From a virus: a stretch of DNA of 64,000 bases. This document shows positions 1 through 64,000 of this stretch, one piece after another (positions within the stretch are counted from its first letter, which is position 1; each line of letters opens with the position of its first letter). Made by a program: the position numbers and the translations under genes. Below the pieces are notes generated by a model. The model worked only from the letters and a program-made list of their open reading frames with translations, was not told the DNA's origin and did no database searches. Location: IMG/VR virus record IMGVR_UViG_3300045988_162176, positions 96,001-160,000 of that record, one strand, 5' to 3'.

Positions 1-73
1 CATCCAAACGGATAATTACAGGAAAATTCTCAGGAAGATAATTACGATATCTATTCTCGTAAGCACCCTTCAT
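1..73 (-). CDS. 5' end of a gene that runs off the left edge. The N-terminus MKGAYENRYRNYLPENFPVIIRLD resembles Thg1-like (TLP) tRNA 5'-end repair enzymes.
   Basis: ATG at 71-73 on the minus strand, just after the TAA of the upstream gene. Only 24 codons are visible. The Thg1/TLP N-terminal pattern (..LP..xVIIRxDG) is recalled from memory. Confidence 0.3.
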   Translation of the reverse strand, partial: MKGAYENRYRNYLPENFPVIIRLD

Positions 74-89
74 TCTATCGCTTAAAGTT

Positions 90-578
90 TTATACTCCAT
101 TTTCTTTTTCCTTCCTCATTCTAGTAAGGTCTTCAATATATACTGGATAACCATCCTCATCAAAATATGCAAGCTTCTTATAACTCTTTACCCTTTTTTC
201 ATTCTTTTCTTGATAATCAGCATCAATTGTAATATCGGTCTTGTTATTTTTAGGGCAAAAAATTAATGCTACAGGAAGATTTTCCATTTCTACCTGAATA
301 TTTTCTACCTTATTCTCATCGACTGTTTCTGCAAAATAAAAAGTACAAGGAATAAGTTCAATATATTCAATCTTGTAGTCTTCATCTAACTGTTTACGAT
401 AAGCAAAACTTACATTTGCTTCATGGCATTTCTCAATAATTTCTTTTAATTGCTTGTTTGTAAAACAATAATCTCTATATCCCTTTTTAAGAGAACCCAC
501 AACAGAGTCTACAAGAGAAGGAAAATCAGAAGGAATACCAAAAGTTACACTAGAAACAGTCTGCATTTCACCAATCAT
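90..578 (-). CDS. hypothetical protein (162 aa)
   Basis: Uninterrupted ORF with ATG preceded by GAGGATAAGTAAA, ending in TAA. Confidence 0.6.
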   Translation of the reverse strand: MIGEMQTVSSVTFGIPSDFPSLVDSVVGSLKKGYRDYCFTNKQLKEIIEKCHEANVSFAYRKQLDEDYKIEYIELIPCTFYFAETVDENKVENIQVEMENLPVALIFCPKNNKTDITIDADYQEKNEKRVKSYKKLAYFDEDGYPVYIEDLTRMRKEKENGV

Positions 579-583
579 TTTAC

Positions 584-1336
584 TTATCCTCTATTATACA
601 AATCTTCATCAGGATTGTATCTAAATCCTTGTTGATATTTTTCTTCTGCGTCTTGACGTGCTTTTACAGCTTCTTCAAAAGTATCAAAACGTTTGCTTAA
701 TTTAGTTTCTTTATTTACAACTAAAGAAGCTTTCCATTTATTTCGCACTTTATCATAACTTACGCCTTTAACACCAGAAGTATTATTGGTATAAATTTTA
801 CAATGACCAATATTTTGGTAATGTTCTAAAGGTCTTAGGTTTTCTTTTCTGCAATCATAAGGAACGTGGTTTTTATGGTCTACATCTATTTTAGAGTCAG
901 TAATATCTAAAACAAATCTTTTTAAATGTAAACAATGAGGTTGATTATTTTTATAAACAGTTGCAATAGGATATTTTTCTTTATTATACACCCAAACATA
1001 TTCTTTTATTTTATCATAATCTTCTAAATCAAAATAAAAAGGTTCATTTTTAGAAGTATATCCTATCCCATATTCTCCACTTAAATCATATTTGTTTAAT
1101 TTTCTTCTTTTCTTTCCACTTTCAATAGCAGCTTCTTTTTGTAAACAACCACAAGACCTTGTATTACCAGAAGTTAAACTATGTGTTAAAACATCAAATT
1201 CTGTTTTATTTTCACATTGGCATTGTACATGCCATAAATTAGCACGTTTCCGATTTGGACCATGATACTAATAATCACATTTATACAAAACCTTTAAACG
1301 GCCAAAAACATCTCCAACTTTTACTGGCTCTTTCAT
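584..1336 (-). CDS. free-standing HNH endonuclease with a C-terminal AP2 DNA-binding domain (about 250 aa)
   Basis: The ORF-track fragment 584..991 extends upstream through one in-frame TAG (1268-1270) to an ATG at 1334-1336, directly after the PARP TGA. HNH-type DHKNH...N motif. AP2-like SGVKGVSYDKVRNKWKASL...RFDTFEEAVKAR. Confidence 0.7.
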
Positions 1337-2584
1337 TCATCTAATCTCCACTAAATATCGAATAGTTACTTGGTCAGGACGATAGAAAATAATTTCTGGA
1401 TTGCGAAGCATTCCCTTTTCAGGAGAAGCGTAAACACAATGGCAAGGAGGATTCTTTTTCTGAAGCACATCAAAATTAAAATGATAACACTCGGAAGTAT
1501 GTTCATAAACAGTATAAGGATTTCCATAAGCCACTTCAAAAATAGCCATGAATCCAGTATTATTACTTCCTCTTGCCCAGTAAGAACCACTTACACTTGT
1601 ATAACCAATACTCTTTCGAGCTAAAGTGCTAAAATACAATCCATCGCTAAACATCGAACCTGTATAGATAGCATTTGCGGGACGAATCTTCAAACCCATT
1701 TTAAGGATATTAAAGAAATTTTGAGACCTGCTACCATGCCACATAAGTTTAGTGTTTGTAATATTATAATCTTTAATAAAAGAATTAAATGCTTTATTAG
1801 TCTCTAAATTATTAACACTCCATGCTTTTACGAATCTATCAGAATCTCGCCCAAGCATATTTTTAATTCTGGCAACTTCATCCTGAGTGACATCTTCCAT
1901 GGTAATACCCATCTTCTGCAAAATGCTTTCAGAAGCTTTAATTTCAGAATCGGTGTCGGCAATTTTTACCTTGGGCTTATAAACTTGACCAGCCATAGTA
2001 TCAAGCAAGCTTTGTTCCTCAGAAAGCTTTTTGTCGTATTCGGAAGAATCAGAAACAAGACAGTCAGAAACGCGCTTCATCTTACGAGGAACAATAATAA
2101 ACAATTCATTCAAATTCTTGTTAAATTCCTCAACAGACCAGTTTTTGTAGTTCGCTGCAATATAGTCAATCTTTTCCTGAGCAGCATCAATCATAGCCTG
2201 AGTAACAGCTTCAGCACGAACTGAATAAGCAGATTGAATAGTCTTATTAGCATAATCCCAAAGACGTTTAACAATCTCTCTAACAGATAAATTTTGAACC
2301 AAACCAAATTCATCTACCCCGTTAGACTTGTCTTCAACTTTAGAATCAGCAATAACTTCCTGCATCAAATCAGAACGGTCAACATACCCCTTCTTCAATT
2401 TAGAAGAAAGAGTAGAATTCCATTTGGACATAGGATAAGTTTTAGTCTGAGGAGCAGCACCAACACGACCATATTCAGCCGTAAAAGTATCATCTCCATT
2501 TGGACTAATTTTGTAATATTTATTATGTCCAAGGTCTCCAAAATTAGGGTCTACAAAGATTAAATATTTGGGAGTATAATCCAT
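1337..2584 (-). CDS. poly(ADP-ribose) polymerase-like protein with WGR, helical regulatory and PARP catalytic (H-Y-E) domains
   Basis: N-terminal WGR pattern NKYYKI..FTAEYGRVGAAPQTK..KLKKGY. The C-terminus LMWHGSRSQNFFNILKMGLKIRP...YTGSMFSDGLYFS..KSIGYT...FEVAYGNPY is collinear with the PARP1 catalytic core (LLWHGSR..GYMFGKGIYFA..EVALGN). ATG with RBS TAGGAGATGG. Stop is TGA. Confidence 0.85.
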   Translation of the reverse strand: MDYTPKYLIFVDPNFGDLGHNKYYKISPNGDDTFTAEYGRVGAAPQTKTYPMSKWNSTLSSKLKKGYVDRSDLMQEVIADSKVEDKSNGVDEFGLVQNLSVREIVKRLWDYANKTIQSAYSVRAEAVTQAMIDAAQEKIDYIAANYKNWSVEEFNKNLNELFIIVPRKMKRVSDCLVSDSSEYDKKLSEEQSLLDTMAGQVYKPKVKIADTDSEIKASESILQKMGITMEDVTQDEVARIKNMLGRDSDRFVKAWSVNNLETNKAFNSFIKDYNITNTKLMWHGSRSQNFFNILKMGLKIRPANAIYTGSMFSDGLYFSTLARKSIGYTSVSGSYWARGSNNTGFMAIFEVAYGNPYTVYEHTSECYHFNFDVLQKKNPPCHCVYASPEKGMLRNPEIIFYRPDQVTIRYLVEIR

Positions 2585-2600
2585 AATTCCATCTCCTATA

Positions 2601-2638
2601 AGTAAATCTCTATGATTAGATTACCATAGAGATTTACT
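2601..2638. promoter_or_regulatory. perfect 14-bp inverted repeat (AGTAAATCTCTATG-N10-CATAGAGATTTACT) overlapping the promoter of the PARP-like gene; candidate operator or 5'-UTR hairpin
   Basis: The arms at 2601-2614 and 2625-2638 are exact reverse complements. The repeat covers the spacer, the -10 box and the transcription start of the 2618..2646 promoter. Confidence 0.5.
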
Positions 2639-2646
2639 TTTGTCAA
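2618..2646 (-). promoter_or_regulatory. sigma-70/sigma-A-type promoter upstream of the PARP-like gene
   Basis: Minus strand: TTGACA (2646-2641), 17 nt, TAATCT (2623-2618). Confidence 0.5.
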
Positions 2647-2686
2647 GGGTTTATTCAGTTATTTTTTACTAATCCAATCAGTTAAA

Positions 2687-3406
2687 TTACTGGTAGCAGA
2701 AAGTAAGATGAATCTTATAATTCTTGCTTACCTCGTCAAACTTTTTAGCATCTTCAATCGTTTCAGTAAAAACACGAAGAATCATTTCACGAACATCTTC
2801 CCAATCAAGATTACCCTTGCCACACCCAATAAAAGGCATAGCAAGATAAGAAATCTCTTCATTAATACAATACTGAGCAAGGTCTTCAATACAATGTTCA
2901 AGATTAGTCATAGTAATTGGTTCATACTTTTTATTAGCAATCATAAGTAAAAATAAATTCCGAATCCAAATAGCTTCACCAGCACAACGCTCATCAAACT
3001 TATCAGGAATCTTATCAACAATATGATAATAATTGTCAAGTCTACGAGCAGTATCACTACCCAAAGAGAGGTCAGCGGGGATACCATAACAGATATTGTA
3101 ATAAGGAGGAAGGTCGAACATATCCTTATTTACTTCTTCATACTCAACAGGATTTTCATAACTGGTATCATCGACTTCATCATCTTCATCTGCAAATTCA
3201 AGCTCACCATCATGCACCACAAGAGGACAACCACAGTTAGGACAATGCATTACCTTGGGCTTCAAAACAGAAACATAACCAGAAGTAGAAACAATCTTAC
3301 CATCTTCATCAGTAGAAGCAACTGCGGTAGTAAAATAATCCTTATCCTGAGTAGAAGTTACCTTTGGCTCATCGAACTTGTAATTGCGACTAAAAATATT
3401 AGCCAT
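2687..3406 (-). CDS. zinc-ribbon protein with a C-terminal TARG1/C6orf130-like macrodomain (putative ADP-ribosyl hydrolase)
   Basis: CPNCGCP zinc-ribbon motif. C-terminal ICYGIPADLSLGSDTARRL ... YLAMPFIGCGKGNLDWEDVREMILRVF matches the TARG1 signature (..CRMGAGIA.. / ..MPRIGCGLDRLQWENV..EEVF). ATG with RBS AAAAGGAG. Stop is TAA. Confidence 0.7.
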   Translation of the reverse strand: MANIFSRNYKFDEPKVTSTQDKDYFTTAVASTDEDGKIVSTSGYVSVLKPKVMHCPNCGCPLVVHDGELEFADEDDEVDDTSYENPVEYEEVNKDMFDLPPYYNICYGIPADLSLGSDTARRLDNYYHIVDKIPDKFDERCAGEAIWIRNLFLLMIANKKYEPITMTNLEHCIEDLAQYCINEEISYLAMPFIGCGKGNLDWEDVREMILRVFTETIEDAKKFDEVSKNYKIHLTFCYQ

Positions 3407-3426
3407 TTTAAATACTCCTTTTATAA

Positions 3427-3639
3427 TTAATTAATTTTTTCACTAAGTATTCTATCTAATTCTTTTGGACACGCATCAGTCCAATTTGTAATTTGATGAC
3501 CGTCATAAGAACAAACAAAAATCTTTTTCTTCTTTCTGACTTTCAATCCTTCCTCATTATATTCCCAATCAACTGTTCCATCCATATATGGAAAATAAGG
3601 ACAATTAGGAGTACAACCTTTACATTCAATCTTAGCCAT
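3427..3639 (-). CDS. small Cys-rich protein (70 aa)
   Basis: ATG at 3637-3639 with RBS AAGAAAGGA. The track start at 3663 is an alternative-start artefact. Confidence 0.5.
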   Translation of the reverse strand: MAKIECKGCTPNCPYFPYMDGTVDWEYNEEGLKVRKKKKIFVCSYDGHQITNWTDACPKELDRILSEKIN

Positions 3640-3653
3640 CAAATTATCCTTTC

Positions 3654-5417
3654 TTAAAAACAACCCATAGTTTCTCGTACAATAGCTTTCTTAAAATCCT
3701 GTTCCCTTTTCTTTAAGACATCGTTATCTGGAAGAAGATAACAATCCGTATTTCTGGTAGTTACTGTCTTAGAAGGTTCCTTAACAAGATAGAGACCTTC
3801 TTTTGCACGAGTAGTTGCAATATAACTTAAATTCTTTTCCTGAATATTTTGTTCTTTACTGTTCCTAAAATCGTAATTAATTTTAGCTTCATTTAAAACA
3901 AAAACATTCGTAGCTTCAAGACCTTTAGCTTTATGGATGCTACAAAGTCTAACACAATTAGGAGAAGGAGTAGTATTTAACAGTTTATCAATAAAATTAG
4001 AGAATTTAGAAACACTATCAGAAGAGGCATGATTTTCAAGATATCCTTCCAAAATCTCCAACAAAAAGCTCGTATTATCTATCTTAGAATTTGTCTCCGC
4101 TACGGCTTCCAAACGCTCCTCCTCGTGTCCCCCCTCACGGACATTTTTTGAAACGATTTCAAAGAGTTTTTTATTATAATTACTTATTACTTTCTGGAGG
4201 AATTTTTCGAGTGTGCCAACCGAGGTGCATTTGGATGATAAAATCTGTCTTTTAATTGCTCCTACCATATCTTTATCTTCAATAAAAATAGGAGTTCCAT
4301 TTCGAGCTAAATCAAGCACTACCTCGGCAATCCATTTATTCTTTCTTGAAATTACCATGTCTCCTGCTTTAGCATACTCTGAAATTTTATTTTTGTCAAT
4401 AGTTTTAACAAATCCCATTGGAGCATCATCACGAGGAAGAATGGGAATCCCATATTCTCTATTTACTCTACTAAGATGAGATTTAGCACAACGATAACAA
4501 ACAGGTAAATCAAAAGTTTCTACAGGAGCAAACATTTTAGGAATTTGATTAAAAGCTTGAGCATTAGCCCCAGCAAAATTATAGATGGCCTGATGAAAAT
4601 CTCCAATAAAAACATATCTACCTTTGGCTCTTTTAATAAACTTTAAAAAATTTAATTGAATATTAGAAAAATCTTGAACTTCATCACAATAAATATTAGT
4701 ATACAAAGCCCAATAAGGAACTTCCCAATTATCATATTTCAGTTTATTAAAAGTAATCCAAAGCATATCAGTAAAATCAATTATACCTTGAGTTTCAAAC
4801 TGCTGTCTACTTTTAGTATCAAGAATTTTCAAAGTAGAAGTAATTTCACTGATATCAGGTGCAGAATAACCTTCATCCCCATAATATAAAAATAATACAT
4901 GGTCATCAATTAAACGAGACACATCCTTGTTTGAAGACATATCTGTAAGAGTTAATCTACACAAATTATAAAGATTTACATAATTATCTTTTAAGAAAAC
5001 TCGTTTGGCAAATTCAATATATCTACCATAACGCTTTGTAATTTCCTCATCAAGAATCTTATGTGGTTTAAAATTATCCAAATTTACAGTTCTCTTAGAA
5101 CGCTGAGAACCAAAACCTTTTGGTTTTTCTCCTGAATCCTTAGATTCTTGTTCTACATTATAAAGCATAATAGAATATGCTAAAGAATGCATCGTCATAA
5201 CCTTAGTTTTGGGATTCTTAATCTTCTTCTTAAACTCTTCAACTACACTTGCATTAAATGCAATATATAAATCAGAAGTCTTTGAATGCTCAGAAAGCAT
5301 ACAGGCAGTTGTTGACTTACCACTTCCAGCCAAAGCATTTACAAGCATATTACTTTGAGGATTATTAAGAAAAAAATCTAAAATATCTTGCTGATATGTG
5401 CTTGGCTTAAAGCCCAT
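3654..5417 (-). CDS. UvrD/PcrA-like superfamily-1 DNA helicase
   Basis: Walker A ALAGSGKSTT, IGDFHQAIYNFAGA, SIHKAKGLEA, ATTRAKEGLYL. ATG at 5415-5417 with RBS GGAGTTG. Confidence 0.8.
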   Translation of the reverse strand: MGFKPSTYQQDILDFFLNNPQSNMLVNALAGSGKSTTACMLSEHSKTSDLYIAFNASVVEEFKKKIKNPKTKVMTMHSLAYSIMLYNVEQESKDSGEKPKGFGSQRSKRTVNLDNFKPHKILDEEITKRYGRYIEFAKRVFLKDNYVNLYNLCRLTLTDMSSNKDVSRLIDDHVLFLYYGDEGYSAPDISEITSTLKILDTKSRQQFETQGIIDFTDMLWITFNKLKYDNWEVPYWALYTNIYCDEVQDFSNIQLNFLKFIKRAKGRYVFIGDFHQAIYNFAGANAQAFNQIPKMFAPVETFDLPVCYRCAKSHLSRVNREYGIPILPRDDAPMGFVKTIDKNKISEYAKAGDMVISRKNKWIAEVVLDLARNGTPIFIEDKDMVGAIKRQILSSKCTSVGTLEKFLQKVISNYNKKLFEIVSKNVREGGHEEERLEAVAETNSKIDNTSFLLEILEGYLENHASSDSVSKFSNFIDKLLNTTPSPNCVRLCSIHKAKGLEATNVFVLNEAKINYDFRNSKEQNIQEKNLSYIATTRAKEGLYLVKEPSKTVTTRNTDCYLLPDNDVLKKREQDFKKAIVRETMGCF

Positions 5418-5422
5418 TATAA

Positions 5423-6541
5423 TCAACTCCTAACCATTTCATAACATTCATGTAATACTCTTGCAGTCTCAATTACATCTTCAACTGTATTCTGAGTTTC
5501 ATTCATAGAAATTCTAATTTCTCCACGAATATAATCTTCTGGAATCTTCATAGCTTCTAACACAGCAGATGCTTTCATATCTCCTGTATTACACGCACTT
5601 CCTGTCCCTACATAAATTTCCTTTTCATCTAACATAGATTGAAGAATTTCTCCCTCTACATTGTGGAAGCAAACACACACTGTAGAATTAATACTATTTG
5701 CAGGAGAAACAATCATATAATCATTTGGTTCAAATAATTTACCAAGCTCTTCAAGGAAAGCTCTCTTCATTTTCTTACAAGCTAAATCTTTTTCCTTTTG
5801 ATGTGCAACAGCTTTATCAACAGTTAAAGCTAAAGCATGAATATAAGGAATATTTTCAGTACCAGCTCTACGATTACTTTCTTGGTCTCCACCATAAATT
5901 AAAGGCTTAATCTTCTCAACAGGAAAAGTGTCTTTTGAAAAATAAATAAAGCCAACACCTTTAGGAGAATGCACCTTATGTCCACTAAAAGTAGCAATGT
6001 CAGCCATGGGTCTAATATCAATAGGAACATTACCTAAAGCCTGTGTCATATCACAATGATAATACATATTAAGTCTATGAGCTAAATCCATATGTTCACG
6101 AGGATTAAAAATTTCTCCTGTCTCATTATTTACATACATCCAAGACAAAAGAAATCCACTATAATCTCCCCACAGAAAACCCAACTCTTCACTTTTCTCT
6201 GTAACTTTAACAGCATCAATAAGATAATTCTTATCAATAATTATTGACTTGGGATTTTCTGTGATATTATGATGCTCATAAGGACTACATAAACATTTGC
6301 TTTTTTGAGCTAAAGCCCACGCATTACCTTCGCTACTACCAGAAGTAAAATAAATTTCTTCTGGAAAAGCACCTATAACATGTGCAATTTTTGCACGACT
6401 TTCCTCAATTAAATTTTTACTCTTGCGCCCTAAACCATAGGTCGTGCTTGCATTACCCCAATATTCAGCTAAATCATCTTTAATAATATCAATGATTTCA
6501 GGCGATACAAAAGTTGTAGCCGCATGGTCTAAATAAATCAT
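5423..6541 (-). CDS. class-V aminotransferase, NifS/IscS-type cysteine desulfurase
   Basis: IYLDHAATT N-terminus, PLP-lysine motif SGHKVHSPKGVGFIY, catalytic-Cys loop GTGSACNTG. ATGA overlap with the upstream gene. Confidence 0.85.
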   Translation of the reverse strand: MIYLDHAATTFVSPEIIDIIKDDLAEYWGNASTTYGLGRKSKNLIEESRAKIAHVIGAFPEEIYFTSGSSEGNAWALAQKSKCLCSPYEHHNITENPKSIIIDKNYLIDAVKVTEKSEELGFLWGDYSGFLLSWMYVNNETGEIFNPREHMDLAHRLNMYYHCDMTQALGNVPIDIRPMADIATFSGHKVHSPKGVGFIYFSKDTFPVEKIKPLIYGGDQESNRRAGTENIPYIHALALTVDKAVAHQKEKDLACKKMKRAFLEELGKLFEPNDYMIVSPANSINSTVCVCFHNVEGEILQSMLDEKEIYVGTGSACNTGDMKASAVLEAMKIPEDYIRGEIRISMNETQNTVEDVIETARVLHECYEMVRS

Positions 6542-6717
6542 TTATCTACCTCATATTTAATAAAAGCTGTATATCTTTCCCTGCCCAACACTTCATCATA
6601 TCTTGTAGTAAATTGAATATCTATAATATTCTTTTTAGAACTACTAAGCCACATATTTAAACGAGATTCAAAAATTAATGAATCATATGTTAAAATTTTA
6701 ACTCTTTTTTTACTCAT
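6538..6717 (-). CDS. hypothetical protein (59 aa)
   Basis: ATG at 6715-6717 follows the upstream TAA. The stop TGA overlaps the nifS-like ATG. Confidence 0.4.
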   Translation of the reverse strand: MSKKRVKILTYDSLIFESRLNMWLSSSKKNIIDIQFTTRYDEVLGRERYTAFIKYEVDK

Positions 6718-6718
6718 A

Positions 6719-7315
6719 TTAATCCCACAAATCAAAGAAAATTGGCTTCATCATATCTAAAGCTTTTTCAATTTCAGATTGCCTATACTTGTCAATTTCA
6801 GCATCTTCTTGATAGTACTGTTCTTTTTCTTCTTCGGGAATCTTATTTGCCCATCCATCATACTTTTCAAGGACGGAGTTTTTCTTAGGACAAGTCTCTT
6901 CAGTAGAATTACGAATATGAGTTGCAATTTCTTTCAAGTAATCTTCCCATGCCTTACATTGAGCCTCTTCTGCGATTTTATATTCTTCGTCAGAATTAAA
7001 CTTTTCTCTTGTAAGCTCTCTCCAATCACGATATTCTCGTTTACCCGTTTGACGAGTTTTATCAAAATCAATCATTGGGTAGCCAACGTGAGTCTTAGCT
7101 AATTCTTCTAACATTTCAGGAATTACCTGTTGAAACCAACCATCAAAATTCCAAATATCCCTATTACACCAACTCTTAAAAGCTCTATCTTTTCTCTGCT
7201 TGTGTACAGGATAAAGGTCTTTTAAATTTTTTGGATGCAAAAAAGGTAATCCTTTATAAGATTTATTTAAATAACTTAAATTAAGCCAACTATAATTCTT
7301 TTTACTCATCATCAT
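6719..7315 (-). CDS. hypothetical protein (about 196 aa)
   Basis: Uninterrupted ORF with three tandem ATGs after AAGGTGA. The exact start is uncertain. Confidence 0.5.
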   Translation of the reverse strand: MMMSKKNYSWLNLSYLNKSYKGLPFLHPKNLKDLYPVHKQRKDRAFKSWCNRDIWNFDGWFQQVIPEMLEELAKTHVGYPMIDFDKTRQTGKREYRDWRELTREKFNSDEEYKIAEEAQCKAWEDYLKEIATHIRNSTEETCPKKNSVLEKYDGWANKIPEEEKEQYYQEDAEIDKYRQSEIEKALDMMKPIFFDLWD

Positions 7316-7565
7316 TCACCTTATAGAATTCACAAAAATCCGAGTAACTACCATAATCTACATTATAAACTCCTTCTGGAGTAACATGACAATTATAATA
7401 ATAACTCTTAAACCCTTTGTTGTCAATATATTTTTTAATAAGCTTAAAACATTCTGGATATTGAGCATTAAGAATAATATCAGTTCCCTTTTCTTCTACA
7501 CGACCAAGAGGAATAACAACCTTATTACCCTTTTCATAATGGTAAGCATTAACTTGACAAATCAT
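7302..7565 (-). CDS. hypothetical protein (87 aa)
   Basis: ORF with ATGA coupling to the upstream gene. Confidence 0.5.
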   Translation of the reverse strand: MICQVNAYHYEKGNKVVIPLGRVEEKGTDIILNAQYPECFKLIKKYIDNKGFKSYYYNCHVTPEGVYNVDYGSYSDFCEFYKVNDDE

Positions 7566-7822
7566 TTTACATACACCTCAAATTCTCCATCTAAACATTT
7601 TCCGTTTAACCCATACACGAATCTAAACTCTTCATTGGTTAATTCAATAGATTCTACAAATTCAACAATTTTCTTTTTTTGATTCTTAAAAGGATTAATA
7701 GTCCTAACAACATTAACTTTCACAAGACATTCTTGGTCATAACAATCATTTGCTAAATCATGAACCCATACTGTATGACCATCCATGTTTTGTAAAGCAA
7801 TGAAACTTAATTTTCTCTTCAT
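7562..7822 (-). CDS. hypothetical protein (86 aa)
   Basis: ATG at 7820-7822 lies 7 nt after a GGAG. First gene behind the 7863..7892 promoter. Confidence 0.5.
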   Translation of the reverse strand: MKRKLSFIALQNMDGHTVWVHDLANDCYDQECLVKVNVVRTINPFKNQKKKIVEFVESIELTNEEFRFVYGLNGKCLDGEFEVYVK

Positions 7823-7862
7823 AATATGCTCCATATTAAAAATATGATTCTACCTATGAATA

Positions 7863-7892
7863 AGTATATCATAAGTAGAACCATATTGTCAA
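7863..7892 (-). promoter_or_regulatory. sigma-70/sigma-A-type promoter
   Basis: Minus strand: TTGACA (7892-7887), 18 nt, TATACT (7868-7863). Confidence 0.6.
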
Positions 7893-7899
7893 TACTTTT

Positions 7900-8451
7900 T
7901 TAAATTATTTTTTGAACAAATTCAAGGTAATCATGCGCCCATTGCTTAAGATTATCTAAATCAGAACTGTTGCTTATAACAGTGTCATAATGAAATTGTC
8001 CAACATCTCTATCAGCAGGATTGGAAATAATTGGTCTTACATTTGCATTAACTACAAGTATTGTAGCACAAGGTAATCCAGTAGCTTTTTTATTTTGCTC
8101 AATAAAAGTTTTAATATTTTCAGGTTCACGAATGTTTACAAAAAATAACCAATTTTTTTTATCCAACATCTTATTATCAATAACAGTATTAATTTGGTCA
8201 AATACTTTTTGATTAGGAGAATTGTTCCATTTTTGCAAAGCCATTTTTAAATCGTAAAGAAATTCTCTGTCCTTTTCTTCTTTACGACCATTCCATCCCG
8301 CAAATTGAGCTACAGCTTTTACCCAATCAACCGTAGATAATTCTAAAACATCCCAATCAGGGACATCTTCTAAAATTTCTTGACAAAGTTTTACAAAAGT
8401 AGACTTTCCACTTCCACCAGAACCATTAATTATAATTATTCTTGAGTCCAT
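7900..8451 (-). CDS. P-loop kinase (possible deoxynucleotide kinase)
   Basis: Walker A IIIINGSGGSGKSTF. Overlaps the 3' end of the ThyX-like gene by 16 nt. Confidence 0.45.
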   Translation of the reverse strand: MDSRIIIINGSGGSGKSTFVKLCQEILEDVPDWDVLELSTVDWVKAVAQFAGWNGRKEEKDREFLYDLKMALQKWNNSPNQKVFDQINTVIDNKMLDKKNWLFFVNIREPENIKTFIEQNKKATGLPCATILVVNANVRPIISNPADRDVGQFHYDTVISNSSDLDNLKQWAHDYLEFVQKII

Positions 8452-9212
8452 AATTTATCCCTTAATTCTTCACGAGTAGGATATCTACCACAACACTTGT
8501 CACCCTCTGGACACCAAAGAAGATACTGACAATGAGGAACAAGTTCTTTAGCAAATACAGGATTAATCCCTGCAATTTGTCTCTTCATTTCAACAGCAAT
8601 CTTGCGGATGGGCTCTTGAGCGCGAGAGCATAAACGCTTGTGCATAAATGTAATCAAAGCTTCGGGAGTAAAGCCAATCGCTAAAGTAGTATTAGTAGCT
8701 CTGGGCAAAACAAAGTTTGCATCTTCTACTGCGGAATGAACATCAATGCCATTTTCAGTAAGAATATCACGAATAAGTCTACGAGTAGTATCAATATTAC
8801 TCATAAGATTTTGATACAAAGCCTTTGCCTTTTCATTATTCTCAATATTCTTAGGAATAATATAAGTAAAATTATTCTTATCAATATATCTGAATGAAGC
8901 AAGATTCTTAACAATCTCATCAGGACTTACACGAGGAATTGCTTCAATCAAATCCATATAAGCATACTTATCCTGATTGTCATAACGCACTCCAATTTCA
9001 GAACGCATCATTTGTTCCAAAGTACCTCTATCAGCTTCAATTTCAAACTTAATATATTCACAACGAGAACCGCTCATGTGACCTGAATTTTCACAATTTT
9101 TACCTACTCGTTCAGCATACTTCTTATCTGTGCCATAACATTCACAAGCAAATTCGCCATGGTTTTTGTATAAATCCTCTAATACAGTAGGATTCAAAAG
9201 GGTTACTTTCAT
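8436..9212 (-). CDS. ThyX-family (flavin-dependent thymidylate synthase-like) protein with a divergent active-site motif
   Basis: Overall ThyX layout (..SGHMSG.. , ..LPRATNTTL.. , ..RLCSRAQEPIRKIA..). The canonical RHRxxSxxxxSxR motif reads MRSEIGVRYDNQDKY here. Confidence 0.55.
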   Translation of the reverse strand: MKVTLLNPTVLEDLYKNHGEFACECYGTDKKYAERVGKNCENSGHMSGSRCEYIKFEIEADRGTLEQMMRSEIGVRYDNQDKYAYMDLIEAIPRVSPDEIVKNLASFRYIDKNNFTYIIPKNIENNEKAKALYQNLMSNIDTTRRLIRDILTENGIDVHSAVEDANFVLPRATNTTLAIGFTPEALITFMHKRLCSRAQEPIRKIAVEMKRQIAGINPVFAKELVPHCQYLLWCPEGDKCCGRYPTREELRDKLWTQE

Positions 9213-9831
9213 TACGCCTTTATTTCTCCCTTCTTATATTTCATCAAAAGATATTCAAAAGTTTGTGGAGTATAATTCATATAAGGCATCATACATCCAA
9301 CATTAATCATCTGTGCTCTATTTAAATATTCATTCCCATTGGAATTTTCTAATTTTTCTTTTGCCATTTTAGCAAAATCTTCTACTAAATCTTGTTCTTT
9401 GGTTATATGAGTATGCCCATGTAAATGGAAACAATTATCATAGCAAGACCCATAATAAGAAAGAATTGCAAAATGAGAAAGAATTACCCTATAAGGTTTA
9501 CCATCAACCGTCTCAGTTACTTCTTTGTAATGACAAATTTCAGCTAATTTTTTCTTGACTCCTGTAGAATATTGTTTACAGTCATGATTGCCTTGAATTA
9601 AATGAATATTGCCATGTAATTTATTTAAAATACGAATCCACTCATCTGACCCTGCTTTCCACAGAAAATCTCCAAGTACATATACATGGTCTGCATTTGA
9701 AACTTGTTTATTCCAACGGGAGATTAAATCAAGCTCCATTTCTTCTGTCGTATCATATGGGCGGTGGTCAAAATTAATGATGTTCGTTAAGTATGTCCAA
9801 AGTGTAAATCACTTATATAAAAATTGGACAT
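9212..9831 (-). CDS. calcineurin-like metallophosphoesterase, with its reading frame broken by an apparent -1 frameshift near 9788-9792
   Basis: ATG at 9829-9831 gives MSNFYISDLHFGHT, followed by TAA. The -1 frame continues LTNIINFDHRPYDTTEEM...VYVLGDF...GNHD...GHTH. Confidence 0.6.
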
Positions 9832-10119
9832 TTAAACATCACTCTCCCTTCCGTTTAAACACTCCAAACTATGACCAATAGAAGATTCTTGAAACCATCT
9901 TGTATCAACAACAGAAGGGTCTCCCAAAAACTCTACATAATTTTCTGTGACTTTAGTAATTACGCCAGCTAAAACATAGTCTTTATGAACAGGATTATAA
10001 CTAAGAATTGTCCAGTTTAACAAATTAGTCTGAGCATCTTCAATATTATCTTCTTTTCTATTAAATTTATATTTTAACCATTTAGTAGATTCTAAAGGTT
10101 GCCTCTTTGGAAGATTCAT
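9832..10119 (-). CDS. hypothetical protein (95 aa)
   Basis: ORF with ATGA coupling upstream. Its TAA is directly followed by the phosphoesterase ATG. Confidence 0.5.
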   Translation of the reverse strand: MNLPKRQPLESTKWLKYKFNRKEDNIEDAQTNLLNWTILSYNPVHKDYVLAGVITKVTENYVEFLGDPSVVDTRWFQESSIGHSLECLNGRESDV

Positions 10120-10385
10120 TTCTTTTCCTCTTCTTTCCAGAAAGGATAATTGTCTCTCTTATTACAAGACTTTTCATACTTGCAAGAAAGTTCACATCCA
10201 TAAACCATATAATGATTATTACAATGTTTACAAACAACTTGCCCATAAGGGTTGCTTAATTCTTCAAGCATTAATACAGCTTTCTTGCCATCTATCCCAT
10301 CAACACATTTTCTTTCATGTAAATAGCATTCATCTAAAGACTAAAATTCTTTGCCACACTTTTCACAACAATATTTAATTGTCAT
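10116..10385 (-). CDS. small C2H2-type zinc-finger protein (89 aa)
   Basis: MTIKYCCEKCGKEF[TAG]SLDECYLHERKC... is visible only when TAG 10341-10343 is read through. ATGA overlaps at both ends. Confidence 0.5.
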
Positions 10386-10813
10386 TTTCCATAAACCTCT
10401 TTCTTTTTATTTTCATAAAATTTATTCAATCCTACGAGGTCAGGAGCATTTGGACAAGTCTTTTCTCCCATAAATGTAGTAATCATATTAATAATTCTCT
10501 TATTTCTATGATTAAGAGGAGGAATAGAAGTGTCCTTAAAAGCAGAACAAATAAAACGAGAACAAATTTCAGGTCGTACTTCATAAATTTGGCACTTATT
10601 TTCCTTGTTCAAAAAAGGACAAATATCTTTAAAATCTTTATCTAAAGCAGTATTACGATTAATCATTTTTACTTCTGGATGCTGACCAAGATACTTTTTA
10701 ATCTTCTTTACTTCTGCATCACTTACACAAAGAATTGCAGAACAACAAGCTCCACATCCAGAACATTTACCATCAATAGTATGGTCTACTTTGTTAGCCA
10801 TCTGACTATTCAT
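10382..10813 (-). CDS. YkgJ-type CxxCxxCC cysteine-cluster (putative Fe-S/Zn) protein
   Basis: GKCSGCGACCS motif. ATG at 10811-10813 overlaps the NADAR TGA. Confidence 0.55.
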   Translation of the reverse strand: MNSQMANKVDHTIDGKCSGCGACCSAILCVSDAEVKKIKKYLGQHPEVKMINRNTALDKDFKDICPFLNKENKCQIYEVRPEICSRFICSAFKDTSIPPLNHRNKRIINMITTFMGEKTCPNAPDLVGLNKFYENKKKEVYGK

Positions 10814-11244
10814 TCCCAAATTCCTCCATCAAGTTCTTCTCTTACGCGCATAAGAATCTTTCCCAACTTATTTTCTCCAACACCATTACAAACTCCCCAT
10901 GTAGTATCATGCCACCAATTTCCCTCTTCAAGATAAGCGTCACCAGTATCAAGAAGAAGTTTGGCGAGATTTTTGTTCTGAGTAAACTTTGCACTAACAA
11001 TTTCATACATTGTTTGCTCTTTAATATCTTCCCAATCTTTACGCAACTTACAATTCCTACCAGCAAGTTTTGCTTGAGCTGGATTCATGGAAATATATTT
11101 TTTACGGTCTTCATCTCTAATTTCTTTTTGTGCTTGAAACGCTGCTTCTGAATTTTGATAGGTTAAACCATTATAACTTACAGGTGCATTATAAAAATTA
11201 GAGAGAAAAGCATAAGCATCAAAAAAATCTTTAATTGCTTCCAT
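10810..11244 (-). CDS. NADAR (YbiA/DUF1768) family protein
   Basis: FLSNFYNAPVSYNGLTYQNSEAAFQAQK signature and WG..NxLGxxLMxVR C-terminus. Confidence 0.75.
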   Translation of the reverse strand: MEAIKDFFDAYAFLSNFYNAPVSYNGLTYQNSEAAFQAQKEIRDEDRKKYISMNPAQAKLAGRNCKLRKDWEDIKEQTMYEIVSAKFTQNKNLAKLLLDTGDAYLEEGNWWHDTTWGVCNGVGENKLGKILMRVREELDGGIWE

Positions 11245-11245
11245 A

Positions 11246-13234
11246 TTATTTTCCAATCCTTTTCAAAAATTCTTCTTCGTTCATAATAGGAGTCCCTAAT
11301 TCAGCAGCTTTCTTAGCTTTAGATGAACCACTATTAGCTTCATTAGTCAAAAGATAATCAGTCTTTTTAGAAACAGAACCAGTTAACTTTCCACAATTAT
11401 CGGTAATAATCTTTTCAATCTCAGAACGTTTCATAGTATTAAAAGCACCTGTAACACAGAAAGTCTTACCATTGATAAACTCATTTGTTGCAATCTGTGC
11501 TGGCTTATCCCAAACCAAATTTAATTCAAAAATAAGATTTGCAAATAAAGCATCTTCACTATTCCACCAATTATGCAAAGCCTGAGACATTGTTTCACCA
11601 AAACCATCTAAAGTGGAGAAATCGAAATTGTCAAAATCAAGAGCTTCCTCAAAAGCCATCCAATCTCCGCTAAAATGCTTGCTGATTTCTTTTGCTGCTG
11701 TCTTTCCAATATTAGGGATACTTAAAGAAACAAGAAGATTCTCCAACTTAACATGGCGAGATTTCTCAATAGATTCAATCAGCTTATTATAAGATTTTTC
11801 GCCAAAACCATCCATCTCAACAATTTCGTCTTTATGTTTATCAAGATGATAAAGGTCCGCATACTTCTTAACATACCCAGCATCAATAAATCTCTTAAGA
11901 GTAGCTTCACTTAATCCATCAATATTCATAGCGGGTTTAGATACAAACTGGACAAACTTAGCCAAATTCTTCTCAGGACAATCAGGATTTTCACACCAAA
12001 GAGTCTCTGCACCAGATTCAGAAATTTTAGTTGTAGTAGGCTTTCCACAGCACGGACAAGTCTTTGGAATTTCAAAATCTGCATCCCCATCTTTGTTACA
12101 AAAAACAATCTGTGGAATAATCATGTTCATTTTTGCAACTTTGACAGTGCAATTCTTTCTTAAGCCAAGAGATTTAATAATACTAATATTATGAACAGAT
12201 GCACGGCTTACTTCTGTATTATCAAGAATAACAGATTCAAACACAGCCGTAGGAGTAATTACACCAGTCTTACCAACTGCCCATTCGATATCTCTAAGAA
12301 TAGTTCCAGCAGTTTCATCTTCATACTTAAAAGCCAAGCTCTTACGAAAGTGATGACCTGTATTACCAAGGCTTAAACCATAAGCAATATCATCATAAGT
12401 AATAACACAGCCATCAACAGGAATACCCTTTTTATCGGCGACTTGCTTTAACTTAACAGTTAAGTCTTCAATTCCATAAAGGTCAACATTATCGCCATTG
12501 AAGTAATCACAAGGGACAATAGTAAAACCCAAAGACTGAAGCTTATTCATATCTTTTCTAAAACTACCCGTAGTTCCCTCAATCAAACTCCAAACCCAAA
12601 ATTGAAGACCTCTTTGAGACGTAATTTTATTGTCCAAAAGAGAAAGACTACCACTTGCAAGGTTGCGCTGAGTAGCATATTGCTCTCCATCAGGAAGTTC
12701 TGCATTAATTCGTTCAAAATCGTCTCTAAGAATAATACATTCACCATCAATAACAAGGGTTTCTTTGCTATCAATAGTTAAAGGAAGATTCTTCATAACC
12801 TTGGCATTATTAAGAACATCTGTTCCTTCAACACCATTACCACGAGTCTCAGCAGAAACCAACTTACCATTTTCATATCTGACAGACATAGTAAGGCCAT
12901 CTAACTTCATAGATAAAGCTACTTCTTTATTTTCTGCAAAATTAAGCAAATCTTGACAACTTTTTGTTTTGTCAAGCGAAAGCATTAAATGGTCATGTTT
13001 AACTTTCTTAAGTGAATCAACAGTTTCATAACCAACTGTCTGAGTAGGAGAGTTTGAAAGAACAAAATTTTCTTCTGTCTCTAACTCTCGCAATTCATCA
13101 AATAGCTTATCATATTCTGCATCAGAAACAAGAGATTCACTATAATTATAATACTTGTCTCGATACTTATTTAACAGACTTGTTAATTCTTTGATACGTG
13201 CAATATTTTCGTAATTATTCATATTAATCTCCAT
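11246..13234 (-). CDS. ligA: NAD+-dependent DNA ligase
   Basis: 662-aa uninterrupted ORF. Adenylation motif KLDGL, Cys4 zinc finger CPCCG..C.NPDC, HhH region and C-terminal BRCT. Confidence 0.95.
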   Translation of the reverse strand: MEINMNNYENIARIKELTSLLNKYRDKYYNYSESLVSDAEYDKLFDELRELETEENFVLSNSPTQTVGYETVDSLKKVKHDHLMLSLDKTKSCQDLLNFAENKEVALSMKLDGLTMSVRYENGKLVSAETRGNGVEGTDVLNNAKVMKNLPLTIDSKETLVIDGECIILRDDFERINAELPDGEQYATQRNLASGSLSLLDNKITSQRGLQFWVWSLIEGTTGSFRKDMNKLQSLGFTIVPCDYFNGDNVDLYGIEDLTVKLKQVADKKGIPVDGCVITYDDIAYGLSLGNTGHHFRKSLAFKYEDETAGTILRDIEWAVGKTGVITPTAVFESVILDNTEVSRASVHNISIIKSLGLRKNCTVKVAKMNMIIPQIVFCNKDGDADFEIPKTCPCCGKPTTTKISESGAETLWCENPDCPEKNLAKFVQFVSKPAMNIDGLSEATLKRFIDAGYVKKYADLYHLDKHKDEIVEMDGFGEKSYNKLIESIEKSRHVKLENLLVSLSIPNIGKTAAKEISKHFSGDWMAFEEALDFDNFDFSTLDGFGETMSQALHNWWNSEDALFANLIFELNLVWDKPAQIATNEFINGKTFCVTGAFNTMKRSEIEKIITDNCGKLTGSVSKKTDYLLTNEANSGSSKAKKAAELGTPIMNEEEFLKRIGK

Positions 13235-13311
13235 TACTTATCAATTGTGCTCATAATAAGCAAAGACAAAACAACCCAAACAACTAAAATACCAATTACT
13301 GCATAACTCAT
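13234..13311 (-). CDS. 25-aa hydrophobic peptide (MSYAVIGILVVWVVLSLLIMSTIDK)
   Basis: ATGA overlap with the upstream gene and TAATG overlap with ligA. It has a single predicted TM helix. The ORF is very short, so the call is tentative. Confidence 0.3.
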   Translation of the reverse strand: MSYAVIGILVVWVVLSLLIMSTIDK

Positions 13312-14126
13312 AATTTAGTCTCACTTTCTAAAAGTTCTTTCTTTAAAGAATGTGCAATCATTGTTCTTTGTACGTTTCTTAAAACTTCTGCAACAGTTTC
13401 ATCTGTTTCAAAGTGCTTATCCATTACATATTCATCTACCAAAACTTCTGCTTCTGTAATTAAAGATTCAGCCACCCTTTTAGCATCTTCAATAGGAAGT
13501 GGAGTAGTTTTGTAGCTAATTAACAACTCAGGGTCTTTAGGAATTAAAATCTTTTCATAAGGTTCGTCTTCTGCTACATATCTTTTGATAAAATCTGATA
13601 GCCTTGCAATATGATGGAAATCTTTCAATCCATATCCATAATTGTCAATGTCAAACTCATTATGAGGGGCTCTATGAAACATCTGTTTATACTTAGTCTT
13701 CATATTACCATACATTGTCAGCACAGCTTTGTGAGGACAATAATGGGCAATAGCCTCTCTGTTTTTAATAATAGCTCCAAGCCACATGCCAGCGTATTCT
13801 GGATTTAGCTCAAAATATTTAGTAAACAATGTTTCTGTGAAATTAATATTTTGTTTTAAATAACTGTTGAACATTAAACGAATATCTTTGACTTCAAGCT
13901 TTCCTCCATCTTCATCTCGATGATATTCTTTACTAACCCAATCTTTAGAATCAACGATGTCATCAAAATGAGGAAGTACAATTGCTTTTGTATCAACGTC
14001 AGAATGTTCGGTAGCCATACCATAATTATTACTACCGTAAACAAACACTCCAACAATATTATATCCAAGTTCTTTCAAAAATTCATAATCAGAATGAACT
14101 CTATTATTAACCTTTTCCAAATTCAT
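13308..14126 (-). CDS. Pol-beta-superfamily nucleotidyltransferase
   Basis: VYGSNNYGMATEHSDVDTKAIV (GS..SDxD) motif. ATG with RBS AAGAAAGG. Confidence 0.6.
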   Translation of the reverse strand: MNLEKVNNRVHSDYEFLKELGYNIVGVFVYGSNNYGMATEHSDVDTKAIVLPHFDDIVDSKDWVSKEYHRDEDGGKLEVKDIRLMFNSYLKQNINFTETLFTKYFELNPEYAGMWLGAIIKNREAIAHYCPHKAVLTMYGNMKTKYKQMFHRAPHNEFDIDNYGYGLKDFHHIARLSDFIKRYVAEDEPYEKILIPKDPELLISYKTTPLPIEDAKRVAESLITEAEVLVDEYVMDKHFETDETVAEVLRNVQRTMIAHSLKKELLESETKL

Positions 14127-14193
14127 AGTTTACCTTTCTTAATGTAAATAAGTAACAATATACAAATATATTTATCTATTCTTACTTAATGAC

Positions 14194-14222
14194 ATTATAA
14201 CAGACTGATTCTATCTTGTCAA
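14194..14222 (-). promoter_or_regulatory. consensus sigma-70/sigma-A promoter
   Basis: Minus strand: TTGACA (14222-14217), 17 nt, TATAAT (14199-14194). Confidence 0.7.
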
Positions 14223-14244
14223 GAAGTTATAATGAAAAAGTTGA

Positions 14245-14263
14245 AAGGGGTATAATACCCCTT
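14245..14263 (-). terminator. stem-loop (AAGGGGTA-TAA-TACCCCTT) at the end of the nrd operon
   Basis: 8-bp GC-rich stem overlapping the TAA of 14262..14471, followed on the minus strand by TCAACTTTTTC. Confidence 0.5.
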
Positions 14264-14471
14264 AATCAACTTCTATCTTTTTGTACTTCCCACAATTACA
14301 TTCCCCAGCATAATTTTGCTCTCTAAAAGATTTACAAATACAAACCATATCGTCAGTTTGAGTCAGCCCACATGGACAATATTGTTTTCCATATTTCTCT
14401 TTCATTTCTGCAAGTTGGCGATTTGTTTCATCTACTAAGTCTTTATCATCGTTTAATACAATTTTTAACAT
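14262..14471 (-). CDS. small Cys-rich protein (CPC..CxC..CxC pattern)
   Basis: 69-aa ORF translationally coupled (TAATG) to the nrdG-like gene. The cysteine spacing is reminiscent of ferredoxin-thioredoxin-reductase catalytic chains. Confidence 0.4.
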   Translation of the reverse strand: MLKIVLNDDKDLVDETNRQLAEMKEKYGKQYCPCGLTQTDDMVCICKSFREQNYAGECNCGKYKKIEVD

Positions 14472-14965
14472 TAAGATATCCTCTCTGCATATTGATTATC
14501 AGAAGCCAAAATAATTTTAAGAGTTTCATCAAAATGACTGATAGAATTTGGTTTATATCTACCATATTTTAAAATTACATTGGGATACTTTTTTAATTTC
14601 TTAATTTCTTTTTCTATTTCTTCTTTATAATACCCCGTATAAATTATAAAGTCATCATTACAATTTTGTTTTCTAAAATAATCCAGCAAAGACAAAACTT
14701 CTTCAAATTGCAACATAGGTTCTAAGCCTCCTATTACAACTGCCTTTGTAATTTCATTATCTATATAAGCTTTGTAAATAGAAGAAATTAAAAATTCTTT
14801 CGTTGCTTGTCTTACCACAGGTTCATTTTGGCATACTGTAATTGGAATATTAGCTTCATGACAACATTTCCAATCACATTTACAAGTGATAAGGAAGAGA
14901 GAGGGCTTTGCATAATTAACAAAGTCCTCCATGACAACACCTTTGAGATGAATCTTCTCTTCCAT
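14471..14965 (-). CDS. nrdG: anaerobic ribonucleotide reductase activase-like radical-SAM protein
   Basis: Lies immediately downstream of nrdD. About 160 aa with an N-terminal Cys cluster (LITCKCDWKCCHE). Confidence 0.6.
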   Translation of the reverse strand: MEEKIHLKGVVMEDFVNYAKPSLFLITCKCDWKCCHEANIPITVCQNEPVVRQATKEFLISSIYKAYIDNEITKAVVIGGLEPMLQFEEVLSLLDYFRKQNCNDDFIIYTGYYKEEIEKEIKKLKKYPNVILKYGRYKPNSISHFDETLKIILASDNQYAERIS

Positions 14966-14969
14966 AAAT

Positions 14970-16898
14970 TTATCCTTTCATAATAGAATCTGCATCTAAA
15001 ACATTATACCAACGTCTTAAATTAAATTCCTTTTTCCTAATTTTTTGATAACTACTTACAGGAGTATAAAAACCTACTACTCTTGCATATTGGTCAGCCA
15101 CAGGTTTTCCACAAATAGGACAGGTTTGAGTTCCAATAAAAGAATGTTTATCTTCACAAACATTAATCTTAGTCGTAAAAGCGAAATAAATTACACCTTT
15201 AGAAGCAACATAATTAAGCATGTCCCATGCACTTTCTTTGGTAGCAAAACGATTTTCAATGTCAATATGAGCAATACATCCGCCGCCGCATTTTTCATCA
15301 AGTACACTACCTAAACGACACTTCTCTTTAATAGTGCATTGTTCAGTTAATGGAATCCATTGATTTGAGTAAATAAAATATTTATCTTGCTCAAACAAAA
15401 GATTATCTGCGGTACAAATTACACCAGCGCAATTTTCCCGTGGAATAGATTCAACATTAAAAGAAAAATCACATTCAAAACTATCTTTTACCTCATTGAT
15501 AGTATCAAGAATCTGGCAAGCAAATTCTAATCCTTCTTCTGTATAATATTTATTACCAAACTCATCAGTATTAATTAAACCAAAAGAATCAATAACCTCA
15601 TACATTCCAAGAATACCAATAGTACAATATTGCTTGTCAAGTTCAACCGCCCCTTCTTGATAATTAGGAAGCAGACCTTTTTCTATATTGCGCTCTAAAA
15701 TATGACGCATACTAGTTAATGCCTTGCAATCCAAAAGAACACGGTCTTTAAGAAGTTCAATATATTTCTTTTTATTAAATTTGGTCTCATATGCAATACG
15801 CATAAGATTAATTGTACTTACACGACAAGAACCAACAGACAATGCTGTACCACCAATAGAATTAACAAAAGCATCAAGCTTTTGAGTATCTGAAAGCAAA
15901 CGACAGCAGTTTGAAAGAACCCCAACATTATCAGACACGAAAAAATTAGAATCAGACCATTTAATATTATGATAACAAGCCCATCGAGCAGTTTCTTCAT
16001 CTTCAAATTTACCATCTTTATAGAGAAGAGAATAAGTTAAAACGGGGAAAGTAAACATATTTTCACTGCGAATATCACTTACCACATCCATAAACAAACG
16101 CTGGCACTTCATAATTTCTTCAATTTGGTCGATAGCGAAAGACCCGTCTGGAAATTCCAATCCACCAAACAAAGATTCAAGATAAGGACGGTCAAAAATA
16201 CTTACATTTGTAAAAGCACACTGGTCAATTCTAAGGAATGGCTGATTTAATCTGTAAACGAATTTCTGAAAATATTGTCTTAAATAAGTCTCTGGGTCTT
16301 TAAAGTAATGCCCATTCTTTATATCCATTTTCCAGAAATAATAAGCCCAAATAATTACATTTGGGAGGCCAACGGCCCGAGACTAACGGTTACTGAGGAA
16401 TGAAACAAACTCAATAACATCATCAAAATATGTATCCAAGTGCTTAGGAGGCTGGTTGTTATACCCTCCAAGGAAAAACAATCCTTCTCTTGCCAAACGA
16501 GTTAAATCATTCGCCCAGCAATAAGGAAAATAACTTGCAGTGGCAGAATCGTTAAGATAAAATCCTTTGCTAAACTCCTATTCTAACCAAGCCTTAGCGG
16601 TACGAAGCCCCCATTTTTTCTTAATTTCAAGGAAAATTTTATTTAAACCAAAAAGCTTATCTTCGCTTTTCCCTTTTTCAGTCATAAAAGAACGAATATC
16701 TCTATGACTAGCATTTGCATTAGGGTCGATGGTAGCATCTGCCATTGTGCTTTGATTTACGAATTTATCTAAGAATTCTGAAAAATCTAACTAGCTAGAA
16801 TGAACCCCATTAATATATTCAAAATCTTCACCATATTTCTTTTTTAAGTCTTCAAGACATCTTTCAAAATCTTTTGTTAAACGAAGTGAAATGTCCAT
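14970..16898 (-). CDS. nrdD: anaerobic (class III) ribonucleoside-triphosphate reductase
   Basis: The C-terminal Zn site CPICGKP and glycyl-radical motif ARVVGFYTPV are present. The N-terminal 190 codons join only if three in-frame TAGs (16791-16793, 16578-16580, 16383-16385) are read as sense. ATG at 16896-16898 with RBS GGGAGGAAAA. Confidence 0.9.
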
Positions 16899-16916
16899 AT
16901 AAAATTTTCCTCCCTT

Positions 16917-17120
16917 TTAATTATTATTAATCCATTGATTTGCTTCATTGAAAGCCATAATTTCTCCATCAACTTCAAGTAATGGAGCAGAAGCAAAACC
17001 CTTTTTAATCATTTCCTTTACATCGAAATCAGTTCTGGCTTCAAATTCAATTCCCTTTTGCTTAAGTTTCTTTTCCAAAACAATACAGCGAGGGCAATTA
17101 GTGGTATACAAAACAACCAT
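16917..17120 (-). CDS. nrdH: glutaredoxin-like protein (NrdH type)
   Basis: MVVLYTTNCPRCIVLEKKL CxxC motif. 67 aa, directly upstream of nrdD. Confidence 0.7.
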   Translation of the reverse strand: MVVLYTTNCPRCIVLEKKLKQKGIEFEARTDFDVKEMIKKGFASAPLLEVDGEIMAFNEANQWINNN

Positions 17121-17143
17121 AACATCAATCTCCTTTTGTCCTT

Positions 17144-17686
17144 TTATGTAACATCTAAATTACCATCAGATAATTTAACTAACTAATTATATAATTTCAT
17201 ACATCCCCAAGTATCTGCATCTGCACTATGAGCATTTTCTAAAGTATAACCAAAATGTTCAAGCAAAGTTCCTAATTTATAATTAGCTACTTCTGTTTTT
17301 GGAATTAAACGTTTTGCATTTTCCAAAGTGCAACAAACAGCATGATTTGGAATTGGAATGTGATATCTTTTTAGTTCTGGATAGATTACTTTATTAGCAT
17401 CATATTTGGCATTATGAAAAATCCAAACACTGTCTGTCATATAATCTTTTATTTCTTCCCATACTTCATCAAAGGTGGGGCAATTTTTTATAGTATCATA
17501 GGTAATACCATTGACTTTAGATGCTCCACTTTCAATCTATGCCTATGGATTTACTAATATATATTTATCAGCAATTTTCTTGCCATTTTCATATACTAAA
17601 ATTGCAATACTAACAATTCTATTCTCTTTAAATCCAGTTGTTTCAGTATCACCTATAACGAGCTTATTATAATTAGGGAGAGCCAT
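17144..17686 (-). CDS. DnaQ-like DEDDh 3'-5' exonuclease
   Basis: Exo I GDTETTG, Exo II FHNAKYD, Exo III HSADADT. Requires read-through of TAGs at 17543-17545, 17537-17539 and 17183-17185. The true stop is TAA at 17144-17146. Confidence 0.75.
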
Positions 17687-17688
17687 AA

Positions 17689-18132
17689 TTACTCTCCCTC
17701 TACAGCTTTATCAGATTTCAGAGCATTTGCTCTCGCTGCTTCAATAGTGTTATTTTCATCCTTAATAGACAAAATTTTCTTCATCTTATTAAAAGCTTCT
17801 AAAATATATTTCAAAGAACCAGATAAACATACTCCCAAAGTTGCCACTGTTGAAATAACAGTGCTATATTCAGCAGGAATAGGAAGATTGTTTTTATTTG
17901 CCCAAGGAATAATTAAAGAGGTAGAAAGTACAAGTAGCATTGTACCACCAGCAAAAGCTAAAATTTTATAAAGGCTATTTATTAATCTTTGTTTTTCAAA
18001 AGTTTCTCCTGCGATTTTAATATTATAATATAAAGAGAAACTAACATTAGAAAGATATGCCATGCCAAAAATAGAAAATCCCACTAAAGCCGCTAAAAGA
18101 TTTTCCAAGGCTAATTTCCAAAAATCCTACAT
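17689..18132 (-). CDS. multi-pass membrane protein (holin-like size and topology; function unproven)
   Basis: ATG at 18130-18132 follows RBS AAGGAGAAAG. Codon 2 is TAG (18127-18129). There are three hydrophobic segments. Confidence 0.45.
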
Positions 18133-18150
18133 AACTTTCTCCTTTAAGTT

Positions 18151-18624
18151 TTAATTACCAGAACTTCCAAATCCACCAGCACCACGCTCAGTATCAGGAA
18201 GTTCTTCTACTTGTTCAAAAGTAGTGGGAAGCACAGGAAGAATCATAGCTTGAGCAATCCTATCCCCGTGTCTAATAATTTGTGTTTCAGTGCTATCATT
18301 ATGCAAAGCAACAATCCATTCACCACGATAGTCTGCATCAATCACGCCTACGCAATTTGCAGGACGAAGCCCCTGTTTAGTAGCCAAACCACTACGAGCA
18401 AAAACTGCACCCCAATATCCGACAGGAATTGCAGTTGCGATACCAGTCTTTACCTTTACAGTCTCATGAGGACGAATCTTGATTCCTGCAACATCTTTCT
18501 GAACATCCCAGCTATAATAAGTGTCATCTGGACAATCCGCATAAAGGTCAAAACAAGCATCAGTTTCATGCGCTTTAACAGGCATCTTAGCTGTCTTAGA
18601 CAGCAACTTAATCTTTACATCCAT
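18151..18624 (-). CDS. dut: dUTP diphosphatase
   Basis: GVIDADYRGEW and C-terminal RGAGGFGSSG motifs. ATG at 18622-18624 with RBS AAAGGA. Confidence 0.9.
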   Translation of the reverse strand: MDVKIKLLSKTAKMPVKAHETDACFDLYADCPDDTYYSWDVQKDVAGIKIRPHETVKVKTGIATAIPVGYWGAVFARSGLATKQGLRPANCVGVIDADYRGEWIVALHNDSTETQIIRHGDRIAQAMILPVLPTTFEQVEELPDTERGAGGFGSSGN

Positions 18625-18650
18625 ATTTGTCAATCCTTTTTTGTCTAATT

Positions 18651-18914
18651 TTAATTTGTTTCTGTTTCGTCTTCTACTTCTTCTACTAATTTATCAATGT
18701 TTTCTTTGAGATATTTAGTTACATTTGCATAGCCTTTGTCATTACAATCTTCACTAAAGCCTCTAAACTTTGTTCTTGCTGGAAATGCTTCTTTTACATT
18801 GCCTTCATTATCAAAATCAACACAAATACACCAACCAAATAAATGAAGAATACTATTAATAAACCAGAGTAAACCAGATTCACGAAACTCTTTCCATGTT
18901 TTTCTTTCAATCAT
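18651..18914 (-). CDS. hypothetical protein (87 aa)
   Basis: Uninterrupted ORF, ATG to TAA. Confidence 0.5.
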   Translation of the reverse strand: MIERKTWKEFRESGLLWFINSILHLFGWCICVDFDNEGNVKEAFPARTKFRGFSEDCNDKGYANVTKYLKENIDKLVEEVEDETETN

Positions 18915-18934
18915 ATTCTTATTTCCTTGTATAT

Positions 18935-18964
18935 AAAAATGGTGGAAAGTTACCCTTCCACCAT
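18935..18964 (-). terminator. rho-independent-type hairpin after the RNA ligase gene
   Basis: ATGGTGGAA/TTCCACCAT stem (18939-18947 and 18956-18964), followed on the minus strand by TTTTATAT. Confidence 0.5.
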
Positions 18965-20308
18965 AGAGTTTTTAAAACGCTTTAAATTGTGTAGGGCTTT
19001 TGTAATTTCAGAATATTTGTAGCAAAACTGTTTCTTCAGCAAGAAATCGTTTTCTTGCCCAAGATATTTGGTCTTTGTTCTGCCCTTTAATACTTTAGGA
19101 AGTTTATCCATCCAAAGCATTGCTTCTTTTTTATCATTCCAAAAGTCTACACATTCCGCATTTCCTTTAACTAAAATTTTATCAATAAGCTCTTTATAGA
19201 GATTAAGATATTCATGAACAGTATTATAATATTCCATAATTAAATCTCTATATGCTTCAGGACATTTTGCCAAAAAGTCATCAAATCTATCTTCGTGAAT
19301 AGCATTAATAACAGCGTTAGGAGAAATATTTTTAGATAATGCTTTATGCATTAAAACATAATCCGATGTTTTGACTTTGCATCTAAAATGATTTTTATGT
19401 CTATCAACCATATCAACTACCCAACCTTCTTTTTCAGAAGAAAGATAATTATCAGTATCAGCTAAAATGCTAAATAAAGTAGCATTATAATACCATTGAG
19501 TCATTTTAGAATCATATTCCTCAGCCATATCACTAAGGATATCAAAAGAAACTTCCTTACCATCCTTAACATCTCTTGCCGCAAGTAAATATAATCCTTC
19601 TTGAGATTCATTATATTTAACAACAATAGGATTTTTTGGAGAAATATATTCAAAAATAAAAGTATAATCAGGATAATCCTTAATTAATTCTTTCTGCCCA
19701 TCAGATAAGAGCTTATAACCCTCAGCAAGTCTCCAAGATTCAACAGGGTCTAATGCCTGAGAACCAGAACCTAAAATTCTGTCTTCCTCTGCAATATATC
19801 TGTATTGCTGATAAGAACCATCAAGCTTATTAGTAATAAAAACTGAATGAGCAAAATTATATTTAGACCTAATATTTTTAGGAGACCAATCACCATCATC
19901 CTCACCATAGTTCTTAAACTTTGCCAAAGATGCAAGAGCAATTTCATCGTTCTTTAAATCAAAGACACAAGAACGACATTCTCTATAAAGACCATCATAT
20001 AATTCAAAGAAAGAGCCTAAATCATAATCATCAGATAATTCAATAAAACCCTTGTACTTAAAAAGCACATAATGGTCATAACAAGTAATCTGAAGAGGGT
20101 CAAAAATCTTATTTAACTTTTCATTAAGTTTAGGAGTAATATTCCCCCATACTTCAAGAACTCTGTCAAGCCAATCATTAAAATTATAATTCTCAGGACA
20201 AGGTTCATTGTTAAGGAGAGTATAAGACTGGATATACTTTCTTTTAACAGTCATAACATATTCATAAAGAGGATGCCAAAGAAACTCTTTTTGAAAACGA
20301 AAATTCAT
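18950..20308 (-). CDS. RNA ligase-like nucleotidyltransferase
   Basis: 452-aa ORF with a KxDG adenylation motif (FITNKLDGSYQ). Sits next to a polynucleotide-kinase gene, as in the T4 Pnk/Rnl paradigm. Confidence 0.55.
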   Translation of the reverse strand: MNFRFQKEFLWHPLYEYVMTVKRKYIQSYTLLNNEPCPENYNFNDWLDRVLEVWGNITPKLNEKLNKIFDPLQITCYDHYVLFKYKGFIELSDDYDLGSFFELYDGLYRECRSCVFDLKNDEIALASLAKFKNYGEDDGDWSPKNIRSKYNFAHSVFITNKLDGSYQQYRYIAEEDRILGSGSQALDPVESWRLAEGYKLLSDGQKELIKDYPDYTFIFEYISPKNPIVVKYNESQEGLYLLAARDVKDGKEVSFDILSDMAEEYDSKMTQWYYNATLFSILADTDNYLSSEKEGWVVDMVDRHKNHFRCKVKTSDYVLMHKALSKNISPNAVINAIHEDRFDDFLAKCPEAYRDLIMEYYNTVHEYLNLYKELIDKILVKGNAECVDFWNDKKEAMLWMDKLPKVLKGRTKTKYLGQENDFLLKKQFCYKYSEITKALHNLKRFKNSMVEG

Positions 20309-20344
20309 CTTAAACTCTCCTTTACTAATTATTTATCTTCTAAA

Positions 20345-21310
20345 TTATTCTTCAGAAATTCCACTTGCAATTTTATCACATTCATTAAACAAGAAAAGCT
20401 TATCAAGATTTTCTTTTCCCATAACCTTTTCCCATTTAGCTTTAGACTTTTCAGTTTCAAGAAAGAATGGGAGCATATGGAAATTAACATAAAACAGACA
20501 TTTTAAAATATCATTCATATTAGTAAATCCAATGCAATCCAGATTCGCTAAGAGGTCATATGTCCCTACATTATGATGACTATAATATCTATAATCACCA
20601 GAACCATCTTCTTTGGGCTGTCCAGTAGTTAACTTGCCTAAATCATGAATCTGTGCGGCTCTATAAAGAACCTTATCGTCAGTTCTCTTAGCAACTTCCT
20701 CAGCACAAATCCTGCAATGCTCATCTAAAGTATACTTATGATGATGAGTCTTTTGGTCAAAACCTTTCATCAAGCTCATAATATAGTCATCATCAGTAGT
20801 CCAATTAGACTGAGGCACAATTACTTCAAACTGATTAAAATTCCAACCAATTAAATTAATTGTATCAAAACCTTCCTCATAAAAAGGAATTTCAAACTTA
20901 CCAATCTGTCTATCAATAACTTCTTCGGGAACTGTACGAGCCCTTGCTCTATTCTGTCTTTTGCAAACAGCAATAGGAGTAGTCATAACATAAGCAACTT
21001 TAGTGACATTTTCCTTATTGCGAACAATATCCAACAAGCTCTTACGAGATTTAACATTAATATTAGTTGCATCGACAATGATATTCATTTTATCAACGCA
21101 ATTATTAATACGGCGACGAACTTCTTTAAAGACCTCATCATTATGAGTTTGGTCATTTACATCTCCAAAAACAGTTTCACGAATTTCATCCGACGAAACA
21201 ATCATTGTGGGCTGACCCATTTTAGTCAACATATCTTTAAGATTCTGAGCAAGAGTAGATTTGCCACTTGCAACAACTCCAATCATCATCATAAAATTCG
21301 TATGTTCCAT
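20345..21310 (-). CDS. polynucleotide kinase (P-loop) fused to an HD-domain phosphohydrolase
   Basis: Walker A MIGVVASGKST, HD motif QIHDLGK plus YSHHNVG. ATG at 21308-21310 with RBS GAGGAGAAC. Confidence 0.65.
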   Translation of the reverse strand: MEHTNFMMMIGVVASGKSTLAQNLKDMLTKMGQPTMIVSSDEIRETVFGDVNDQTHNDEVFKEVRRRINNCVDKMNIIVDATNINVKSRKSLLDIVRNKENVTKVAYVMTTPIAVCKRQNRARARTVPEEVIDRQIGKFEIPFYEEGFDTINLIGWNFNQFEVIVPQSNWTTDDDYIMSLMKGFDQKTHHHKYTLDEHCRICAEEVAKRTDDKVLYRAAQIHDLGKLTTGQPKEDGSGDYRYYSHHNVGTYDLLANLDCIGFTNMNDILKCLFYVNFHMLPFFLETEKSKAKWEKVMGKENLDKLFLFNECDKIASGISEE

Positions 21311-21321
21311 TTTTGTTCTCC

Positions 21322-21768
21322 TCACTTCATTTTAGCAAGAATATTATCAACTTTTTCGTTGAATTCTTTTACCAGCTTTTCTTTATCAGTATCAGGTCTT
21401 GTTTGTCCCTCAACAGGAATTAAATCTCCTGCCCAGAACAGCCACTTAGGATTAGTTTCATCTTCTGCAAATTGAACAAGACTATTATAATCAGCAGTCT
21501 GTCTTTCCTTCTTCAAAGGGTCAAACTCAACTGTAAAAATATCATTTTTGTGTTCAGTAACCCAATTCCTATAATCTTCTCTCATTTGTTTCCAATCTGG
21601 ATACGAAATAATTCGATTGTAATCTAAAGTTACTTTTTCACCCTCCCATGAAGTAATGGGATTAGTAGTGATAGCATTCATTCTTTTAACAAAAGTAATA
21701 GCACTTTCTTTTGTTAAACCTTTTTTAGTGAGCTTCTTTACAGCCGCTCTACGTTCTTCTCGATTCAT
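21322..21768 (-). CDS. hypothetical protein (148 aa)
   Basis: ATG with RBS AAAGGAG. First gene behind the 21792..21820 promoter. Confidence 0.5.
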   Translation of the reverse strand: MNREERRAAVKKLTKKGLTKESAITFVKRMNAITTNPITSWEGEKVTLDYNRIISYPDWKQMREDYRNWVTEHKNDIFTVEFDPLKKERQTADYNSLVQFAEDETNPKWLFWAGDLIPVEGQTRPDTDKEKLVKEFNEKVDNILAKMK

Positions 21769-21791
21769 AGTTACTCCTTTGAATCATCTAT

Positions 21792-21820
21792 ATAATAACA
21801 GAAATAAACGAAGTTGTCAA
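21792..21820 (-). promoter_or_regulatory. sigma-70/sigma-A-type promoter
   Basis: Minus strand: TTGACA (21820-21815), 17 nt, TATTAT (21797-21792). Confidence 0.65.
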
Positions 21821-21834
21821 GAGGATAATAAAAA

Positions 21835-24297
21835 TTATTCCTCTTGCACTTCATCTTTTTCTTTCCAATCTTTTAGTTGCCTAATTAAAGCTCTACGCTC
21901 TTCGTCTTCTTTCCTATGAAGAATATTATACTATTCTCTAAGCTACCTATATTCCTATTTCAAGAATTCAGGTAAAAATGTTCTTTTAGTTGAAACGAAA
22001 TTTGTATCAATAGAACGTCTTAAAGCCTTAGTTTGAGCTACAAGTACACACAGCTTTTTAGCTCTGGTTAACAAAGTATAAATCTGTTGCTGACAAAGCA
22101 TCATTGGAGGAGTGCTATAATCTATTACCCCAATAATTACAGGACAACCAGAACCTTGATATTTATGCGTGGTACAAGCGTATCCTAAAATCAAATGCTC
22201 TTTAACTTCTTTGTGCTTTAAAATAATTGGAGCATCGCCCAAATCAAAATCAACAATTGCATTTTCATAATCAATACTTGTAACTACGCCAGTCCATCCA
22301 TTATACATAGCTGTTTGTGCTCCACTTGTATCAAAAACTTTATAATTGTTTTTAATACACATTACTTTATCGCCTTCTTGAATCCAAAAAGACCTGTCAT
22401 TTCCAGAAGCATCTTTCATCTTTTGGACATAAATTCTTGGACGAGATTCATTTAAATCAACAGGGTTAATTAATTTCTGAATGTCAAGATTTAAATTGTG
22501 AACACAAGCATCTCCACGTTCTTTGACAGGAGAAATAATTTGAATCTTTTCAATATCTCCGTTTACAAGAGGACTATTAAAATATTTCTCAAAGTAAGCA
22601 ATGGTATCTTTTCTATCATCATCTTTTTCATTTCGAATATCAAGTACCATATCTTGAAGGTCTCCACGAGTTTCAATGCCCTCATAATCAGTGTCTTGAT
22701 ATAATTGAATACCATTTCTTACATTGTAAGCTGTAGTTAAAATACCTGAAGCCTTTGCTTGTCTATGAACTTCTTTTAATTCAACAGTAGGAATCTCCTT
22801 GCTGTTAATCATATCCGCTGCTAAATTGAGGGAACCAATAGATTCAAGCTGTCCCATATCGCCAAGCATTAAAAGCTTACTACCTGTAGGAATTGCTCTA
22901 ATTAAGTCAAGAAAAATCTCTCCCCCCACCATACTAACTTCATCTAAAATAATGATATCGTAAGGTAATGGATTATCTTCTCCATAAGAAAAACCACAAC
23001 CACCAGTATATCCAAGAAGCCTGTGAATGGTAAATCCCTCTTTACCAGTAACCTCTTGTAATCTTGCCGCCGCTTTACCACTTAAAGCACATTGAGCAAA
23101 AGTATATTCATCAAGGACAGACAAAATACCTGTAACTAACGAACTTTTACCAGAACCCGCTAAACCAGAAATTACGCAAACTTGTTTTTCAATTCCCAAT
23201 TTAATACCATCAATCTGCTCTTGAGTGAATTGAAAGCCTTGTTTTGTTTCAGCCTTTTTAATCTTTTCTTCAAAATCATTAGCAACAAAATAATTGTTGC
23301 CTTGAAGCAATCTTTTAAGATGATAAGCAATATCTTTTTCAAGATTCCAAAAGCTCATTAAATAAACTCTTCGACCTGATTTGGTATCACCTTCTTCAAC
23401 ACGAATTAATTCTTCATCTTGAAGCTCTTTTATAGCTTTACCAACATTATTTACAAGATTGCCATCTTCATCTTCTACTGTTAAACTTTGTTTTCCACCA
23501 AGGTCTTCATACAAAGAGCCCATAAGTTCACCAGCAGACACCCAAGAATGACCTTCTTCACCCTGAGCATCAAGATACCATAAAATATAAGATTTAATTC
23601 TTTTCGTATCATAAGTCTTATATCCACTTCTCAAGGCTACTTTATCAGCGGTAAAAAATCCTACTCCCTTAATATCTTTTACTAACTGATAAGGATTGTT
23701 TTTTACGACATCAATTACTTTTTGTGGAGCTTTATATTTTTCAATTAGTTTAGAAATAAAGTTCGGGGAAAAACCAACCTTATCAAGCTCTAAATATACA
23801 GTAGACATATCTTTACTGGCTTCAAAACGCTCAATAATACAGTTGGAAATATAATCTCCAATACCTTTTGCTTTCTTCAAAGTTTCTATATCATGGTCAG
23901 CAATAGCTTGTAATGGGTCCTCACACACAGCAAATAATTCATCCATCTGACCTTCTGACAAAAAGGTTCTTAAGAAAGCCCTTTGATTCTTCTGATTAGA
24001 AAAATCAATATCTTTATTATAATAAACCAATTGATACTGAACACCGTATTTAGGATGCTCAACTTCTTTGCCTAATAATACATAGGCGGAATTGGGGTCA
24101 ATTCCATCGGTATACTCTCCTGTAAAAGTAACCTCACCATAAACACTCATAGTAGGTGAACCTTGTTCTACCTCAAGAATATTCCAAGAAACTATTCCCC
24201 AATTTTTGCCATCTGACCCAATTCCAGTACTCGGATAGAGGGTCTTAGAATGAGACGCTTTTATCTTTATAAATTTTTCTTCGGTATCAACATTCAT
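21835..24297 (-). CDS. RecD2-like SF1B DNA helicase
   Basis: Walker A GLAGSGKSS, Walker B IIILDEVSMV, GDMGQLESIG, TTHKYQGSG. The track ORF ends at TAG 21955-21957. The frame stays open through TAGs at 21943 and 21931 to TAA at 21835-21837, adding 39 aa. Confidence 0.85.
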
Positions 24298-25711
24298 CGT
24301 CAACCCTCTCTACATCTATTCTGTCAGAAATCATTTCAAGGTCTCCATTATCATCAATACCTTTAATCAACTGAACAGAATGTTTATACAAACTATCTTT
24401 ATACTGTCTTGGGACGAAGTTTTCTCCTCTCCTAAAACCAGTAACAAGAAGTTTAGTTCCACGCTGGAACCAAGATTTCTCAAGTACAGTTTTTGTTCCA
24501 TCATCATTCATTTGAGAAATCTGTCTATTATAAAAGTTAAATTGACCTTTATAAAACTTTATATCACAAACTCCATCAGGAGTCAATAGTGTAACTGTAT
24601 TTCTATTAGTGTCTTTATCAAGAACCGTACCACAAATTCTTTTAAGAACAAAACGAGCCTTCTCTTGGTCATGCCAATAATATTTGTAGGCCACTTCTGG
24701 CTCTTCTGGTAAATTCTCAAAAGGTACTATATTGTATTTCTCCTTGTTTACATGAGCAAGTTCATGTTCATGATAATACATACAAAGAGAATCCATTTCC
24801 CACTTAGAAAGACTTCCAGATGCTTTTTCATCCCACACAGCTTTAAACTTTCCTTCATTCACAGCTTCAAGCATCTTAGGGTCACTTAAGACATTATCTT
24901 TAAAATCTACCATAAGTTTATTAAAAACTCGGTCTAAGCTACCTCTTTTAACAACTCTTTGACCATCATCTCCCCAATCATAATCTTTTTTATCAACCAT
25001 ATCGTTGAGGAAATATTTTTCAAAATAAGGCCATGCAAATTTGTTTTCAAGTACATAATAAGCAGTACTTGCACTTTTACCTATTTGTTTATAAAAGAAT
25101 TTCTTCTGGAAAACGTAATTTCTAAATCTATATAATCTTAATTCGAACTTCTTTTGATTTTCAGTTAACAAATCAAGATTGACTAAATCTTCGATATTAG
25201 AGATGTTAAGAGACTTAACAGGACTTGAGATAAATCTAATAAAGTCTTCCATAATAGCTCTTCTATCTTTTTTCTCAAGATTATCAAAACACCGCGCCTT
25301 GATAAGAGAAATCATAGCCGTATCACCAAACTTATTTTCTTTAGATTCAGATTTGTATTTCTGCATCTTCTCGTAAAAATCCCACATCGAAGAATAAGTT
25401 TGATTATCAATAATAGCTTTTGCAATAGAAGTTCCAATACCTTGAATTGGTTTTAAACCATAAACAATTTCATTTTTCTCAACGTCAGGGTGGAAACCAA
25501 ATCTAACACGGTTTACGTCAGGTAATGCTACTGTAACACCTTCTTTTTTGATATTACCAATAGCTTTACTAATTTTACCATAGTTGGTATTTCCATCTTC
25601 ACCGCCAGAATCAGAAATCAAATTAGCAGTATTCCAATAAATAACAGGATAATGATAAGCAAGATTGGCTTCTTGCAAACCAACGATTGAATAGGCTAAT
25701 GTATGTGCTTT
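24287..25711 (-). CDS. dnaE: DNA polymerase III alpha subunit, exon 3 (C-terminal about 474 aa)
   Basis: Begins KAHTLAYSIVGLQEANLAYHYP, collinear with E. coli ..[24 protein letters not shown]. The exact 5' boundary is unresolved. Confidence 0.75.
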   Translation of the reverse strand, partial: KAHTLAYSIVGLQEANLAYHYPVIYWNTANLISDSGGEDGNTNYGKISKAIGNIKKEGVTVALPDVNRVRFGFHPDVEKNEIVYGLKPIQGIGTSIAKAIIDNQTYSSMWDFYEKMQKYKSESKENKFGDTAMISLIKARCFDNLEKKDRRAIMEDFIRFISSPVKSLNISNIEDLVNLDLLTENQKKFELRLYRFRNYVFQKKFFYKQIGKSASTAYYVLENKFAWPYFEKYFLNDMVDKKDYDWGDDGQRVVKRGSLDRVFNKLMVDFKDNVLSDPKMLEAVNEGKFKAVWDEKASGSLSKWEMDSLCMYYHEHELAHVNKEKYNIVPFENLPEEPEVAYKYYWHDQEKARFVLKRICGTVLDKDTNRNTVTLLTPDGVCDIKFYKGQFNFYNRQISQMNDDGTKTVLEKSWFQRGTKLLVTGFRRGENFVPRQYKDSLYKHSVQLIKGIDDNGDLEMISDRIDVERVDDEC

Positions 25712-26919
25712 TATTAAAATTAAAACTGACTATTTTTTACGGATTTTCTGTGTCTAAGTTTTGGCCTACTTAGCATCCGCAAGCTGTTTCCAAGAGCGTA
25801 TCAATAGCTCCCGTACTCTTGGTCTAACCCAAGATAGTCGATACATCATTTTCAAAACAAATTAAAACTTTTTTCTATTAGTTGTTAAAGGATATTTATA
25901 ATCCTTATTATAATAAGATGCTCCGCTATTAATTTTTTTAATGGTACTATAACTTTTTTGATATTTTTCGGCAATCTCGGTAGTCTTCAAATTGCTATTC
26001 ATTAAATCTTCTTGAACAGGTTTTACCCATGAGTTGAAATTATGCAATCTTGAATTTCCTCTAATAGACAAAGGATATTGTAACTCATCATTCTTCCAAA
26101 TTTTACCATTATTAATCATTGAAAGCATCCGAACAGATTTAATATTCCATTTCTTTGCTAATTCTGTATATGTTAATTTCCCTTCTTGTAATTCTCTTTG
26201 AATTTCTTTTTGCTCTTGACGAGTGAACATATCAGAATGCCCATCATGTATATAATCATGTAATGGATAAGTTAAATCTCCTCTCTTAAAATTTAATCCC
26301 ACGTTAATATTAGTAAGAAGACTATCAGATAATTTAGGAGAATATTTTTCTCTTATTTCTTTCATTGGAATAGCTTCAATTAACATTTGCTGAATATCTT
26401 TAATTTCTTCCATCGTGAAAATTTTACTTAAAGCTACTTTTTGCTCAAATGTTAACTTTTCTTTTTTTGCTCCATTTTGCCGACCAAAATCGGTATTGTA
26501 GCCTTTGCTCCTATTAGTAGAATCATAGAAAGAAATATAAAATCGCTCTCTTTCGTCTACATATTCTTGACTTTCTTCTTCTGGAATTTCTTCTATAATT
26601 TCTTTTGAGAAATTATCCCAACCATATTTTCGAATGGCGTAATACAAATGTAAAATATATTCATGAGCTTTGGGATTAAAAGCACAAGATTTATGATTTC
26701 TCATACGAGCTTCAAAATTATTTGTTTGCCCAATATAAACTTTTTGATTCTTTAAATTAGTAATTTTATATATAACCATGGATTCCTCCTTTCGGTAGTA
26801 ATTTGTTTTGATTTGACACGAGATTTTACCCTCGTTAGCTAATTTCTAAGATTGCCAATCCTTAAAAGAAATTAACCCCGTTGATGAAACGGTTAAGCTT
26901 GTGAGCGCCACAACAACGC
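25712..26919 (-). mobile_element. group-I-like intron (about 1.2 kb) in dnaE carrying a GIY-YIG homing endonuclease
   Basis: It separates ..MNRGYGFN from KAHTLAY.. within the conserved GYGFNKSH motif. The GC-richer structured flanks contain R/S-like elements (GGGAGCUAUUGA ... AAAAAAUAGUCAG). Confidence 0.65.
25862..26779 (-). CDS. GIY-YIG homing endonuclease (I-TevI-like)
   Basis: N-terminus IYKITNLKNQKVYIGQTNNFEARMRNH. Has its own RBS GAAAGGAGGAATCC. 305 codons with no TAG. Confidence 0.85.
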   Translation of the reverse strand: MVIYKITNLKNQKVYIGQTNNFEARMRNHKSCAFNPKAHEYILHLYYAIRKYGWDNFSKEIIEEIPEEESQEYVDERERFYISFYDSTNRSKGYNTDFGRQNGAKKEKLTFEQKVALSKIFTMEEIKDIQQMLIEAIPMKEIREKYSPKLSDSLLTNINVGLNFKRGDLTYPLHDYIHDGHSDMFTRQEQKEIQRELQEGKLTYTELAKKWNIKSVRMLSMINNGKIWKNDELQYPLSIRGNSRLHNFNSWVKPVQEDLMNSNLKTTEIAEKYQKSYSTIKKINSGASYYNKDYKYPLTTNRKKF

Positions 26920-27081
26920 ATTAAAACCATAGCCTCTATTCATCGAAATTAATATATCCCATACATAATGGCACAATTTAGAAGAAAGATGTTTTTCTTC
27001 TATATTTTTGTAAAATTCTTGTTGCAGTTCAACATAAGCTTTAGGATTCTTTTTCAGTTTTGTTATCACAGAGCTTTTTAT
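26920..27081 (-). CDS. dnaE: DNA polymerase III alpha subunit, exon 2 (about 54 aa mini-exon)
   Basis: The frame is open only between TAA 27091-27093 and TAA 26893-26895. It encodes ..IKSSVITKLKKNPKAYVELQQEFYKNIEEKHLSSKLCHYVWDILISMNRGYGFN, which fills the segment between LRRAMGKK and GYGFNKSH of DnaE. Confidence 0.6.
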
Positions 27082-27299
27082 CTCTGCTTCTTACAATTTC
27101 TTGTAAGCTCGGCGTACATTATTAACTCTAATGAGTTAAAGGACACTCTTGGATGGATTATATTTATTCACCATCTACGCTCTACGATACTTAACAACCT
27201 TTCGCAATTTGTTAAGTTATCTCGGTATTTCCATTTTAAAGGGTCCACCGATTTTGCCCTTTTCATTTTACTTGTCACCAAGTAAACGGCCCAAAATTA
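27082..27299 (-). mobile_element. ORF-less group-I-like intron (about 218 nt) in dnaE
   Basis: Exon 1 stops at ..ADKLRKSIA+TAA inside the conserved aD.LRRAMGKK motif. The intervening RNA contains the P-like element CAAAUUGCGAAAGG. The proposed junction follows the U/G rule (GCU| ... GAG|AUA). Confidence 0.5.
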
Positions 27300-29711
27300 A
27301 GCGATACTTTTCCTAAGCTTATCAGCCCACAGCAAATCAAAACCACCAATTTCAGGGTCTTGAACTGCCATCATAAAGTCTTCTTGGTTAGGTAACAAAC
27401 CATAACTCTTCTTAGCATATTTACAAACGACTTCTTGTTCATGTTTAGTCAAACCATAATCATCCATCTCTTTATACCAAAGAGTAATATCTTTCTTATA
27501 ACGGCCAAAACGTTCAAGAGGTGTTTCTGCCCGTGGAGAAGGAGCCATAAGTCTCATTACTGAGTTCAAAGCAGATAAATCCACTAAACTTTCAGGTTTA
27601 CCTATTGCAACAGCTTGATATCCTGTTTGTTTTTCCATTTGGAAGAATGACATAACTTTATGTTCATTTAGCATTTTCCAAATTTCGGGATTATTTCTTT
27701 CTATTTTATAAACACCCAAATATTTTTCATAAGTAGACTTTAAATCACCTTGCCATTCAAGCCTACCATCTTCCATAAGAAGATTCATACAAACGTGTTC
27801 TTTTTGAAGAGCGTCAATAGAAAGCAAATCCCATTTAATAAGAGATACTTTTTCGTCAGCGTGTAAGTCAAATTGAGTAATAATATCTCCACTTGTTGTC
27901 TTCATTAAAGCAGCATGGTCTACAACATCTGTCGCTGAAAGAACTACACCACCAGCATGAGAACCGACACCACTTACTAACCCTTCAATATTTTGAGCAA
28001 CTTCCCAAACATCAGGATACTCATTAGTCATTAAGTTAACAAACTCTTTATCAGGACGTAGGTTGTTTTCTTCATCACCATAAAAGCATTGCTTTAAAGT
28101 AAATTGAATACCACGCTCCTGACCAATATGCGAACTTAACATCTGTCCAATTTCAGGTGGATAGCTTAAGCCACGACAAGCAGTTTGAATTGCAACTTTG
28201 GCTTTCATCGTAGAAAGGGTTTGAACTTTCATAACACGACGATTTCCTGCTCTCTGGTCATCTCCACAATACTTGCGTTGCAAATAATGAATAACATCAT
28301 CACGGTAAGCATTCTCGAAATCTACGTCGATATCTAACGGGCTAACACGTTGAGGATTAAGAAAGCGCCAATGTTTCGTTGGGACTTCTTCTCTTAAAGG
28401 ATTAACCTGAGTAATACCCAAAATATACAGAAGAATAAATCCCAAACCAGAACCACGAGAAGGACCAACTAAAGAACCACAAGCCCAACACGCATTTACT
28501 AAGTCACGAGTCTGTAGCAAATAAGCAGACCAATGAGCATGGTTAGCTTCTGAACTTGCTTTAATGGATTCAAGGCAAGTTTGAATTGCATCATAAGTTT
28601 CTTTATTTGCTAATTCATCAGAATCTTTTTCAAGACGCTTTACAATCTCTCTAACAAGATGTCTATCAGCGTTGTAGTCTGAATTAAAGAACCATTCCAA
28701 CATAGGAATATCTTTGAAGTATTTTTTAGACAATTCCGAATCAGGCTCAGTCAAATCGTCTGGCTCATAAGGAATTTCCAAATTAGCAAACAAAGTATAT
28801 TCTTGAACCATGTCATAAATTAACATGGTATTATCTAAACCTTTTTGCACGACTTCTGGCGTCAAAAATTCATCCATATAAGAATGAATTTCTTCTTCTG
28901 ACATCATATAAGTTGTGGCATAAAATTCTCCAACCTCACGTTCTTTACCACTATCTTCATTAGATTTAAGAAAAGCTTCATGTACTTTTCTATCTTCTCT
29001 TTTGGGATAGTGACTGTCAGTGGTAATAATATATGGAATATCAAGTTCAGAAGACAATTCTACTAAAGCTTGATTTACAATAATTTGTTCTTCGCTCTTT
29101 GATGGTTGTAATTCCAAAAAGAAATTACCATGTCCAAAACATTTATCAAGTCTTTTTAACCACTTTTTAACACCCGTGTAATCAGGCTGTAAAGGATTTT
29201 GTCTATAAGAATCCAAAATTAATTTTGGACAACGACCACCAAGACAAGCAGTTGAACCAATAATATGACCTCTATCAGATTCAACAACTTCAAACAAATC
29301 TTCATAATAAGTTGGAGTACGAATATTAACATAAGTAAAGGAATTATCAATCCATGCTCTTGTACTTAATTCTCTTATTTGCTTATGTCCAATAGCATCT
29401 TTAGCCAACAAAATGAAGTGATAAAAAATATATTCTTTATCTTCTTCAATGCTTTTTCGATTGCAAAGATAAATTTCATTACCTAAAATAAGTTTATAAT
29501 CTTTCCACTTATCAGGATTTTTCTTTCGCAAATCGTCTATTTGAGTTAATGCTTCAACGTGTGCGGCAATACAGTCATGGTCTGTAATAGCAACACCTTT
29601 ATGACCAAGCTCCTAAGTATATGTGAGAAGACCCTTGACAGTGTTAGTGCTGTCAAGGAAACCTCTCGTATTGGAGCCTATGTCTGTGTGATTATGTACA
29701 CCTACAAACAC
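27300..29711 (-). CDS. dnaE: DNA polymerase III alpha subunit, exon 1 (PHP, palm and thumb; about 804 aa)
   Basis: GTG start 7 nt after AAGGAGAG. PHP motif VFVGVHNHTDIGS...GVAITDH. There is one in-frame TAG at 29613-29615 (GLLTYT[TAG]ELGHKGVAITDH). Confidence 0.85.
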
Positions 29712-29740
29712 GGCATTACTCTCCTTTATATTTTTGTCTT

Positions 29741-29769
29741 ATTATATCATGTTACTTTTAATTTGTCAA
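29741..29769 (-). promoter_or_regulatory. consensus sigma-70/sigma-A promoter driving dnaE
   Basis: Minus strand: TTGACA (29769-29764), 17 nt, TATAAT (29746-29741). Confidence 0.7.
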
Positions 29770-29771
29770 CC

Positions 29772-31811
29772 TTAAAAATCCAAATCTTCTAAATCCTTAT
29801 CTAACATTACTCTTTTCTTCTTAGGCTTTTCAATTTCACCCCAATCAAAATCTGTAGTAGATTTTGCATTTAAGGATGTCGTTTTGGAATTAAGAATAGC
29901 GTCAGATTTGGTCTTACTTTTTAAATCAGGAGTCTCATTTGTTTTATCCTCCATAACATCATAATATAGAATTTTAACTTCTGGATAAATCTTATCTTCC
30001 CAAGACTCTAACTAGAACTGGCAAATTAAATTCATTACCAAATTCTTTTTGTTAGCGCCAAAGGTATGTCTATCCTTAAGAGTCATCATATCAAATTCTG
30101 TAGCAGGACAATACTTTTTAATATAAGTAATACCGTTATGCTGGAATCTAATAAAACTCTTAGTTTCGCCATAGCCATTAATTTGACTAGCATTTATATG
30201 AAGATTTGTAATTGCAAAAGTAGGAGTAGGAACAGTATTACCCCACACTTCATAATTTTCAGCCACTTCTTTTACAAATCTTACTTGCATTTCATTAGCA
30301 GGAATTTCCCAATCAACTGGATAAATAGTTTTAAGTTGGTCAAGAGGAAGCATTTCATTACACTTTTCAATTACCTCATCAACATTTTTCTTTTTAAGAA
30401 ATACACCAGCAGCATTTTCATGTCCAGCACAACTTATAAGTCCAGTTTGCTCTAAAAACTCCTTCAAGTTTTTAATATTTCCTTTATCATATCCGCGACA
30501 GGAGCCACCGAATTCTGAGGTACTCCTTTCCTTAAGAAGCACCACTGGGCGCAAATATTTCGAAGCAATCTTATTAGCTACTAATCCTGTAACAGATTTT
30601 TTATCAACTATGTCAGTACAATCGACAAATAAAATAGTATTTTTATCTAGCCCTTGTTTGTCAATTTTGTCAATAATTTGCTCCATAAATTTACGAACTG
30701 CTGTATCTTGACGAGCCTTTACATTATTAGCTACTCTCGCCATCTCCCACTGAAGAGTATGTTCCTCTGGAAGAGGTTTAGGGTCAGTAGCTCTTTTTCG
30801 TCTCGGCTGATAAATAACAGTTTCTTGTTCTCCAACCATAGCTCGGAATAAATCTCTTTGCTCTTTCTCAGTACCATAACGTACTACACCATTAATTCTT
30901 GGAGCAAGTACCCAACCAACATTTGTAATAGTTCTACCGAAGTGAATTTCATCAGCCATTCTTTCTTGAAGCTCATTGAGAAAATCATTCTTTTGATTTT
31001 CAATCTTTAAGCCCTCAAGTACATACCATCTTGTTTCTAAATCTCTTAAATCCATACTATCTGCAATAATACCAAGAGAAACCAAATCAAGATAATCATC
31101 AAGCCAACTATCACTACAGTGATACTTTTCACAACAAGCTTCACCAAATTTACGAACTACACCAACCCCAGATAAAGTAAAATTAGGATACTGACCATCA
31201 GTATCATTTACAGCTATACAATAATTAACATAACTGTCTTCTTTAATTCTATCTGGTTCTTTTTCTTTAATTTCATCAGCTTCGTTCTTAGGAATCCATT
31301 TGCCAGTGTTAGTATCTAAATACTCGATTTCAACTAAGTGATGGTCTAACACAAGAATAGGACAATCGTAATTTTTAATAATTTGAATTGCATCTTTACA
31401 AAGCATTGAAGCATCAGGAATAATAATTAAACCAACATCATCTTTGGAATAATCACTTAAATCTTTATAAGTTAATCCATGCTCTTTGTTAAAACTGAAA
31501 ATATACTCAATTTTTGCTTCTGGATTAAAATGACTAATAATTTTACTTATTAAAACAGCGCTTGTCGCGCCATCGGCATCTGGGTCCACCTTAATTATAA
31601 TTTTCTTGTCTGTACCAATATTGTCATGAAAAACCTAAACAGCCTTATCCATATTCTTCATCTGAAATGGGTCATTAACAACCTTATTTTTTACAGGATG
31701 AAGAAAACTTTTTACATCCTAAATATCATAGCTTCTTAAAATAGTTTCAAGAAAATCATATTCATCATCAAAGTTATTCTAAAACTTTGTCTCCCATAGT
31801 AATTTTTCCAT
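29772..31811 (-). CDS. RecJ-like DHH/DHHA1 phosphoesterase (ssDNA exonuclease)
   Basis: DPDADG and GHENAAG motifs. ATG at 31809-31811 (TAATG overlap with the primase gene). In-frame TAGs at 31779, 31719, 31635 and 30012. The real stop is TAA at 29772-29774, after an acidic ..DLEDLDF tail. Confidence 0.75.
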
Positions 31812-33007
31812 TAATTGCCTCTTAAAAATATACTCGTAGAACTTTGCCTTTCCCCGTAAGAATAAACAGGTTTTGCCATTTTTATTAATTGATTGTAAAC
31901 ATCTTTACCTTTATCAAGAGGAGAATCTTTGATATCTAACAATCCTTTTGTGTCCTTAATAAGAAAGACATTAAAGCTTAAAGCAAGTCTCTGAGCTAAA
32001 GTCCTTAATCGTTCATTGTATCTTAAATAGTTGTCATATAACAATTTGTCAGCTTTATAAACTTCTTCATATTTATCGTCAAAGTCTTTATCAAAACCTA
32101 AATAAACTGTATCTACTCCAAGTTTTTCTAAAGCTCTAATTTGCCAATCTGAAACATTAAAGCCGCAAGTTGCCACTACGCAACTTTTACCTTTAAAATA
32201 AGTGTCTGCTTTTAAAACACTCTTTTCTCCCTCAACTATAACTGCTTTTTTAAATCTTTTTATGTTTTCTTTATTCTCATAAAGTCCATACAAATTTAAT
32301 CCGAGAGGATGGTCAAATTCTTTGCCAGTCATAAATAAAGGCATATATTTTCTTTTAGAATCTTCTGGTTGTAAACTTCTTCGTCTAATACCAACCAAAT
32401 GACCATCTATATTATAATGAGGAATAATTATATATTTTTGGTATTCGTACCATTCAATACCAAATTTTTCCATAGAGGGAATGCTAATCCCCTCATCAAT
32501 CCAACCCTTATAAAAAGTATTACGGTCAAAATAATTAAAAAGACATTTATAATCATCATAAAACTTTGTAATTTTAGCTTCATGGAATTGTTGTCTTCTT
32601 TCAATATCTTCTGACTGTTTTATCATATCAGATAATTGTCCACGTAATTCTGGTGAAACATCATTTCCAAAGCCTACACGACTTCGAGATAATGATTTTC
32701 CAACCTTTTTTGCTATGTAAACAATTACCTTACTATAAAACTCTCCATCTTTAGCATTACGAATTCTTTTTATAAATTCAAAAAAATTCATTCGCCCACA
32801 ATTCGTATAGCAGAAAAAGTCTTTGCTTTCTGTAAAGAAACATAATTTATGACTGTCTCCACCATGACAAATTGTTTTAAACCAAAGACATTTTTGTTGA
32901 GTTCTTCCATCTGTAGAAGTTGAGTATAAAGGAGAACCATTTTCTTCCATGATGTTAATAACTACATCTTCTGTTACCAACTTCAACAGTTCATCTTTAT
33001 CTATCAT
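31811..33007 (-). CDS. DnaG-type DNA primase (zinc finger plus TOPRIM)
   Basis: CHGGDSHKLCFF...CYTNCG zinc motif, TOPRIM VIVEGEKSVL and GFDKDFD. ATG at 33005-33007. Confidence 0.8.
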   Translation of the reverse strand: MIDKDELLKLVTEDVVINIMEENGSPLYSTSTDGRTQQKCLWFKTICHGGDSHKLCFFTESKDFFCYTNCGRMNFFEFIKRIRNAKDGEFYSKVIVYIAKKVGKSLSRSRVGFGNDVSPELRGQLSDMIKQSEDIERRQQFHEAKITKFYDDYKCLFNYFDRNTFYKGWIDEGISIPSMEKFGIEWYEYQKYIIIPHYNIDGHLVGIRRRSLQPEDSKRKYMPLFMTGKEFDHPLGLNLYGLYENKENIKRFKKAVIVEGEKSVLKADTYFKGKSCVVATCGFNVSDWQIRALEKLGVDTVYLGFDKDFDDKYEEVYKADKLLYDNYLRYNERLRTLAQRLALSFNVFLIKDTKGLLDIKDSPLDKGKDVYNQLIKMAKPVYSYGERQSSTSIFLRGN

Positions 33008-33019
33008 AACCAACCTCTG

Positions 33020-34147
33020 TTAATAATCTATTTCTTCTTCCTCTTTAGATGAAGCCTTTTTTTCTTCTTCGTCTTCATCCTCTTCTACCATTCTAAATTT
33101 TCTGCTTTCGGGAGATTCTAAGAATGGTTCTTCTTCGTTATCCAAAGTTTCCTTTATCCTTTTAACAACATCTTCTGTATCTTCAAATACATCAAAAGTA
33201 CCTTCCTCTTTTGCCGTTTCTGCAATATCAACAGCATCACTTATTATCTGTCCACGAATAGCATCTTTATCATTAGTGAAAATTACTTTCTGGTCTTCCT
33301 CGACACGAGTAAATGTTTGTGGAATATCTAATAAATCATAATCATAATCAGTACAGAATAAATCATGGACCCTCATTGTTGCATAATCAACGTATAACCA
33401 AATTTTACATTTAGTATATTCTCCACCACGATTCTTATACACAGATATACATCTATTAGGTTTATATTTTAAAAATCTATTTTTGATAATCTTCTCTAAA
33501 TACTTTTCTTCTTTTTTAGATACTTCTGATACAATAGAAGCTGTATCAACCTTATCAATGATAGCTTTAGCTCCACGAACAATGGTTTGGTCACGATTTT
33601 GCTCATTTTTAAAATCACCAGAAACCTGCGTCCAAGTATCTATACTAATATCATATTTTCGGGTAAGCTCTTTTAATTTTAAGCTCAAATTAGCAAGAAC
33701 TTGGTCTTCACGAATTTGCATCCTTGCTTTGGCGTTAGCTTGGAATTCACTAATTAAATCAGTGGTTACATGAATATAATCAAAGAAAACATTTCTTACT
33801 CCATGCTGAAGAACATGCTGTTCAATAATATTTTCTAAAGTACCAATATCATAATCAGGTACATATTCAAGATAAATATGTCCTTCTTCATTAAGAATTC
33901 TAATGGCTTCATCCACACGCTCTTCTTCATCCCCATAATACTTACCAGTCATAATGTGCTCTTGAGGAACATCAGCAATATAAGCCCATAAGATAGGCTC
34001 AATTTCTGTGATAAGTTCCATTTCTGTTCCAATATAAAGAGCAGCATTTTGAGTGCCATTTGGATTCTCTACAAACTCCATCTTATTAGAATCCCAATAC
34101 TTCGGAGTAAAAGAATGACAAAGATTAGCAATTGTTAAACGGGTTTT
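33020..34147 (-). CDS. DnaB-like replicative helicase, exon 2
   Basis: Begins (G)KTRLTIANLCHSF.., completing the Walker A loop. Walker B-like VFFDYIH. Acidic C-terminus. Confidence 0.8.
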   Translation of the reverse strand, partial: KTRLTIANLCHSFTPKYWDSNKMEFVENPNGTQNAALYIGTEMELITEIEPILWAYIADVPQEHIMTGKYYGDEEERVDEAIRILNEEGHIYLEYVPDYDIGTLENIIEQHVLQHGVRNVFFDYIHVTTDLISEFQANAKARMQIREDQVLANLSLKLKELTRKYDISIDTWTQVSGDFKNEQNRDQTIVRGAKAIIDKVDTASIVSEVSKKEEKYLEKIIKNRFLKYKPNRCISVYKNRGGEYTKCKIWLYVDYATMRVHDLFCTDYDYDLLDIPQTFTRVEEDQKVIFTNDKDAIRGQIISDAVDIAETAKEEGTFDVFEDTEDVVKRIKETLDNEEEPFLESPESRKFRMVEEDEDEEEKKASSKEEEEIDY

Positions 34148-34415
34148 CGATTTGTTATCGTAAAGTTTTTTATCTTTACTTCTGCAACATTACATTGCAG
34201 TCCAGCATAACTTTTCACGCTTAATGTCGATGCGTGGTGCGGCCTCGTGGTAGGATTATATCTTTTCACCTACTATGCGTTGCCCCTGACTATATTTAAT
34301 ATAGCCTTCGGTTCTGATTGCCTTTATATACGGTTTTCCAGCTTAATTCCGCACTAATAATATTAAATCTTCAATCGACTTGATTTAACACGGCATTTCT
34401 AATTTATTAGAGTTT
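34148..34415 (-). mobile_element. ORF-less group-I-like intron (268 nt) inserted in the P-loop codons of the helicase gene
   Basis: Exon 1 ends ..SSAGTGVG (GGU|) and exon 2 starts |AAA ACC (KT) right after a G. Splicing restores GTGVGKT exactly and in frame. The interval is GC-richer, contains several hairpins, and carries P/Q/S-like strings (AAUUAAGCUGGAAAA, AAUCAGAACC, AAAUAUAGUCAGG). Confidence 0.65.
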
Positions 34416-35099
34416 ACCTACACCCGTTCCAGCAGAAGAAACAGCAAATTTTCTTGGCTGAATACCTTTTGTTATGGTAGTCATATAGTTACTTGCATAA
34501 GACAAACCATAAGCAGGAGTTTTCTTCCATTCTTCTTTTTGCTTTCGAGCCTCTTCACTACCAGCTTTAACACTATCACGCCCAACTTTAGGGCTATATT
34601 CCTGAGTGATATTAGACACCTTTTGTCTAAAATGATTTAGTATATCATCAATAGTCATTTGACTAAATTGATATCTTTGTTCATCGGCAATTTCAGGGTC
34701 CTCTTCATTCGGGTCAAAAATTTCATCTACATCAATGCCAGATTTAAGATAAGCACGAAGCAAAGAGAACTTTTTCATTTCTTGATAATTAGTATTAAAA
34801 TTTTCTGGCGTAGCTAATTCTTTCGCTTTTTCAACATAAAGATTGCCATTATTTCTCGTATAAATATTATATAAAGACTGCAAATTGTTTTTTAAGTAGT
34901 CATCAATAATATATTGGTCAAGCTTTACCGCGCCTTGCGAGAAAAGATTGTTTATCGCTACAAATAAAAGCTGATGGAAAGCTTCAACAAAATCTTTTTT
35001 GTCAATCTTGTTACTTGCTAATAAAGTTGGATTCTACAGTAAACAACCAAGAACTTCTTTAATTGCAGATTTGCTTTGATAGTCTCTATAATCCGCCAA
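34416..35099 (-). CDS. DnaB-like replicative helicase, exon 1
   Basis: TTG start 5 nt after GGGAGGG. DnaB N-domain-like AIKEVLGCL[TAG]NPTLLAS (TAG at 35034-35036). Confidence 0.7.
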
Positions 35100-35100
35100 G

Positions 35101-35802
35101 TTAACCCTCCCATTCTTCAGGATGTTCAGACATTATTTCCTGAATATCTCTTTGTAGTTCTGATAAATACATATTATCTTTTCCTCTTTGCTTTTGAACT
35201 TCTCGTCTAAAATTATAATCTCCAATAAAATCTGTATTAACAAGACCATCATCAACGATATCATCCGCAGAAATTTCTTCTTTATGATTTCGTTTATCTC
35301 GTTTTTCATCATCCTCTTCTTGTTTTTTAATAATTTCAGAACGAGCAACATCTATTGCCACAGGTGGTTTTGTTAAGATATACTCAATAAATTCAGATTT
35401 AGTCATTCTCGTTTCTTTGTACTTTTGCCAAAATTCTCTTGATTCAGCAAAATAACGCACAACCATGAAAATGTCTGATTCTGTTTCTATTTTAGGAGCT
35501 GGATTATCAGCATACTCATACATGTAATATAAAGTATAAAGAATTTGAGAATTAGTTAAACCATATTTTTCTTTTATCTTTTTTATATGAGAAGCTATAA
35601 GAGGAGCATTAACCCATTCTCTCATACCTAATCCATCCCAAAGGTAATCGGTCAAAAGCCTATAATCTTTTGCATCTTGCGCTGGCTATTTCCCACAAAT
35701 AGGGCAATAATTTTTACCATTTACAGTAATAATTTCCTCAGTAGGAAACATTTTACCACAAACACTACATTTTCTATTTTTCTTTGGCGCTATAATCCTC
35801 AC
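35101..35802 (-). CDS. zinc-ribbon protein of unknown function (its position suggests a replication accessory or loader role)
   Basis: CSVCGK..CPICGK[TAG]PAQD.. joins to the track ORF 35101..35655 through TAG 35686-35688. The start (GTG 35800-35802 or a nearby codon) is uncertain. Confidence 0.4.
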
Positions 35803-35835
35803 TCCTTCCTTAAAAATATTAAAACGGAAAATAAA

Positions 35836-35865
35836 GGGGAATAGTAATCAGTTTTACTATTCCCC
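35836..35865 (-). terminator. strong rho-independent terminator
   Basis: Perfect 12-bp stem GGGGAATAGTAA/TTACTATTCCCC with a 6-nt loop, followed on the minus strand by TTTATTTTCCGTTTT. Confidence 0.7.
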
Positions 35866-35874
35866 AATAATTGT

Positions 35875-36894
35875 TTATTCTACTGTAATATTATTTTCAG
35901 TACAGTAATCTTTCAAATCATCGAGAATAAGTAAAAGCATATCCAATTGAGATTCATCGCAATCTTTTACACTCTTACCCTTTCCAAGATACTCTGCAAT
36001 AATCTTCTTATATTCCGTACTACCAGTGTTATGAATTGCCTTTACATAACTACCGATTTCAGCAATAAGCTCATCAACGCTCTTCTTTTCATCTTCGGTT
36101 ACTTCGTTATCCTTAAAAAGATTAACCTCGTTATCAACAACTGTAGCACCGTGAGCCTTTTGTTCATCAATAGCCTTTGCCATATCATCACGCAATGCTT
36201 CATAAGTAAATGGAATGCATTCAGACATATAGGGGCTACGAGAACCAGCCTCAAGATGTTTGTTACCTCTCATCGTAAGCATAGAATGAACATTACCCTG
36301 TTCATCAGTTTCATAAGAAGCATAACCAGTTACGTCAACAAGACGAGAAACAACAAGGAATCCACGGTCAGGTACAGTAGGAATAGTCTTATCATACTTC
36401 TCGCCGTTTTCCTTAATCTGCTTAGTGGTGGCATGAGAAATACAAATCAAAGTATAACCAGCTTTAACAATCTCTTGAAAGAACTTATCATACTCACGAG
36501 ACAAAGCACGATAACCACGCATCTTTTCAGTCTCGTCAAGATAATCTACACCTTCTTTGTCTACGATATACTTTTCACAAAGGTCGTAGGCAATATCAAT
36601 AGTATCAACAATTACCGTTTTAAAGATTGTTTCTCTATTTTCCTTTTCAGCCGCTTCTGCATCTTTAAGCAACTGCTTCTTTACTTCAAGAGCTTCTTTC
36701 CAAGTGTTAATTGGCTGTGCAATAATGCCATCCAAGAAACCATAACCCTTTTCAAAGCCTAGCAAAATAGGCTTGGGGAATTTACAAGCGTTTGTAGTTT
36801 TGCCACTTTTTCTTTCTCCATAAATAAGAAAGCTCTTACCGCTAAGGTCACGAGTGACCACATTAGGCTTAATGCTAAAAATATCAATACCCAT
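35875..36894 (-). CDS. AAA_24/Sak4-like RecA-fold ATPase
   Basis: Walker A IYGERKSGKTT and Walker B VIVDTID. ATG with RBS AAAAGGAGAC. Confidence 0.65.
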   Translation of the reverse strand: MGIDIFSIKPNVVTRDLSGKSFLIYGERKSGKTTNACKFPKPILLGFEKGYGFLDGIIAQPINTWKEALEVKKQLLKDAEAAEKENRETIFKTVIVDTIDIAYDLCEKYIVDKEGVDYLDETEKMRGYRALSREYDKFFQEIVKAGYTLICISHATTKQIKENGEKYDKTIPTVPDRGFLVVSRLVDVTGYASYETDEQGNVHSMLTMRGNKHLEAGSRSPYMSECIPFTYEALRDDMAKAIDEQKAHGATVVDNEVNLFKDNEVTEDEKKSVDELIAEIGSYVKAIHNTGSTEYKKIIAEYLGKGKSVKDCDESQLDMLLLILDDLKDYCTENNITVE

Positions 36895-36950
36895 TATTTA
36901 AATGTCTCCTTTTAAAAATTTTGAATTATTTTTAGTTGTCGATTAGAAAA

Positions 36951-37898
36951 TCAGAACGGAATATCATCGTCATCATCAACAACAGGAGACATCTTTCCAG
37001 AACCCTTCTTACCAAAGCCTGTAGGGGCAGAAGAACTACTACCACCCTTAGAACCCTGATATCCAGCTTCCTCAAGTTCCTTCAAACGACTTGCTCTCTC
37101 ATTGAGCATAGCCTTACACATCTGAGGAGTGATAATCATATCTTCCTGCTCATCTTCATCATAAGCAATATCACCACCCGTAAGAACCATTTCAAGATAG
37201 CTCTTACCCTCAGTCACTCTCTGCTGACCAAAACCCTTGGTCTTAGGTTTTGCTTCACCCTTTTCATTAGGCTTCCAACTAACGTACATCTTGGCGGTAG
37301 CTCCCTTAACATAACCGTTATCTTCAAGAGCATCCACAAAATCTTTGGGAATAATAATGTTCTTAATATCAAGAGCGTTATGATAAAAGTCCATACTAAT
37401 AAGATTAAGACGCTTTCTACCAGTAGGCTTCTTGTCATCTTCTGGGCCACGTTCTTCATCAGTAATACTCTTAATATATCCCTCGATATCAAGGTCGCAA
37501 GCAAATTCATCAAAATCATTAAAAAACTGCATAGAGGCAATAGTACCTTCGTGAAGCTGTTCATCAGACCCAACGTAATCATTTGCACTAAGAGAACCCA
37601 CAAGCTTTACCATGGTAGCGTTTTCTTTATCCTTAGTAAGAGGAACAGCCGTCTTCAACCAATTCAAAACCTTTTCATAGTTTTCGCTATCAGTTCCATC
37701 AGCCTTCTTTGCCTTAATAAAAGAGGAAAACTGTCTGGTCATTAAACTATCTTCGCCACACTGGATTTGTCCACGAATACGAATATAGTCAACGCCATTT
37801 TTGTCTACGCCCTACTTGGACTCAATATCAGCGAGATAACCCGCAAGAGTCACACTATTTGCCAATCTACGAATTTGGTCAGTATTTTTTGTAGCCAT
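36951..37898 (-). CDS. ssb: single-stranded DNA-binding protein
   Basis: C-terminal acidic tip DDDDDIPF followed by TGA. The N-terminal 52 codons join through TAG 37812-37814. ATG at 37896-37898 with RBS AAAGGAG. Confidence 0.8.
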
Positions 37899-37933
37899 TA
37901 TTTTTGTACTCCTTTAATTTTGTCTTTTAATTT

Positions 37934-38113
37934 TTAGTCTTCATTTTCATTGTTATCATCGTCATCGTCAATAGACTTGTAATCATTACAAGCATCAAAC
38001 GTCAAAGTAACGCCCAAATCTCTTCGAGCATCCTCAAGAAAAGGCTTAAGCTTTGCATACGCCGAGCACTTCACTAAAAAACGACAATCTTCACACGCAA
38101 GATTATTAACCAT
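37934..38113 (-). CDS. small acidic protein (59 aa)
   Basis: ATG 38111-38113 with RBS TAGGAGATAG. First ORF behind the 38165..38193 promoter. Falls below the ORF-track size cut-off. Confidence 0.4.
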   Translation of the reverse strand: MVNNLACEDCRFLVKCSAYAKLKPFLEDARRDLGVTLTFDACNDYKSIDDDDDNNENED

Positions 38114-38164
38114 TTTACTATCTCCTAATTATTTAAAAAATCAACCTACCTTGGTTGTGAATAA

Positions 38165-38193
38165 AATATAGCATAGTTTTTTCATCTTGTCAA
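38165..38193 (-). promoter_or_regulatory. sigma-70/sigma-A-type promoter at the head of the replication region
   Basis: Minus strand: TTGACA (38193-38188), 17 nt, TATATT (38170-38165). Confidence 0.7.
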
Positions 38194-38238
38194 GCATTTC
38201 TAAAAAATTTTTTCTTGAGGGCTCCCAAGTAATTCATC

Positions 38239-39189
38239 TTATCCTTCCCATTCAGAAAGAGGCTTTAGCGTTATATAATCTAAACCCGTAAGTTCATCAA
38301 TTATTTTTTTACAATCAGTGTAAACGATTTGTGGATAAGTTGTTAAACTGTCCCAACTACCTTTATAATTGCTTTTACAAAATTCTTTCGATATTTTTAT
38401 ATCTTCATTCACAGGATGTAAAAAAACACAATTTCCCGAATAATATTTTGTATTATCTCCATCTTTATAACTATCCCCTTTTGTCCAAACAGAACCATTT
38501 TGTATTTCCTTTACACTGGCTGAAAAAATTATCGTTTTATATTTTCCAGCTCCTAATTGACTATCATCTGTCACCCCTGCAAAAATTCCATTTCCCGTTA
38601 TTGTTTGCTCTTGTCTATCACCATTATATTTCCAATATGTTTCTATTCCACAAACATTTGGCGGTAACTCTTCTATATCAAGTACATCAATGTTTTTTAA
38701 ACTGAAAGCTATAGAGGATTTCTTTGCATATTCATATTCTTGGTATGAATGTACATTCAAATAAAAACAATTTCTGCCATTTGAAGTAATTAATCTACTA
38801 CCAGTAACTCCATACCCCGAACTTCCTGCTGTATATTTCATCACAGACCCATCTGGTTTTGTAAAAGTCGCAATATCATCATTAAATTCTAATTTAATTC
38901 CAATCGCCTTAAATGCCTCAACCAAAAATTGTTCCCCCGGCTCACCCGAGCCGATATAGTGTTGTAAAGCACTTGAATAATACGCATCTCGTTTTGCAAG
39001 TGCAACAGCATTTACATCCATAGCATGAATAAAACCGTTAAATGATTCTTCGTTAACTATAATAGAACTATCCAATAATTTATAAAAAAAATCGTATGTA
39101 TATGCCCTGTCATAATTATTTCCCATTGATACCATTCTTTGTAATAATCGGACCAAAATATATTTGTATTGTCCAGAAGTGTAAGACAT
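38239..39189 (-). CDS. hypothetical protein (316 aa), translationally coupled to uppS
   Basis: Uninterrupted ORF with a TAATG overlap with uppS. Contains no TAG codons. Confidence 0.55.
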   Translation of the reverse strand: MSYTSGQYKYILVRLLQRMVSMGNNYDRAYTYDFFYKLLDSSIIVNEESFNGFIHAMDVNAVALAKRDAYYSSALQHYIGSGEPGEQFLVEAFKAIGIKLEFNDDIATFTKPDGSVMKYTAGSSGYGVTGSRLITSNGRNCFYLNVHSYQEYEYAKKSSIAFSLKNIDVLDIEELPPNVCGIETYWKYNGDRQEQTITGNGIFAGVTDDSQLGAGKYKTIIFSASVKEIQNGSVWTKGDSYKDGDNTKYYSGNCVFLHPVNEDIKISKEFCKSNYKGSWDSLTTYPQIVYTDCKKIIDELTGLDYITLKPLSEWEG

Positions 39190-39848
39190 TAAGATACACC
39201 CCCATATTTTCTTTTTATACCCTGAAATGTTTTAACTGCGTGCTTAAATTCCCCAATAGATAAATCTGGAAATAAAGTATCTGTGAAATAAAGTTCAGAA
39301 TAAACAGATTGCCATAATAAGAAGTTGGACATACGATGATATCCACCAGTCCTGATAATTAAATCTGGTTCGGGAAGATTTTGATACAAAGCAGCAGTAA
39401 TCTCATCTTCTGTTCTCGCTCCCTTAGCAATAGCATCAACAATCTCCATTCGACCAGAGTAATTACAACATAGATTCAATATCATACCATCACAATCTTT
39501 CGTCTCATTTTGAATTAAATCCATTTTAGACAAATTTTCTTTTGGAACTCTCTCTTTCGTTCCTGATATTAAAACACGAATATTGTTTTGTTTAAATTCT
39601 TCATATCTATCAAAATATTTGTTTGCCATTTCAAATAATTTATCAACTTCCTCCTTGGGGCGATTCCAATTTTCCCATGAAAAGCAGTAAACAGATAACA
39701 CAGGGATATTTAATCCTACACACCAATGCGTCATATCCTCCAACTTTTTCAGACCTTGCTCATGCCCTGCGGAACGTTCTAAGCCACGTTTTTCCGCCCA
39801 ACGTCCATTCCCATCTGCGATAACCGCAACGTGTTTTAATTGATTCAT
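39189..39848 (-). CDS. uppS: undecaprenyl-diphosphate synthase (cis-prenyltransferase)
   Basis: Collinear with E. coli UppS along its full length: HVAVIADGNGRWA, FSWENWNRP, IRTGGYHRMSNFLLWQSVYSELYFTD, RKYGG. RBS AAGGGAGGAAG. Confidence 0.9.
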   Translation of the reverse strand: MNQLKHVAVIADGNGRWAEKRGLERSAGHEQGLKKLEDMTHWCVGLNIPVLSVYCFSWENWNRPKEEVDKLFEMANKYFDRYEEFKQNNIRVLISGTKERVPKENLSKMDLIQNETKDCDGMILNLCCNYSGRMEIVDAIAKGARTEDEITAALYQNLPEPDLIIRTGGYHRMSNFLLWQSVYSELYFTDTLFPDLSIGEFKHAVKTFQGIKRKYGGVS

Positions 39849-39863
39849 AGTCTTCCTCCCTTG

Positions 39864-40859
39864 TTATTCCGCTGCCGTCTTAGGAAATGTTACTTGAACA
39901 ATCCCACTGTTTGCCTGATTTGTAATTGTTGTTGCACCATTAAGAGTAAAGAAATTTTCAGGTACGCCGTCAAGCTTGTATCCCCTTTTTGGGGTAAGAG
40001 TAATAGTGGCAGAATAGCTTGTATTTGCTTTGAAACTACTGTCTGCTGGGTTCCAAACAACAGTTGCATCATATTGCTCATTTTCATTTGTTTTCTTAAC
40101 AGCAACCTCCCCTTTAACTGGCGCTTTAATTCCAAGTATATCATTTTGAGTAACAGTTACTAATATATCACACTCATCAAGTCCGTAAAGTGCTATAGTT
40201 ATATCATTCTTGGGAACATCAACACAAGAAATATAAATCGTTGTATATCCTGCAATATTCTTTTTTGTGTCAGGCGCTACATAGTTGATATTAGGCAACG
40301 TTAAAGCAGAATCTATAACTTGCTGAGTATTAACATAACTATCATTGTTTTTTGGTAGGCCTATTTGTACCCCATATTCCCCTGGTTTACTTCCATTTAC
40401 TTTTAATACATAAGTATGTCCGTTTTCAACTGCGTCCCAATTAGTAAGGACAAAATCAAGGGGTTCTCCAACAACATAAATGATTTCTGAAGGCCGTGGT
40501 AAAGAACCTCCATCACCATTACTAATCCTATAATTACTAGGAGCAATATTTTTAAATGTTGTTTCATGTTTTGCTGTAACCCAGCAATTATTAAAACTTC
40601 CTGTTTTAAGCATTATTTCAACAGAATCTCCTTCTTTTAACTCAAAAGGTGTTTGATTTTGAATCCTTGTAAATTTAGATTCTTTCTCCCGAGGTAGCAT
40701 TACATCCACAGTACCATCACTATTTACATTTGCAACAACTGCGCTTTCTATTTTTGGAGAGGTCTTTTTTATTTCTTGTTTTACGCATAAAACAATTCTA
40801 CGCAGCATTTCATCTGCATATTCATCATAGTTGTCGTTAAATTCATTATTTTCATTCAT
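39864..40859 (-). CDS. tail/baseplate protein with C-terminal Ig-like repeat domains (possible receptor-binding or spike-associated protein)
   Basis: The position is in the tail module. The N-terminal small beta-barrel-like segment is DGTVDVMLP..GDSVEIML. C-terminal ..YSATITLTPKRGYKLDGVPENFFTLNGA..VQVTFPKT resembles bacterial Ig-like surface repeats. There are no TAG codons. Confidence 0.45.
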   Translation of the reverse strand: MNENNEFNDNYDEYADEMLRRIVLCVKQEIKKTSPKIESAVVANVNSDGTVDVMLPREKESKFTRIQNQTPFELKEGDSVEIMLKTGSFNNCWVTAKHETTFKNIAPSNYRISNGDGGSLPRPSEIIYVVGEPLDFVLTNWDAVENGHTYVLKVNGSKPGEYGVQIGLPKNNDSYVNTQQVIDSALTLPNINYVAPDTKKNIAGYTTIYISCVDVPKNDITIALYGLDECDILVTVTQNDILGIKAPVKGEVAVKKTNENEQYDATVVWNPADSSFKANTSYSATITLTPKRGYKLDGVPENFFTLNGATTITNQANSGIVQVTFPKTAAE

Positions 40860-40863
40860 ATAT

Positions 40864-42090
40864 TTATTTTTCTCCTTGACTTTCCTTTTGACTTGTACTA
40901 ACAGGTAAATCAGAAGTATTACAACAACTTAAACTTATCTACCCATTTTCGGCAGTATAAGAAATAGAAGTTATAAGTAGTTTTTCTCGTTTTAACTAAA
41001 GAAAACCATCTTCTACCTCACATAAATTATTTACTGTTAAAATTGGATTGAAACTTACAGTCATAGAAAAAGAAACCCCAACAAAACTAGCCTATCTTAA
41101 ATAATAATTTGCCAAATTCCTTGCTAAATCTTCATTCCAAATCTAAGAAGATGTATATGGAGCATCCATCCTTCTACCAATTCTTTCGACACAAATTGGA
41201 GATGCAGGGTTATTATTTTCAACAATAGCAGCACAAATAGAAGAATCTATACCATCACCAACAACCTTAACACAATTAATAACATTTTCGTTTTGATATT
41301 GTAAATTCATATTATGCAAATCTTGACCTATCTCTTGATATGTCCAAATAATAGGTTTTGTTGAATCGTCTACAGTTTCATTTAATGGATAAAAACACAA
41401 ATTACCAACTGTATTATAATAATATTCTGCCGATAGCTATGTTGCCAAAGATTCAATTATTACACTTAAATTCTCCCGCTATTCTGCCCTAATGGTTTGT
41501 TGAGTTTTCATCCGAACAAACGAAGGGTCGAAAATAGGTTCTTTATAATCTAATATATAACCATTTCCTTGTGCAAAATTAAGAACGCCATTTACAGCAT
41601 CTATTATATCACTGCCAAGTTTAACTTCATACGCAGTTTCTAAAGTTCCTGTCTTTCCTTCAAAAATTGCGTATTTATCAGACAATTGAAGTTGAACGGT
41701 CTTATTAGCATCCCCTCTGGATAAATCTATTTCTCCCATTATATAAACCCGTTTGGGAAACCAAATTATTTGCCGTTCATATTCTATTCCCACATCAAAA
41801 CTAAACCTAGTATTAATCCATAACCCGTTCATATTAGGAGTATATTGACCTTTATCATTTATTAAAGTAACGCCAATACTTCTTCTCTAACCATTCTAAT
41901 AGTTTTCAGTGTAATTTAAACCATTAAGAACAATATCTTTTTCTGGTATAATATACTATATTTGTTCATCAGGGGTTAAAACAGATAATCTAAAACGAGG
42001 TTTAACAACAGGTCTTTCTAATATTTTTTTTAATACATAAAAAGGAATTGCATTCTCTTCTCTTAAAAGAATATCACCAAAAATACTCAT
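40864..42090 (-). CDS. tail/baseplate structural protein (408 aa after TAG read-through)
   Basis: ATG 42088-42090 with RBS AAAGGAGATTGCA. Track fragments 41479..41832 and 41143..41400 are in one frame, joined by nine TAGs (for example 41956, 41479, 41143, 40939). The stop is TAA at 40864-40866. Confidence 0.6.
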
Positions 42091-42101
42091 TGCAATCTCC
42101 T

Positions 42102-43109
42102 TTATCTATCACTAGAAACAATACGAATTTTATCTATATCTATCGCTTCCTACCACTCAAAAGAAACAACAGTCTACATTAAATTGCTCTACATATTTAT
42201 TCCAGCAGTCGGGTTAGATACAATCTAAATAATCCATGCATTTCCCTTGTAATCTTTAAGTAGCTTCAAATTACCATTTCGGACAAAATTTTTCCAAGAT
42301 TCATATTTTTCTACTTCCCTAGAATATTTATTCTTCTTATTAATACGTTCAGTATATCCTTCTACTTCTTTAGCCTTTACAAAAGTCTATTCTTTTTTAG
42401 GAATTAATTCACCTTCTATATATTCACTAATATCTCCCAAACAACAAGACATACTACCACTAATATAATTTTTCTTTCCATAAGAAAATTTAGGAAATTG
42501 TCCTAAAGTGTCCCAACTAGTAGTGTTTAAATTCTATACCAAATCTCCATTATCTAAATTATAAGCAAGTTTCCAAACAGAGCCACTTTTCTCATATAAG
42601 CCCTCTTCTTCCGTTTCTTGTATATCACATATTGTCCAAAAATCCCATTTAGTAGATGCATAAGCTGGAGAATAAGTACCATCTTCGTTTGTAAAATTAT
42701 CTTCGTATATTTTGTAACTTCCTACTCCTTGACGATAAGCTATTAAATAATGATAGAAAGCATTAGCTTTTACTCCATAATCTATCATAGAATAGTTACC
42801 ATGCATATCACACAAATAAGTATAAAATTTATCATCTGGCTCTTTTCTATATACAGAAAATACCCGTTTAGTTTGAGGAAAAGACTAAAAATAATAAGCT
42901 AAAATCTAAGTGCCAGTTCCCTAATCCTTTAAATTGAAATTATTATAAAGAATTAAATCAGAAGATAGAGGAGAAAGATAAGGGTTAATTTTTAATTTAT
43001 CTTCTATTTCTTTGCGAATTGTATTAGGAGATTTATTAATGTCTGTTCCAACCCCAGTATCACGCACTTCAAGCCGTGATGCCATATAAATATAACTACT
43101 TATATTCAT
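42102..43109 (-). CDS. tail/baseplate structural protein (335 aa after TAG read-through)
   Basis: ATG 43107-43109 with RBS AAAGGAGAG. Fragments 42921..43109 and 42534..42815 are in frame, with nine TAGs. The stop is TAA at 42102-42104. Confidence 0.6.
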
Positions 43110-43124
43110 TTAACTCTCCTTTCT

Positions 43125-45533
43125 TTACTGGTCAGTCAAAACGATATTACTTAAAACAGGATTCTATTCTTTACTGTTATCAACAGTTAAACTAAAATCA
43201 AACCATTTCTAAGCAATTAAAGTTAAATTAGTCTGTCTGGCTGCGTAAGCATTTGGCATCCAAATAAAATCTTCTTCTACCTTATTTTTAGTAACTTTGT
43301 CATCTGGCCCCCATCTAAAATTTTCAATCTAAGGATTATTCTCTTGTGCTTCTGTTAAAGAAGGGTCGATAACAATATTTAAAATGTTACCACTTTCATC
43401 TCTATAATCTCCTCCTTCATCTAAATACATATACTCTGTATCAACCTAAAGAATCCAATCTCCATTACCGTCTTCATTAATAATATATTTATATTCTCCA
43501 ATATAATAATTTGTCGGCTCTTTCCAAGCGGGCGCAAATACTATATCTTTAGTTAAAATATAAATAATATCCCTATTCATGTATTCTGCTTCTTCCTTAA
43601 ACTCTTTAACCAACTCATATTTTTTTTGTTTTTCTCCAAGCCCGTTTACTATTGGAGTTCCATCCTCGTTTGTTTTATATTTGTATTGTAAAGCGAACCC
43701 TATTTTACTAGATACCTCAATGCCAGAACTAGTCAACAAATCTTCTAAATCATAATAATCAGAAGTTCCTCCATTAAAACAATGTAAAGGAATAGAACTA
43801 TTGTTTTTAAAAATTCTTATTTTTAAAGCATTAGAATTTTTACGGATTATTTTATTTTCAGTATCAACTGCAAACATGTCTAATCCACCTACTTTTACTG
43901 TATATAGGTCTCCTCCTAATGTAATAACTCCCTCTGTCCCAGATGGTAAAGGAATAAAATTATTTTCAGATTTTAAGGTATATGCTCTATAACTAAGATT
44001 GTTGTAACTATCTAAAATCAAATCATCCTAAATAGTTACTTCACCTGTATCTTTATTGTAATATAAAAGACGTTTCCTAGTATCAGTTAAAGTTTCGTCA
44101 GTAAAAATAGATAAATAAATCTCTCGTCTCTTTAATCCCGCTTCTGTTAAAGAAGTAGAAGAACCTATCTCTTGTTTGTTGAGTTTATCATAGTAAACAT
44201 AATGATTAAAATCCATTACATAAGTATTTAATTTTGATTCTAAAACAATTTTTGCAGAAGGAACATTATATTCTTTCAATTCAAAATAAATCATTTCTCC
44301 ATTTTCATCTACCAAAGGGGTGTTTTCATTAACATACAAGCTCAATAAAACTCCATTAGGATGAGTATTTATTGCTTCAGTTAAATATTGATTTGGCTAA
44401 ACTGTATATAAAGTAGAATACAATTCATTATATAAAACATCATCAAACTCATGTAAATATAATTCTGTATAATTTGAATGAGCCACTTCCATCAATGTTT
44501 TTAATTCATTCCCCTAAATATCATTAAAAAAGCCAATTTTGTTAGGAGTTTCAGAATTAACATATGGGAATCTAAATTTTGTAAAAAAAGAAAAAACCTG
44601 TGGAAATTGAATCGGTGTATTTTTTATATCTGTAAGTTGTGTATAATTTAATATTTTACCTTCAGTTGTATCAAGATAATAATATTCTGAATCATTACTT
44701 AATTTCACATCAGAAGAAGTTACTGTTTTTTCTTCTCCTTTGTCTGTAGAAGTTACATAAACAGAGCCAATAGATTCAAGTTTAATTCCCTATTCTTCAC
44801 ATATTAATTGAGTACTTAAAGGAATAGTTGATGTATATATTCTATATTCTACATAAAAAAGCTTTTCGTTAAAAAAATAATTTCCATATTTGTCACAAAT
44901 TGACAACTTTACTTTGTAAAATTTATTTGCATCTAATCCTTTAAAATCCCATGCAAAAGAATAATTATACAAATCTGAAGATTCAGCAATTAAAATTTCA
45001 TTATTATAACTATCCACCTAATATAAATAATAATGATAATATTTTGCTTCTACATTATCTTCACTAATCCATTCTCCAATAAAGGCTATATCTCTCCAAG
45101 GAGCAGGAACAGAACTATCTATCTCCACAAAATCTACATTTTCATCTTCTAATTCCCTAAAATCTTTATATTTTATTTTTATAGTGGGAGTGGTTCGAGC
45201 ATAAAAAAGACCGTTTGGGATAGAATCCATAAAATCTGTAAACACTGTATAATTACTTTGGGGTACAATAATATCTTGTACTTCACCATTACTTTTAGCA
45301 TCAATAGTGCAATTGTTTTTTAATAACCACTAAGTATTATCTAATTTATTAAAAGTAATATCACTTTTTTTACCAACAACATACTAATCATAATCACTTA
45401 TTTTCTAATTAATATTCAAACGGACTCCATTATCATAAACTATCTAATCTTGATTATTTTTATCAGATTTAATATTAATATTTGGCTAAATAAACAATTG
45501 ATGGTCAGAATCTCCGTTCCAATAAGAGGTCAT
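43125..45533 (-). CDS. large tail structural protein (802 aa after TAG read-through)
   Basis: Six track fragments (45018..45245, 44790..45017, 44514..44708, 44028..44345, 43446..44021 and flanks) share one frame with 14 in-frame TAGs and no TAA or TGA. The ATG at 45531-45533 overlaps an upstream TGA (ATGA). The stop is TAA at 43125-43127. Confidence 0.6.
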
Positions 45534-45578
45534 AATTTTAAAACTGTCATTAGTCACACCTGTGCCACCAATAATCCT

Positions 45579-46577
45579 ATCAACAGTTGATTCGTATTTT
45601 TTTTCTGTAAGGGATTCTTCACTTTTTTCCCAAAGCCTGTATTTTTCTCCTTGCTTTGGAATAGAATCTAAAGCTTCCTATAATCTTATTTCACCAGTTG
45701 ATTGCCCATAACCGATAATTTTTTTTGCCTTATCAGAAGTAGAAGTTTCTCCTATCGAAATATAATCGCCAAGAGAAATATCATCATTTGGTTCAACATA
45801 AAAAGAAGTGTTAGTGTGCTAATCAGAAACAGAATATAATGTAAAAGGTTTTCCATTTTTATAATTATAAGTGAATTTTTCAGTTAATTCTAACTTAACA
45901 ATATCTTTATCCAAACCCAAATCCGTATAAACCCAATTTATTTGTCTTCTTTCTTTATGAGGCCATATTTTAGGGTAATCAAGATTGTCTTTGTTTGGTA
46001 AAATTAAAGGCATCATTAAATCTTCTTTGTTCTAAGAGGTAATTTCTATCCATTTGTCATATTTTAACAAATCTTTTACTTTTTGTTTTTTTTCTTCTGA
46101 CTCCAAACCACTCAAATCCACCCAAATAACAGAAGTGGTAGAACCAACCGTAAATCCAGAGCATACTTGTGTAATTGGTAGTTCATCTTTTTCTCTCGGG
46201 GAATGATTTTCGTACATTCTAATATTCCACTAATAATTTTTACCGTTTTTAAATTCTTGCCCCTTTTCTGTGATACAGGTTAAACTACTTTCTTTTTTAC
46301 TAACTTCTTTAAAAGTAATTATATCATTTTTCCGACTACCACTCGATGAAACCTTTGCGTTTAATGTTAACTATTCTTTGTTTTGAACTTCGACCCCCAA
46401 ATTCTAAGAATTCCGAATTAAAATATCAGCAGCCCCATCCCGAGATATAATATTCACTGAATATGCCTTAACACTATTTCCAAGAGTGTTAGCCTACGCC
46501 TAAAATTTGTTTCCTTCGGCAGATAAAATATCAATTTCATTTAGGTTCGGCAAAAGCTGTGAAGGTTTATAAATCAT
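45579..46577 (-). CDS. tail protein directly downstream of the tape-measure gene (distal-tail-protein position), 332 aa or more
   Basis: ATG 46575-46577 with RBS GGAAAGGAG. Eight in-frame TAGs. The zero frame ends at TGA 45579-45581, just after an A9 run. A +1 shift on that run would extend the protein to TGA 45530-45532. Confidence 0.55.
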
Positions 46578-46660
46578 GTTTTTGTAACTCCTTTCCAATG
46601 TTTTTTAAGAGGTGAGGTGTGGCGAGTTTTATTCCACACCACACCCCTTTATCAATTTTA

Positions 46661-46689
46661 ATTTTAAACTATTTTTACTTAATTGTCAA
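46661..46689 (-). promoter_or_regulatory. sigma-70/sigma-A-type promoter between the tape-measure gene and the distal tail genes
   Basis: Minus strand: TTGACA (46689-46684), 17 nt, TAAAAT (46666-46661). Confidence 0.55.
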
Positions 46690-46713
46690 CAACTTTCTCA
46701 AACAATTTTTAAT

Positions 46714-47775
46714 TTATCCTTTTATTTTTTTGGTTACATTCCATCTAGACCCCATTGCAGTTGTTACTCCGCTCCAGAACTTTGCAGGGTCATTAACTCC
46801 TTCAAGTACAACGTCACCCTGAACAATATATTGTGTACCACAATTATTATCTGTTCCAGTACGTTTCATTTCAGGTAATCTTGTAGTTGCCATATTACGT
46901 AATAAATTGTAAGCTTGGTCACTGTTTAAAACATATTCAGGTTTGGAAACTGAACCGTGTAACATTGCAAGACCTGTATAAGTTACTGGACCTTGTTCAA
47001 TACCTGTGGAATAACTATTATTACCCCAGTATTCAGCTCCTGTTGCTTTGTTTCCCTTCTTTTTCCATTCTTTTTCTATTTCTGCATTACTTTTATATCT
47101 GAACTGCTTACCAGAACTATCCAACCGCATCTAAGCACCATTTAAATTCATATCGTGACGAAGCATTTTTTCTTCTCTGTATTTAGCCCATTTATCAAAT
47201 TCTTCTTGGGTTTTAGCATTAACCATTAATTTAGCATAATCTACTCCATCCTTCAAATCTCCAAAGTCTTTCATATTTGGAATATATTTATCCGGTTTAA
47301 GTTCGTCAACCATTGTATCGTTTTTACCCATAGCATCAGATGCATTTAAAAGAGACACTCTTTCTCTGAGAAGTTCAGCAAGTTTAATATTAGCTTCTTT
47401 ATAAGGAGTTAACAAATTATCTTGGAAAATAGTATTATAATTCTAATAATTGTTAGCAAGGTCAGAATTAAATTTCTCCATATCCGTAGTTAACAATTCT
47501 TTAATTTTATCTTCAGAATCTACTCCCATAAGAGCCTTGAGAATACGCTCGTTTTCCATGCGTTCGTATTCTTTATAGTCCCAATCAAGCTATTCAAGAT
47601 ATTTATCCCACGCATCAATCTTCTTTTGAATTTTATCTACTTCTGCATCTTTGGTCTTGCCCAAATCATTAATTTTATCTTCACGATAAAAAGAATCTAA
47701 ATCTTTTTGAGCTTGTTTTTGTTTGGCCCGATTGGATTCGTATACCCATCCTATCGAATCTGTTACTTTTGTGAC
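46714..47775 (-). CDS. giant tape-measure-like protein, exon 3 (C-terminal about 353 aa)
   Basis: Track fragments 47590..47778, 47131..47415 and 46714..47130 are in one frame, joined by TAGs at 47590, 47443 and 47131. This exon carries the only TAA of the whole gene, at 46714-46716. Confidence 0.7.
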
Positions 47776-49002
47776 CATAATTAAAATTATGGCGGCAAGG
47801 CATTTCTACCTTGCTCTCGTGTTTCATTTTTAGATTATAGCACGAGTCCAGACTGTATATTATATTATTTAATAATATTATTTAAATAATACGATAGCTG
47901 AACTCAATATGTTACCATATTAAGTGTGACAGTCGTTCGAGTTTCTGTTAAAATTATTAAAAAAATCATCCAAGATTTCAGTAAGCCTTTTCTTATCCTT
48001 GTAAGAAATTTCTAAGAGACAAATTCCTTTTTGCTAACAATATTCTTTCTTTATTTTATCCCTCTTTTGTCCATCTTCAAATCTTTTTGCAGCTTTCTAT
48101 TTAGATTCTTCTGTAGGAGTGTAAGAAAAATCTACTGGTTTATAATGTTGTTCTCCCTAATATTCTATACATACATTATAGTCTGACAAATAAAAATCAA
48201 ACGGAAGAAGCTATTTATATCTACAATCATCAAAACGTTTCTATGGAGTAAAATTTACATTGTGGTCTTCTAAGTAAGTATAAATAATACTTTCTCCGAT
48301 AGACAATTTACAAAAATGACATCCTGTTTGTAAAGTTACAAATTTATCTGCTTTTGTAGTAGTTAGTCTTCCACAAACTTTGCAGCGACAAGTTACATCT
48401 TCTTTTATACCATTATATTCTCCAACTACTTCCAAGGAAGGGTTAATTTTTGTTAACTTTTCTTCATACCATTTTTTATCTTTAATAAAACGTTCCCTCA
48501 ATTTTCTTTTCTTGCATTCTGGACAACCTTCTCCTCTTTTTATTTTATTTGGTCTTGCAGAAAAAATGTGCCGATATTTACAAACAAATTCTGTTTTTTC
48601 GGTATCGTTCTTATATTTACCATAAAGTTTAATTTCTTTATCAGCAATATCTTCTATAAAATCTTCTTCTGTATAACATTTTAATCTGCATCCACAACTT
48701 TTAGCATGTAAAAAAGCATACGCATAAGAAATTCTATCAGGTTTATTTGGATGATTTAAACAATGAAAAATTACAAGTTGCTAATTTTTATCGTTTCTTT
48801 TTGTACCAACAATTTCAACATCTAAAAATTTAGCTTGTTCTAAATATTTATCTGTTAATTCCCATTCAAAATTATTCTCTTCCATTTTATCCTCCTTTCT
48901 TTAATAATATATAATAATTTTAACAGTCTTACTTCGGTCTCGACCTTCTCAGGCTATTAACCGATATAGCTATCTTTTACGAGGGCATTGGTGTTCACCC
49001 TC
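47776..49002 (-). mobile_element. group-I-like intron (about 1.23 kb) in the tape-measure gene carrying an endonuclease ORF
   Basis: The coding frame degenerates after ..KEKERVYR (CGU|) and resumes at |GUC ACA (VTKVTDSIGWVYESN) after a G. The flanks are structured and GC-richer, with R/S-like strings (GAGUUCAGCUAUCG, AAUAUACAGUCUGG). Confidence 0.6.
47920..48885 (-). CDS. intron-encoded endonuclease: N-terminal Cys-rich zinc-ribbon modules plus a C-terminal PD-(D/E)XK (Vsr/DUF559-like) domain
   Basis: Has its own RBS AGGAGGATAAA plus ATG 48883-48885. CxxC pairs (CPECKK, CRCKVCG, CHFC). C-terminal FDFYLSDYNVCIEY[TAG]GEQHY motif. There are six in-frame TAGs (48781, 48241, 48211, 48157, 48097, 48034). 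The stop is TAA at 47920-47922. Confidence 0.6.
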
Positions 49003-52000
49003 ACGGTATACTCTCTCTTTTTCTTTAGCGGCATTCTTTTTCGCGGCAAGCAAATCTTCAAGCTGTATCTAACGTTCAAGCTCATCATTAATATCCTCAA
49101 GAGGTTTAACTTCTTTTTCATAAGCCTCTTCAATAGCATCTATATCTTTTTGCAGTTCATCTTTATAAAGATTAACTCTATAAACAATGGCATCATATTG
49201 CTTCTCTTGAAGTTCAATTAAATCTTTTTGCTAGTCTATTTTAGCTTCTTGAATAGATACAATAGCATTATTTAAACCATTAACAAGCTCTTTTATTTGC
49301 TCATCAGTATATCTGGAGGTATCACTCAAAGCCTATTTATATGTTTCCACTTGCTTTTGCAATAAATCTATCTTACTATTATAATAATTATTGATATCAT
49401 CAGATTTTATCCATTCTTTTGGAGCAGATTTTTCTAAAGTACTTAATTTATCTTCAAGTTCCTCAATCTAATCTTTAAATTTCTCAAAAATAAGTTCTTC
49501 TTTTTTCTAAATAAGGCTAAACAAACTTGATATACTATCTCGATAAGCCTGAGAATAATCATTGTTTCCTTGAGGAGCAAAAGCCTAAGCTTCAGTTAAA
49601 GACATACCATCTTTCATATATGCTTCAACTGCCTTATTAAAATTATATTCAATAGATTCCTTTGTAGCTTCAATTTGTTTTTCAATTGCTTCAATAGAAG
49701 AATTTAAAACAGAATCATACAAAGATTCATTGGTATAAGCAGTGCCTTTAACATACTGCATCTGAATATCATTTAACTCTAATTGCCATTCAGCTACTTT
49801 TTTACGTAAATCAATTTCATCTTGAATTAAACTATTAAGTTCTTTTTGACGTTCAAGTTTTTCTTCATAGGTATCAGCAGTTTTCAAGTGAGCTTTTTTT
49901 ATTTCTATTAATGCTTGGATAGATGCTCCATATAATTCAAGAATCTTATAATTATCTTCAACTTCTTCATCATCAAGATTATTAATAGCTTTTTGATTCT
50001 CAATGTAGTTCTTTTCTGCATCTAATCTCTCTTCTTCAGTGAGATTGGCATTTTGCATTAAACCTTCATAATATCCAGCTAATTTTTCGAGGCTTGCTCT
50101 CTTCTTTTCAAAATACGCCGTGTATCCAGTAGGTTGTAAAGTATTTTCATCAAATACTTTCATTGCTTCCCATTCTTTGTCAATAAGAGAATCATAAGCT
50201 TTGAGAAGGTCAAGAATTCCATCTTTAGCATCTTTTGCAGATTTGCCCAAATCTTTCATCGGGTTTCTATAAGCTTTTTTCCAACTGTCTTGTGTCAATT
50301 TTCCAGAATCGAGGATATCCTAAATCTTATAACCTAAATGTTCCCATGTAGCAATTTCGCCTTCGTCAAAATGTAATTGTCCATCTTCTCCAATATGAGT
50401 TTTACCAGTCCATTTCCGACTTTTTGCATCATAAGTCATACCACCAGATAACTTATCAATTTGCTCCTGCAAGGTATTCATTTTTTCTATTCTTTGTTCT
50501 TCATTAAGAGTAATTGTCTTGGTTTCAACTTTTCCCTCATATTTTTTAGCTTTCTAATTACCAAATTTAACTTTGCTTTTAGCTTCTTTATATTGTTCAG
50601 GAGTAATTTCTCCCATTTTTGCTTGATTATAAAGAGCCCACATCCGAGCAACATATTCAAGATTATTAGCTTGATTAATTAAAGCATCGCTTTCTTTTTG
50701 CAAAGCATCAATTTTTAGATTTGCAGAAGTAACCGTTGCATCAGCCACTTCTTGATAAGTATTACCAGCCGCTAATTGTGCATATTGATTTTGAAGAGAA
50801 GCTAAAGTATTTTTCTTTTCGGCAATCGTTGCCTATATACTAGCCTAAACAGCAAGTAGTCTTGCCCTTGCCATTGTCTCCTCAGCATCAGATTTTAATT
50901 TGATAGAATCTCCCTCAAAATCTAAAACATTAATATAATCTTCATTCGCTGCTAAAAGGTCTAAAGTAGTTTCTAAACTCAAATGACCAGAAGCATTTTG
51001 TTCTTCTCTAGCAGAAGACAACTAATCGAAAATTTCATCAACACTCTCTAAAGCCTCTTTTAATTCAGAAAAAGTGTTAATAATACCATCTTCACCAAAA
51101 TCCATTCCAGCAAAAAGATTTTCAAGGTCATATGACACAGATTTTATATCATAGTTTAAATGGTCTTTTATAGGGGCAAGATTAAGTTCTTCTTTTACGC
51201 CATTATTAATAGCCTCATTAAAATGCTTTCCAAAATAAGTTCCTGCTTCCTCAAAATCTAATTGCATAGCATCATCTATTATTTTTTGAGAATTTAGGAC
51301 GGAATTCCAAGTCTCTTCGTCATAGTCAGAAAAAGTTTCTGCAATAGCAGCCTTGTTATCAAACCTAGCCCCACTTCGCCACATCTAAGCCGCTTTACGA
51401 TAAAGAGCAGTATTCCCATTTTCATCTAACGAATCACGTTCAGTCATTCGTTGTGACGCCTATTGTCTTAAATAGGAATCTTTACCAGAATAATACTCAC
51501 CATTAACCATATTCATCATGGCTTGAGGATTATTAATAATATTACTACCCATCCAACCATTTTGAGCAAGACTAAACGCTCTCTTATATTGGTCTTGAGT
51601 CATTCCATTTACAGCATTGGCGAATTCTTCGGAAACCATTTTTGTTATGGTGTTAGAATCGAGTCCCATAGCTTCCAACAACTCATCCAAAGGAGTAGAA
51701 ACATGAACGGATTCAACGCCCTTAAATTCAGCATCAATCTTATAACCCATGCTTATAAGCATAGTTTTACCATCAGCAGAAAGCTCTCCATTTTCATCCA
51801 TAAGAGCCTCTACCAATTCTTTTCTATACTTTTCTTTCCACTCAGCAGATTCACCAACAGTTTTAAACTCCCCAGTACCATAGTAAACATCTACTATTGC
51901 TGGATTGTTTTTAACTATTTCTGTCATTTCTTGAGAAATAGATAAAATCTGAGTTTTAAAATCATCCATGTCAGTATAATCAATATCTTCTCCACGAATC

Positions 52001-54570
52001 TTTACCATGGCATTAATAAATGTTTGTTCATCTTCATCCATAGCTTTAATTGTAGAACTAAGTCCAGAGAATTTATATCCAACATCAACTATACCATCAG
52101 CAGTTGCCGCATAATCAATTAAAGCATCTGTATATTCCAGTATGTCTTGTTTAGAGTCATGCACTACTTTTTGATATGCTTCTTGTTCTTTCTTTAACTC
52201 TTGCAATTCTGAGTAGGCTTTCTCATACTCTTCTGTTCCTTTAGTTAAAGAATTAACATAGTCTTCTTGTTCTTTTACTTTGGTATTTAACCCTTTTGTT
52301 GTAGCATCAAAACCAGTGCCGGTAATTGTCGTTTCATCACCTAATTTACCCCCTGCTTTGGAAATATTTTTAACCGCATCATCCCATTGTTGACCAAAAA
52401 CACTTAAATCAGAATCAGTAGGATTTAACCATTGATGAACCCAATTAAAGAACCCTCCACCATTATCAAAGAATTTCGCAGTTGCAGTCTCTTTTAAAGA
52501 TTGTACCATTTTATCAACCGCTTCTGTTACTTCTCCAACTTTGCCAGCAAGCCCATCAGGACCAACTAATTTATTTCCATATTCATCTGTACGAACAACT
52601 AACTCAGGGAAAGCTTCTGCTAATTTATTAGACAAATCTAAAAATTGTTGATATTCTTCGCTTGTAAGAGAAATATTATTACCTAAGTAATCTACTCCTT
52701 TGGCAAGTTTATCATATTCAACAGTATTGGCAGAAGAAGACAAAGCATTGCTATAAGCTTCAGAAGCTTCATTATAAGCTTCCTGTAAATTTTTCTTAGA
52801 ATTTTCAATGCCCTGTGCAATTCCTGCAACTACTGCTGCACCAACCATTATTCCTAACCCAGCTAAAGAAGAAGGCTTTATTGTAGTTGTAAATTCTTTC
52901 CATGCGCCACTCAACCGCGCACTCAATTGCTCACTTGCTTCTCCACCTAACATTTTAGTGAGTTCTTTATTAAATAAAAACTTCTTTCTAGCTTTTACAA
53001 GAGCATTGCCAAACTCGTCTCCAAATTTAGAAAGGGTTTTACCACCAAGAGAACCTCCCAAAAGCATTCCAATTGTTTGTCCTCCTGTACCTCCAAGGTT
53101 TTTACCTATTGAAGACCCAATCCAAGTTCCTCCAAGCATACCAAGTAATCCACCAATACCAGAAGCAACCATTCCAACACCCGTTTGATTAGAAGACTAA
53201 CCAACATTAACACCCATCTAATTAAAAGTACGTCTATAATTAGGGTCGGCGTTTCTACCACTTAATGCTCCACGGGCAAAGAAATTTTTCTTCCGAGCGT
53301 CATATTCAGCTTCTCTTGCTCTATATTGCTCTTCTGTCATACCCATTTCTGCTATTGCTTTTCTCTTAGCTTGTTCGTATAATTCAGAAGCATTTTGCTC
53401 ATCTTTATACTAATCTTTCAAATTTCTTATGGCTACAACATCTTCATACCTTGCATTGTATTCTTCTTGTAAGACTTTTAAAGTTTCAGCTTTTAAACTG
53501 GAAATTAATTTAGTTTTTGTTGTATCATCTAACAATGCTACAGTTTCATCAGAAATATTACCATTTAATAACTCTTCGGCAATTCGTTTTCTATCAGTTG
53601 TTTCTTGGGCTAAGAAAGTGGATTGAATAATTTTATAAGTGGCTTTTTCTTCATCTGACAACGCCGCCGCTGCACGATTCAAAGCACTACTATAAACTTC
53701 TCCAGCAACACTATCCATGCTTGCAGAAGTTTCTGCCCACATTCTACTCCAAGCAGCTTTTGCATATTCTGCGTCAGCACTTTGATTGGCTGTGCCACTG
53801 AACACCTAACCCATATTACCTAAGAATCCAGCAACTTTTCCTGCTCCACCAACAACGCCAGACACAAGTGTTCCTTTTCCTACAATTCCAGCAGCAGCAA
53901 GTAAAGCAGCCCCAAATAATGTCAAATTGTCGGCTACAGCAGCCAAGCCATTATAAACAGTTTCAAGTACGCCACTACTATTAAGCATTAAAGCCCACTT
54001 TTCTAAGCTAGCAGTTAAACGCTTTTGAGCAGCTTCAACTCCACTTGTATAAGCTTCCATCTTCTTAGCAGCAGTACCAGCAGATTCAGCAGCAATCTTT
54101 TCATACTTAGCTACCAAATCCATGTTCTCCATAAGGATTAAGAAGTTTTCACGCTGTCTCGTACCAGCCACAGCAGTAGCAATACCAGACTTTTGAACAT
54201 CACTAAAGGATGTCCATTTTTCAGAAATATCATCAATGATATCATCAACATCTCTGAAATTATCAATAGAATCTCTAACACTAATACCAACAGCTTTTAA
54301 TACCTGTTCAATTTCATTCAGGTTAGAGAAATCTTCTTGGGATAACCCCTCTTGTTCAGCTTCCTCTTGGGAAACTTCAAATTTTGTTGCGGCAATTTTT
54401 TGGAATCTTGAGTACAATGTCTTGAAGCTCTCACCAACAGTTTCAGGTGTCTTCTGAGAAACTTCCGAAACTGTCGTAATCATTGCCATGTATCTATCCA
54501 AACTGGAACCCGCCAATTGCGCTGAGACGTTCGCACGACTCATTGCAGCAGCTAAGTCACCAGCACTAAT
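49003..54570 (-). CDS. giant tape-measure-like protein, exon 2 (about 1,856 codons)
   Basis: Track fragments 53806..54543, 53410..53805, 51460..53172, 51022..51384, 50554..50748 and 49585..50298 are all in one frame. They are connected only by TAG codons (17 counted) with no TAA or TGA. A Gly-rich hydrophobic segment lies around 52.9-53.2 kb, followed by long coiled-coil-like stretches. Confidence 0.7.
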
Positions 54571-54895
54571 CTGTTATGTTTAAATGATTCGCTAAATCAT
54601 TCGAGAAAATTCTCCTCATACTTTCATATGAGCACTGACTATATCTTCACCCTTATTATAAGGGGCGTACTTTTTCGGAAAATCAATCGCTTATTTCCCT
54701 ACTCCTTTTTAGGATAGTCGATGGACATTATTCTATTCAAATCTTCGCTGCTGATTATCTAATCTTTATATTTTTTTAGCATTCACATTTAAGTTTATTT
54801 CATCTTTATGTTGTAGCATATAAAGCTCTAAAGATTTCCCAGCAATTAAATACGTTTTCACTCACATATTACTATGTTTGCGACCTATTTTATTA
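54571..54895 (-). mobile_element. ORF-less group I intron (325 nt) in the tape-measure core
   Basis: The classical P, Q, R and S elements occur in the correct order on the minus strand: AAUUGCUGGGAAA (54847-54835), AAUCAGCAGCG (54756-54746), CCAUCGACUAUCC (54724-54712) and GAAGAUAUAGUCAG (54648-54635). The 5' exon ends in U (GCU|) and the intron ends in G (CAG|). Splicing joins ..LTAVDMAAA to ISAGDLAAAMSRANV.. in frame. Confidence 0.85.
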
Positions 54896-57800
54896 AGCCG
54901 CCGCCATATCAACCGCAGTTAATTTATCAACAACTTCTCCCACTTCATCAACAGAAAGTTTCCAACCTTTAAGAACAGAAATTAAATATTCCGTAGCTTT
55001 GGCGGAATCAATCATACCAAGAACGCTAAGATTCATGGAATTTTCAACAAGCTGAGAAGCTTCTTGTCCTTCGTAACCAGCACGAAGCCAATCGTTAGCT
55101 GCCGTGGCAACTTCTTCTGTACTCTTACCAACTTTACGAGCTAATGTATTAAAATCAAGCATCATGCTTTGAATCTCTTTATAGCTGTAACCACTTGCAA
55201 TCTGCAAGTCAACCATTACTGCATTAAGAGACTTAGCACTATTCATGATTTGATTAAACATATTTCTAACAGTCATTGCCAATTGATTAGCAATAACATC
55301 AATACTTACTAATCTTGCAAAACTGTTAGTAAACGTCTTTCCTATAGTTTCAAGAACACCTTTTTGCTCTCTATAAGTAGCATTAATTTTAGTAAGCTTA
55401 ACTTGATGTTGAGCTTGCAAATTAGCTTCCTGTTGTTCGAGCTTATTAATGGCTTCTTGACTATAGCCCATTTCTTTAAGTTCTTTAACTCTTTCTGCAT
55501 ATACAGTACCCTATTGCTTTAACAAATTCAATTGTTCACTTAAAGCGGTACGAATATTTTCCTGCTCAAGTTTTTCATATCCTGAAGAATTACTGACTTT
55601 TAAATCTGTTCTTTGAATCTCTTCTTGCAACTTCATCTGTTGCTTAAGATTATTAAGATAATCCTTAATATCTTTATTACCTTGAGAATTTTGGAAACCT
55701 GTATTCCTGTTCATTCTATCAGTAATAAATTGAGGTCTATTATTTAATTTTTCACCATTCTGATAGTAACCAGTGGTAGCAAATTGAGATTCAGCAAGAA
55801 TTTTATCCTGTTGAATACCTTGTCCTTTAGAGCCTCTTTCAAGACCTTCGGCAACAGTTGCCATAGAAGCAGCTTTACCCTTAGTTGTTTCAACAAAAGA
55901 TTGACCATCCTTTGTAAAGCTTCTAATAATTTGCACGAAAGAACGAGCAAAAGCTTCAACACGAGCTTCACCATCTTCAATAATAGCAGAAATATCTCCC
56001 GCCCCAGAGTCTTTATCAAAGCCTTCGAATCCGAGTTCAGCAACTCTTGTCTTCAAATCACTTGATAAACTATCAAAAGATTTACCTTCAGATTGAGCTT
56101 GCTTTAATTTTTCAACAACCTGACTGTATTCAGATTCAGCCATCCTAAGATAAGTACTTGCTTGTAAAACACGAGCGGCACGCATCCGTGGGTCATCTTC
56201 TCCACCACTGTTAGAGAATTTCCAGTCTGCAACAGTTACATCTGCGTATTTACCATTAACTTTTTGACCAAAAGTCAAAGCATCCGCAGTACCAGCAAAA
56301 GCACGATTACCAATAACTCCACCAAGCTTAAGCTCTTTGAGTGTGGAACTATTTAACGCACCAGATGTTCTTGCAGCATTAACAACATCACGGGCTCTAC
56401 CCTGTTGGCGTTGCAAATCTTCCGCTGTTACAGATAAACCAGCGCCTCCAAGTTGAGGCGATTTTCTAACTTCATCTATTAATTGCTCCATTAACTCATC
56501 AGTCATATTGTCGATGTTTTCAACAATAGCATGAGCAAATGTACCCAACGCAGAAGCTTTATTACCAGATTGAGTAGTATTCGGGAATTTACTGTAATCT
56601 TCATAAGGCGCAGTTGTCACTTGAGTAACAGACCTAAGATTTCCGCCCTCAGAAGAATAAGTCTTATCACCGACCTTCATAGTTCTGGAATGACCTTCAC
56701 CAAGTTCACTCACAACATCAGCCGCAATAAATTTAGCCCATTCGCCACTTGCGTCTTTCAAATTAGCCGCTTTATCAATAGAATTAGTCTGAGAAGCTGT
56801 TTGATTTGCTTGAGCAACAGGAGCATTTGCTTTTACTTCAGTAGCACCATTTACATCAATGTTACCAGTATTAACAATAACTTTACCATTCTGAGCATTA
56901 ACAACAACATTACCCTTAGCATTAATAACAGAACCTTCAACAGTTTCTTCTGTGCCATCTTCAGAAACTCTTACCCATTCGCCATTGTCATTAAGATAAG
57001 TCTTATCTTTTCTTAATTCACCATTAAAGGTGCGATAAGGGTCTAATGCTTTAGAATAATTAGTGGCGTCCTTAAGAGAAAGACCCATTGGTTTAAGATA
57101 AGCTTCAAAACTATTAAACGCTTCAATAAGATTTTCCATGGTCGCGCCCTTAAAGGATGCAAATTTACCATTCTCATCAACGGTAGCAATTCCCATCTTT
57201 GTAAGAGCATCAATCTAAGCTTTATCTCCACTTGCAATTATTTGAGAAGCAACAGTTTCAAACTGCTTACCGTCCATTATACTGCCAAGAACATTAAGGT
57301 CTTTAGCAATACTTAAGAAGCCCTTTTGGTCATCAGTATCAGCAAAACGTCCTTCATGAATTGCACTAACCAAATCTTTAACAGCTAATAAAGCTTGGTC
57401 TTCACTCATTCCTTCTTTGCCGATTAATCTTGCGTAAATCTTTTTAGAAGAAATCGCATCCTGTTCAAAAGATTCCATGGTGGCTCTAATAATAGCAGAT
57501 TGCACAGCAGAAGTTGCACCATTATTGTCGGCAAACCCTGTTTTGTACATAGCTTCTCTTGCTTTAGTGTCAGCATCAGAGAACAATCCGACGTTTTGGA
57601 ATGCCATTTTAGCCTGTTCAGATGCATCTTTATTTATCCATTTCTTAGATAAATTTTTAGCAATCGTATTCCAGCTATCATCTATATCGACTTTTTTATT
57701 TTGAGCTTTTTGCTTTTGAATCTGATTCATAATACTTGCAACAGTATCATTGTATTTTAAGATATAATCCTCTGCAAGTTTTTCATCTTCACCATATTGT

Positions 57801-60800
57801 TCATATACCTTAAGAGCCATGCGGAATTTATCACCGTCAAAGTCTCCTCGGAACAATTCAGCCAAACCAGCACTAACTCTAATTGTATCGCCAGCAGATT
57901 CGTCCAAACCAAGTCTTGCAGTATATCCTTCCATACCTTGAGTATAAGGATAACGACCCACTTCTGTAGTAAAAGTGTTATTGCCGCTCTTTATCTCACC
58001 AATAATAGCGCCAATAATTTCTTCTTCAAATTGATTTATTTCATCTTCCGAAAGTTTATTGGTAAACTTTCCATCTTCAAACCGAGGTCTTAAAGACATC
58101 GAAGTAATAACTCTTTGTCCACTCTCTTTAATAGATTTTGCTCTTAAAGTAGAAAAGAGTCTGTTAATATTTTCAAGCCTGTCTTGTTTAGTAGCGGAAG
58201 ATGTACTGCTCATTAATTCTCTTAAACGCTTAGAAGAAATATAAACCGTATTAGCTTGTTCATCTGTTAAATCAGCCAACTTAGAAGTACCCGCCGCAAC
58301 AGAGAAAGCAGAATAAGGTACATAATTATGAGTAGCTTGTTTTACCAACTCGGAATCTTTTGTATTGCCAAGTTTATGATAAACATCAGCCGCATATTGC
58401 TTTGCTTTCTCAAAAGCTTCTTGGGATTCTGTAGCAGCTTGCAGTAATGCAGAGTTAGCACTATCAATAGCGCCAGAATAATATTCTCCATCAGGAGACA
58501 TTGCTGCACCAGCATCTCCAAGCAAATATTTCTTTCCACCAATGGCAGAATCAGAAAGATTTAATACAATATTACCACGAGCATAAGCTTCACCTTCAGA
58601 CCCTTCTAAAGCAGAAAGTTCTTTTTGAAGTTGACGTGCTCTTTCCATAGCGAAGTTTTGGTATTCCTCCGCACTTATCTTACCAGAATGTCTTAAAGCA
58701 TTGATGTCAGTAAGAATATCAGAATAAACCTAATCACCAGCTTGAAGAACTACTTGACCATCTTGAACTCTAAATTCAACATCTTTTGTTCCTTTGGCAG
58801 TGGTATAATCTGTAACATTATTAAGAGATTTGTTAGCTGCAATTAAATTCTTGCGAACTTTTTGAGCCTCCAAACCTTTTTTGCCATATGTATTATCTTG
58901 TTTTTCTTGTTGAGCTTTTAAGCTCTTCAAACCAGCAATAACTTTTTCTCTATCTTTAAGATTACTTTGACCAGCAGCAGATTTAGTAATATAATCTAAA
59001 CTTCTTTGTCTTGCATTTCTTACTTTCCAGTCATCAGTAACACGTCCATCTCTTTCAAGTGTATTTGCACTACCATAACCAGAAGCATTAGAATAAGGAT
59101 AAATATTGTGCTGTCCAATGCCAAGAGAAGCTAATCCTTTAATAGAATCATATATTGCCTATGCTTCAAAAGCACTCTTACCAATCCGTTTAAAGATTGC
59201 CAATGCAGATTGTTCGATTCCCTTAAAAGAAGCTAACGTTTCCTCTGGATTAGCAAAAACATCTTCGCCTCGCTTGTTTGTAACAACACCATTTTTCTCA
59301 TCGGTAATATCAACAAGTAATTTCTTTTCTTCTCCATTCTCTCCCGTTACAGTTTGAATTTCAAACATCTTCTAAAGGAGAGGAGGTAAATTACTATAAA
59401 TGTTTTCAAGAGAAGAGCCTTGTTCCAAAGCCTTATCAATAATGGTGTTTATTTGACCCATGAACTCAGAATAATAATTACGTTCTTTTACATCATCATT
59501 CAGCAAAGTCAAATAATCAGCATCAGCAATAGCATTCTTACCTCTTGCAGCCCAAAACTGTTTAACAAAATCAGCTTTACTTACTCCATGTTGTTTTTCT
59601 GCATCAGCAGTTAAACGTCTACCACCTTCATCAACAAGCTTTACACCTTGTTCAACTTGTCTAAGTCTGTCAACCAGTAATTTCCAACCGTTATCAGTTT
59701 TCTCAAGACCAACCAGTAAATCCCCCTCATTTACAGAGAAATCTTTAGAGAACATCTTAAACTGGTCTTTGCCAACTGTTTGATTAATATCAATAACTGA
59801 ACCAGTTTGATAATCGCCAGAAGCAAGACTATCAATATCTACACCAAACTGATTTAAGAAATCTAAAACAATATCTTCAGTATTGGTAGCCTTAGACACA
59901 TTCCTTTGAATACTTTCAGTTTCAGCAATAATCTTGTCTGTAACTAAAGCAACATCGGTCATATCTTTCAACATAGAATCTATTCTATGTGTATAATCTT
60001 TATCGCTTTCACCAGCCATTTGAGGATTGAAAGATTGATAGTACGCTCTTTCAGCTTCATCAAATTCTTTTTGAGTTAAACCATAACTCTTATATCTCTT
60101 ATGTGTGATATCTGTTCTATCAATACCAGCATCCAAAGCTTGCTGAGTAGTAGTAACAACTTGACTCATGGCATCAGAAGATGCTTCTCTACTTGCAAGA
60201 GCTTTTTCAGATAATCTTAAAGTATCAAAAGCCTGAGATAAACTTCTTTGAGTTGCGTCTATACCTTGACCAAAAGGAACATATTGTCTTGAAGATACGG
60301 TGTAATTTTTACCAAGAGCAAATTTACCCTCGGATTCACCAGTATAATCGCTTGGCATCGCCGCACCAATTTCTTTAGCCGCTTTTCTATAATATTTAAA
60401 AGCATCACTGGTCATAATGAATTTAACCAGTTCATCAGCTATAGTATCTGGGTCTAAATTTTCTTTCATAGCCAACGCCCAAGCATTAGCCATAGCGTCA
60501 GTTAATTCTTTACTTGGGTCAAAAGCATTGTAATTTGCTTTATACCCTTCGTTATTTCCTGTAAAATAGCCACTTAATGCCTCTTTAACATCTTTTTGAT
60601 TAAGAGTAGACTGAATTTCTCTAGCGATACTATATTGAGTAGAACGCATAGCTTCTAATTCGGTTAATTTACCAGAATAGCGAGTATTAGAATCTTGAAT
60701 GTCTTCTCTTGCTTCAGAACCCATCGTAACAGAAGATACTTTGTTAATAGCTCTGTTTGCCCCTGATTGCAAACGACGAGAAATTTGGTCGGAAGAATAT

Positions 60801-62302
60801 TTAGTAAAATCTGTATTTCTTAAAATAGAAGTCGCATCTTTAACCTGTAAAGTTTCTGCCGTTTCCATTACTTTGACACCCTTTACTTCAGGAGTGCCAT
60901 CTTCTTTCAATTTTCCAGTGGGGATAAATTCTGTTGCAACTTCAGCTTGATTGATTCTACCACCAGCAATTCTACCAGTTTCATCACCAACTGCAAAAGA
61001 TACTTTTATATTATTCTCTTTTTTCCAATCTGTTGATTTGTATTCTTTATCTAAAGGAATAAGCATAGCCTGAATTTCAGAACCATTTCTTCTAAAATAA
61101 ACAGAATAACCTTTCTTTTCTGCTTCTTCAACAAATGTTGCTAAGGCATCACGAGTAGTACCATATCCCTTATTACCGCCACCCGTAATATTAGATACAT
61201 CTTGTCCAGCTCTACTTTTTTGTCTGTTCCTATATTCAGCACCAGTTAATGAAGCTTTCGCTCCTTCGTTAAAGCCATTAATTAAAGCATCTAAACTCTT
61301 ATAGACTTCAACAGAATGACCTTGAATATTTTCTTTGTCAGAAGCAAAAGTACCACCAAAAGATTCAATTTGCTATTTTGACAAAGCTCCAGAAATTCCA
61401 CCAGAATTTTTAGCAATTAAATTAAAACTGCTTCTGTATTTTTCTGCCTCTTTTTTAGCTGTTTCTTCAGTAACATTCCTCTAAGTTTGAATAGATTTGG
61501 AAAGCTAATTAATTATAGCCTCCACTCCATCAAAAGTATCAAAATCTTTAGAAGAAATAGCTTTTACAAAATCAGCTTTAACCGCACTATTAACCATTGT
61601 TTTTGGAGTTGTTGGCATTTTAACTGTTTTGCTTTTTGTGGCTTTTGCAACAGTTGGCTTTTTTGTTCCTATGTTGGTAATCCCCTAATTCAAAGACAAA
61701 CCAACATCTACAGCCATTTTTTGAACAGCAGTAGCTAATTTGGCTTCTTCTTTAGAAGTATCAATAGGCGTAAAACCAGATTTCTTTTCTTGAAGTCTTT
61801 TTACTCTATATATAAGCTCTTGACCTCTTTCTTGTGCCTTTTGTGTCAAAGCTTGATAAATAAATTCATAAGCTTTCCTTTGCTCGTCTACACTTCCTTG
61901 AAAATTTTCAGCTTGTTTTATCATATCAATAGCCATATCAGCTTGCTAATTGATATAATCAATACCCTGTTGTTCTAACTATTGATTCTTAGCATCATTT
62001 ACAGCTATTTTCTTTTTGTTCTTGTTGTTTTGCCCTTGTCTACTAGCTTTTAAAGTCTCCGTAGACTTTTTCATATTAGAAATTTGTTGCTCTCTTTGAG
62101 CATTCAACATATCAATAACATCGTTAGTTTGAGTGCCATTATTAATTAGACGCTTAGTAGCTTCTTGGGCTTTCTTTGTATCTATAGCCTAACCAGTACT
62201 CTTACCTTTTTCATCCAAGCCATAAGTTTTTTTTATATCCGAATATGCTTTAGCTTGAATATCTTCTATTCTCTATTCTAAACTTTTCAGTAAATCTTCC
62301 AT
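54896..62302 (-). CDS. giant tape-measure-like protein, exon 1 (2,469 codons; N-terminal extension plus the start of the TP901-type TMP core)
   Basis: ATG 62300-62302 follows AAGGAGGAATAATAC, and a TAA lies two codons upstream in frame. Track fragments 61685..61936, 59372..61066, 59159..59368, 58730..58930, 57215..58648, 55511..57196 and 54893..55471 share one frame, joined by 13 TAGs. The TMP core motif ..LQIASGYSYKEIQSMM..ATAANDWLRAGYEG..LSVLGMIDSAKATEYLISVLKGW..VVDKLTAVD is present. Confidence 0.7.
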
Positions 62303-62315
62303 GTATTATTCCTCC

Positions 62316-62966
62316 TTATTTTAATTGAATTCCATATTTTTTATAAATCATTGGCTTCAATTCAACCAAATACTATTTTTCATATTCTTGTTGAGCTCTA
62401 AAACGAGCTACTCTATAGGTTTCATCTATAGAAGGTAACGTACTTAAATCTATTCCTTGATTAATTGGATTAAAATTGTAATAATCCAATCTAACATCTG
62501 CAAGCACATCTTCTTGAGAATCTTCGTCCATTTTACCACCTGATGATAAAAAATCCTAATCGTCATCCTAAAAAAACTAATCAATAAATAATCCAGCAGC
62601 TTCGTCTTCACTTCTGAAATTCTTTACCGTGGATTCTGATACTGTATTTGGATTAAATTTTTTCTTTTCCCTATAGTTCTTATTGCTAAATTTGAACTTT
62701 GCCGTATTGTAGGTGCAATAAGGTGTAGCATCGCTATTTTGTCCAAAATACAAAGAAGACATTAAAGAATCTTCGTCATATAAATCTCCATAATAGTTAT
62801 CAAATACACTTTTAAACACACTTTTATATATTGCTGTATAACTATTTAACAATTCAATTTTAATTGCCATCACTCTACTTGGCAACATCTTTTTAGTTGC
62901 ATCTACAGTTTCTTTTATTTCTTTTTTTAATGCATTTGAAACTGCATTTGGTAACACTTGTTCCAT
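62316..62966 (-). CDS. hypothetical protein in the tail-assembly-chaperone position (216 aa after TAG read-through)
   Basis: ATG with RBS AAGGAGGTTAATAT. The track ORF stops at TAG 62577. The frame continues through TAGs at 62568, 62556 and 62370 to TAA at 62316-62318. Confidence 0.55.
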
Positions 62967-62991
62967 ATATTAACCTCCTTATTTTATTTTA

Positions 62992-63020
62992 AAAGCTGCA
63001 CCAAAAAATGATGCAGCTTT
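62992..63020 (-). terminator. intergenic stem-loop (AAAGCTGCA-N11-TGCAGCTTT); attenuator or RNA-stability element
   Basis: 9-bp perfect inverted repeat between the 63036..63752 and 62316..62966 genes. The tail is only weakly U-rich, so it may not be a full terminator. Confidence 0.35.
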
Positions 63021-63035
63021 ATATTTCTTTTTATA

Positions 63036-63752
63036 TTAAGATTCTTTACTTTCCAGCTCCTTAGCACCTTCAGTATTAATTTTATCAATAACTGCCTTTT
63101 CAAGTGCGTTGGTAAGTTTTTTATTTTCTTCTGAAGTAGCTCCATAAAGCTCTTTAAGATGTTCAACCATTTCCTTGCTTTCTTTAAGAGCATCAATCAT
63201 CATTCTATTTTTATCAGCGACTTTCTGCAATTCCTTATAATCAAGATTTTCAAAAATATCACTAAAATTATTAAGATTGTTAAAATTAATAGCATCTCTT
63301 AACATCTCAACAAATTCATCATAATCCTTTTTGCAAAAACCTAAAATAAATTCAGAAAACAAAGGATACAACAAATCATAAGAAGTATAAGTACACAAAG
63401 ATTTTTCAGAAACATCTACCATTGCATACTGTCCAAGCAATACATCAAAGAACAAATGTCTCTTCATAATAATACTCTTAAGAGAAGCATCTTCAACATC
63501 TTCATTCTCAATAGTAAACACTAAAATCATAATGAGCTTCATCTTATCAAGAATTGGGAGATAACTTCTAATCGTCATCTTATCTCCAAGCTGACCAAAT
63601 TCTTCTGGGGTAATTTCACCGTCCAAGAACTTTTTCGTCTGTCGAATTAACTCAGAAACGGTAATTTTCTCAACTTTTTCCTCATTCTTCTGTTCATTTT
63701 CGGTCAATTTGACCTGTTTTTCACCAGATAAAAGTTTGTTTTCATCTGCCAT
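63036..63752 (-). CDS. hypothetical protein (238 aa), upstream of the chaperone-position and tape-measure genes
   Basis: Uninterrupted ORF. ATG with RBS AAAAGGAGAGAATAAAA. The stop is TAA. Confidence 0.55.
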   Translation of the reverse strand: MADENKLLSGEKQVKLTENEQKNEEKVEKITVSELIRQTKKFLDGEITPEEFGQLGDKMTIRSYLPILDKMKLIMILVFTIENEDVEDASLKSIIMKRHLFFDVLLGQYAMVDVSEKSLCTYTSYDLLYPLFSEFILGFCKKDYDEFVEMLRDAINFNNLNNFSDIFENLDYKELQKVADKNRMMIDALKESKEMVEHLKELYGATSEENKKLTNALEKAVIDKINTEGAKELESKES

Positions 63753-63767
63753 TTTTATTCTCTCCTT

Positions 63768-64000
63768 TTAATCCTTTTCCTTCTTTATTGGAAATTTACT
63801 TTTATTTTTAGGCTGTGATGGGTCATAACCTAAAATCGAATAATCTATTTCTTCTCCATTTTCGAGAAGATTTTTCAGCTATATTAAATCTGTCTAGGAC
63901 AAATCTCGCATCGGAATTATTTTGTAGCGATTTTGGAAAATACGATAATCTGAAAAAACAGAGGGATTATATTTTTCCCGCATTACTTTCTTCGCTAATT
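63768..64000 (-). CDS. 3' end of a structural gene entering from the right edge
   Basis: Open minus-strand frame ..MREKYNPSVFSDYRIFQNRYKIIPMRDLS[TAG]TDLI[TAG]LKNLLENGEEIDYSILGYDPSQPKNKSKFPIKKEKD, ending at TAA 63768-63770. Confidence 0.4.

Follow-up and report, generated by a model that had tools for sequence, protein, structure and literature searches.

TAG as a sense codon, almost certainly for glutamine, in a large human gut phage with an SPbeta-like replication module

The window analyzed here is a 64-kb stretch (64,000 nucleotides) of a ~214-kb tailed phage genome from the human gut (contig ena:ERZ27296301:k119_55060). Many of its genes are interrupted by TAG, which raises the question of whether this triplet ends translation or specifies an amino acid and, if the latter, which one and through what decoder. 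An earlier note, made from the sequence alone, had proposed that TAG is a sense codon throughout this phage. We consider it very likely that TAG is read as Gln (translation table 15), with a phage suppressor tRNA as the likely route and with possible consequences for the timing of late genes.

Results

Gene layout and ORF statistics

The minus strand carries all genes of the window (Table 1). With TAA and TGA as the only stops, 54 minus-strand open reading frames (ORFs) tile 93% of it, 43 ending in TAA and 11 in TGA, and 41% of the ORFs hold at least one TAG. Existing public annotation of the source contig already treats TAG as sense, giving proteins of 2469, 1864, 1150, and 642 aa. Megablast searches with 22 kb and 24 kb of the window returned no match among GenBank phages. 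The closest cultured phages have Enterocloster and Bacillus as hosts.

Table 1 Features of the window discussed in the text
Feature	Position	Strand	Remarks
TAG-poor block	1..14965	-	2 TAGs in 4724 codons
NrdD	14970..16898	-	TAGs 16791, 16578, 16383
DEDDh exonuclease	17144..17686	-	Pfam RNase_T, residues 10-166; 3 TAGs
RecD2-like helicase	21835..24315	-	4 TAGs: codon 2 and three in the C-terminal tail
dnaE intron-like insertion, 1201 nt	25719..26919	-	GIY-YIG ORF 25862-26779; absent from L051
dnaE (yorL-like) exon 1	27297..29738	-	PHP-domain TAG 29613; frame ends with TAA 27297-27299
RecJ-like exonuclease (yorK homologue)	29772..31811	-	4 TAGs
dnaB (yorI-like) exon 1	34407..35132	-	N-domain TAG 35034
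YorF-like SSB	36951..37898	-	TAG 37812, also TAG in L051; DDDDDIPF, then TGA
408-aa tail protein	40864..42090	-	phrog_1887; 9 TAGs, 5 of them CAA/CAG in L051
335-aa tail-module protein	42102..43109	-	9 TAGs; in L051, 5 are CAA and 2 are TAG
1150-aa tail protein	43125..46577	-	22 TAGs, 19 per 1000 codons
354-aa late protein	46714..47778	-	3 TAGs; TAA end at 46714
HNH homing-endonuclease-like gene, inside tail module	47920..48885	-	phrog_559; 6 TAGs
1864-aa tail protein	48949..54543	-	Weak PhageMin_Tail match; 18 TAGs; TGA end
2469-aa tape-measure-like protein	54893..62302	-	Pfam PhageMin_Tail; 13 TAGs; TAA end
216-aa late protein	62316..62966	-	4 TAGs

The 54 ORFs contained 108 internal TAGs, 86 of them within positions 40864-63983, compared with 362 per off-frame. 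Over the same 19,827 codons neither TAA nor TGA occurred in frame, against about 910 and 818, respectively, per off-frame, which agrees with the earlier view that both are genuine stops. When ORFs of at least 100 aa were counted, re-calling genes with code 15 in place of code 11 raised minus-strand coverage from 0.789 to 0.942, and coverage of the late region from 0.637 to 0.961. Reading TGA as sense (code 4) gave 0.803 and reading TAA as sense gave 0.843, so that neither rescues the late region. A Shine-Dalgarno-like motif preceded 38 of the 54 code-15 starts versus 6 of the 100 first start codons past an internal TAG (background, 10.5%), which bears out the claim that no ribosome-binding site follows these TAGs.

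All 12 positions quoted in the earlier note were correct when read on the minus strand. The TAGs at 16791, 16578, 16383, 29613, 35034, and 37812 each lay in the peptide context given for them, as did two TAGs of the DEDDh exonuclease (17537-17545), and the gene ends at 1337 (TGA), 11246, 18151, and 46714 (all TAA), and 36951 (TGA after DDDDDIPF) were right as well. Two further TAGs, 24310 and 18127, each form the second codon of an ORF whose true start may be farther downstream. Setting these aside, together with three in an intron-like insertion (see below), leaves ~103-105 sense TAGs, still more than the 90 that had been claimed as a minimum.

Some of the TAGs fall within Pfam NRDD, RNase_T, PHP, DnaB, RecD2, and RecJ domains. 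Residues 4-634 of the window NrdD align end to end with the T. maritima enzyme (PDB 4coi; E=1e-153), and the alignments to YorF, YorI, YorK, and YorL of phage SPbeta likewise cross window TAGs, so homology does continue on both sides of TAG, as had been stated. In dnaE and dnaB it is intervening sequences rather than TAG that break up the gene. TAGs 25730, 25754, and 25766, inside the dnaE insertion, are probably not sense codons. Neither the dnaE nor the dnaB intervening sequence gave a group I match in Rfam under E-value thresholds, and the window gave no Rfam match at gathering thresholds.

Taken together, the ORF statistics, the homology through TAGs, the codon comparison with relatives, and the finding of a tRNA(CUA) in every relative examined (the last two presented below) support a TAG-specific reassignment in this phage, with TAA and TGA as the only terminators.

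Distribution of TAG along the window

The share of TAG among TAG, CAA, and CAG codons rose from 1.6% in the first 15 kb to 7.5% in the replication genes and 22.8% in the tail module, corresponding to 0.4, 2.6, and 11.6 TAGs per 1000 codons. The proposal that TAG is sense throughout the phage calls for one qualification, in that its use is strongly graded, with almost none in positions 1-14965. The products of that block include PARP-like, UvrD, ThyX, NAD-ligase, and NrdG proteins, and the block lies directly upstream of a tRNA array in the direction of transcription. The gradient is the known pattern in which late genes are recoded. Since the replication genes also hold TAGs, a strict split into early standard and late recoded genes is too simple.

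PHROGs searches gave no match for seven of nine late or flanking proteins. Pfam matches among the window proteins included YomU_Tube and YorF, and a terminase gene was absent from the 64-kb window.

Codons of related phages opposite TAG

The earlier note had left the amino acid open; the codons of related phages point to Gln. Across 24 IMG/VR loci, the codons opposite window TAGs were CAA (319), TAG (192), and CAG (66), followed by TCA (48). Relatives covered 77 of the TAG sites; 40 of these showed a Gln codon (CAA or CAG) in one relative or more, and 11 showed TAG alone. A Gln substitution profile was the best fit, 117 log-likelihood units above Glu. In the reverse direction, 6.5% of the window's Gln sites had TAG in relatives, against no more than 1.2% of the sites of any other residue.

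The closest relative, L051 (92% nucleotide identity), kept nine early-gene TAGs, and all four TAGs of the RecD2-like helicase are TAG there too. The only changes involving TAG between its early genes and those of the window were exchanges with CAG or CAA, at 30012, 31662, and 33599. The RecJ-like gene had one in each direction, with window TAG 30012 being CAG in L051 and window CAG 31662 being TAG. Sites that are CAA, CAG, or TAG in relatives, and that at 92% identity change only between TAG and CAG/CAA, argue for Gln, and on these codon comparisons TAG almost certainly stands for Gln (table 15).

Distant homologues were of less use for assigning the residue. Aligning the NrdD TAG positions with homologues had been proposed as a way to see which residue dominates; in the T. 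maritima protein similarity continued through all three, and the residues opposite were Q, A, and S. The SPbeta residues opposite window TAGs were E, K, E, D, K, and V. Non-Q residues in such distant homologues are uninformative at 25-37% identity, and these alignments add no support.

Suppressor tRNA

No tRNA, release factor, or aminoacyl-tRNA synthetase (aaRS) is encoded in the 64-kb window, and an ARAGORN scan of the window and of 24 tail-centred relatives detected no tRNA. The tRNA array lies on the same strand and begins ~2.3 kb outside the window, past position 1; just past the window, the source contig (L030) carries tRNA-Leu, -Pro, -Arg, -Val, and -Ser. Relatives that are 90-95% identical at the array start have arrays that run on to a tRNA(CUA), located directly after tRNA-Arg(UCU) in nine of nine. 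Judging from these nine, this exact genome presumably has a tRNA(CUA) as well, expected at about 113-115 kb of the contig. The gene was intact in L035, L036, L039, and L045 and was split in the anticodon loop by a 218-219-nt insert in the other five (L038, L041, L043, L044, and L047); the insert resembles a group I intron.

At least four dissimilar tRNA(CUA) sequence types occupied this one locus, and the type in L038 and L041 had a long variable arm resembling that of class II tRNAs. Most types had a U1.U72 mismatch and G73, features that we take to resemble E. coli tRNA-Gln identity elements. No clear relationship to any tRNA-Gln was detected (best match 67-69%, which is background), and the nearest paralogue among the phage's own tRNAs showed only background identity (65-71%). 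We infer charging with Gln, a property that the tRNA sequences themselves do not reveal. Relatives carrying each tRNA type shared ~12-14 TAG sites with the window, so decoding must be compatible across the types, although the TAG sites compared between relatives with different types were too few to tell decodings apart.

A sense meaning other than Gln (Ser, Leu, Tyr, Glu, Lys, or pyrrolysine), or one that varies between strains with the allele, would be in keeping with this diversity of tRNA types and the long variable arm, with the default ARAGORN label for CUA tRNAs ('Pyl'), and with TCA (Ser) being the commonest non-Gln codon opposite window TAGs. We nonetheless rate it as quite improbable, given the lead of the Gln profile, the restriction of TAG exchanges in the closest relative to CAG and CAA, the TAG sites common to relatives with each tRNA type, and the U1.U72 mismatch and G73 of most types. 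Different alleles might still insert different amino acids. Pyrrolysine was considered separately and rejected: the Pfam matches of the window included no pylS or pylBCD, and the TAG-site profile is that of Gln, not Lys.

The recoding could instead be supplied by the host, through its own sense TAG or suppressor tRNA, with no code switch driven by the phage. Phages without a suppressor tRNA may use that of the host, a speculation offered in PMC13037316; the host here is probably a member of the Clostridia, and the window holds no suppression machinery. Free decoding by the host would, however, leave unexpected the near absence of TAG from one 15-kb block and its graded use elsewhere; nine of nine relatives have their own tRNA(CUA), and the closest cultured phages infect genera with a standard genetic code. 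We therefore regard host supply as very improbable.

That the TAGs are genuine stops, in pseudogenes, through assembly or sequencing artefacts, or with rare read-through, is effectively refuted and hardly credible to us, for although the table 11 fragments are formally ORFs and the three TAGs of the dnaE insertion are in sequence that is probably non-coding, only TAG shows the in-frame excess (TAA and TGA being absent), TAG positions are kept in independent assemblies from different samples, homology runs across TAGs with no ribosome-binding site after them, and inefficient read-through cannot pass 22 TAGs in one 1150-aa ORF.

Discussion

Reassignment of TAG to Gln would most likely depend on an amber-suppressor tRNA (anticodon CUA) that the phage itself encodes. 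Genes readable in the standard code of the host would be expressed first; as the suppressor tRNA accumulates, the TAG-rich tail genes and other late genes would become translatable. Because the late genes would need the suppressor tRNA, recoding would also act as a late-gene timer, and we infer temporal control by tRNA(CUA) on this basis.

In practical terms, gene calling with table 11 breaks the tail module up into dozens of pieces, and table 15 is needed. The window adds a large gut phage with an SPbeta-type replication module to the phages recoded from TAG to Gln. Recoding itself is already well documented in gut phages and opens no new question, and accounts of how it works, and of the regulatory role proposed for it, date from 2014-2022 onward. 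Further work might be worthwhile only on the intron-split, polymorphic suppressor locus of the relatives. That locus may be a hypervariable hotspot with at least four unrelated alleles, the gene being split in about half of the genomes by a self-splicing group I intron, a reading that we hold to be doubtful. If it were true, slow or regulated splicing would be a second gate on the passage from the standard code to code 15, and split genes would help explain why standard scans miss suppressor tRNAs in many recoded phages.

The same recoding pattern has been reported in gut phages by Borges et al. (bioRxiv 10.1101/2021.08.26.457843), whose code-15 phages comprise crAss-like phages, Lak megaphages, and the Jade, Sapphire, Agate, Garnet, Amethyst, and Topaz clades. 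In crAss-like phages, the change from TAG to Gln was shown by metaproteomics (PMC9523058). The window phage shares with the code-15 phages of Borges et al. the concentration of TAG in structural and late genes and its variable use in replication genes, as well as TAA and TGA stops, a gut source, and, in its relatives, a tRNA(CUA). The 41% of window ORFs with TAG falls within the 26-71% reported for them. Agreement with the Jade and Sapphire clades is limited to the ~214-kb size range, gut origin, and likely Firmicutes host, and, compared with code-15 gut phages, the window's 64 kb are without RF2 or aaRS. Alternatively coded jumbo phages (PMC13037316) are similar in exceeding 200 kb, in their higher code-15 coding density, and in having a suppressor tRNA whose anticodon is CTA, seen here in the relatives. 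Intronic sequences in tRNA genes are reported there for 77% of the alternatively coded jumbo phages; the part of that source available to us does not describe a split suppressor-tRNA gene, as in five of the nine relatives here, or unrelated alleles at one locus.

Unlike crAss-like and Lak phages, the window phage has an SPbeta-like replication module. The amber suppressor tRNA-Gln(CUA) of E. coli, supE, which inserts Gln at UAG, has G73 and a 1:72 pair that is weak or mismatched in common with most of the alleles found in the relatives. The gene order yorF-yorG-yorH-yorI(DnaB)-yorJ-yorK(RecJ)-yorL(DnaE-type polymerase) is common to the window and SPbeta, with 25-37% amino acid identity in the five SPbeta proteins that gave a tblastn match (YorF, YorG, YorI, YorJ, and YorK) and in YorL; identity this low argues for shared ancestry of the module, not for membership of the same genus. 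SPbeta uses the standard code. It and the Enterocloster phages PMBT24 and CB457P1 have genomes of 97-134 kb, whereas the window phage, at ~214 kb, is TAG-recoded and only distantly related to them.

In-frame TAG codons and reading frames

The window has a G+C content of 33%, with C strongly exceeding G on the plus strand, and its minus strand holds essentially all genes. With TAA and TGA as the sole stops, 54 minus-strand ORFs tiled 93% of the window and contained 108 internal TAGs, 86 of which were within 40864-63983, and no in-frame TAA or TGA. Each off-frame of the same ORFs held approximately 910 TAA, 818 TGA, and 362 TAG. The in-frame TAG excess is genuine and far beyond chance. ORF coverage, measured as the share of the minus strand in ORFs of at least 100 aa, rose from 0.789 under table 11 (the standard bacterial code) to 0.942 under table 15 (TAG as sense, Gln), and in the late region of tail genes from 0.637 to 0.961; the late region was not rescued by other reassignments (0.640 with TGA as sense, 0.685 with TAA as sense). 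A Shine-Dalgarno-like motif was observed ahead of 38 of the 54 code-15 starts versus 6 of 100 first start codons following an internal TAG, the latter being background level.

These statistics bear out the earlier note, which had proposed that TAG alone among the stops is read as sense, that TAA and TGA still terminate, that more than 90 TAGs are sense codons, and that ribosome-binding sites are lacking after TAG. Three of the 108 (25730, 25754, and 25766) are probably not codons because they lie inside the second dnaE insertion described below. All 12 coordinates that it quoted were exact on the minus strand, with TAG at 16791, 16578, 16383, 29613, 35034, and 37812, two more in 17537-17545, and peptide contexts as reported; the gene ends were likewise right, namely TGA at 1337 and 36951 (after DDDDDIPF) and TAA at 11246, 18151, and 46714.

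Homology across TAG and its amino acid meaning

Similarity to known proteins extended through the TAG sites, as the earlier note had argued. Pfam domains crossing TAGs were NrdD (residues 90-631), an RNase_T exonuclease (10-166), the DnaE PHP domain, the DnaB N-domain, RecD2, and RecJ. NrdD residues 4-634 aligned with Thermotoga maritima NrdD (PDB 4coi, E = 1e-153), which has Q, A, and S facing the three NrdD TAGs, and the TAG-containing alignments to phage SPbeta YorF, YorI, YorK, and YorL continued uninterrupted. The earlier note reached the right conclusion by sound reasoning.

A codon-level map was built from tblastn alignments of IMG/VR relatives, which have contigs of up to 221 kb and 43-78% amino acid identity in a tail protein. 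The codons facing window TAGs were CAA (319), TAG (192), and CAG (66), followed by TCA (48). Across the 77 TAG sites covered, Gln occurred in at least one relative at 40 and TAG alone at 11. Gln was also the best-fitting empirical substitution profile, 117 log-likelihood units ahead of Glu. In the reverse direction, relatives had TAG at 6.5% of window Gln sites, as against at most 1.2% for any other residue's sites. The cleanest evidence is the comparison with the relative L051 (92% nucleotide identity), in which nine early-gene TAGs are conserved and only three changes in those genes involve TAG (Table). Since TAG is exchanged there only with CAG or CAA, it behaves as a synonymous Gln codon, as in table 15. 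These comparisons assign Gln to the codon, whose amino acid the earlier note left open.

The TAG share of TAG+CAA+CAG is given by region in the Table. TAGs were somewhat more frequent near the two ends of ORFs (first and last tenths), and 19 of the 54 ORFs had one 3' of the first ATG.

Table. Positions of features in the window and, where a contig or locus is named, in the source contig or relatives
Feature	Position	Strand	Details
TAG-poor block	1-14965		TAG share 1.6%
Replication genes	14966-40860		TAG share 7.5%
Tape-measure and tail genes	40861-64000		TAG share 22.8%
TAG exchange	30012		TAG; CAG in L051
TAG exchange	31662		CAG; TAG in L051
TAG exchange	33599		CAA; TAG in L051
dnaE first intervening sequence	27296 to ~27065	minus	~230 nt, right after exon-1 stop, after '...LRKSIA'
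dnaE second insertion	26919-25719	minus	1201 nt; GIY-YIG endonuclease ORF 25862-26779
dnaB insert	34136-34412	minus	277 nt, ORF-less, within Walker A codons GVGK|T
Replication module	29772-37898	minus	SSB-like YorF, Sak4-like AAA_24, DnaB, YorJ, RecJ, DnaE-type polymerase
HNH homing-endonuclease-like gene	47920-48885	minus	six in-frame TAGs
GIY-YIG gene	L025 8486-9985		499 aa, seven TAGs
UvrD-like helicase	3654-5417		587 aa
UvrD-like helicase, relatives	L032/L033 6231-8930		899 aa
PARP/WGR-domain protein	1337-2584		
T4-type RNA ligase	18950-20308		
UppS-like prenyltransferase	39189-39848		
Phage_integrase-family gene	L025 7236-8234		three in-frame TAGs
tRNA array start	source contig	same as window genes	Leu-UAA, Pro-UGG, Arg-CCU, Val-UAC, Ser-GCU
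tRNA(CUA), intact	L035 17335-17409; L036 16860-16930; L039 18549-18623; L045 18875-18949		
tRNA(CUA), split	L038 ~18463-18767; L041 ~16768-17072; L043 18181-18474; L044 19435-19727; L047 8586-8879		
Long Rfam tRNA matches, examples	L035 16366-16522, 17025-17157; L043 12285-12406		
Thg1-like tRNA-His guanylyltransferase	L030 12485-13309		

Interrupted genes and endonuclease genes

TAG does not account for all of the gene fragmentation, since dnaE and dnaB are split by intervening sequences. The yorL-like dnaE is interrupted twice within 25719-27296. Its first intervening sequence is similar to introns found in tRNA genes of relatives (nhmmer, E = 8e-5); its second, missing in L051, has an endonuclease ORF without TAG. 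Residues 803-849 of SPbeta YorL correspond to the 48-aa exon that separates the two ('KKNPKAY...GYGFN'), and neither insert matched the Rfam group I model. The insert in the yorI-like dnaB is missing in L051 as well, where the ORF is continuous, and its boundaries match the group I rule (5' exon ending in U, insert ending in G).

An HNH homing-endonuclease-like gene sits amid the tail genes, and a GIY-YIG gene lies just upstream of the window on the source contig. The UvrD-like helicase is shorter in the window than in the close relatives L032 and L033, where it has a faint Intein_splicing match; the size difference suggests an intein presence/absence polymorphism.

Suppressor tRNA locus

No tRNA genes were encoded in the 64-kb window, and neither a release factor nor an aminoacyl-tRNA synthetase was among the Pfam annotations of its genes. 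Exact protein matches assign the window to the contig ena:ERZ27296301:k119_55060 (214,176 bp), where it occupies about 33.9-97.9 kb in reverse complement. On this source contig a dispersed tRNA array begins just past window position 1, and relatives 90-95% identical in this stretch carry the array further. In all nine relatives examined, tRNA(CUA) directly follows tRNA-Arg(UCU). From its presence in 9 of 9 relatives, we infer that the window's own genome carries it too.

In five of the nine, the gene is split by a 218-219-nt insert in the anticodon loop, excision of which at the U|...G| junction yields a canonical 74-75-nt tRNA(CUA); standard ARAGORN overlooks these split genes. Along its entire length, the L043 insert matched Rfam's model of group I introns at 34.9 bits (E = 2e-7 in a small search), short of the gathering score of 50. 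Among the nine relatives, the suppressor tRNA sequences form at least four dissimilar types; a U1.U72 mismatch, G73, and an encoded CCA are common to most.

Several other array tRNA genes in L035, L038, L041, L043, and L044 gave Rfam tRNA matches of 120-157 nt, and thus carry insertions too, while L047 had tRNA genes with 50-102-nt inserts (ARAGORN, intron option). Intervening sequences abound in the tRNA array of this lineage. A Thg1-like gene, another of the phage's unusual auxiliary genes, adjoins the array just outside the window.

In a proposed model taken from the literature, TAG-free genes would first be translated in the standard code of the host; expression of the tRNA array, with its suppressor, would come next, after which the TAG-rich late genes would become translatable.

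Phage identity and gene content

No near match was found among GenBank phages. By DnaE, the closest cultured relatives were Enterocloster phages CB457P1 and PMBT24 and Bacillus SPbeta-like phages (~37% amino acid identity), and the replication module has the gene order of Bacillus phage SPbeta yorF-yorL at 25-37% amino acid identity. A Clostridia host is plausible given that the MAG 'uncultured Clostridium sp. UMGS1616' includes one relative contig and that other copies came from human gut assemblies, one of them a Hadza sample. Unusual auxiliary genes encoded a PARP/WGR-domain protein, an RNA ligase, and a prenyltransferase.

Comparison with known recoded phages

TAG-to-Gln recoding in gut phages is already well established. 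It has been described in crAss-like phages, Lak phages, and the gemstone clades (Borges et al., bioRxiv 10.1101/2021.08.26.457843), in the phAss-1 group (PMC10607447), and in jumbo phages (PMC13037316), with validation by metaproteomics (PMC9523058). Stored gene calls for the source contig already pass through TAG (products of 2469, 1864, 1150, and 642 aa), and automated gene callers handle it correctly.

All defining features of code-15 phages testable here were found except the suppressor tRNA, which was observed in the relatives and would lie beyond the window in this genome. The TAG distribution is the pattern that Borges et al. gave for recoded gut phages, with late structural and lysis genes recoded, replication genes variable, and in-frame stops in 26-71% of genes. 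The Phage_integrase-family gene in the structural region upstream of the window bears TAGs; recoded Garnet and Topaz prophages, by contrast, are reported to have integrases free of TAG. What may be new is confined to the suppressor-tRNA locus of the relatives, which is polymorphic and often split by an intron; intron-containing tRNAs as such are already reported for alternatively coded jumbo phages (PMC13037316).

Follow-up and report, generated by a model that had tools for sequence, protein, structure and literature searches.

PARP homologues are rare in bacteria and phages, as a first-pass annotation of the locus described here remarked, but phage PARPs have been annotated and reviewed before, including those of Cellulophaga phages phi4:1 and phi17:2, Klebsiella phage vB_KpM_FBKp34 and Xanthomonas phage XacN1. 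The phage PARP enzyme itself is therefore not new. Bacterial and phage WGR-PARPs, such as those of Herpetosiphon aurantiacus and Clostridioides difficile CD160, have the order WGR, (helical) region and PARP domain, with an H-Y-E triad. The Herpetosiphon and C. difficile enzymes make PAR in vitro, and the activity of the former needs DNA (PMC8120803, PMC5966428). According to reviews, there is little evidence for in vivo activity of prokaryotic and phage PARPs (PMC8120803). Writers linked to a gene for an ADP-ribose-processing macrodomain are found in DarT-DarG, in SirTM-Zn-macro and in bacterial PARP and PARG pairs. TARG1 (OARD1), the human terminal ADP-ribose glycohydrolase of the ALC1-like class, takes ADP-ribose off Glu/Asp and off the phosphate ends of nucleic acids, and is itself no PAR-chain glycohydrolase (PMC7050489). 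The bacterial hydrolases of DNA-thymidine ADP-ribose, SCO6735/BT1257 and DarG, belong to the same class, and SCO6735 is active without either residue of the TARG1 catalytic dyad (PMC9411070).

The window analysed here is a stretch of 64,000 nucleotides from an uncultured gut phage of ~215 kb, a large phage of anaerobes. It carries a TARG1-like macrodomain gene followed by a WGR-PARP gene. The best explanation, to which we assign a probability of roughly one half, is a remodelled two-gene ADP-ribosylation module, composed of a WGR-PARP and a dyad-less TARG1-class macrodomain, in the replication/repair block of the phage.

The WGR-PARP protein

1337..2584, minus strand: PARP gene, 415 aa, with WGR, helical region and ART catalytic domain (stop TGA; no in-frame TAG)
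2384..2566, minus strand: WGR domain, aa 7-67 (Pfam WGR; aligns to the PARP2 WGR)
1880..2299, minus strand: helical middle region, ~aa 96-235, at the position of the PARP helical regulatory domain (full-length profile alignment)
1343..1855, minus strand: ART (PARP catalytic) domain, aa 244-414 (Pfam, PDB alignment, conservation)

Both reading frames proposed in the first-pass annotation, 1337..2584 and 2687..3406, are present on the minus strand; profile searches recovered the PARP domain in one and the macrodomain in the other, and the catalytic His, Tyr and Glu align. The 415-aa protein matched Pfam PARP (4.5e-20, 72.4 bits against a cut-off of 26.7, residues 244-414), Pfam WGR (1.1e-5, 25.9 bits against a cut-off of 22, residues 7-67) and PHROG 23333 (2.4e-57). 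As a single sequence, its best PDB matches were PARP2 and PARP1 (~3e-13), and a profile of 7 phage PARPs matched full-length PARP2 at 8e-32, collinear across the WGR, helical and ART regions. H283 (1736-1738), Y317 (1634-1636) and E397 (1394-1396) align with the PARP1/2 triad and do not vary across 7 diverse phage PARPs; the NAD+-site residues G284, K324, S325 and Y328 (the Gly after His, and Lys-Ser-x-x-Tyr) are likewise invariant. The identification as a WGR-PARP with an intact H-Y-E core was thus borne out by Pfam, PDB and profile matches and by the invariant triad, and the enzyme looks catalytically intact as judged from its sequence. The motif EVA.GN.Y had been taken for the third catalytic element; the catalytic Glu is E397 in LRNPEIIFY, which aligns to NYNEYIVY of PARP2.

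An H-Y-E triad is necessary, and not sufficient, for poly(ADP-ribose) chain synthesis. The chain-forming activity first proposed is not readable from H-Y-E alone, and PARP4, listed as a mono-ADP-ribosyltransferase, also matches the profile via its PARP domain. The label eukaryote-like goes too far. Among cellular sequences, the nearest matches obtained were PARPs encoded on bacterial chromosomes, with 34-39% identity; the eukaryotic look is partly due to which PARPs were crystallised.

Of the complete WGR, helical and catalytic architecture that had been claimed, the first and last parts stood, while the middle part showed only weak collinear similarity to PARP1 and the protein had no Pfam match to PARP_reg. 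The WGR motif reads Y-G-R (Y38-G39-R40) and not W-G-R, with conserved NNKYY and SKLKKGY motifs. In the helical region LFIIVPRKM is aligned with FYTLIPHDF of PARP1, and hhalign against a manually entered PARP1 HD sequence gave an E-value of 4.4e-4 at a probability of 34%, with IPRKM on IPHDF. Searched alone against PDB, this region gave no significant match and no PARP. Helices are seen there in a structure model, the predictions of the pair being of low confidence (pLDDT 42.5 and 51.5). Since the helical-domain homology is weak, autoinhibition and DNA-dependent activation of the phage PARP are features that we infer. By analogy with PARP1-3 and the Herpetosiphon PARP, the enzyme would probably be switched on by binding of its WGR domain to ends or nicks of DNA (or RNA), and could then ADP-ribosylate itself, nearby repair/replication proteins or nucleic-acid termini.

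A TARG1-class partner linked to the PARP

2687..3406, minus strand: macrodomain protein gene, 239 aa (stop TAA; no in-frame TAG)
2690..3145, minus strand: TARG1/ALC1-like macrodomain, aa 88-239 (PDB and profile matches)
3146..3406, minus strand: N-terminal extension, aa 1-87, with a variable region, a single Cys knuckle and an acidic linker

The best PDB match of the macrodomain protein as a single sequence was TARG1/OARD1 (6e-9, residues 92-216). Its family profile matched TARG1 at 3e-33 over the whole domain (residues 8-143 of 146), DarG at 1.5e-10 and BT1257 at 2e-5, and the protein therefore belongs to the TARG1 class, as had been proposed. The ADP-ribose pocket scaffold is kept (D95 for TARG1 D20, D112 for D37, P191, G194, G196 and W202), and the adenine-binding Asp, the MPxIGCG diphosphate loop and the L.WE.V helix are conserved with TARG1. 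The TARG1 catalytic K84 is replaced by A157 (2936-2938) and D125 by G198 (2813-2815), and GAGIA of loop 1 reads GSDTA. K84 and D125 are both kept in 89/142 family representatives and in 9/16 of the PARP-linked macrodomains examined. The names glycohydrolase and eraser do not carry over to the source lineage, where both residues are absent, though most PARP-linked relatives keep them; with this loss the eraser label is unproven. The window macrodomain may instead serve to read ADP-ribose, or hydrolyse it in an atypical way, having been remodelled into a reader/adaptor or into an enzyme with a non-TARG1 mechanism as in SCO6735. In sibling genomes a second macrodomain, DarG/SCO6735-like, lies ~5 kb downstream and may do the erasing.

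The N-terminal extension is a vestigial zinc ribbon. A zinc ribbon fused to the macrodomain had been reported, and one Cys knuckle is indeed present (H54-C55-P-N-C58-G-C60 at 3227-3247, H54 being non-invariant); the second is absent, while relatives (P0189, P0190, P0193, P0197, P0201, P0211) have the full CxxC...CxxC ribbon. This truncation, together with the loss of both catalytic residues, could mean that the module is degenerating, with the macrodomain of the source lineage a non-functional relic and the PARP acting alone. We regard this as highly improbable, because the macro core, with a mean pairwise identity of 82%, is conserved better than any other segment (N-terminal region, linker and C-tail, 60-68%) and because the pocket residues are equally conserved in 45 dyad-less and 89 canonical representatives. 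Moreover, the substituted positions of the dyad-less representatives show a coherent new signature (P35, T44, H/K124 and N125 in TARG1 numbering), with T, N, S or A at the Lys84 position, which is Ala in the window protein.

A TARG1-like macro gene lies directly upstream of the PARP gene in 10 of 44 PARP clusters (70% identity), none of them mixed. The 10 are related to one another and keep the adjacency down to ~41% PARP identity. Among them are phage-like contigs from assemblies of Clostridia, Ruminococcus and Treponema, and also distant relatives with UvrD-x-macro-PARP synteny. In 2/44 clusters the macro gene is found only 2.4-4.5 kb upstream, and 32/44 have no TARG1-like macro gene within ~6 kb. 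A survey of co-occurrence had been suggested at the outset, and the two genes are evolutionarily linked; their upstream position in 10/44 clusters, without mixed clusters, argues for functional coupling. No description of this linkage was found in the literature consulted. The partner macrodomains form a natural series: some have the canonical K84/D125 dyad, some have only the K, and others have neither residue. The ancestral module was probably a writer and an eraser, since the partner in related phages is a minimal canonical TARG1-like hydrolase.

The macrodomain might also work independently of the PARP, as an anti-DarT/anti-ART counter-defence or as a hydrolase or sponge for ADP-ribose-derived signals, so that the adjacency would reflect shared regulation only. 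It matches DarG models (PADLOC 2.4e-9, NCBIfam 4.7e-9), one locus (L159) has the macro gene in the same gene order but no PARP, and enzymes of the TARG1 class are able to split ADP-ribose from thymidine in DNA (PMC9411070). However, the DarG model match covers 51 residues only, at 36 bits against a curated cut-off of 250, the DarG catalytic Lys is also absent, the sibling genomes hold a better DarG/SCO6735-like candidate elsewhere, and the adjacency persists across the 10 diverging clusters. This alternative is rather unlikely. A toxin-antitoxin-like or exclusion module in the manner of DarT-DarG, with a PARP toxic via NAD+ consumption or DNA/protein modification and the macrodomain as antidote, serving superinfection exclusion or addiction, is very unlikely. 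A two-gene pair of an ART and an ALC1-class macrodomain does recall DarTG, and the PARP has a separate promoter-like element; yet the macrodomain has lost its catalytic residues and has no DarG-like C-terminal toxin-binding domain, the pair sits in conserved replication/repair synteny of a large phage, and the phage's own ligase is also NAD+-dependent.

Neighbourhood, promoter-like hairpin and exchanged cassette

3654..5426, minus strand: UvrD-like helicase gene, kept upstream neighbour of macro-PARP (Pfam UvrD 3.8e-19; synteny)
3427..3663, minus strand: small Cys-rich ORF, 78 aa, between the UvrD and macro genes, part of the kept synteny
2600..2646, minus strand: promoter-like site in a perfect hairpin (TTGACA 2641-2646, 17-nt spacer, TAATCT 2618-2623)
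1337..1865, minus strand: exchanged ART-domain cassette (DNA identity comparison with related genomes)
584..1336, minus strand: free-standing HNH-AP2 homing-endonuclease gene, 251 codons (in-frame TAG at codon 23, 1268-1270)
90..578, minus strand: orf162, kept downstream neighbour

The neighbourhood of the pair is a DNA/RNA replication and repair block. The window encodes a NAD-dependent DNA ligase, an RNA ligase, a PNK-like kinase, RecJ, a RecD-like protein, a DNA polymerase, DnaB and NrdD, and Thg1 is found downstream in sibling genomes. In other phage PARP lineages the neighbours are a DNA ligase, an RNA ligase or a CCA-adding enzyme. The slot of the Cys-rich ORF is also filled by a small ORF in L154, L158 and L159. 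Contigs of the clade are ~215 kb, and one was binned with Clostridia. TAG is a sense codon in the source phage, so that many of its genes come out fragmented from standard gene calling. TAG abounds in the late genes, whereas neither the PARP nor the macro gene has one in frame; with the sigma-70-like promoters near the pair, this makes the region look early or middle in expression.

Promoter-like hexamers and a 15-17-bp perfect inverted repeat do precede the PARP gene, as first noted. The hairpin arms are at 2623-2639 and 2600-2616, followed by an RBS (AGGAGA, 2592-2597), and the fold has -21.4 kcal/mol (z = -7.5). TTGACA-N17-TAATCT matches in 6/6 positions at -35 and in only 3/6 at -10. Two loci (L017 and L023) have other arm sequences at the same site, and a second instance of promoter and hairpin occurs at 7835-7892 (z = -7.2), where a T-run follows the hairpin and the arms differ from the PARP copy. 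The PARP may be under its own promoter-like element embedded in a hairpin. This putative promoter, for which an operator had also been suggested, resembles a promoter/stem-loop cassette such as the PeSL (promoter-early stem-loop) of T4-type phages, which is an intergenic element of the plastic early region with a sigma-70-like promoter and a strong stem-loop (PMC2839356, PMC4122927). Here the -10 lies inside the hairpin loop, the PARP hairpin has no T-run and the arms differ between the two copies; the likeness to PeSLs concerns their general make-up.

There are two allelic cassettes of the ART domain, which differ from each other by ~50%. Against sibling genomes the cassette has 50-60% DNA identity with flanks at 90-100%, and against another phage lineage 75-87% with flanks at ~55-65%. 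Phage lineages appear to have exchanged the catalytic domain among themselves, and a gene for an HNH homing endonuclease probably inserted just after the PARP. Its ORF does abut the PARP: the ATG follows the TGA stop directly (1336), and the frame extends to 584 with one in-frame TAG; the ORF matched PHROG 99 at 1.4e-32, and Pfam HNH_3 and AP2 below their cut-offs. It is present in 6/17 closely related loci (L004-L008, L014) and precisely absent in 11 siblings, and orf162 directly follows the PARP in genomes without the insertion. The HNH gene is a mobile insertion that encodes a predicted homing endonuclease. The hint of mobility given earlier therefore holds for this gene and for the ART cassette, not for the PARP/macro module as a whole. 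One macro allele (97-99% identical) is found with both ART alleles, which fits recognition of the product and not of the enzyme.

Such exchange within flanks of 90-100% identity is typical of conflict genes, and a role in host take-over or counter-defence must be weighed. The PARP would modify host RNA polymerase, translation factors or defence nucleases, like Alt/ModA/ModB of T4, while the macrodomain would limit self-modification or strip host-imposed ADP-ribose. Early expression, as suggested by the lack of recoded TAG in both genes, fits this role, which Iyer et al. proposed for phage PARPs (PMC7824862). On the other hand, WGR, helical region and ART form the DNA-repair (Clade 1, PARP1-like) architecture, which most bacterial PARPs resemble (PMC4245714). 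The kept neighbours are a helicase, ligases and RNA-repair enzymes, with no head or injection genes, and the cassette exchange could be passive co-conversion next to homing endonucleases. Host take-over is possible, although we hold it to be unlikely.

We return to the remodelled replication/repair module as the preferred reading. Some observations speak against it: ART-cassette exchange between diverged phages looks more like that of a conflict gene than of a housekeeping repair gene, and the macro gene occurs without a PARP in L159 while most PARP clusters (32/44) lack a nearby macro gene. A more specific and doubtful proposal is break-activated end-marking, in which, while the phage replicates and repairs its genome, the PARP would ADP-ribosylate phage DNA/RNA termini or bound proteins and the remodelled dyad-less macrodomain, together with its zinc-ribbon remnant, would be a dedicated reader that recruits the UvrD-type helicase and ligases, like eukaryotic ALC1/APLF, the ART cassette being exchanged under host counter-pressure. 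If true, it would be a PARP writer/reader signalling circuit without precedent outside eukaryotes. Conservation of the pair, TARG1-like macrodomain then WGR-PARP, in a defined phage clade predicts a shared substrate. With the series of partners described above, one can examine how a hydrolase turns into a reader or adopts another mechanism. The two swapped ART alleles, on an otherwise identical backbone, are a natural experiment on what targets are chosen or how host pressure is escaped. Some members are available in workable isolates, Ruminococcus sp. YE282 and Klebsiella phage vB_KpM_FBKp34.

Comparison with known systems

The window PARP has 24-39% identity to annotated and uncultured phage PARPs over almost its full length. 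To the minimal, DNA-break-activated eukaryotic PARP2/PARP3 it gives a collinear profile match with identical catalytic and NAD+-site residues. It differs from them in having Tyr for the Trp of WGR, a helical domain that can hardly be recognised, and a segment from the EVAxGN strand to the catalytic Glu that is ~20 residues shorter and unaligned. The macrodomain has TARG1/OARD1 as its closest solved relative over the whole domain, but the window protein has 87 extra N-terminal residues, a replaced dyad and a changed loop 1. SCO6735 has an essential Gln85 at the Lys position (PMC9411070), where the window macrodomain has Ala. Ala also stands for Lys80 of DarG, the C-terminal DarT-binding domain is missing, and the neighbour is a PARP and not DarT. 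The PARG signature GGG-X6-8-QEE is absent from all six reading frames of the window; whereas the bacterial PAR systems have been described with PARG (PMC5966428, PMC8120803), the clade of the window pairs its PARP with a TARG1-like macro gene. Compared with the known pairs of an ART and a macrodomain, a WGR-PARP here takes the place of DarT or a sirtuin as the writer, a TARG1-like protein that of PARG as the partner, and the setting is the replication and repair region of a phage.

The PARP and the TARG1-like macrodomain protein

The two genes at the centre of this analysis are:

1337-2584, minus strand: PARP gene, an ORF of 415 aa
2687-3406, minus strand: macro gene, an ORF of 239 aa

The ORF survey places every gene in the window on the minus strand. 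The PARP gene reported in the first-pass annotation is real. Its product matches Pfam PARP (4.5e-20, residues 244-414) and Pfam WGR (25.9 bits against a cut-off of 22, residues 7-67), and PHROG 23333 is matched along the full length (2.4e-57). With the single sequence, PARP2 and PARP1 are the best solved relatives (~3e-13). A profile of seven diverse phage PARPs matched full-length PARP2 at 8e-32, collinear from the WGR domain to the C-terminus, and the helical-plus-catalytic fragment of PARP1 at ~3e-30. The proposed H-Y-E core holds: H283, Y317 and E397 align and are invariant among the seven phage PARPs, as are G284, K324, S325 and Y328 of the NAD+ site. The third catalytic motif, previously read as EVA.GN.Y, was misassigned, and the catalytic Glu sits in LRNPEIIFY, aligned to PARP2 NYNEYIVY. 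Judged by its sequence, the PARP is catalytically intact. The helical middle region has no match in Pfam, and no PARP was matched when this region was the sole query in a PDB search. Aligned with the PARP1 helical domain, it gave an hhalign E of 4.4e-4 at 34% probability, and its segment LFIIVPRKM is collinear with FYTLIPHDF in alignments; the region may thus be called PARP_reg-like only weakly. AlphaFold2 models of the PARP and the macro protein were too low in confidence to be used (pLDDT 42.5 and 51.5, with shallow alignments).

The upstream product had been described as a TARG1-like macrodomain, which was confirmed. Human TARG1/OARD1 is closest to its C-terminal 150 residues (6e-9), and when 28 family members were combined in a profile, the match to TARG1 reached 3e-33 and spanned the whole domain, with DarG (1.5e-10) and BT1257 (2e-5) next. 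The protein belongs to the TARG1 class: its pocket is conserved and the catalytic dyad is missing, with A157 and G198 at the positions of TARG1 K84 and D125. Among 16 PARP-linked macrodomains examined, both dyad residues are kept in nine and the Lys alone in three. Of the nine, most are minimal, at ~140-170 aa, and two are extended at the N-terminus. Neither residue is found in the clade of the window protein and its UvrD-syntenic relatives. In the wider family, 89 of 142 representatives are canonical (K84, D125, G43) and ~45 are dyad-less, the latter being the nearest relatives of the window protein.

The ADP-ribose pocket scaffold is equally conserved in the two sets (TARG1 equivalents D20, P25, D37, P118, G121, G123, L127 and W129). 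The dyad-less set has its own signature at the substituted positions (P35, T44, H/K124, N/G125), and the macro core is the best-conserved segment of the protein. For these three reasons the remodelling looks, from sequence, like a change of function and not like decay; decay of the macro-PARP module, to which the lost dyad would lend itself, is very improbable. An Asp or Glu in loop 1 (TARG1 position 43) was considered as a substitute catalytic acid and rejected as a general feature, because it occurs in only 15 of the 45 dyad-less representatives. Nor does loss of the dyad prove inactivity: SCO6735, an active hydrolase, has neither residue, although it needs Gln where TARG1 has the Lys (PMC7050489, PMC9411070). 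That position is Ala in the window protein and variable in its clade. In viral TARG1-like proteins, as Perina et al. (2014) noted, the catalytic residues are mostly missing.

The zinc ribbon said to be fused to the macrodomain is present here as one knuckle; the complete ribbon (FGDY...W.C.CP.CG...CK.C) is held by the N-terminal extension of several relatives. The same module occurs at the N-terminus of the adjoining HNH endonuclease.

Linkage of the macro and PARP genes

The order NifS-like gene, UvrD, a small ORF (orf78), macro, PARP, HNH where present, and orf162 was found in all 17 closely related IMG/VR loci. Linkage was surveyed by running profile HMMs over 130-odd PARP loci drawn from both viral and genome collections, PARPs being clustered at 70% identity. 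The co-occurrence survey envisaged in the first-pass annotation showed the pair to be conserved, with a TARG1-like macro gene directly upstream of PARP in 10 of 44 clusters and no mixed clusters. The positive clusters collapse to two groups at 50% identity. Among them are phage-like contigs from assemblies of Clostridia, Ruminococcus, Aminipila and Treponema, whose PARPs are 41-47% identical to that of the window, and the UvrD-x-macro-PARP synteny is also found in the more distant positive relatives. Two further clusters have such a gene only at 2.4-4.5 kb upstream. In the other 32, including the chromosomal PARPs of Spirosomataceae, the HMM, which is specific to TARG1-like macrodomains and blind to other hydrolase types, found none within ~6 kb of PARP. 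Pfam found no macro gene adjoining the PARPs of Cellulophaga phi17:2, Klebsiella FBKp34 and XacN1. The macro and PARP genes are thus co-inherited in one phage clade. We also weighed an independent anti-defence role of the macrodomain, in which it would act apart from the PARP, and regard it as unlikely. The close pairing would also suit a toxin-antitoxin-like arrangement of PARP and macro protein; with the dyad lost in the window lineage, we consider that quite improbable.

Other arrangements were seen around related genes. In Klebsiella phage vB_KpM_FBKp34, gp105 ('putative phosphatase', L002:2019-2534 in the retrieved locus), 2.4 kb upstream of PARP gp111, has a weak macro-like match (hhalign probability 89% against the macro profile, C-terminal half only). 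As a macrodomain it would be a weak lead only; this cultured phage could be a tractable model. The 90.7-kb Logan contig from SRR33013272 (L159) keeps the NifS-UvrD-small ORF-macro synteny, with Thg1 downstream; its macro protein (326 aa) is dyad-less with a full zinc ribbon, and no PARP could be detected within the 11 kb retrieved. Among the macro-less groups, the largest (31 loci, L044-L087) has a PARP that overlaps by 6 nt a conserved gene of ~240 aa matching PHROG 3668 'hydrolase' (4.6e-19, e.g. L065:2306-3091), whose product has no Pfam or PDB match. This pair is flanked by an RNA ligase gene, accompanied in ~18 loci by a DNA-ligase-like gene, and the PHROG 3668 product may be an alternative PARP partner.

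Sibling genomes also carry a second macrodomain gene ~5 kb downstream of PARP, past the left edge of the window:

L010:12270-12758 (also in L008, L015, L019, L020 and L088): second macrodomain, 163 aa, DarG/SCO6735-like

It matches PDB entries at 3.6e-8 to 5.3e-8 and PADLOC DarG at 1.3e-17. Its NMFSQ aligns to NMIGQ of SCO6735, which puts Gln at the catalytic-Lys position, and it is plausibly a true hydrolase, e.g. against DarT-type DNA ADP-ribosylation.

Genome context, apparent TAG recoding and mobile sequences

A megablast search with the first 6 kb against deposited phage genomes gave no match; the phage is absent from them at identities of at least ~85%. Metagenomic viral contigs of 150-221 kb carry near-identical proteins; one of these contigs is the GenBank entry 'MAG TPA: Bacteriophage sp.'. 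Binning placed one sibling contig with a Clostridium MAG, and an anaerobic ribonucleotide reductase is among the proteins of the phage. Genes for replication, repair and RNA repair make up a block across the first 40 kb of the window, with ThyX, NAD-dependent DNA ligase, nucleotidyltransferase, NrdD, RNA ligase, a PNK-like kinase, a RecD/ExoV-like helicase, RecJ, DnaB and DNA polymerase. The macro-PARP module therefore sits in a repair/replication context. Further features of the region, the NifS-like and undecaprenyl-diphosphate-synthase genes being unusual auxiliary genes, are:

584-1336, minus strand: HNH-AP2 gene of 251 codons, read through TAG23 (1268-1270)
5423-6541, minus strand: class-V aminotransferase/NifS-like gene, kept beside UvrD in relatives
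7835-7892, minus strand: second promoter-in-hairpin element, TTGACA-N18-TATACT, 19-bp stem, -24.8 kcal/mol, z = -7.2
24287-25678 and 27297-29531, minus strand: split DNA polymerase gene, interrupted by a GIY-YIG homing-endonuclease gene (25862-26779)
39189-39848, minus strand: undecaprenyl-diphosphate-synthase homologue (Pfam Prenyltransf, 4.3e-70)

TAG appears to be a sense codon, probably read as Gln. With TAG as sense, minus-strand ORF coverage rises from 70% to 92%, and in the late region (~40.8-62.3 kb; 40864-62969) fragments fuse to ORFs of 1,160-2,471 codons with 13-22 in-frame TAGs. Apparent sense TAGs also occur at 14970-16916 and in the HNH gene. Rfam and tRNA scans of the window gave no match and no tRNA gene. 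Like most genes of the replication/repair block, PARP and macro have no TAG, which is consistent with expression before recoding takes effect.

As proposed, an HNH-AP2 endonuclease abuts PARP, its ATG lying directly 3' of the PARP TGA stop. The 346 bp after PARP (992-1336) are not intergenic; they are the 5' part of this gene. HNH is present in 6 of the 17 close loci and precisely missing from the rest, where orf162 begins 4 nt past PARP. The in-frame stop does not make it a pseudogene, because TAG23 is conserved in all six diverged copies, two copies (L005 and L014) have a second TAG where others have CAA (Gln), and ORF coverage gains as stated. The recoded codon could limit HNH expression to late infection. 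In L011, L013, L014, L016 and L020 (about 4965-6000), macro and PARP are separated by a 1-kb insert that contains a truncated GIY-YIG ORF, and the UvrD of L011 is interrupted by an intein-like insertion (...GDYHQ|CQPAGTKIKLIDG..., L011 1287-3995). Selfish elements have a hotspot here.

Compared with siblings such as L009, DNA identity is at least 90% down to ~1865. The ART domain (1337-1865) then falls to 50-60%, and identity returns to 88-100% in orf162. Against the more distant L017 lineage the pattern is reversed: the ART domain is the more similar part (75-87%), and the flanks reach 55-65%. The two ART alleles share 47-59% protein identity on backbones that are 95-100% identical (L009 and L013 against the window), and the window allele shares 87-93% identity with its counterpart in a phage lineage that is ~50% identical in its other genes. 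By these comparisons the catalytic domain of PARP is a sharply bounded cassette that has been exchanged, and both alleles keep H-Y-E. The earlier hint of mobility is thus borne out for HNH and for the ART cassette; it does not extend to the macro-PARP module as a whole. The macro gene does not co-vary with the ART allele.

The 102-bp macro-PARP spacer contains TTGACA, a 17-nt spacer and TAATCT, a -10-like hexamer. A perfect 17-bp hairpin (-21.4 kcal/mol, z = -7.5) carries this hexamer in its loop, and the RBS AGGAGA lies 3' of the hairpin. In L017, L022 and L023 the layout is retained and the hairpin arms differ in sequence, those of L023 including G.U-compatible changes. The element at 7835-7892 likewise has its -10 hexamer in the stem loop, followed by a T-run, and its arms are unlike those before PARP. 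Since the arms vary between lineages and a second element of the same design exists, the suggested operator is only one possible reading, and a cassette like the PeSL promoter/stem-loop elements (PMC2839356, PMC4122927) would explain the sequence at least as well.

Proposed role and known phage PARPs

The macro-PARP finding is real and coherent. By analogy with PARP1-3 and the Herpetosiphon PARP, which requires DNA (PMC8120803), the phage PARP would be switched on by nucleic-acid ends through its WGR domain. Its targets may be repair factors, nucleic-acid termini or the PARP itself, and reversal of ADP-ribosylation of this kind is a known activity of TARG1-class enzymes (PMC7050489). In the window lineage the macro partner may have moved from eraser towards reader, or to a new mechanism.

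Annotated 'poly(ADP-ribose) polymerase' genes were found by tblastn in Cellulophaga phi4:1 and phi17:2, Klebsiella vB_KpM_FBKp34, and Xanthomonas XacN1 and Xoo-sp13, and homologues that are unannotated or otherwise named in Stenotrophomonas and other Klebsiella phages. The window PARP has 2,014 relatives in the protein database (E <= 1e-5) and 177 matching stretches in IMG/VR. Phage PARPs were listed by Perina et al. (2014) and considered as possible poly-ADP-ribosylating counterparts of T4 Alt/Mod by Iyer et al. (2021 and 2022). A role of the PARP in host take-over can be set beside that proposal and is possible, if doubtful, for a gene placed among repair and replication functions; we prefer activation at nucleic-acid ends. 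Our literature search found no biochemistry of any phage PARP and no description of a PARP/TARG1-like gene pair in phages. The enzyme class is therefore already known in phages, and what is new is the conserved pairing, the dyad-loss series and the exchange of the ART cassette.

Follow-up and report, generated by a model that had tools for sequence, protein, structure and literature searches.

A phage-specific UppS-type cis-prenyltransferase gene in a three-gene cassette among tail-fibre genes of gut phages

The window, i.e., the whole 64-kb stretch of DNA from a large gut phage that was analysed, contains a complete gene for a cis-prenyltransferase of the undecaprenyl-diphosphate synthase (UppS) type. 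As judged from sequence comparisons, its active site is intact, it is under purifying selection, and it is linked to two further genes, here called C1 and C0, with which it has passed between phages. The best explanation, to which we give about an even chance of being right as a whole, is a catalytically competent enzyme of the UppS family in a phage cassette that tops up or redirects carrier lipid. Undecaprenyl phosphate is the scarce carrier for peptidoglycan, teichoic acids, capsules and wall polysaccharides, and is also a drug target. The features of the region are listed in Table 1.

Table 1. Features of the UppS region, in coordinates of the window
Feature	Coordinates	Strand	Description
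Gap, 125 nt	38114..38238	minus	ends the string of tail and cassette genes and precedes a block of replication genes
Terminator-like hairpin with T-run	38157..38133	minus	in the 125-nt gap; consensus match only
Promoter-like site	38193..38165	minus	TTGACA-17-TATATT, 11/12 matches, TG extension; consensus match only
C0, 316-aa orphan protein	38239..39189	minus	coupled directly downstream of UppS
TAATG stop/start overlap of UppS and C0	39187..39191	minus	read from the sequence
UppS-type cis-prenyltransferase	39189..39848	minus	219 aa; member of the phage-only clade (PF01255, TIGR00055)
C1, 331-aa tail-fibre-like protein	39864..40859	minus	free of TAG; upstream of UppS
Upstream tail protein	40864..42090	minus	phrog_1887 'tail protein', E = 9e-26; 9 in-frame TAGs

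The earlier note had described a complete UppS with conserved catalytic blocks, and this description held. The open reading frames of UppS and of the 316-aa protein were found where it had placed them, on the minus strand, which it had not given. PF01255 matches residues 10-216 of the window UppS over profile positions 1-219 of 219 (E = 4e-70), with a score of 236 bits against a cut-off of 27. The TIGR00055 (uppS) score is 212.6 bits (cut-off 109.55); for the NF0114xx species-specific equivalogs the protein is under the cut-off in every case. The closest solved structure is 3ugs, the Campylobacter UPPS (E = 1e-51). An ADGNGRWA motif occupies residues 11-18, and the IRTGGYHRMSNFLLWQSVYSELYF motif residues 165-188. 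Missing catalytic residues were looked for by alignment to E. coli UppS, and none is missing. Identical residues are present at the catalytic Asp and allylic-diphosphate site (D26, G27, N28, G29, R30, R39 and H43) and at the IPP site and catalytic loop (F70, S71, N74, W75, R77, R194, R200, S202 and E213). D12, N14, R16, R25 and H29 (window numbering) are invariant in 121 members of the phage clade, and the residues of the IPP site and catalytic loop are invariant or present in 120 of the 121. The dN/dS values for UppS of this clade are 0.03-0.18, i.e., strong purifying selection; together with the invariant active site they point to a working enzyme and not to a relic.

The tunnel-floor residues (I62, V105 and L137 in E. 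coli; I48, I90 and L/M122 in the phage) are of the medium-chain type. Two other substitutions, M25A and F89A (E. coli numbering; A11 and A75 in the phage), are invariant in the phage clade; among cellular relatives their frequencies are 2% and 5%, respectively. From structures of the E. coli enzyme, both M25 and F89 presumably line the allylic-substrate pocket, so that with these atypical residues the primer or the product could depart from the canonical one. At the C-terminal RXG position the window UppS has KYG (K214-Y-G216). Of the 121 clade sequences, 102 have K as the first residue of this motif, 16 have R and 3 have N; both G216 and the preceding R213 are invariant.

By its relationships, UppS appears to be an old, phage-specific lineage, and the earlier suggestion of a recent capture from a host did not survive. 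The phage-only UppS clade, monophyletic and phage-borne, comprises more than 120 clusters that are 70-99% identical. Among 1.84 billion representatives, the best protein from outside the clade is 46-49% identical to the window UppS. Only two close copies were found in 185,579 species genomes; one, in Intestinimonas, is plainly inside the tail and lysis region of a prophage, and the other, in an Oscillospiraceae MAG, is within a phage-like gene string. In the phylogeny with candidate host UppS the window gene falls in the phage clade, and it shares about 42% identity with the housekeeping UppS of Oscillospiraceae MAGs. The GC and GC3 contents of UppS (35.5% and 27%) and of C0 (32% and 20%) match those of the phage (window GC 33%, typical GC3 17-27%). 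For the alternative, in which the phage recently acquired uppS from a host as an independent metabolic gene or moron, the one argument is that UppS and C0 carry no TAG, unlike the adjoining late genes; this poverty in TAG extends, however, to the fibre-like C1, and a relative has a sense TAG in C0. With these observations a recent host origin is very improbable. An origin of the cassette by chimeric assembly with host DNA has next to no chance of being correct. The contig L118, assembled independently from a different sample, runs collinear with positions 49847 to 34413 of the window (93% identity) and spans both borders of the cassette; the composition is uniform, and the gene order is identical in many contigs.

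A cargo of two genes had been proposed. Their coupling and the unusual nature of the cargo were upheld, but the unit consists of three genes, including the C-terminal part of C1, in the order C1 fibre head domain, UppS, C0. C0 is directly downstream of UppS in all 71 of 71 metagenome loci, and the C1 core is upstream of UppS in 72 of 74. Scans of IMG/VR with UppS and with C0 as query recover the same contigs. Human-gut contigs that carry it number in the hundreds, with roughly 500 metagenome hits, and one carrier is the prophage of a cultured Intestinimonas strain; the cassette is present in unrelated temperate and large phages with GC contents from 33% to 60%. The temperate carriers include L102 and L121, with integrases, L120, with a serine recombinase, and the Intestinimonas prophage. 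In many unrelated phages the cassette is at the same kind of site, embedded in fibre genes, a recurrence of locus that the earlier note had proposed to look for. The neighbours across loci are Beta_helix, Laminin_G_3, CBM_5_12 and LRR_5 proteins, and also lysis genes. Phages L102 and L119 have the cassette alone in common, at 86-89% nucleotide identity, and in L119 its GC content is higher than that of the flanking DNA. When the window is compared with its 93%-identical relative, the drop in identity coincides exactly with the C1 head, UppS and, in C0, the N-terminal half. From these comparisons the cassette evidently moves as a unit between unrelated phages of gut Clostridia, into the host-recognition region. 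Two other phages have a short-chain trans-prenyl synthase beside the cassette, with intact DDxxD motifs and its best match in the FPP synthase subfamily; a second cis-prenyltransferase, only 39% identical, is also present in one of the two. An FPP-synthase-like gene and cis-prenyltransferases represent consecutive steps of one pathway, which supports a metabolic reading. This addition is rare (one of 47 loci with enough flank), and a tblastn search of the window for extra isoprenoid or cassette genes (trans-prenyl synthase, C12, DUF5658) found none.

The translational coupling of UppS to C0, a protein of no known family, was confirmed in the sequence; the TAA stop of UppS and the ATG start of C0 have base 39189 in common. 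In 23 of the 23 loci examined the two genes overlap (TAATG, ATGA) or are separated by a gap of no more than 3 nt. C0 has no match in Pfam (even at E ≤ 10), NCBIfam or PHROGs, and no relative by tblastn against GenBank phages. PDB sequence-profile searches with C0 and C1 gave no match, and PADLOC gave no meaningful match for UppS, C0 or C1. Structure prediction and a fold search, as recommended earlier for C0, yielded an AF2 model (pLDDT 77.5, pTM 0.80) without a structural match; Foldseek searches with the C0 and C1 models against PDB and BFVD returned nothing at E ≤ 0.001. The top BFVD match, a phage LRR protein, is not credible (E = 7.6e-3, TM 0.17). The C-terminal half of C0 was also considered as a degenerate BspA-type LRR and rejected (hhalign against the LRR_5 protein of L119, probability 0.14%). 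The dN/dS values of C0 are 0.09-0.43. Conservation is high in residues 1-60 and at the C-terminus (LSEWEG), and the middle is variable. The conserved C-terminal Trp (..SEWEG) found no support as a ComX-like prenylation site, the window being without a trans-prenyltransferase. Another protein of the window ends in EEWEG, which looks coincidental. One phage encodes a fusion protein in which C0 is joined to DUF285/PARCEL surface-binding repeats.

The tail module has UppS at its distal end, as the earlier note had it, with the phrog_1887 tail protein gene upstream. A gap of 4 nt precedes C1, 15 nt separate C1 from UppS, and the overlap with C0 follows, head to tail with the late tail genes. The N-terminal ~124 aa of C1 are specific to the phage lineage of the window. 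The C-terminal ~207 aa (about 39864..40487) form a conserved head domain with an Ig-like repeat and travel with UppS. In 13 aligned C1 homologues the N-termini are variable, and the core YVVG..IFGLE and the Ig-like repeats are conserved; the repeat is common to SLH/Big_3 surface proteins. AF2 modelled residues 132-331 of C1 confidently, as predicted beta-rich domains. None of UppS, C0 and C1 has a PHROG match. Counts of candidate internal promoters and terminators for the cassette were not above shuffled expectation in the region.

It had been noticed that UppS and C0 are free of in-frame TAG, unlike their neighbours. This is correct, and C1 is likewise free of TAG. The late genes adjoining the cassette have 3-22 in-frame TAGs each, the late genes of 40864..62966 have 84 in total, and no gene of the window ends in TAG. 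By chance, 27 Gln codons would lack TAG with a probability of about 9e-4. The identity of TAG was settled by the close relative L118, in which an in-frame TAG of C0 is aligned to Gln in the window and in homologues. A distant tail-protein homologue was uninformative in this respect, with 9 TAGs aligned to 8 different residues. In-frame TAGs in late genes, the alignment to Gln and the absence of TAG as a stop identify the window phage as one with TAG-to-Gln recoding (code 15 type); no suppressor tRNA was found within the 64-kb window. Import of the cassette from standard-code phages would account for the scarcity of TAG in UppS, C0 and C1. The sense TAG in C0 of L118 argues for late expression, and the cassette is probably made late, together with the tail genes. 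The case for late expression also cites the lack of a convincing internal promoter in the cassette.

In the infected cell, UppS would condense host IPP onto FPP to yield a medium-chain (C55-type) polyprenyl diphosphate, which the host would dephosphorylate to the lipid carrier for peptidoglycan and wall polysaccharides. C0 may work with UppS as an adaptor, a regulator or a user of the product, and its role is a guess; so is that of C1, which has no recognisable fold or family. The purpose would be to replenish or divert the limited pool of carrier lipid, and this is probably connected with the envelope glycopolymer recognised by the fibre module. One option is that the enzyme offsets carrier lipid tied up as glycan-binding or glycan-cleaving fibre proteins accumulate in bulk; the other is that it would control the timing of wall failure. 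Carrier supply alone does not explain the linkage of UppS to C0 and the C1 head, or its location among fibre genes.

A structural role has been weighed against carrier supply. The UppS-like protein could, instead of or besides acting in metabolism, form a fibre-tip complex together with C1 and C0 that binds Und-PP or lipid II or loads polyprenyl onto the fibre; its product tunnel and pyrophosphate site would then bind membrane-exposed Und-PP-linked lipids as a conserved secondary receptor. UppS is flanked on both sides by structural fibre genes in several phages, neither the coupling nor the order of the genes varies, as would hold for subunits of one complex, and the unit of recombination extends from the C1 head over UppS to the N-terminal half of C0. 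Between phages in which the identity of the neighbouring C0 and C1 is down to 35-46%, that of UppS is still 77-84%, a pattern to be expected with an invariant ligand for UppS and variable surface glycans for its partners. The surface-binding repeats fused to C0 in one phage and the late expression argued from the relative's in-frame TAG would fit as well. Such a complex is nevertheless quite unlikely. It is without precedent, the substrates of the enzyme are absent outside the cell, and the full conservation of IPP-binding and catalytic residues, with the co-occurring FPP-synthase-like gene and second cis-prenyltransferase, argues for catalysis in the cytoplasm.

Lysogenic conversion or superinfection exclusion is doubtful for other reasons. 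Here, expression from a prophage or early in infection would provide more carrier lipid and alter the surface polysaccharide, which would mask receptors or raise tolerance to Und-PP/lipid II antibiotics. Many carriers are temperate, the cassette is near the attachment end and the lysis genes, where morons are often found, and the three genes of the window can be translated without a TAG suppressor. The arrangement may also be analogous to that in T5, where a receptor-blocking gene (llp) adjoins a receptor-binding gene (oad). Against this, the cassette is packed head to tail with late tail genes, promoter signals are not above chance, C0 of the relative needs read-through of TAG, and the cassette is without an accompanying glycosyltransferase, flippase or phosphatase in the loci examined. 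In our judgement it is also rather improbable that the product is a non-canonical isoprenoid, of another primer or chain length, which C0 binds, transfers or modifies in a phage-specific lipid pathway. The clade-invariant M25A and F89A, the phages' own trans-prenyl synthase and second cis-prenyltransferase in some cases, and the obligate coupling to C0 would favour such a product, but the best-scoring matches of UppS are genuine UPP synthases, its score exceeds the cut-off of the uppS equivalog, its tunnel floor is typical of medium-chain enzymes, and C0 is without an enzyme-like fold or motif by Foldseek, Pfam and PDB profiles.

The enzyme on which the carrier-lipid reading depends has its family and all catalytic and substrate-binding residues in common with bacterial UppS/IspU (E. 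coli 1jp3, C. jejuni 3ugs), and its length of 219 aa is close to the 225 aa of the Campylobacter enzyme. It is only 39-47% identical to UppS of E. coli and Campylobacter and belongs to a phage-encoded clade which, unlike bacterial UppS, has M25A, F89A and mostly KYG for RXG, and is coupled to the orphan protein C0 and a fibre domain. The remark that UppS is not standard phage cargo was borne out. UppS has no PHROG family and no close relative among GenBank phages, among which megablast with 24 kb of the window also found no relative. A literature search on phage-encoded UppS and prenyltransferases returned nothing relevant beyond an ispD remark (PMC8008677), and a search of the virome literature found no paper mentioning PF01255. 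PF01255-type genes of cultured phages are gp102 of Streptomyces phage Gilgamesh and an ORF of Flavobacterium phage 6H (30-38% identical, the latter a 135-aa fragment). The gene in Gilgamesh is surrounded by membrane proteins and ParA, that in 6H by hypothetical genes, and both are without C0 and C1; they are independent acquisitions. Nothing like the cassette was met in the literature searched.

The ispD-family gene of 'Flandersviridae' was reported as the first hint of phage involvement in isoprenoids (Benler et al. 2021, PMC8008677), and phage manipulation of isoprenoid lipid metabolism had previously rested on this one observation. Like the window UppS, it is a phage-borne enzyme of a host pathway for a limiting metabolite. 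It belongs to the step of IPP synthesis and is found in the replication module, whereas UppS belongs to the carrier-lipid step, is found in the tail-fibre region, and is obligately linked to, and moves with, two non-metabolic proteins. The present finding is a widespread, strongly selected, phage-specific UppS lineage, locked to two orphan proteins within host-recognition genes. Given an active enzyme, the cell-wall carrier pool would be rewired in infection or lysogeny by phages that infect dominant gut Clostridia, and this would affect the timing of lysis, the display of receptors and tolerance to antibiotics. In case the protein is structural instead, it would represent a new kind of receptor-binding device, a fibre module constructed on an enzyme fold that binds the lipid carrier. 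For either reading, a culturable system is available in Intestinimonas massiliensis Marseille-P3064, whose prophage is at about 1.167-1.188 Mb of LR131147.1.

Other fibre-gene cassettes (fibre and chaperone; T5 oad/llp) are similar in their variable N-terminus, common C-terminal head and accessory genes, exchanged as a block. The present one differs in that the accessory gene encodes a conserved lipid-biosynthesis enzyme, for which we know of no precedent in a fibre cassette and for which the literature searches gave none. The pair of UppS and C0 may be likened to DHDDS/NgBR and Rer2/Nus1, in which a cis-prenyltransferase needs an obligatory second subunit. The partners NgBR and Nus1 have a degenerate cis-prenyltransferase fold and supply the C-terminal RXG motif. 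C0 gave no PF01255 signal (E ≤ 10) and no Foldseek or PDB-profile match to cis-prenyltransferases, and the phage UppS, unlike the heteromeric enzymes, keeps its own (K/R)YG tail.

All genes of the window are encoded on the minus strand, and those discussed here are listed in the table. UppS is covered over its full length by PF01255 (Pfam, E=4e-70) and scores 212.6 bits against the uppS equivalog TIGR00055 (curated cut-off 109.55). In the alignment to E. coli UppS (39% identity), residues D26, G27, N28, G29, R30, R39, H43, F70, S71, N74, W75, R77, R194, R200, S202 and E213 are all retained, as is the SNFLLWQ..Y.ELYF block; the position of the C-terminal RXG motif reads KYG. The closest solved structure is the Campylobacter jejuni enzyme (3ugs, E=1e-51), itself only 225 aa long, and the shortness of UppS in the window is therefore no defect. 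All sequence criteria open to testing place the protein in the UppS family, with predicted activity, and the complete enzyme with its catalytic blocks described in the earlier note stands. It is further shown to be an intact cis-prenyltransferase under selection, with catalytic residues invariant across 121 clade members and a dN/dS of 0.03-0.18 (C0: 0.09-0.43).

Features of the window discussed in the text
Feature	Coordinates	Strand	Remarks
Tape-measure gene, upstream part	62302..54893	-	ends ...VDMAAA
Group I intron	54615-54905	-	Rfam RF00028, 57.7 bits (gathering score 50), E=6e-14
Tape-measure gene, downstream part	54543..48949	-	resumes ...DLAAAMSRANV
HNH/homing endonuclease gene	47920-48885	-	phrog_559, E=6e-55
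Tail protein upstream of the cassette	42090..40864	-	phrog_1887
C1, tail-fibre-like protein	39864..40859	-	331 aa
UppS	39848..39189	-	219-aa ORF
C0, coupled orphan	39189..38239	-	316-aa ORF
315-aa protein	36951-37898	-	phrog_2367; Pfam YorF in the relative
Sak4-like annealing protein	35875..36894	-	
Protein ending in EWEG	35101-35802	-	

The TAA stop of UppS and the ATG of C0 have base 39189 in common (TAATG overlap), which is the coupling reported earlier without its strand. The lack of an assignable family for C0 is likewise borne out: its predicted structure is confident (pTM 0.80), and neither structure nor sequence searches returned a relative. The N-terminus and the C-terminus (..LSEWEG) are near-invariant, while the middle is variable and rich in indels. 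The EWEG tail is kept in most full-length homologues (W314 and G316 are invariant in a 22-sequence alignment); it also ends an unrelated protein of the window, which may be coincidence. Of 47 loci, 14 encode a small DUF5658 membrane protein after C0.

C1 is predicted to be built like a tail fibre. The N-termini vary by phage type, and the common C-terminal part consists of a core (YVVG...IFGLE) and one or two Ig-like repeats, also present in SLH/Big_3 surface proteins. Residues 132-331 were modelled as confident beta-rich domains (AlphaFold), for which Foldseek found no structural relative. On a 157-kb contig (L104, 8660-10459) the gene preceding UppS encodes a bare C1 core of 129 aa, and the C0 domain is part of a larger protein (at least 600 aa) running into DUF285/PARCEL (BspA-like) surface-binding repeats.

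The cassette (= C1 head domain, UppS and C0) was sought in other phages, as the earlier note had proposed, at 80 further metagenome loci. C0 directly follows UppS in all 71 loci with a flank of at least 1 kb, to which its scoring was limited, and the C1 core of about 100 aa precedes UppS in 72 of 74; UppS and C0 overlap at stop and start, or lie at most 3 nt apart, in 23 of 23. The UppS scan and the C0-profile scan recovered the same IMG/VR contigs. Linkage of UppS to C0 and the C1 head domain is obligate, and its position is within host-recognition genes. UppS of the window shares 70-99% identity with proteins of 217-222 aa that form more than 120 clusters (90% level); nearly all are from gut metagenomes, and one bears the name of a Caudoviricetes protein. 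They are found in tail and lysis regions of widely differing phages: PBSX/Mu-like myovirus prophages (L001, L120), siphovirus-like temperate phages with integrases (L004, L102, L121), a 129-kb contig (L119) and the lineage of the window, with homologues on contigs up to 217 kb. UppS remains 77-84% identical despite a carrier GC of 33-61%.

The cassette has been transferred between phages as a block. L102 and L119 have little in common beyond it, at 86-89% nucleotide identity, and in L119 its GC is 47-53% versus 33-43% in the flanks. Between the window and its close relative L118, the tail genes are 96-97% identical in nucleotides, falling to 85-92% at 38750-40550 (= start of the C1 head domain, all of UppS, N-terminal half of C0), a drop suggesting that the core of the cassette was recently exchanged for another allele.

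Recent capture of UppS from a host, as the earlier note had it, is very improbable. When 1.84 billion cluster representatives were searched exhaustively with phmmer, one divergent member of the clade (61% identity) came up, followed by a gap; the best outsiders reach 46-49% and most 37-46%. The phage sequences form a single clade in a neighbour-joining tree, and the UppS of the window shares about 42% identity with the housekeeping enzyme of Oscillospiraceae MAGs. Close loci were found in only two of 185,579 species (one genome each), in a myovirus-like prophage of Intestinimonas massiliensis (77%) and on a contig of an Oscillospiraceae MAG (76%). The GC/GC3 of UppS (35.5%/27%) and C0 (32%/20%) equals the phage background. 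An assembly chimera, the other concern raised, has a negligible probability: L118, independently assembled from another sample, is collinear with 49847-34413 at 93% identity across both cassette borders.

Reading TAG as sense turns the fragmented region 40864..62966 into long late genes with 84 in-frame TAGs, and TAG is never a gene stop anywhere in the window. A tRNA search of the 64 kb found none, hence no suppressor tRNA within it. TAGs are sparse below 38000, among the genes for replication and nucleotide metabolism. UppS and C0 are TAG-free, as observed earlier, but they do not differ in this from all neighbours, as the adjoining C1 gene is equally TAG-free. At the late-gene share of TAG among Gln codons (23%), the 27 Gln codons in these three genes would all avoid TAG with a probability of about 9e-4. 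Since the cassette moves as a block, this TAG poverty is best read as a mark of import from standard-code phages, not of host origin. The imported cassette is now beginning to gain TAG: C0 of L118 contains one, in frame and aligned exactly to a Gln of the window and other homologues, which confirms TAG = Gln and means that translation of C0 must coincide with TAG read-through. A read-through regime tied to late genes has been described by Borges et al. (bioRxiv 10.1101/2021.08.26.457843). The HNH gene, which separates the tape-measure gene from the distal tail genes within the tail module, has 6 in-frame TAGs and therefore relies on the phage's own recoding.

The product-tunnel floor residues of UppS are of the usual medium-chain type. 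M25A and F89A (E. coli numbering) are clade-wide and rare outside the clade; in the E. coli structures both positions line the allylic pocket. UppS is the only isoprenoid gene found in the window. In L102 (10021-11438) and L119 (11786-12556) the cassette adjoins a 256-aa trans-prenyl synthase with both DDxxD motifs intact and the FPP synthase subfamily as best match; consecutive pathway steps side by side argue for genuine isoprenoid synthesis in the cell. L102 also encodes a second cis-prenyltransferase, 39% identical to the first.

The cassette would be expressed late, UppS turning host FPP and IPP into a C55-type polyprenyl diphosphate with C0 acting together with it, and the benefit would touch the carrier-lipid pool supplying the wall polymers that these fibres recognise. 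The chances of this reading are about even. It is unlikely that UppS makes a non-canonical lipid which C0 then handles, and lysogenic conversion or an exclusion function is equally improbable; a structural or receptor role of UppS within a fibre-tip complex is slightly less likely still. Unlike in heteromeric cis-prenyltransferases, the partner C0 is without the cis-prenyltransferase fold, and UppS is therefore not of that type. The homologues known from other phages, gp102 of Gilgamesh and a fragment in 6H, resemble UppS only remotely and have unrelated contexts. No PHROG family matched UppS, C0 or C1, and no phage UppS turned up in searches of the literature. Benler et al. 2021 (PMC8008677) reported an ispD-family gene in 'Flandersviridae' as a first sign of phage involvement in isoprenoid metabolism. 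The enzyme family and the idea of phage metabolic genes are known; new is their occurrence in a conserved and mobile arrangement that is linked to fibres and includes two orphan partners.

The group I intron, matched in a local Rfam scan only and not in the whole-window gathering scan, interrupts the giant tape-measure gene, which in L118 is called as one product of 4312 aa. Downstream of the cassette, the 315-aa protein ends in the acidic tail DDDDDIPF, as single-strand DNA-binding proteins typically do, and the Sak4-like annealing protein is encoded just downstream of it.

Follow-up and report, generated by a model that had tools for sequence, protein, structure and literature searches.

A TAG-recoded, twice-interrupted tape measure gene of an SPbeta-like jumbo siphophage with predicted RNA-polymerase-like and nuclease domains

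The interval examined here, part of a 64-kb window (the whole stretch of virus DNA analyzed, 64,000 nt), is one giant tail gene of 4,673 codons that is TAG recoded and contains two introns. It is probably a late gene of an SPbeta-like jumbo siphophage, encoding a multidomain protein that joins an RNA polymerase (RNAP)-like domain and a nuclease to a tape measure protein (TMP) and that would be delivered in the manner of gp96 of Thermus phage P23-45. The front half of the product resembles an RNA polymerase together with a DNA-cutting enzyme, and injection of a phage-encoded transcription enzyme along with the tail protein is therefore probable. The predicted domain order is a variable module, a two-barrel RNAP-like domain of ~1,000 aa, a PD-(D/E)xK nuclease, and a YomI-type TMP of ~2,370 aa with putatively membrane-active Gly-rich and hydrophobic segments (Table 1).

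Table 1. Coordinates of the giant tail gene and its features in the 64-kb window
Feature	Position	Strand	Remarks
Whole gene	46714..62302	-	3 exons and 2 introns; spliced product of 4,673 aa; 33 TAG as Gln
Ribosome-binding site AAGGAGG	62311..62317	-	8 nt upstream of ATG
Start ATG	62302-62300	-	In-frame TAA upstream at 62308-62306
Exon 1	54896..62302	-	Residues 1-2469; 13 TAG codons
Variable N-terminal module	61283..62302	-	Residues 1-~340; swapped or expanded in relatives
Family-conserved region with two-barrel RNA-polymerase-like domain	57203..60445	-	Residues ~620-1700
Candidate second barrel (barrel B-like beta strands)	58463..58573	-	Residues 1244-1280, NIVLNLSDSAIGGKKYLLGD...; assigned by eye
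GRYPYTQG motif preceding DFDGD	57958-57935	-	R-x-P motif
DFDGD, putative catalytic metal-binding loop of barrel A	57830..57844	-	Residues 1487-1491
Predicted PD-(D/E)xK nuclease domain	56144..56701	-	Residues ~1868-2053
DWK catalytic motif of nuclease	56230-56213	-	Intact in window protein
TMP core (PF10145)	54163..55147	-	Residues 2386-2605; split by intron 1
Intron 1	54571..54895	-	Group I; 325 nt; without ORF
Exon 2	48997..54570	-	5,574 nt; residues 2470-4327; 17 TAG codons; TMP body
Hydrophobic segment	53949-53848	-	Residues 2677-2710
Gly-rich block	53190-53023	-	Residues 2930-2985
Hydrophobic segment	52884-52801	-	Residues 3032-3059
Intron 2	47755..48996	-	1,242 nt; group-I-like; holds endonuclease ORF
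Homing-endonuclease-like ORF in intron 2	47920..48885	-	321 aa; 6 TAG codons; own ribosome-binding site
Exon 3	46714..47754	-	1,041 nt; residues 4328-4673; 3 TAG codons; TMP C-terminal region
Stop TAA	46716-46714	-	End of exon 3

An earlier note on this DNA had proposed a single gene of about 4,680 codons with about 33 TAG codons. One giant gene it is, with a product of 4,673 aa once intron 2 is corrected and with exactly 33 TAG codons in the spliced frame, those at 57217-57215 and 55513-55511 among them. The start codon, ribosome-binding site, upstream in-frame TAA, and terminal TAA described in that note were all found in the sequence. With TAG read as sense, frames free of TAA and TGA extend on the minus strand over 62305..54893 (7,413 nt), 54573..48949 (5,625 nt), and 47823..46714 (1,110 nt), and the joined frame, as claimed, has neither stop in 14 kb of 33% GC DNA. 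Frames of this length in such DNA are not explicable by chance. Standard-code calling returns only short ORFs on the minus strand across the gene, and the many small hypothetical ORFs expected from it exist in UniProt/BFVD as “uncharacterized” fragments of 69 to 477 aa (90 to 98% identical, from “Siphoviridae sp. ctLqe90”). All relatives begin with a common start, M(E/A)DLLKSL..., and residues ~366 to 4327 are colinear with two relatives of 4,071 aa (P0022) and 4,358 aa (P0026). Exon 3 has 193 homologs, many of which are annotated as separate ORFs of 270 to 470 aa.

The upstream polymerase-like region is fused to the TMP core in 15 of 15 long relatives (22 to 96% identity). A separate N-terminal gene in relatives, which the earlier note had named as evidence against a single gene, was thus seen in none of the 15. 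Positions that are TAG in the window gene are mostly CAA or CAG in aligned relatives, which agrees with the proposed read-through, and TAG is best read as Gln. In one relative (L007), the same architecture is encoded as a single 4,071-codon ORF with zero in-frame stops of any kind, on a contig where TAG is the terminator for 8 of 16 genes. Because this is a standard-code ORF, the fusion is real and independent of recoding. The long frame could instead be an artefact, with independent genes or a decaying pseudogene sharing a frame in which TAG is a true stop; small ORFs from standard-code calling, public records annotated in that way, and the lack of any tRNA gene, suppressor tRNAs included, in the 64-kb window would fit such a reading, which is nevertheless barely credible. 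Domains span TAG codons and an intron junction, and public gene calls for the family already reach 2,456 to 4,358 aa. We therefore reject the artefact, as far as sequence can decide, on the missing TAA and TGA codons, the match of TAG to CAA/CAG, and the uninterrupted ORF of L007. In-frame TAG codons occur mainly in structural (late) genes here, as they do in TAG-recoded gut phages (Borges et al., bioRxiv 10.1101/2021.08.26.457843).

Intron 1 has exactly the coordinates proposed earlier and is group I by Rfam, matching the full RF00028 (Intron_gpI) model with 57.7 bits (E = 7e−13; gathering score, 50); a default fast-filter scan missed it. It has a P1 with a U.G pair at GCU^ (^, splice site) and a terminal G. 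The junction, DMAAA^ISAGDL, is confirmed to the residue by intron-less P0022 and P0026, which read ...AVDM(A/S/Q)AA-ISAGDLA... and to which the spliced product aligns without an indel. Intron 2, previously placed at 47776-49002, exists, but those boundaries were off by 6 nt (5′) and 21 nt (3′), and its assignment to group I lacks Rfam support: neither the window copy nor an ORF-less copy in L007 matches RF00028. We conclude that intron 2 is real and, by the Rfam covariance model, only group-I-like. Its 5′ splice site follows U48997 within a GAGGGU/GCCCUC pairing, it ends ...UUCG^ at G47755, and the resulting junction, REG^IGWVYES, corresponds to uninterrupted YREG(V/I)GWVYES in relatives (P0124 and P0129). 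The L007 intron is homologous and occupies the same site; compared with it, the 3′ part of the window copy has compensatory changes in 9 of 25 predicted pairs. Possible P7 halves (GACUG/CAGUC, found by eye) flank the intron 2 ORF, which has weak DUF2726, DUF723, and DUF4379 zinc-ribbon matches, all under curated cutoffs. Group I introns and tape measure proteins are named together in several papers.

Judged by its matches, the C-terminal part of 2,370 residues is a tape measure protein related to YomI of SPbeta. PF10145 matches (E = 3.5e−27, profile positions 2 to 201 of 201) unbroken across the intron 1 splice junction, close to the codon, around 2,300, where the TMP core had been predicted to begin. 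Nine PHROG tail length tape measure families also match the product, and residues 2319 to 2718 match YomI residues 327 to 726 (E = 7e−21). The Gly-rich hydrophobic block noted earlier near 52.9 to 53.2 kb is present, and exon 2 also has long helical regions. The gene sits in a tail module, with small genes upstream and distal tail genes downstream: one downstream ORF has a PHROG tail protein match, and gene order in relatives follows that of SPbeta yomK-yomJ-yomI-yomH-yomG, part of the order yomM...yomI...yomG. Relatives share with SPbeta a neighborhood of a YomU tube gene, YonJ_N, a YomM-type integrase, and two small genes, followed by the TMP. A ClpP-type protease gene lies upstream of the giant gene in relatives. 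YomI differs in having ~326 residues before the matched TMP core, versus ~2,300, with the RNAP-like and nuclease domains, in the protein described here.

The N-terminal half looks like it includes a two-barrel RNA-polymerase-like domain of ~1,000 aa. The earlier note had described an N-terminal extension of unknown function; the long extension stands, and two domains, RNAP-like and nuclease, can be recognized in it. A profile search with the conserved region gave 36 representative clusters, 13 of them at E < 1e−30. A template-free AF2 model of residues 911 to 1735 (59572..57098; pLDDT 76.9, pTM 0.70) had 153 Foldseek matches in the PDB at E ≤ 0.001, and the top 50 of 50 were bacterial RNAP β′ (E from 4e−5, probability of ~1). 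TM-scores to β′ were low (0.17 to 0.20 of the query), and therefore only a core is in common. Matches in BFVD were to RNAP subunits of jumbo phages and giant viruses and to other “minor tail protein” giants. In an hmmsearch of the PDB with the family profile, vaccinia rpo147 (E = 0.004) and phiKZ gp55 (E = 0.14) aligned exactly at the DxDGD motif. The Pfam family matched by most members was RNA_pol_Rpb1_2, with weak matches in 2 of 16 members (best E, 0.055); this match and that to rpo147 are marginal. No Pfam RNAP match rose above threshold for the product or the family members scanned.

D[FY]DGD occurs in every long relative. Across 16 members of the family alignment (A3), at ~23% pairwise identity, D577, D579, G580, D581, R540, and P542 are invariant, and the consensus HRYPSTSG-(~30)-NADYDGDK fits the β′ pattern NRAPTLH...NADFDGD. 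The candidate second barrel contains short beta strands at AF2 model positions 335 to 364 and a “KKxLLAD” in the A3 consensus, the Lys of which is mostly conserved. Conserved helices (“MSKxNKxYVGxFSN” and “LEQDAISAKK”) follow barrel A. Multisubunit β′ proteins (bacterial RpoC, poxvirus rpo147, and phiKZ-type subunits) are the best matches in both structure and sequence, with a universal NADFDGD where the consensus here is NADYDGD and with R-x-P-(S/T) upstream in both. In contrast to them, the predicted domain forms one chain within a tail protein and has no partner subunits, and the catalytic core alone aligns (TMq of ~0.2).

The similarity limited to that core and the subthreshold Pfam matches could also be explained by a two-barrel fold that lost RNA synthesis or never had it and that serves as a structural plug, as a module for DNA binding or translocation, or as some other nucleotidyl transferase. 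On that reading the N-terminal half would be antidefense “polyvalent” cargo instead of a transcription enzyme, and the adjacent nuclease and swappable N-terminal modules do resemble a cargo array. We consider this quite improbable: the invariance of three metal-site Asp residues and the upstream R-x-P at such low identity is the mark of an active site that has been retained, and all characterized proteins that carry the motif in such a fold are polymerases (PMC10770324).

Between the polymerase-like domain and the TMP sits a predicted PD-(D/E)xK nuclease whose set of catalytic motifs is intact: GTxxH..E, E.xLGG, GxAD, DWKFS, and RxxQxxxY are kept in 12 family members, the window protein included. 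Pfam PDDEXK_1 is matched by relatives P0022 (30.1 bits) and P0027 (32.4 bits; cutoff of 22) and, in precomputed results, by P0020; a Pfam scan of the window protein gave no PDDEXK_1 match at E ≤ 1. With an RNAP-like domain and a nuclease in the N-terminal half, ejected cargo domains, raised earlier as an alternative, are the better reading of that half.

Tape measure proteins of several phages undergo processing, and it is possible, if unlikely, that this single gene does not yield one polypeptide. Proteolysis or incomplete TAG read-through would separate the RNAP-nuclease half from the TMP half, and the former would be a nonvirion enzyme or be packaged separately. TAG 2264 (55513-55511) falls exactly between the nuclease and the TMP part, the linker at residues 1700 to 1860 is of low complexity and poorly conserved, and the ClpP-type protease gene of relatives could serve such a cleavage. 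However, L007 has no stop of any kind between the halves, and read-through control is therefore not the general mechanism. The fusion in cis is also conserved down to 22 to 28% identity, which argues for selection to keep the halves physically joined up to assembly or beyond. For P23-45, Western blots of virion proteins were probed with antibodies raised against an N-terminal piece of gp96 (PMC10770324).

The closest precedent is gp96 itself, a TMP-fused virion RNA polymerase in which residues 327 to 1124 (with DFDGD at position 779) form the active enzyme (PMC10770324); gp96 is present in virions and transcribes pre-early genes (Chaban et al. 2024, PMC10770324). Both proteins are giants of long-tailed siphophages (5,002 aa versus 4,673 aa), and gp96 carries in one ORF, as predicted here, a two-barrel polymerase domain of the DFDGD type, a single chain that precedes the TMP. 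Its RNP is followed by 38 aa and then DFDGD, the same R-x-P to DFDGD spacing as in the window protein. In contrast to gp96, the polymerase-like domain here lies ~700 aa further from the N terminus, a PD-(D/E)xK nuclease is inserted before the TMP, no metallopeptidase domain was found by Pfam in the window product, and the gene is TAG recoded with two introns. The phage also belongs to another lineage with another host (SPbeta-like, 33% GC, contigs of ~215 kb). BLASTP against gp96 gave nothing below E = 0.5, and hhalign of A3 gave probabilities of 0.6% with a gp96/TSP4 alignment and 0.2% with YonO. The link to the precedent is therefore architectural. YonO of SPbeta is also a single-chain two-barrel RNA polymerase, but it is encoded by a separate gene and has DNDGD rather than D[FY]DGD. 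[quoted passage not shown] Unlike the protein predicted here, they are internal or ejection proteins of podophages rather than TMPs, and N4 vRNAP is T7-like, not two-barrel. The polymerase-nuclease-TMP architecture is absent from the searched literature on TAG-recoded gut phages and on intron-bearing phage TMP genes.

To the gene structure, splice junctions, fusion, domain folds, and motifs described above, the gp96-style model adds, by inference, that the polymerase is active, that the protein is carried in the virion and ejected, and that the nuclease has a role. The protein would be made late, when TAG is being read as Gln and splicing has removed both introns from the mRNA, and built into the tail. 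At infection it would be ejected before the DNA. Its TMP part would form a conduit through the envelope, and the N-terminal polymerase would enter together with the leading end of the DNA or slightly before it. The polymerase could then transcribe the first phage genes, which are in the standard code, independently of host RNA polymerase, and the nuclease would act on host or incoming DNA. Neither a partner nonvirion RNA polymerase (a second DxDGD protein) nor early promoters were found in the 64-kb window.

To date, injection of a polymerase fused to a TMP has been demonstrated in a single group of hot-spring phages only. A broader reading, which we put forward tentatively and at slightly less than even chances, is that gut SPbeta-like jumbo phages independently evolved or anciently retained a TMP-delivered, undescribed family of single-chain two-barrel RNAPs with an active nuclease, ejected ahead of a genome of ~215 kb, and that the motif of this family (NADYDGD) resembles that of cellular β′ more than those of gp96 and YonO. 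If so, TMP-coupled polymerase injection would be a recurrent strategy of long-tailed phages and not a Thermus oddity, and it would let a TAG-recoded phage carry out its first round of transcription, in the standard code, without depending on the host.

The variable N-terminal module differs among relatives. In three of them (P0016 to P0018), a block ~250 aa longer takes the place of residues ~228 to 340 and identity falls to 37 to 48%, and P0027 has weak RNase_T/RNase_H-like matches at the position of the module.

When TAG is read as sense, three long frames free of TAA and TGA emerge on the minus strand, which holds essentially all long ORFs of the window (GC content, 33%), and a further 981-nt frame lies between the second and the third. 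AAGGAGG and an in-frame TAA precede the ATG of the tape measure protein (TMP) gene. The earlier note had read this region as a single TMP gene with about 33 TAG codons and two introns, an interpretation that was essentially right: the finding is real, there are exactly 33 TAG codons in the spliced frame, among them both of those quoted, and correction was needed for the boundaries of intron 2. A spliced, TAG-recoded single gene is almost certainly the correct model. The fragmentation predicted for standard-code annotation is seen in UniProt, where the entries are many small hypothetical proteins.

TAG-rich ORFs cluster from ~40.8 kb to ~63 kb, the region of the tail genes, and most ORFs below 40 kb contain no TAG codons, with a few containing 1 to 5. 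This distribution is broadly that of recoded gut phages, in which late-gene TAG recoding is already known (bioRxiv 10.1101/2021.08.26.457843). TAG in the TMP gene is best read as Gln, because in a codon alignment of two relatives with readable DNA it stands mostly opposite CAA or CAG; Gln codons account for 12 of the 16 non-TAG partners of TAG between the relative contig L002 and the window and for 15 of 20 between L002 and a second relative contig, L001. No tRNA gene was found in the 64-kb window.

Coordinates of features in the window (TMP gene and its introns, followed by other genes)
Feature	Coordinates	Strand	Remarks
TMP gene	62302..46714	minus	ATG at 62302; terminator TAA at 46716-46714
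TAA/TGA-free frame 1	62305..54893	minus	7,413 nt
TAA/TGA-free frame 2	54573..48949	minus	5,625 nt
TAA/TGA-free frame 3	47823..46714	minus	1,110 nt
Break-off points of relatives' ORFs	~54.5-55.1 kb		after DKLT, DKLS, AVD, DMAAA, MSRA, TTIA, AAN
Intron 1	54895..54571	minus	325 nt
Intron 2	exon 2 end 48997; intron 3' end 47755	minus	group-I-like
ORF within intron 2	48885..47920	minus	321 aa; 6 TAG codons
Three recoded ORFs downstream of TMP	40864-46577	minus	1,150 aa with 22 TAG; 335 aa with 9; 408 aa with 9
Replication and nucleotide-metabolism module	10810-40859		Sak4-like annealase, DnaB-like helicase, RecJ-like exonuclease, RecD2-like helicase, RNA ligase, anaerobic ribonucleotide reductase, NAD-dependent DNA ligase, ThyX, UvrD
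Undecaprenyl-diphosphate-synthase-like sequence	39848..39189		seen by eye only
Split DNA polymerase III alpha (DnaE) gene	24287-28907	minus	
DnaE ORF	28907..27297	minus	NTPase and finger domains
GIY-YIG endonuclease ORF	26779..25862	minus	between DnaE parts
DnaE ORF	25849..24287	minus	HHH_6 domain
Macro-domain protein	3406..2687	minus	adjoins WGR and PARP protein
WGR and PARP catalytic-domain protein	2584..1337	minus	

The coordinates proposed earlier for intron 1 proved exact, in agreement with both the Rfam group I model and intron-less relatives. The whole window gave no Rfam match at the gathering threshold, and the intron 1 match was recovered only with permissive filters; the model covers the intron end to end (57.7 bits; gathering score, 50; E = 7e-13). 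The final bases of the exon are GCU, P1 includes a U.G pair, and the last intron base is G. The PF10145 match is unbroken over the whole profile (residues 2386 to 2605) across the splice junction at 2469/2470, and two homologous proteins without the intron, P0022 and P0026, read ...VVDKL(T/S)AVDM(A/S/Q)AAISAGDLA..., to which the spliced product aligns without insertion or deletion.

The existence of intron 2 was likewise borne out, but its proposed ends were not. The junction VYR/VTKVTDSIGW was rejected because the sequence in relatives is YREGIGWVYES and a U.G pair comes just before the revised splice site, which yields the product ...RVYREG/IGWVYES.... Exon 2 ends in ...CGU GAG GGU, of which GAGGGU pairs with GCCCUC 10 nt downstream, with U.G at the splice site, and the intron ends in ...AUUCG. 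The homologous proteins P0124 and P0129 read straight through YREG(V/I)GWVYES and have an intron of their own a few codons upstream. The reading of P0022 stops at REG, and its contig, L007, carries at the same site a homologous ORF-less intron of ~270 nt, followed by IGWVFEQ. Over the 3' 115 nt, compensatory double changes between this intron and intron 2 occur in 9 of 25 predicted pairs; therefore, the intron 2 RNA is structured and under selection. R/S-like elements, AACGACUG ... AUAUACAGUC, were seen by eye in intron 2 and are a possible P7. Since Rfam recognized neither intron 2 nor the ORF-less L007 copy, we call intron 2 group-I-like only.

The ORF within intron 2 comes with a separate ribosome-binding site. 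Its matches to zinc-ribbon families and to DUF2726/DUF723 are weak and all fall short of the cutoffs, and its sequence fits a homing endonuclease. Because of its in-frame TAG codons, this putative endonuclease would be translatable only with recoding active, the same logic that has been described for a recoded intron endonuclease (Borges et al., bioRxiv 10.1101/2021.08.26.457843). The ORFs of the homologous proteins P0001 to P0035 end at at least seven different points inside ~80 codons of the TMP core, a pattern that marks this segment as an apparent hot spot of independent intron insertions. Group I introns and tape measure proteins have been mentioned together in several earlier papers.

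The fusion of the N-terminal half to the TMP core is conserved. When the N-terminal 2,264 aa served as the query of a word-indexed search, 20 clusters were returned (62 to 96% identity, 2,456 to 2,733 aa) on contigs of up to 218 kb, all with a common start and all reading on into the TMP core. An exhaustive profile search returned 36 representative clusters (50% identity), 13 of them below 1e-30, on contigs of up to 219 kb, and these relatives include proteins of 2,166 to 4,358 aa at only 22 to 28% identity. P0022 (4,071 aa) and P0026 (4,358 aa) both align colinearly with the spliced product, starting near its residue 366 and reaching residues 4327 and 4323, respectively. L007 uses the standard code, TAG ending 8 of its 16 called genes, and its unbroken 4,071-codon ORF has no in-frame TAG, TAA, or TGA, which makes the fusion independent of the read-through assumption. 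The single-gene claim thus stands, as relatives at 22 to 96% identity keep the fusion; an N-terminal half encoded as a separate gene, which the earlier note had named as evidence against it, was found in none of these relatives.

A TAG-recoded relative contig, L009, with 37 TAG codons in the gene, has its gene order in common with standard-code L007 (1-29974), indicating that the genetic code changed inside this lineage. Upstream of the TMP gene, both contigs encode a Beta-CASP/metallo-beta-lactamase nuclease (anti-Pycsar Apyc1-type match), a ClpP protease, a YonJ_N exonuclease, and an integrase.

The TMP core begins near codon 2,300, where it had been placed: residues ~2300 to 4673 match TMP families, PF10145 among them, and this C-terminal half contains two hydrophobic segments and a Gly-rich block. 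Residues 2319 to 2718 align with residues 327 to 726 of YomI, the SPbeta TMP (E = 7e-21). YomI has only about 326 residues before the matched core, whereas the product studied here has about 2,300 in that slot. In relatives, the neighborhood of the TMP gene includes Pfam families whose names derive from SPbeta genes (YomU tube, YonJ_N, and YorF) and a YomM-like integrase, and the gene order is that of SPbeta yomU...yomM-yomK-yomJ-yomI-yomH-yomG. On the basis of the YomI similarity and this neighborhood and gene order, the phage is an SPbeta-like siphophage of large size, about 215 kb. Lineage and GC content indicate that its host is probably a member of the Bacillota; a scan of bacterial genomes gave only four weak matches, all in metagenome-assembled genomes, so no host was assigned from them. 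At about 0.15 nm per residue, the tail would measure roughly 350 nm if its length is set by the YomI-like half alone and roughly 700 nm if the whole 4,673-residue chain sets it; the same figure gives about 340 nm for YomI (2,285 residues). The tail of Thermus phage P23-45 is 800 nm long, which suggests that the whole chain of its TMP, gp96, measures.

The ~2,300-residue N-terminal extension was correctly delimited in the earlier note, but its description as of unknown function gives way to an RNA-polymerase-like domain and a nuclease. Pfam and PHROGs searches with the N-terminal 2,264 aa detected no significant family, and blastn and tblastn searches of 50,697 GenBank phage records found nothing matching the N-terminal region. 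Residues 1449 to 1494 read ...GRYPYTQG-(30)-GDFDGDKF..., which resembles the beta' motif NRAPTLH...NADFDGDQM, and every long relative carries D[FY]DGD. In a 16-sequence alignment of this region (A3; mean column identity, 32%), the consensus is HRYPSTSG...NADYDGDK and the invariant columns include R540, P542, D577, D579, G580, and D581. Searched against all PDB sequences, the A3 profile matched vaccinia rpo147 (E = 0.004) and phiKZ gp55 (E = 0.14) exactly at the D[FY]DGD segment. RNA_pol_Rpb1_2 was the Pfam family matched by the most A3 members, yet weakly (2 of 16; best E = 0.055).

An AlphaFold model of residues 911 to 1735 built with A3 (pLDDT, 76.9; pTM, 0.70) gave 153 Foldseek matches in the PDB at E ≤ 0.001, the top 50 of which were all bacterial RNA polymerase beta' chains (E from 4e-5; probability, 0.98 to 1.00). 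The low TM-scores to these chains (about 0.2) limit the similarity with beta' to a core. In BFVD, the model matched same-gene fragments of "Siphoviridae sp. ctLqe90" (90 to 98% identity, 69 to 477 aa, "uncharacterized") and other giant "minor tail" proteins (TMq, 0.38 to 0.52), followed by jumbo-phage and giant-virus RNA polymerase subunits. The domain is very probably a two-barrel polymerase homolog, and its motifs are closest to the beta'/Rpb1 type. A first model from a shallow four-sequence alignment (pLDDT, 39) was discarded, and a shallow-profile PDB sequence search gave only chance matches, to TGF-beta-induced protein.

Residues ~1868 to 2053 contain a complete PD-(D/E)xK motif set (GTxxH..E, E.xLGG, GxAD, DWKFS, and RxxQxxxY) that is conserved in 12 family members. 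Pfam PDDEXK_1 scores above cutoff in two homologous proteins, P0022 and P0027, and a precomputed match exists for a third, P0020. Residues 1 to ~340 form a module that is swapped among relatives; in P0027, this position has weak exonuclease-like matches.

A direct precedent exists in gp96, a TMP of 5,002 aa of which residues 327 to 1124 form an active, clamp-less two-barrel RNA polymerase with DFDGD at 779 to 783; gp96 is found in virions and transcribes the pre-early genes, and its authors proposed the TMP pore as its site of action during DNA entry (PMC10770324). They called the association of a TMP with a virion RNA polymerase "previously unsuspected" and drew on 23 named two-barrel families, e.g., "Cyano_RUMTOR_01356," found in human-associated siphoviruses (Chaban et al., PMC10770324). 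Neither BLASTP nor an hhalign comparison with the aligned sequences of gp96, a P23-45 variant, and TSP4 showed significant homology to gp96, and hhalign showed none to YonO, the SPbeta RNA polymerase. The domain was therefore filed in neither family. With its N-terminal half comprising an RNA-polymerase-like domain and a nuclease, the gene is apparently a further type of TMP-fused virion polymerase, from another phage lineage and, compared with gp96 and YonO only, another polymerase family.

For a product whose architecture, junctions, motifs, and fold are shown here, we propose activity, virion residence, ejection, and a biological role by analogy with P23-45 gp96, without claiming family membership. 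Synthesis of the protein would fall in the late phase, when TAG is decoded, from mRNA freed of both introns, and the protein would then become part of the tail. Ejected first, it would bring the polymerase in beside the leading DNA end to transcribe the first standard-code phage genes, and the nuclease would be injected as a further piece of cargo. On this analogy, the domain may well act as an injected transcriptase.

In the literature searched, a TMP with a virion RNA polymerase has been demonstrated only in P23-45-like Thermus phages, and no TMP-polymerase fusion has been reported outside Thermus phages. A second family, without sequence relation to gp96, would now be present in abundant gut phages; TMP-coupled enzyme delivery would become a general theme, its injected cargo would gain a nuclease, and recoded jumbo phages would have a possible route to start infection without reliance on host RNA polymerase. 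What is added to the earlier note is an identity for the half described there as "unknown." Proper calling of the gene needs code 15 and intron removal, and such enzyme domains stay unseen because standard pipelines shred it.

Directly downstream of the TMP gene lie three heavily recoded ORFs, of which only the 408-aa one has a family match, a PHROG tail protein; PHROGs contained no detectable homolog of the 1,150-aa protein. The window also contains a replication and nucleotide-metabolism module and an undecaprenyl-diphosphate-synthase-like sequence. The DnaE gene is split, probably by a third intron or a homing-endonuclease insertion, and Rfam gave no detection at this interruption. The adjoining PARP and Macro proteins are possibly an ADP-ribosylation writer/eraser pair, which would be unusual for a phage replication module.
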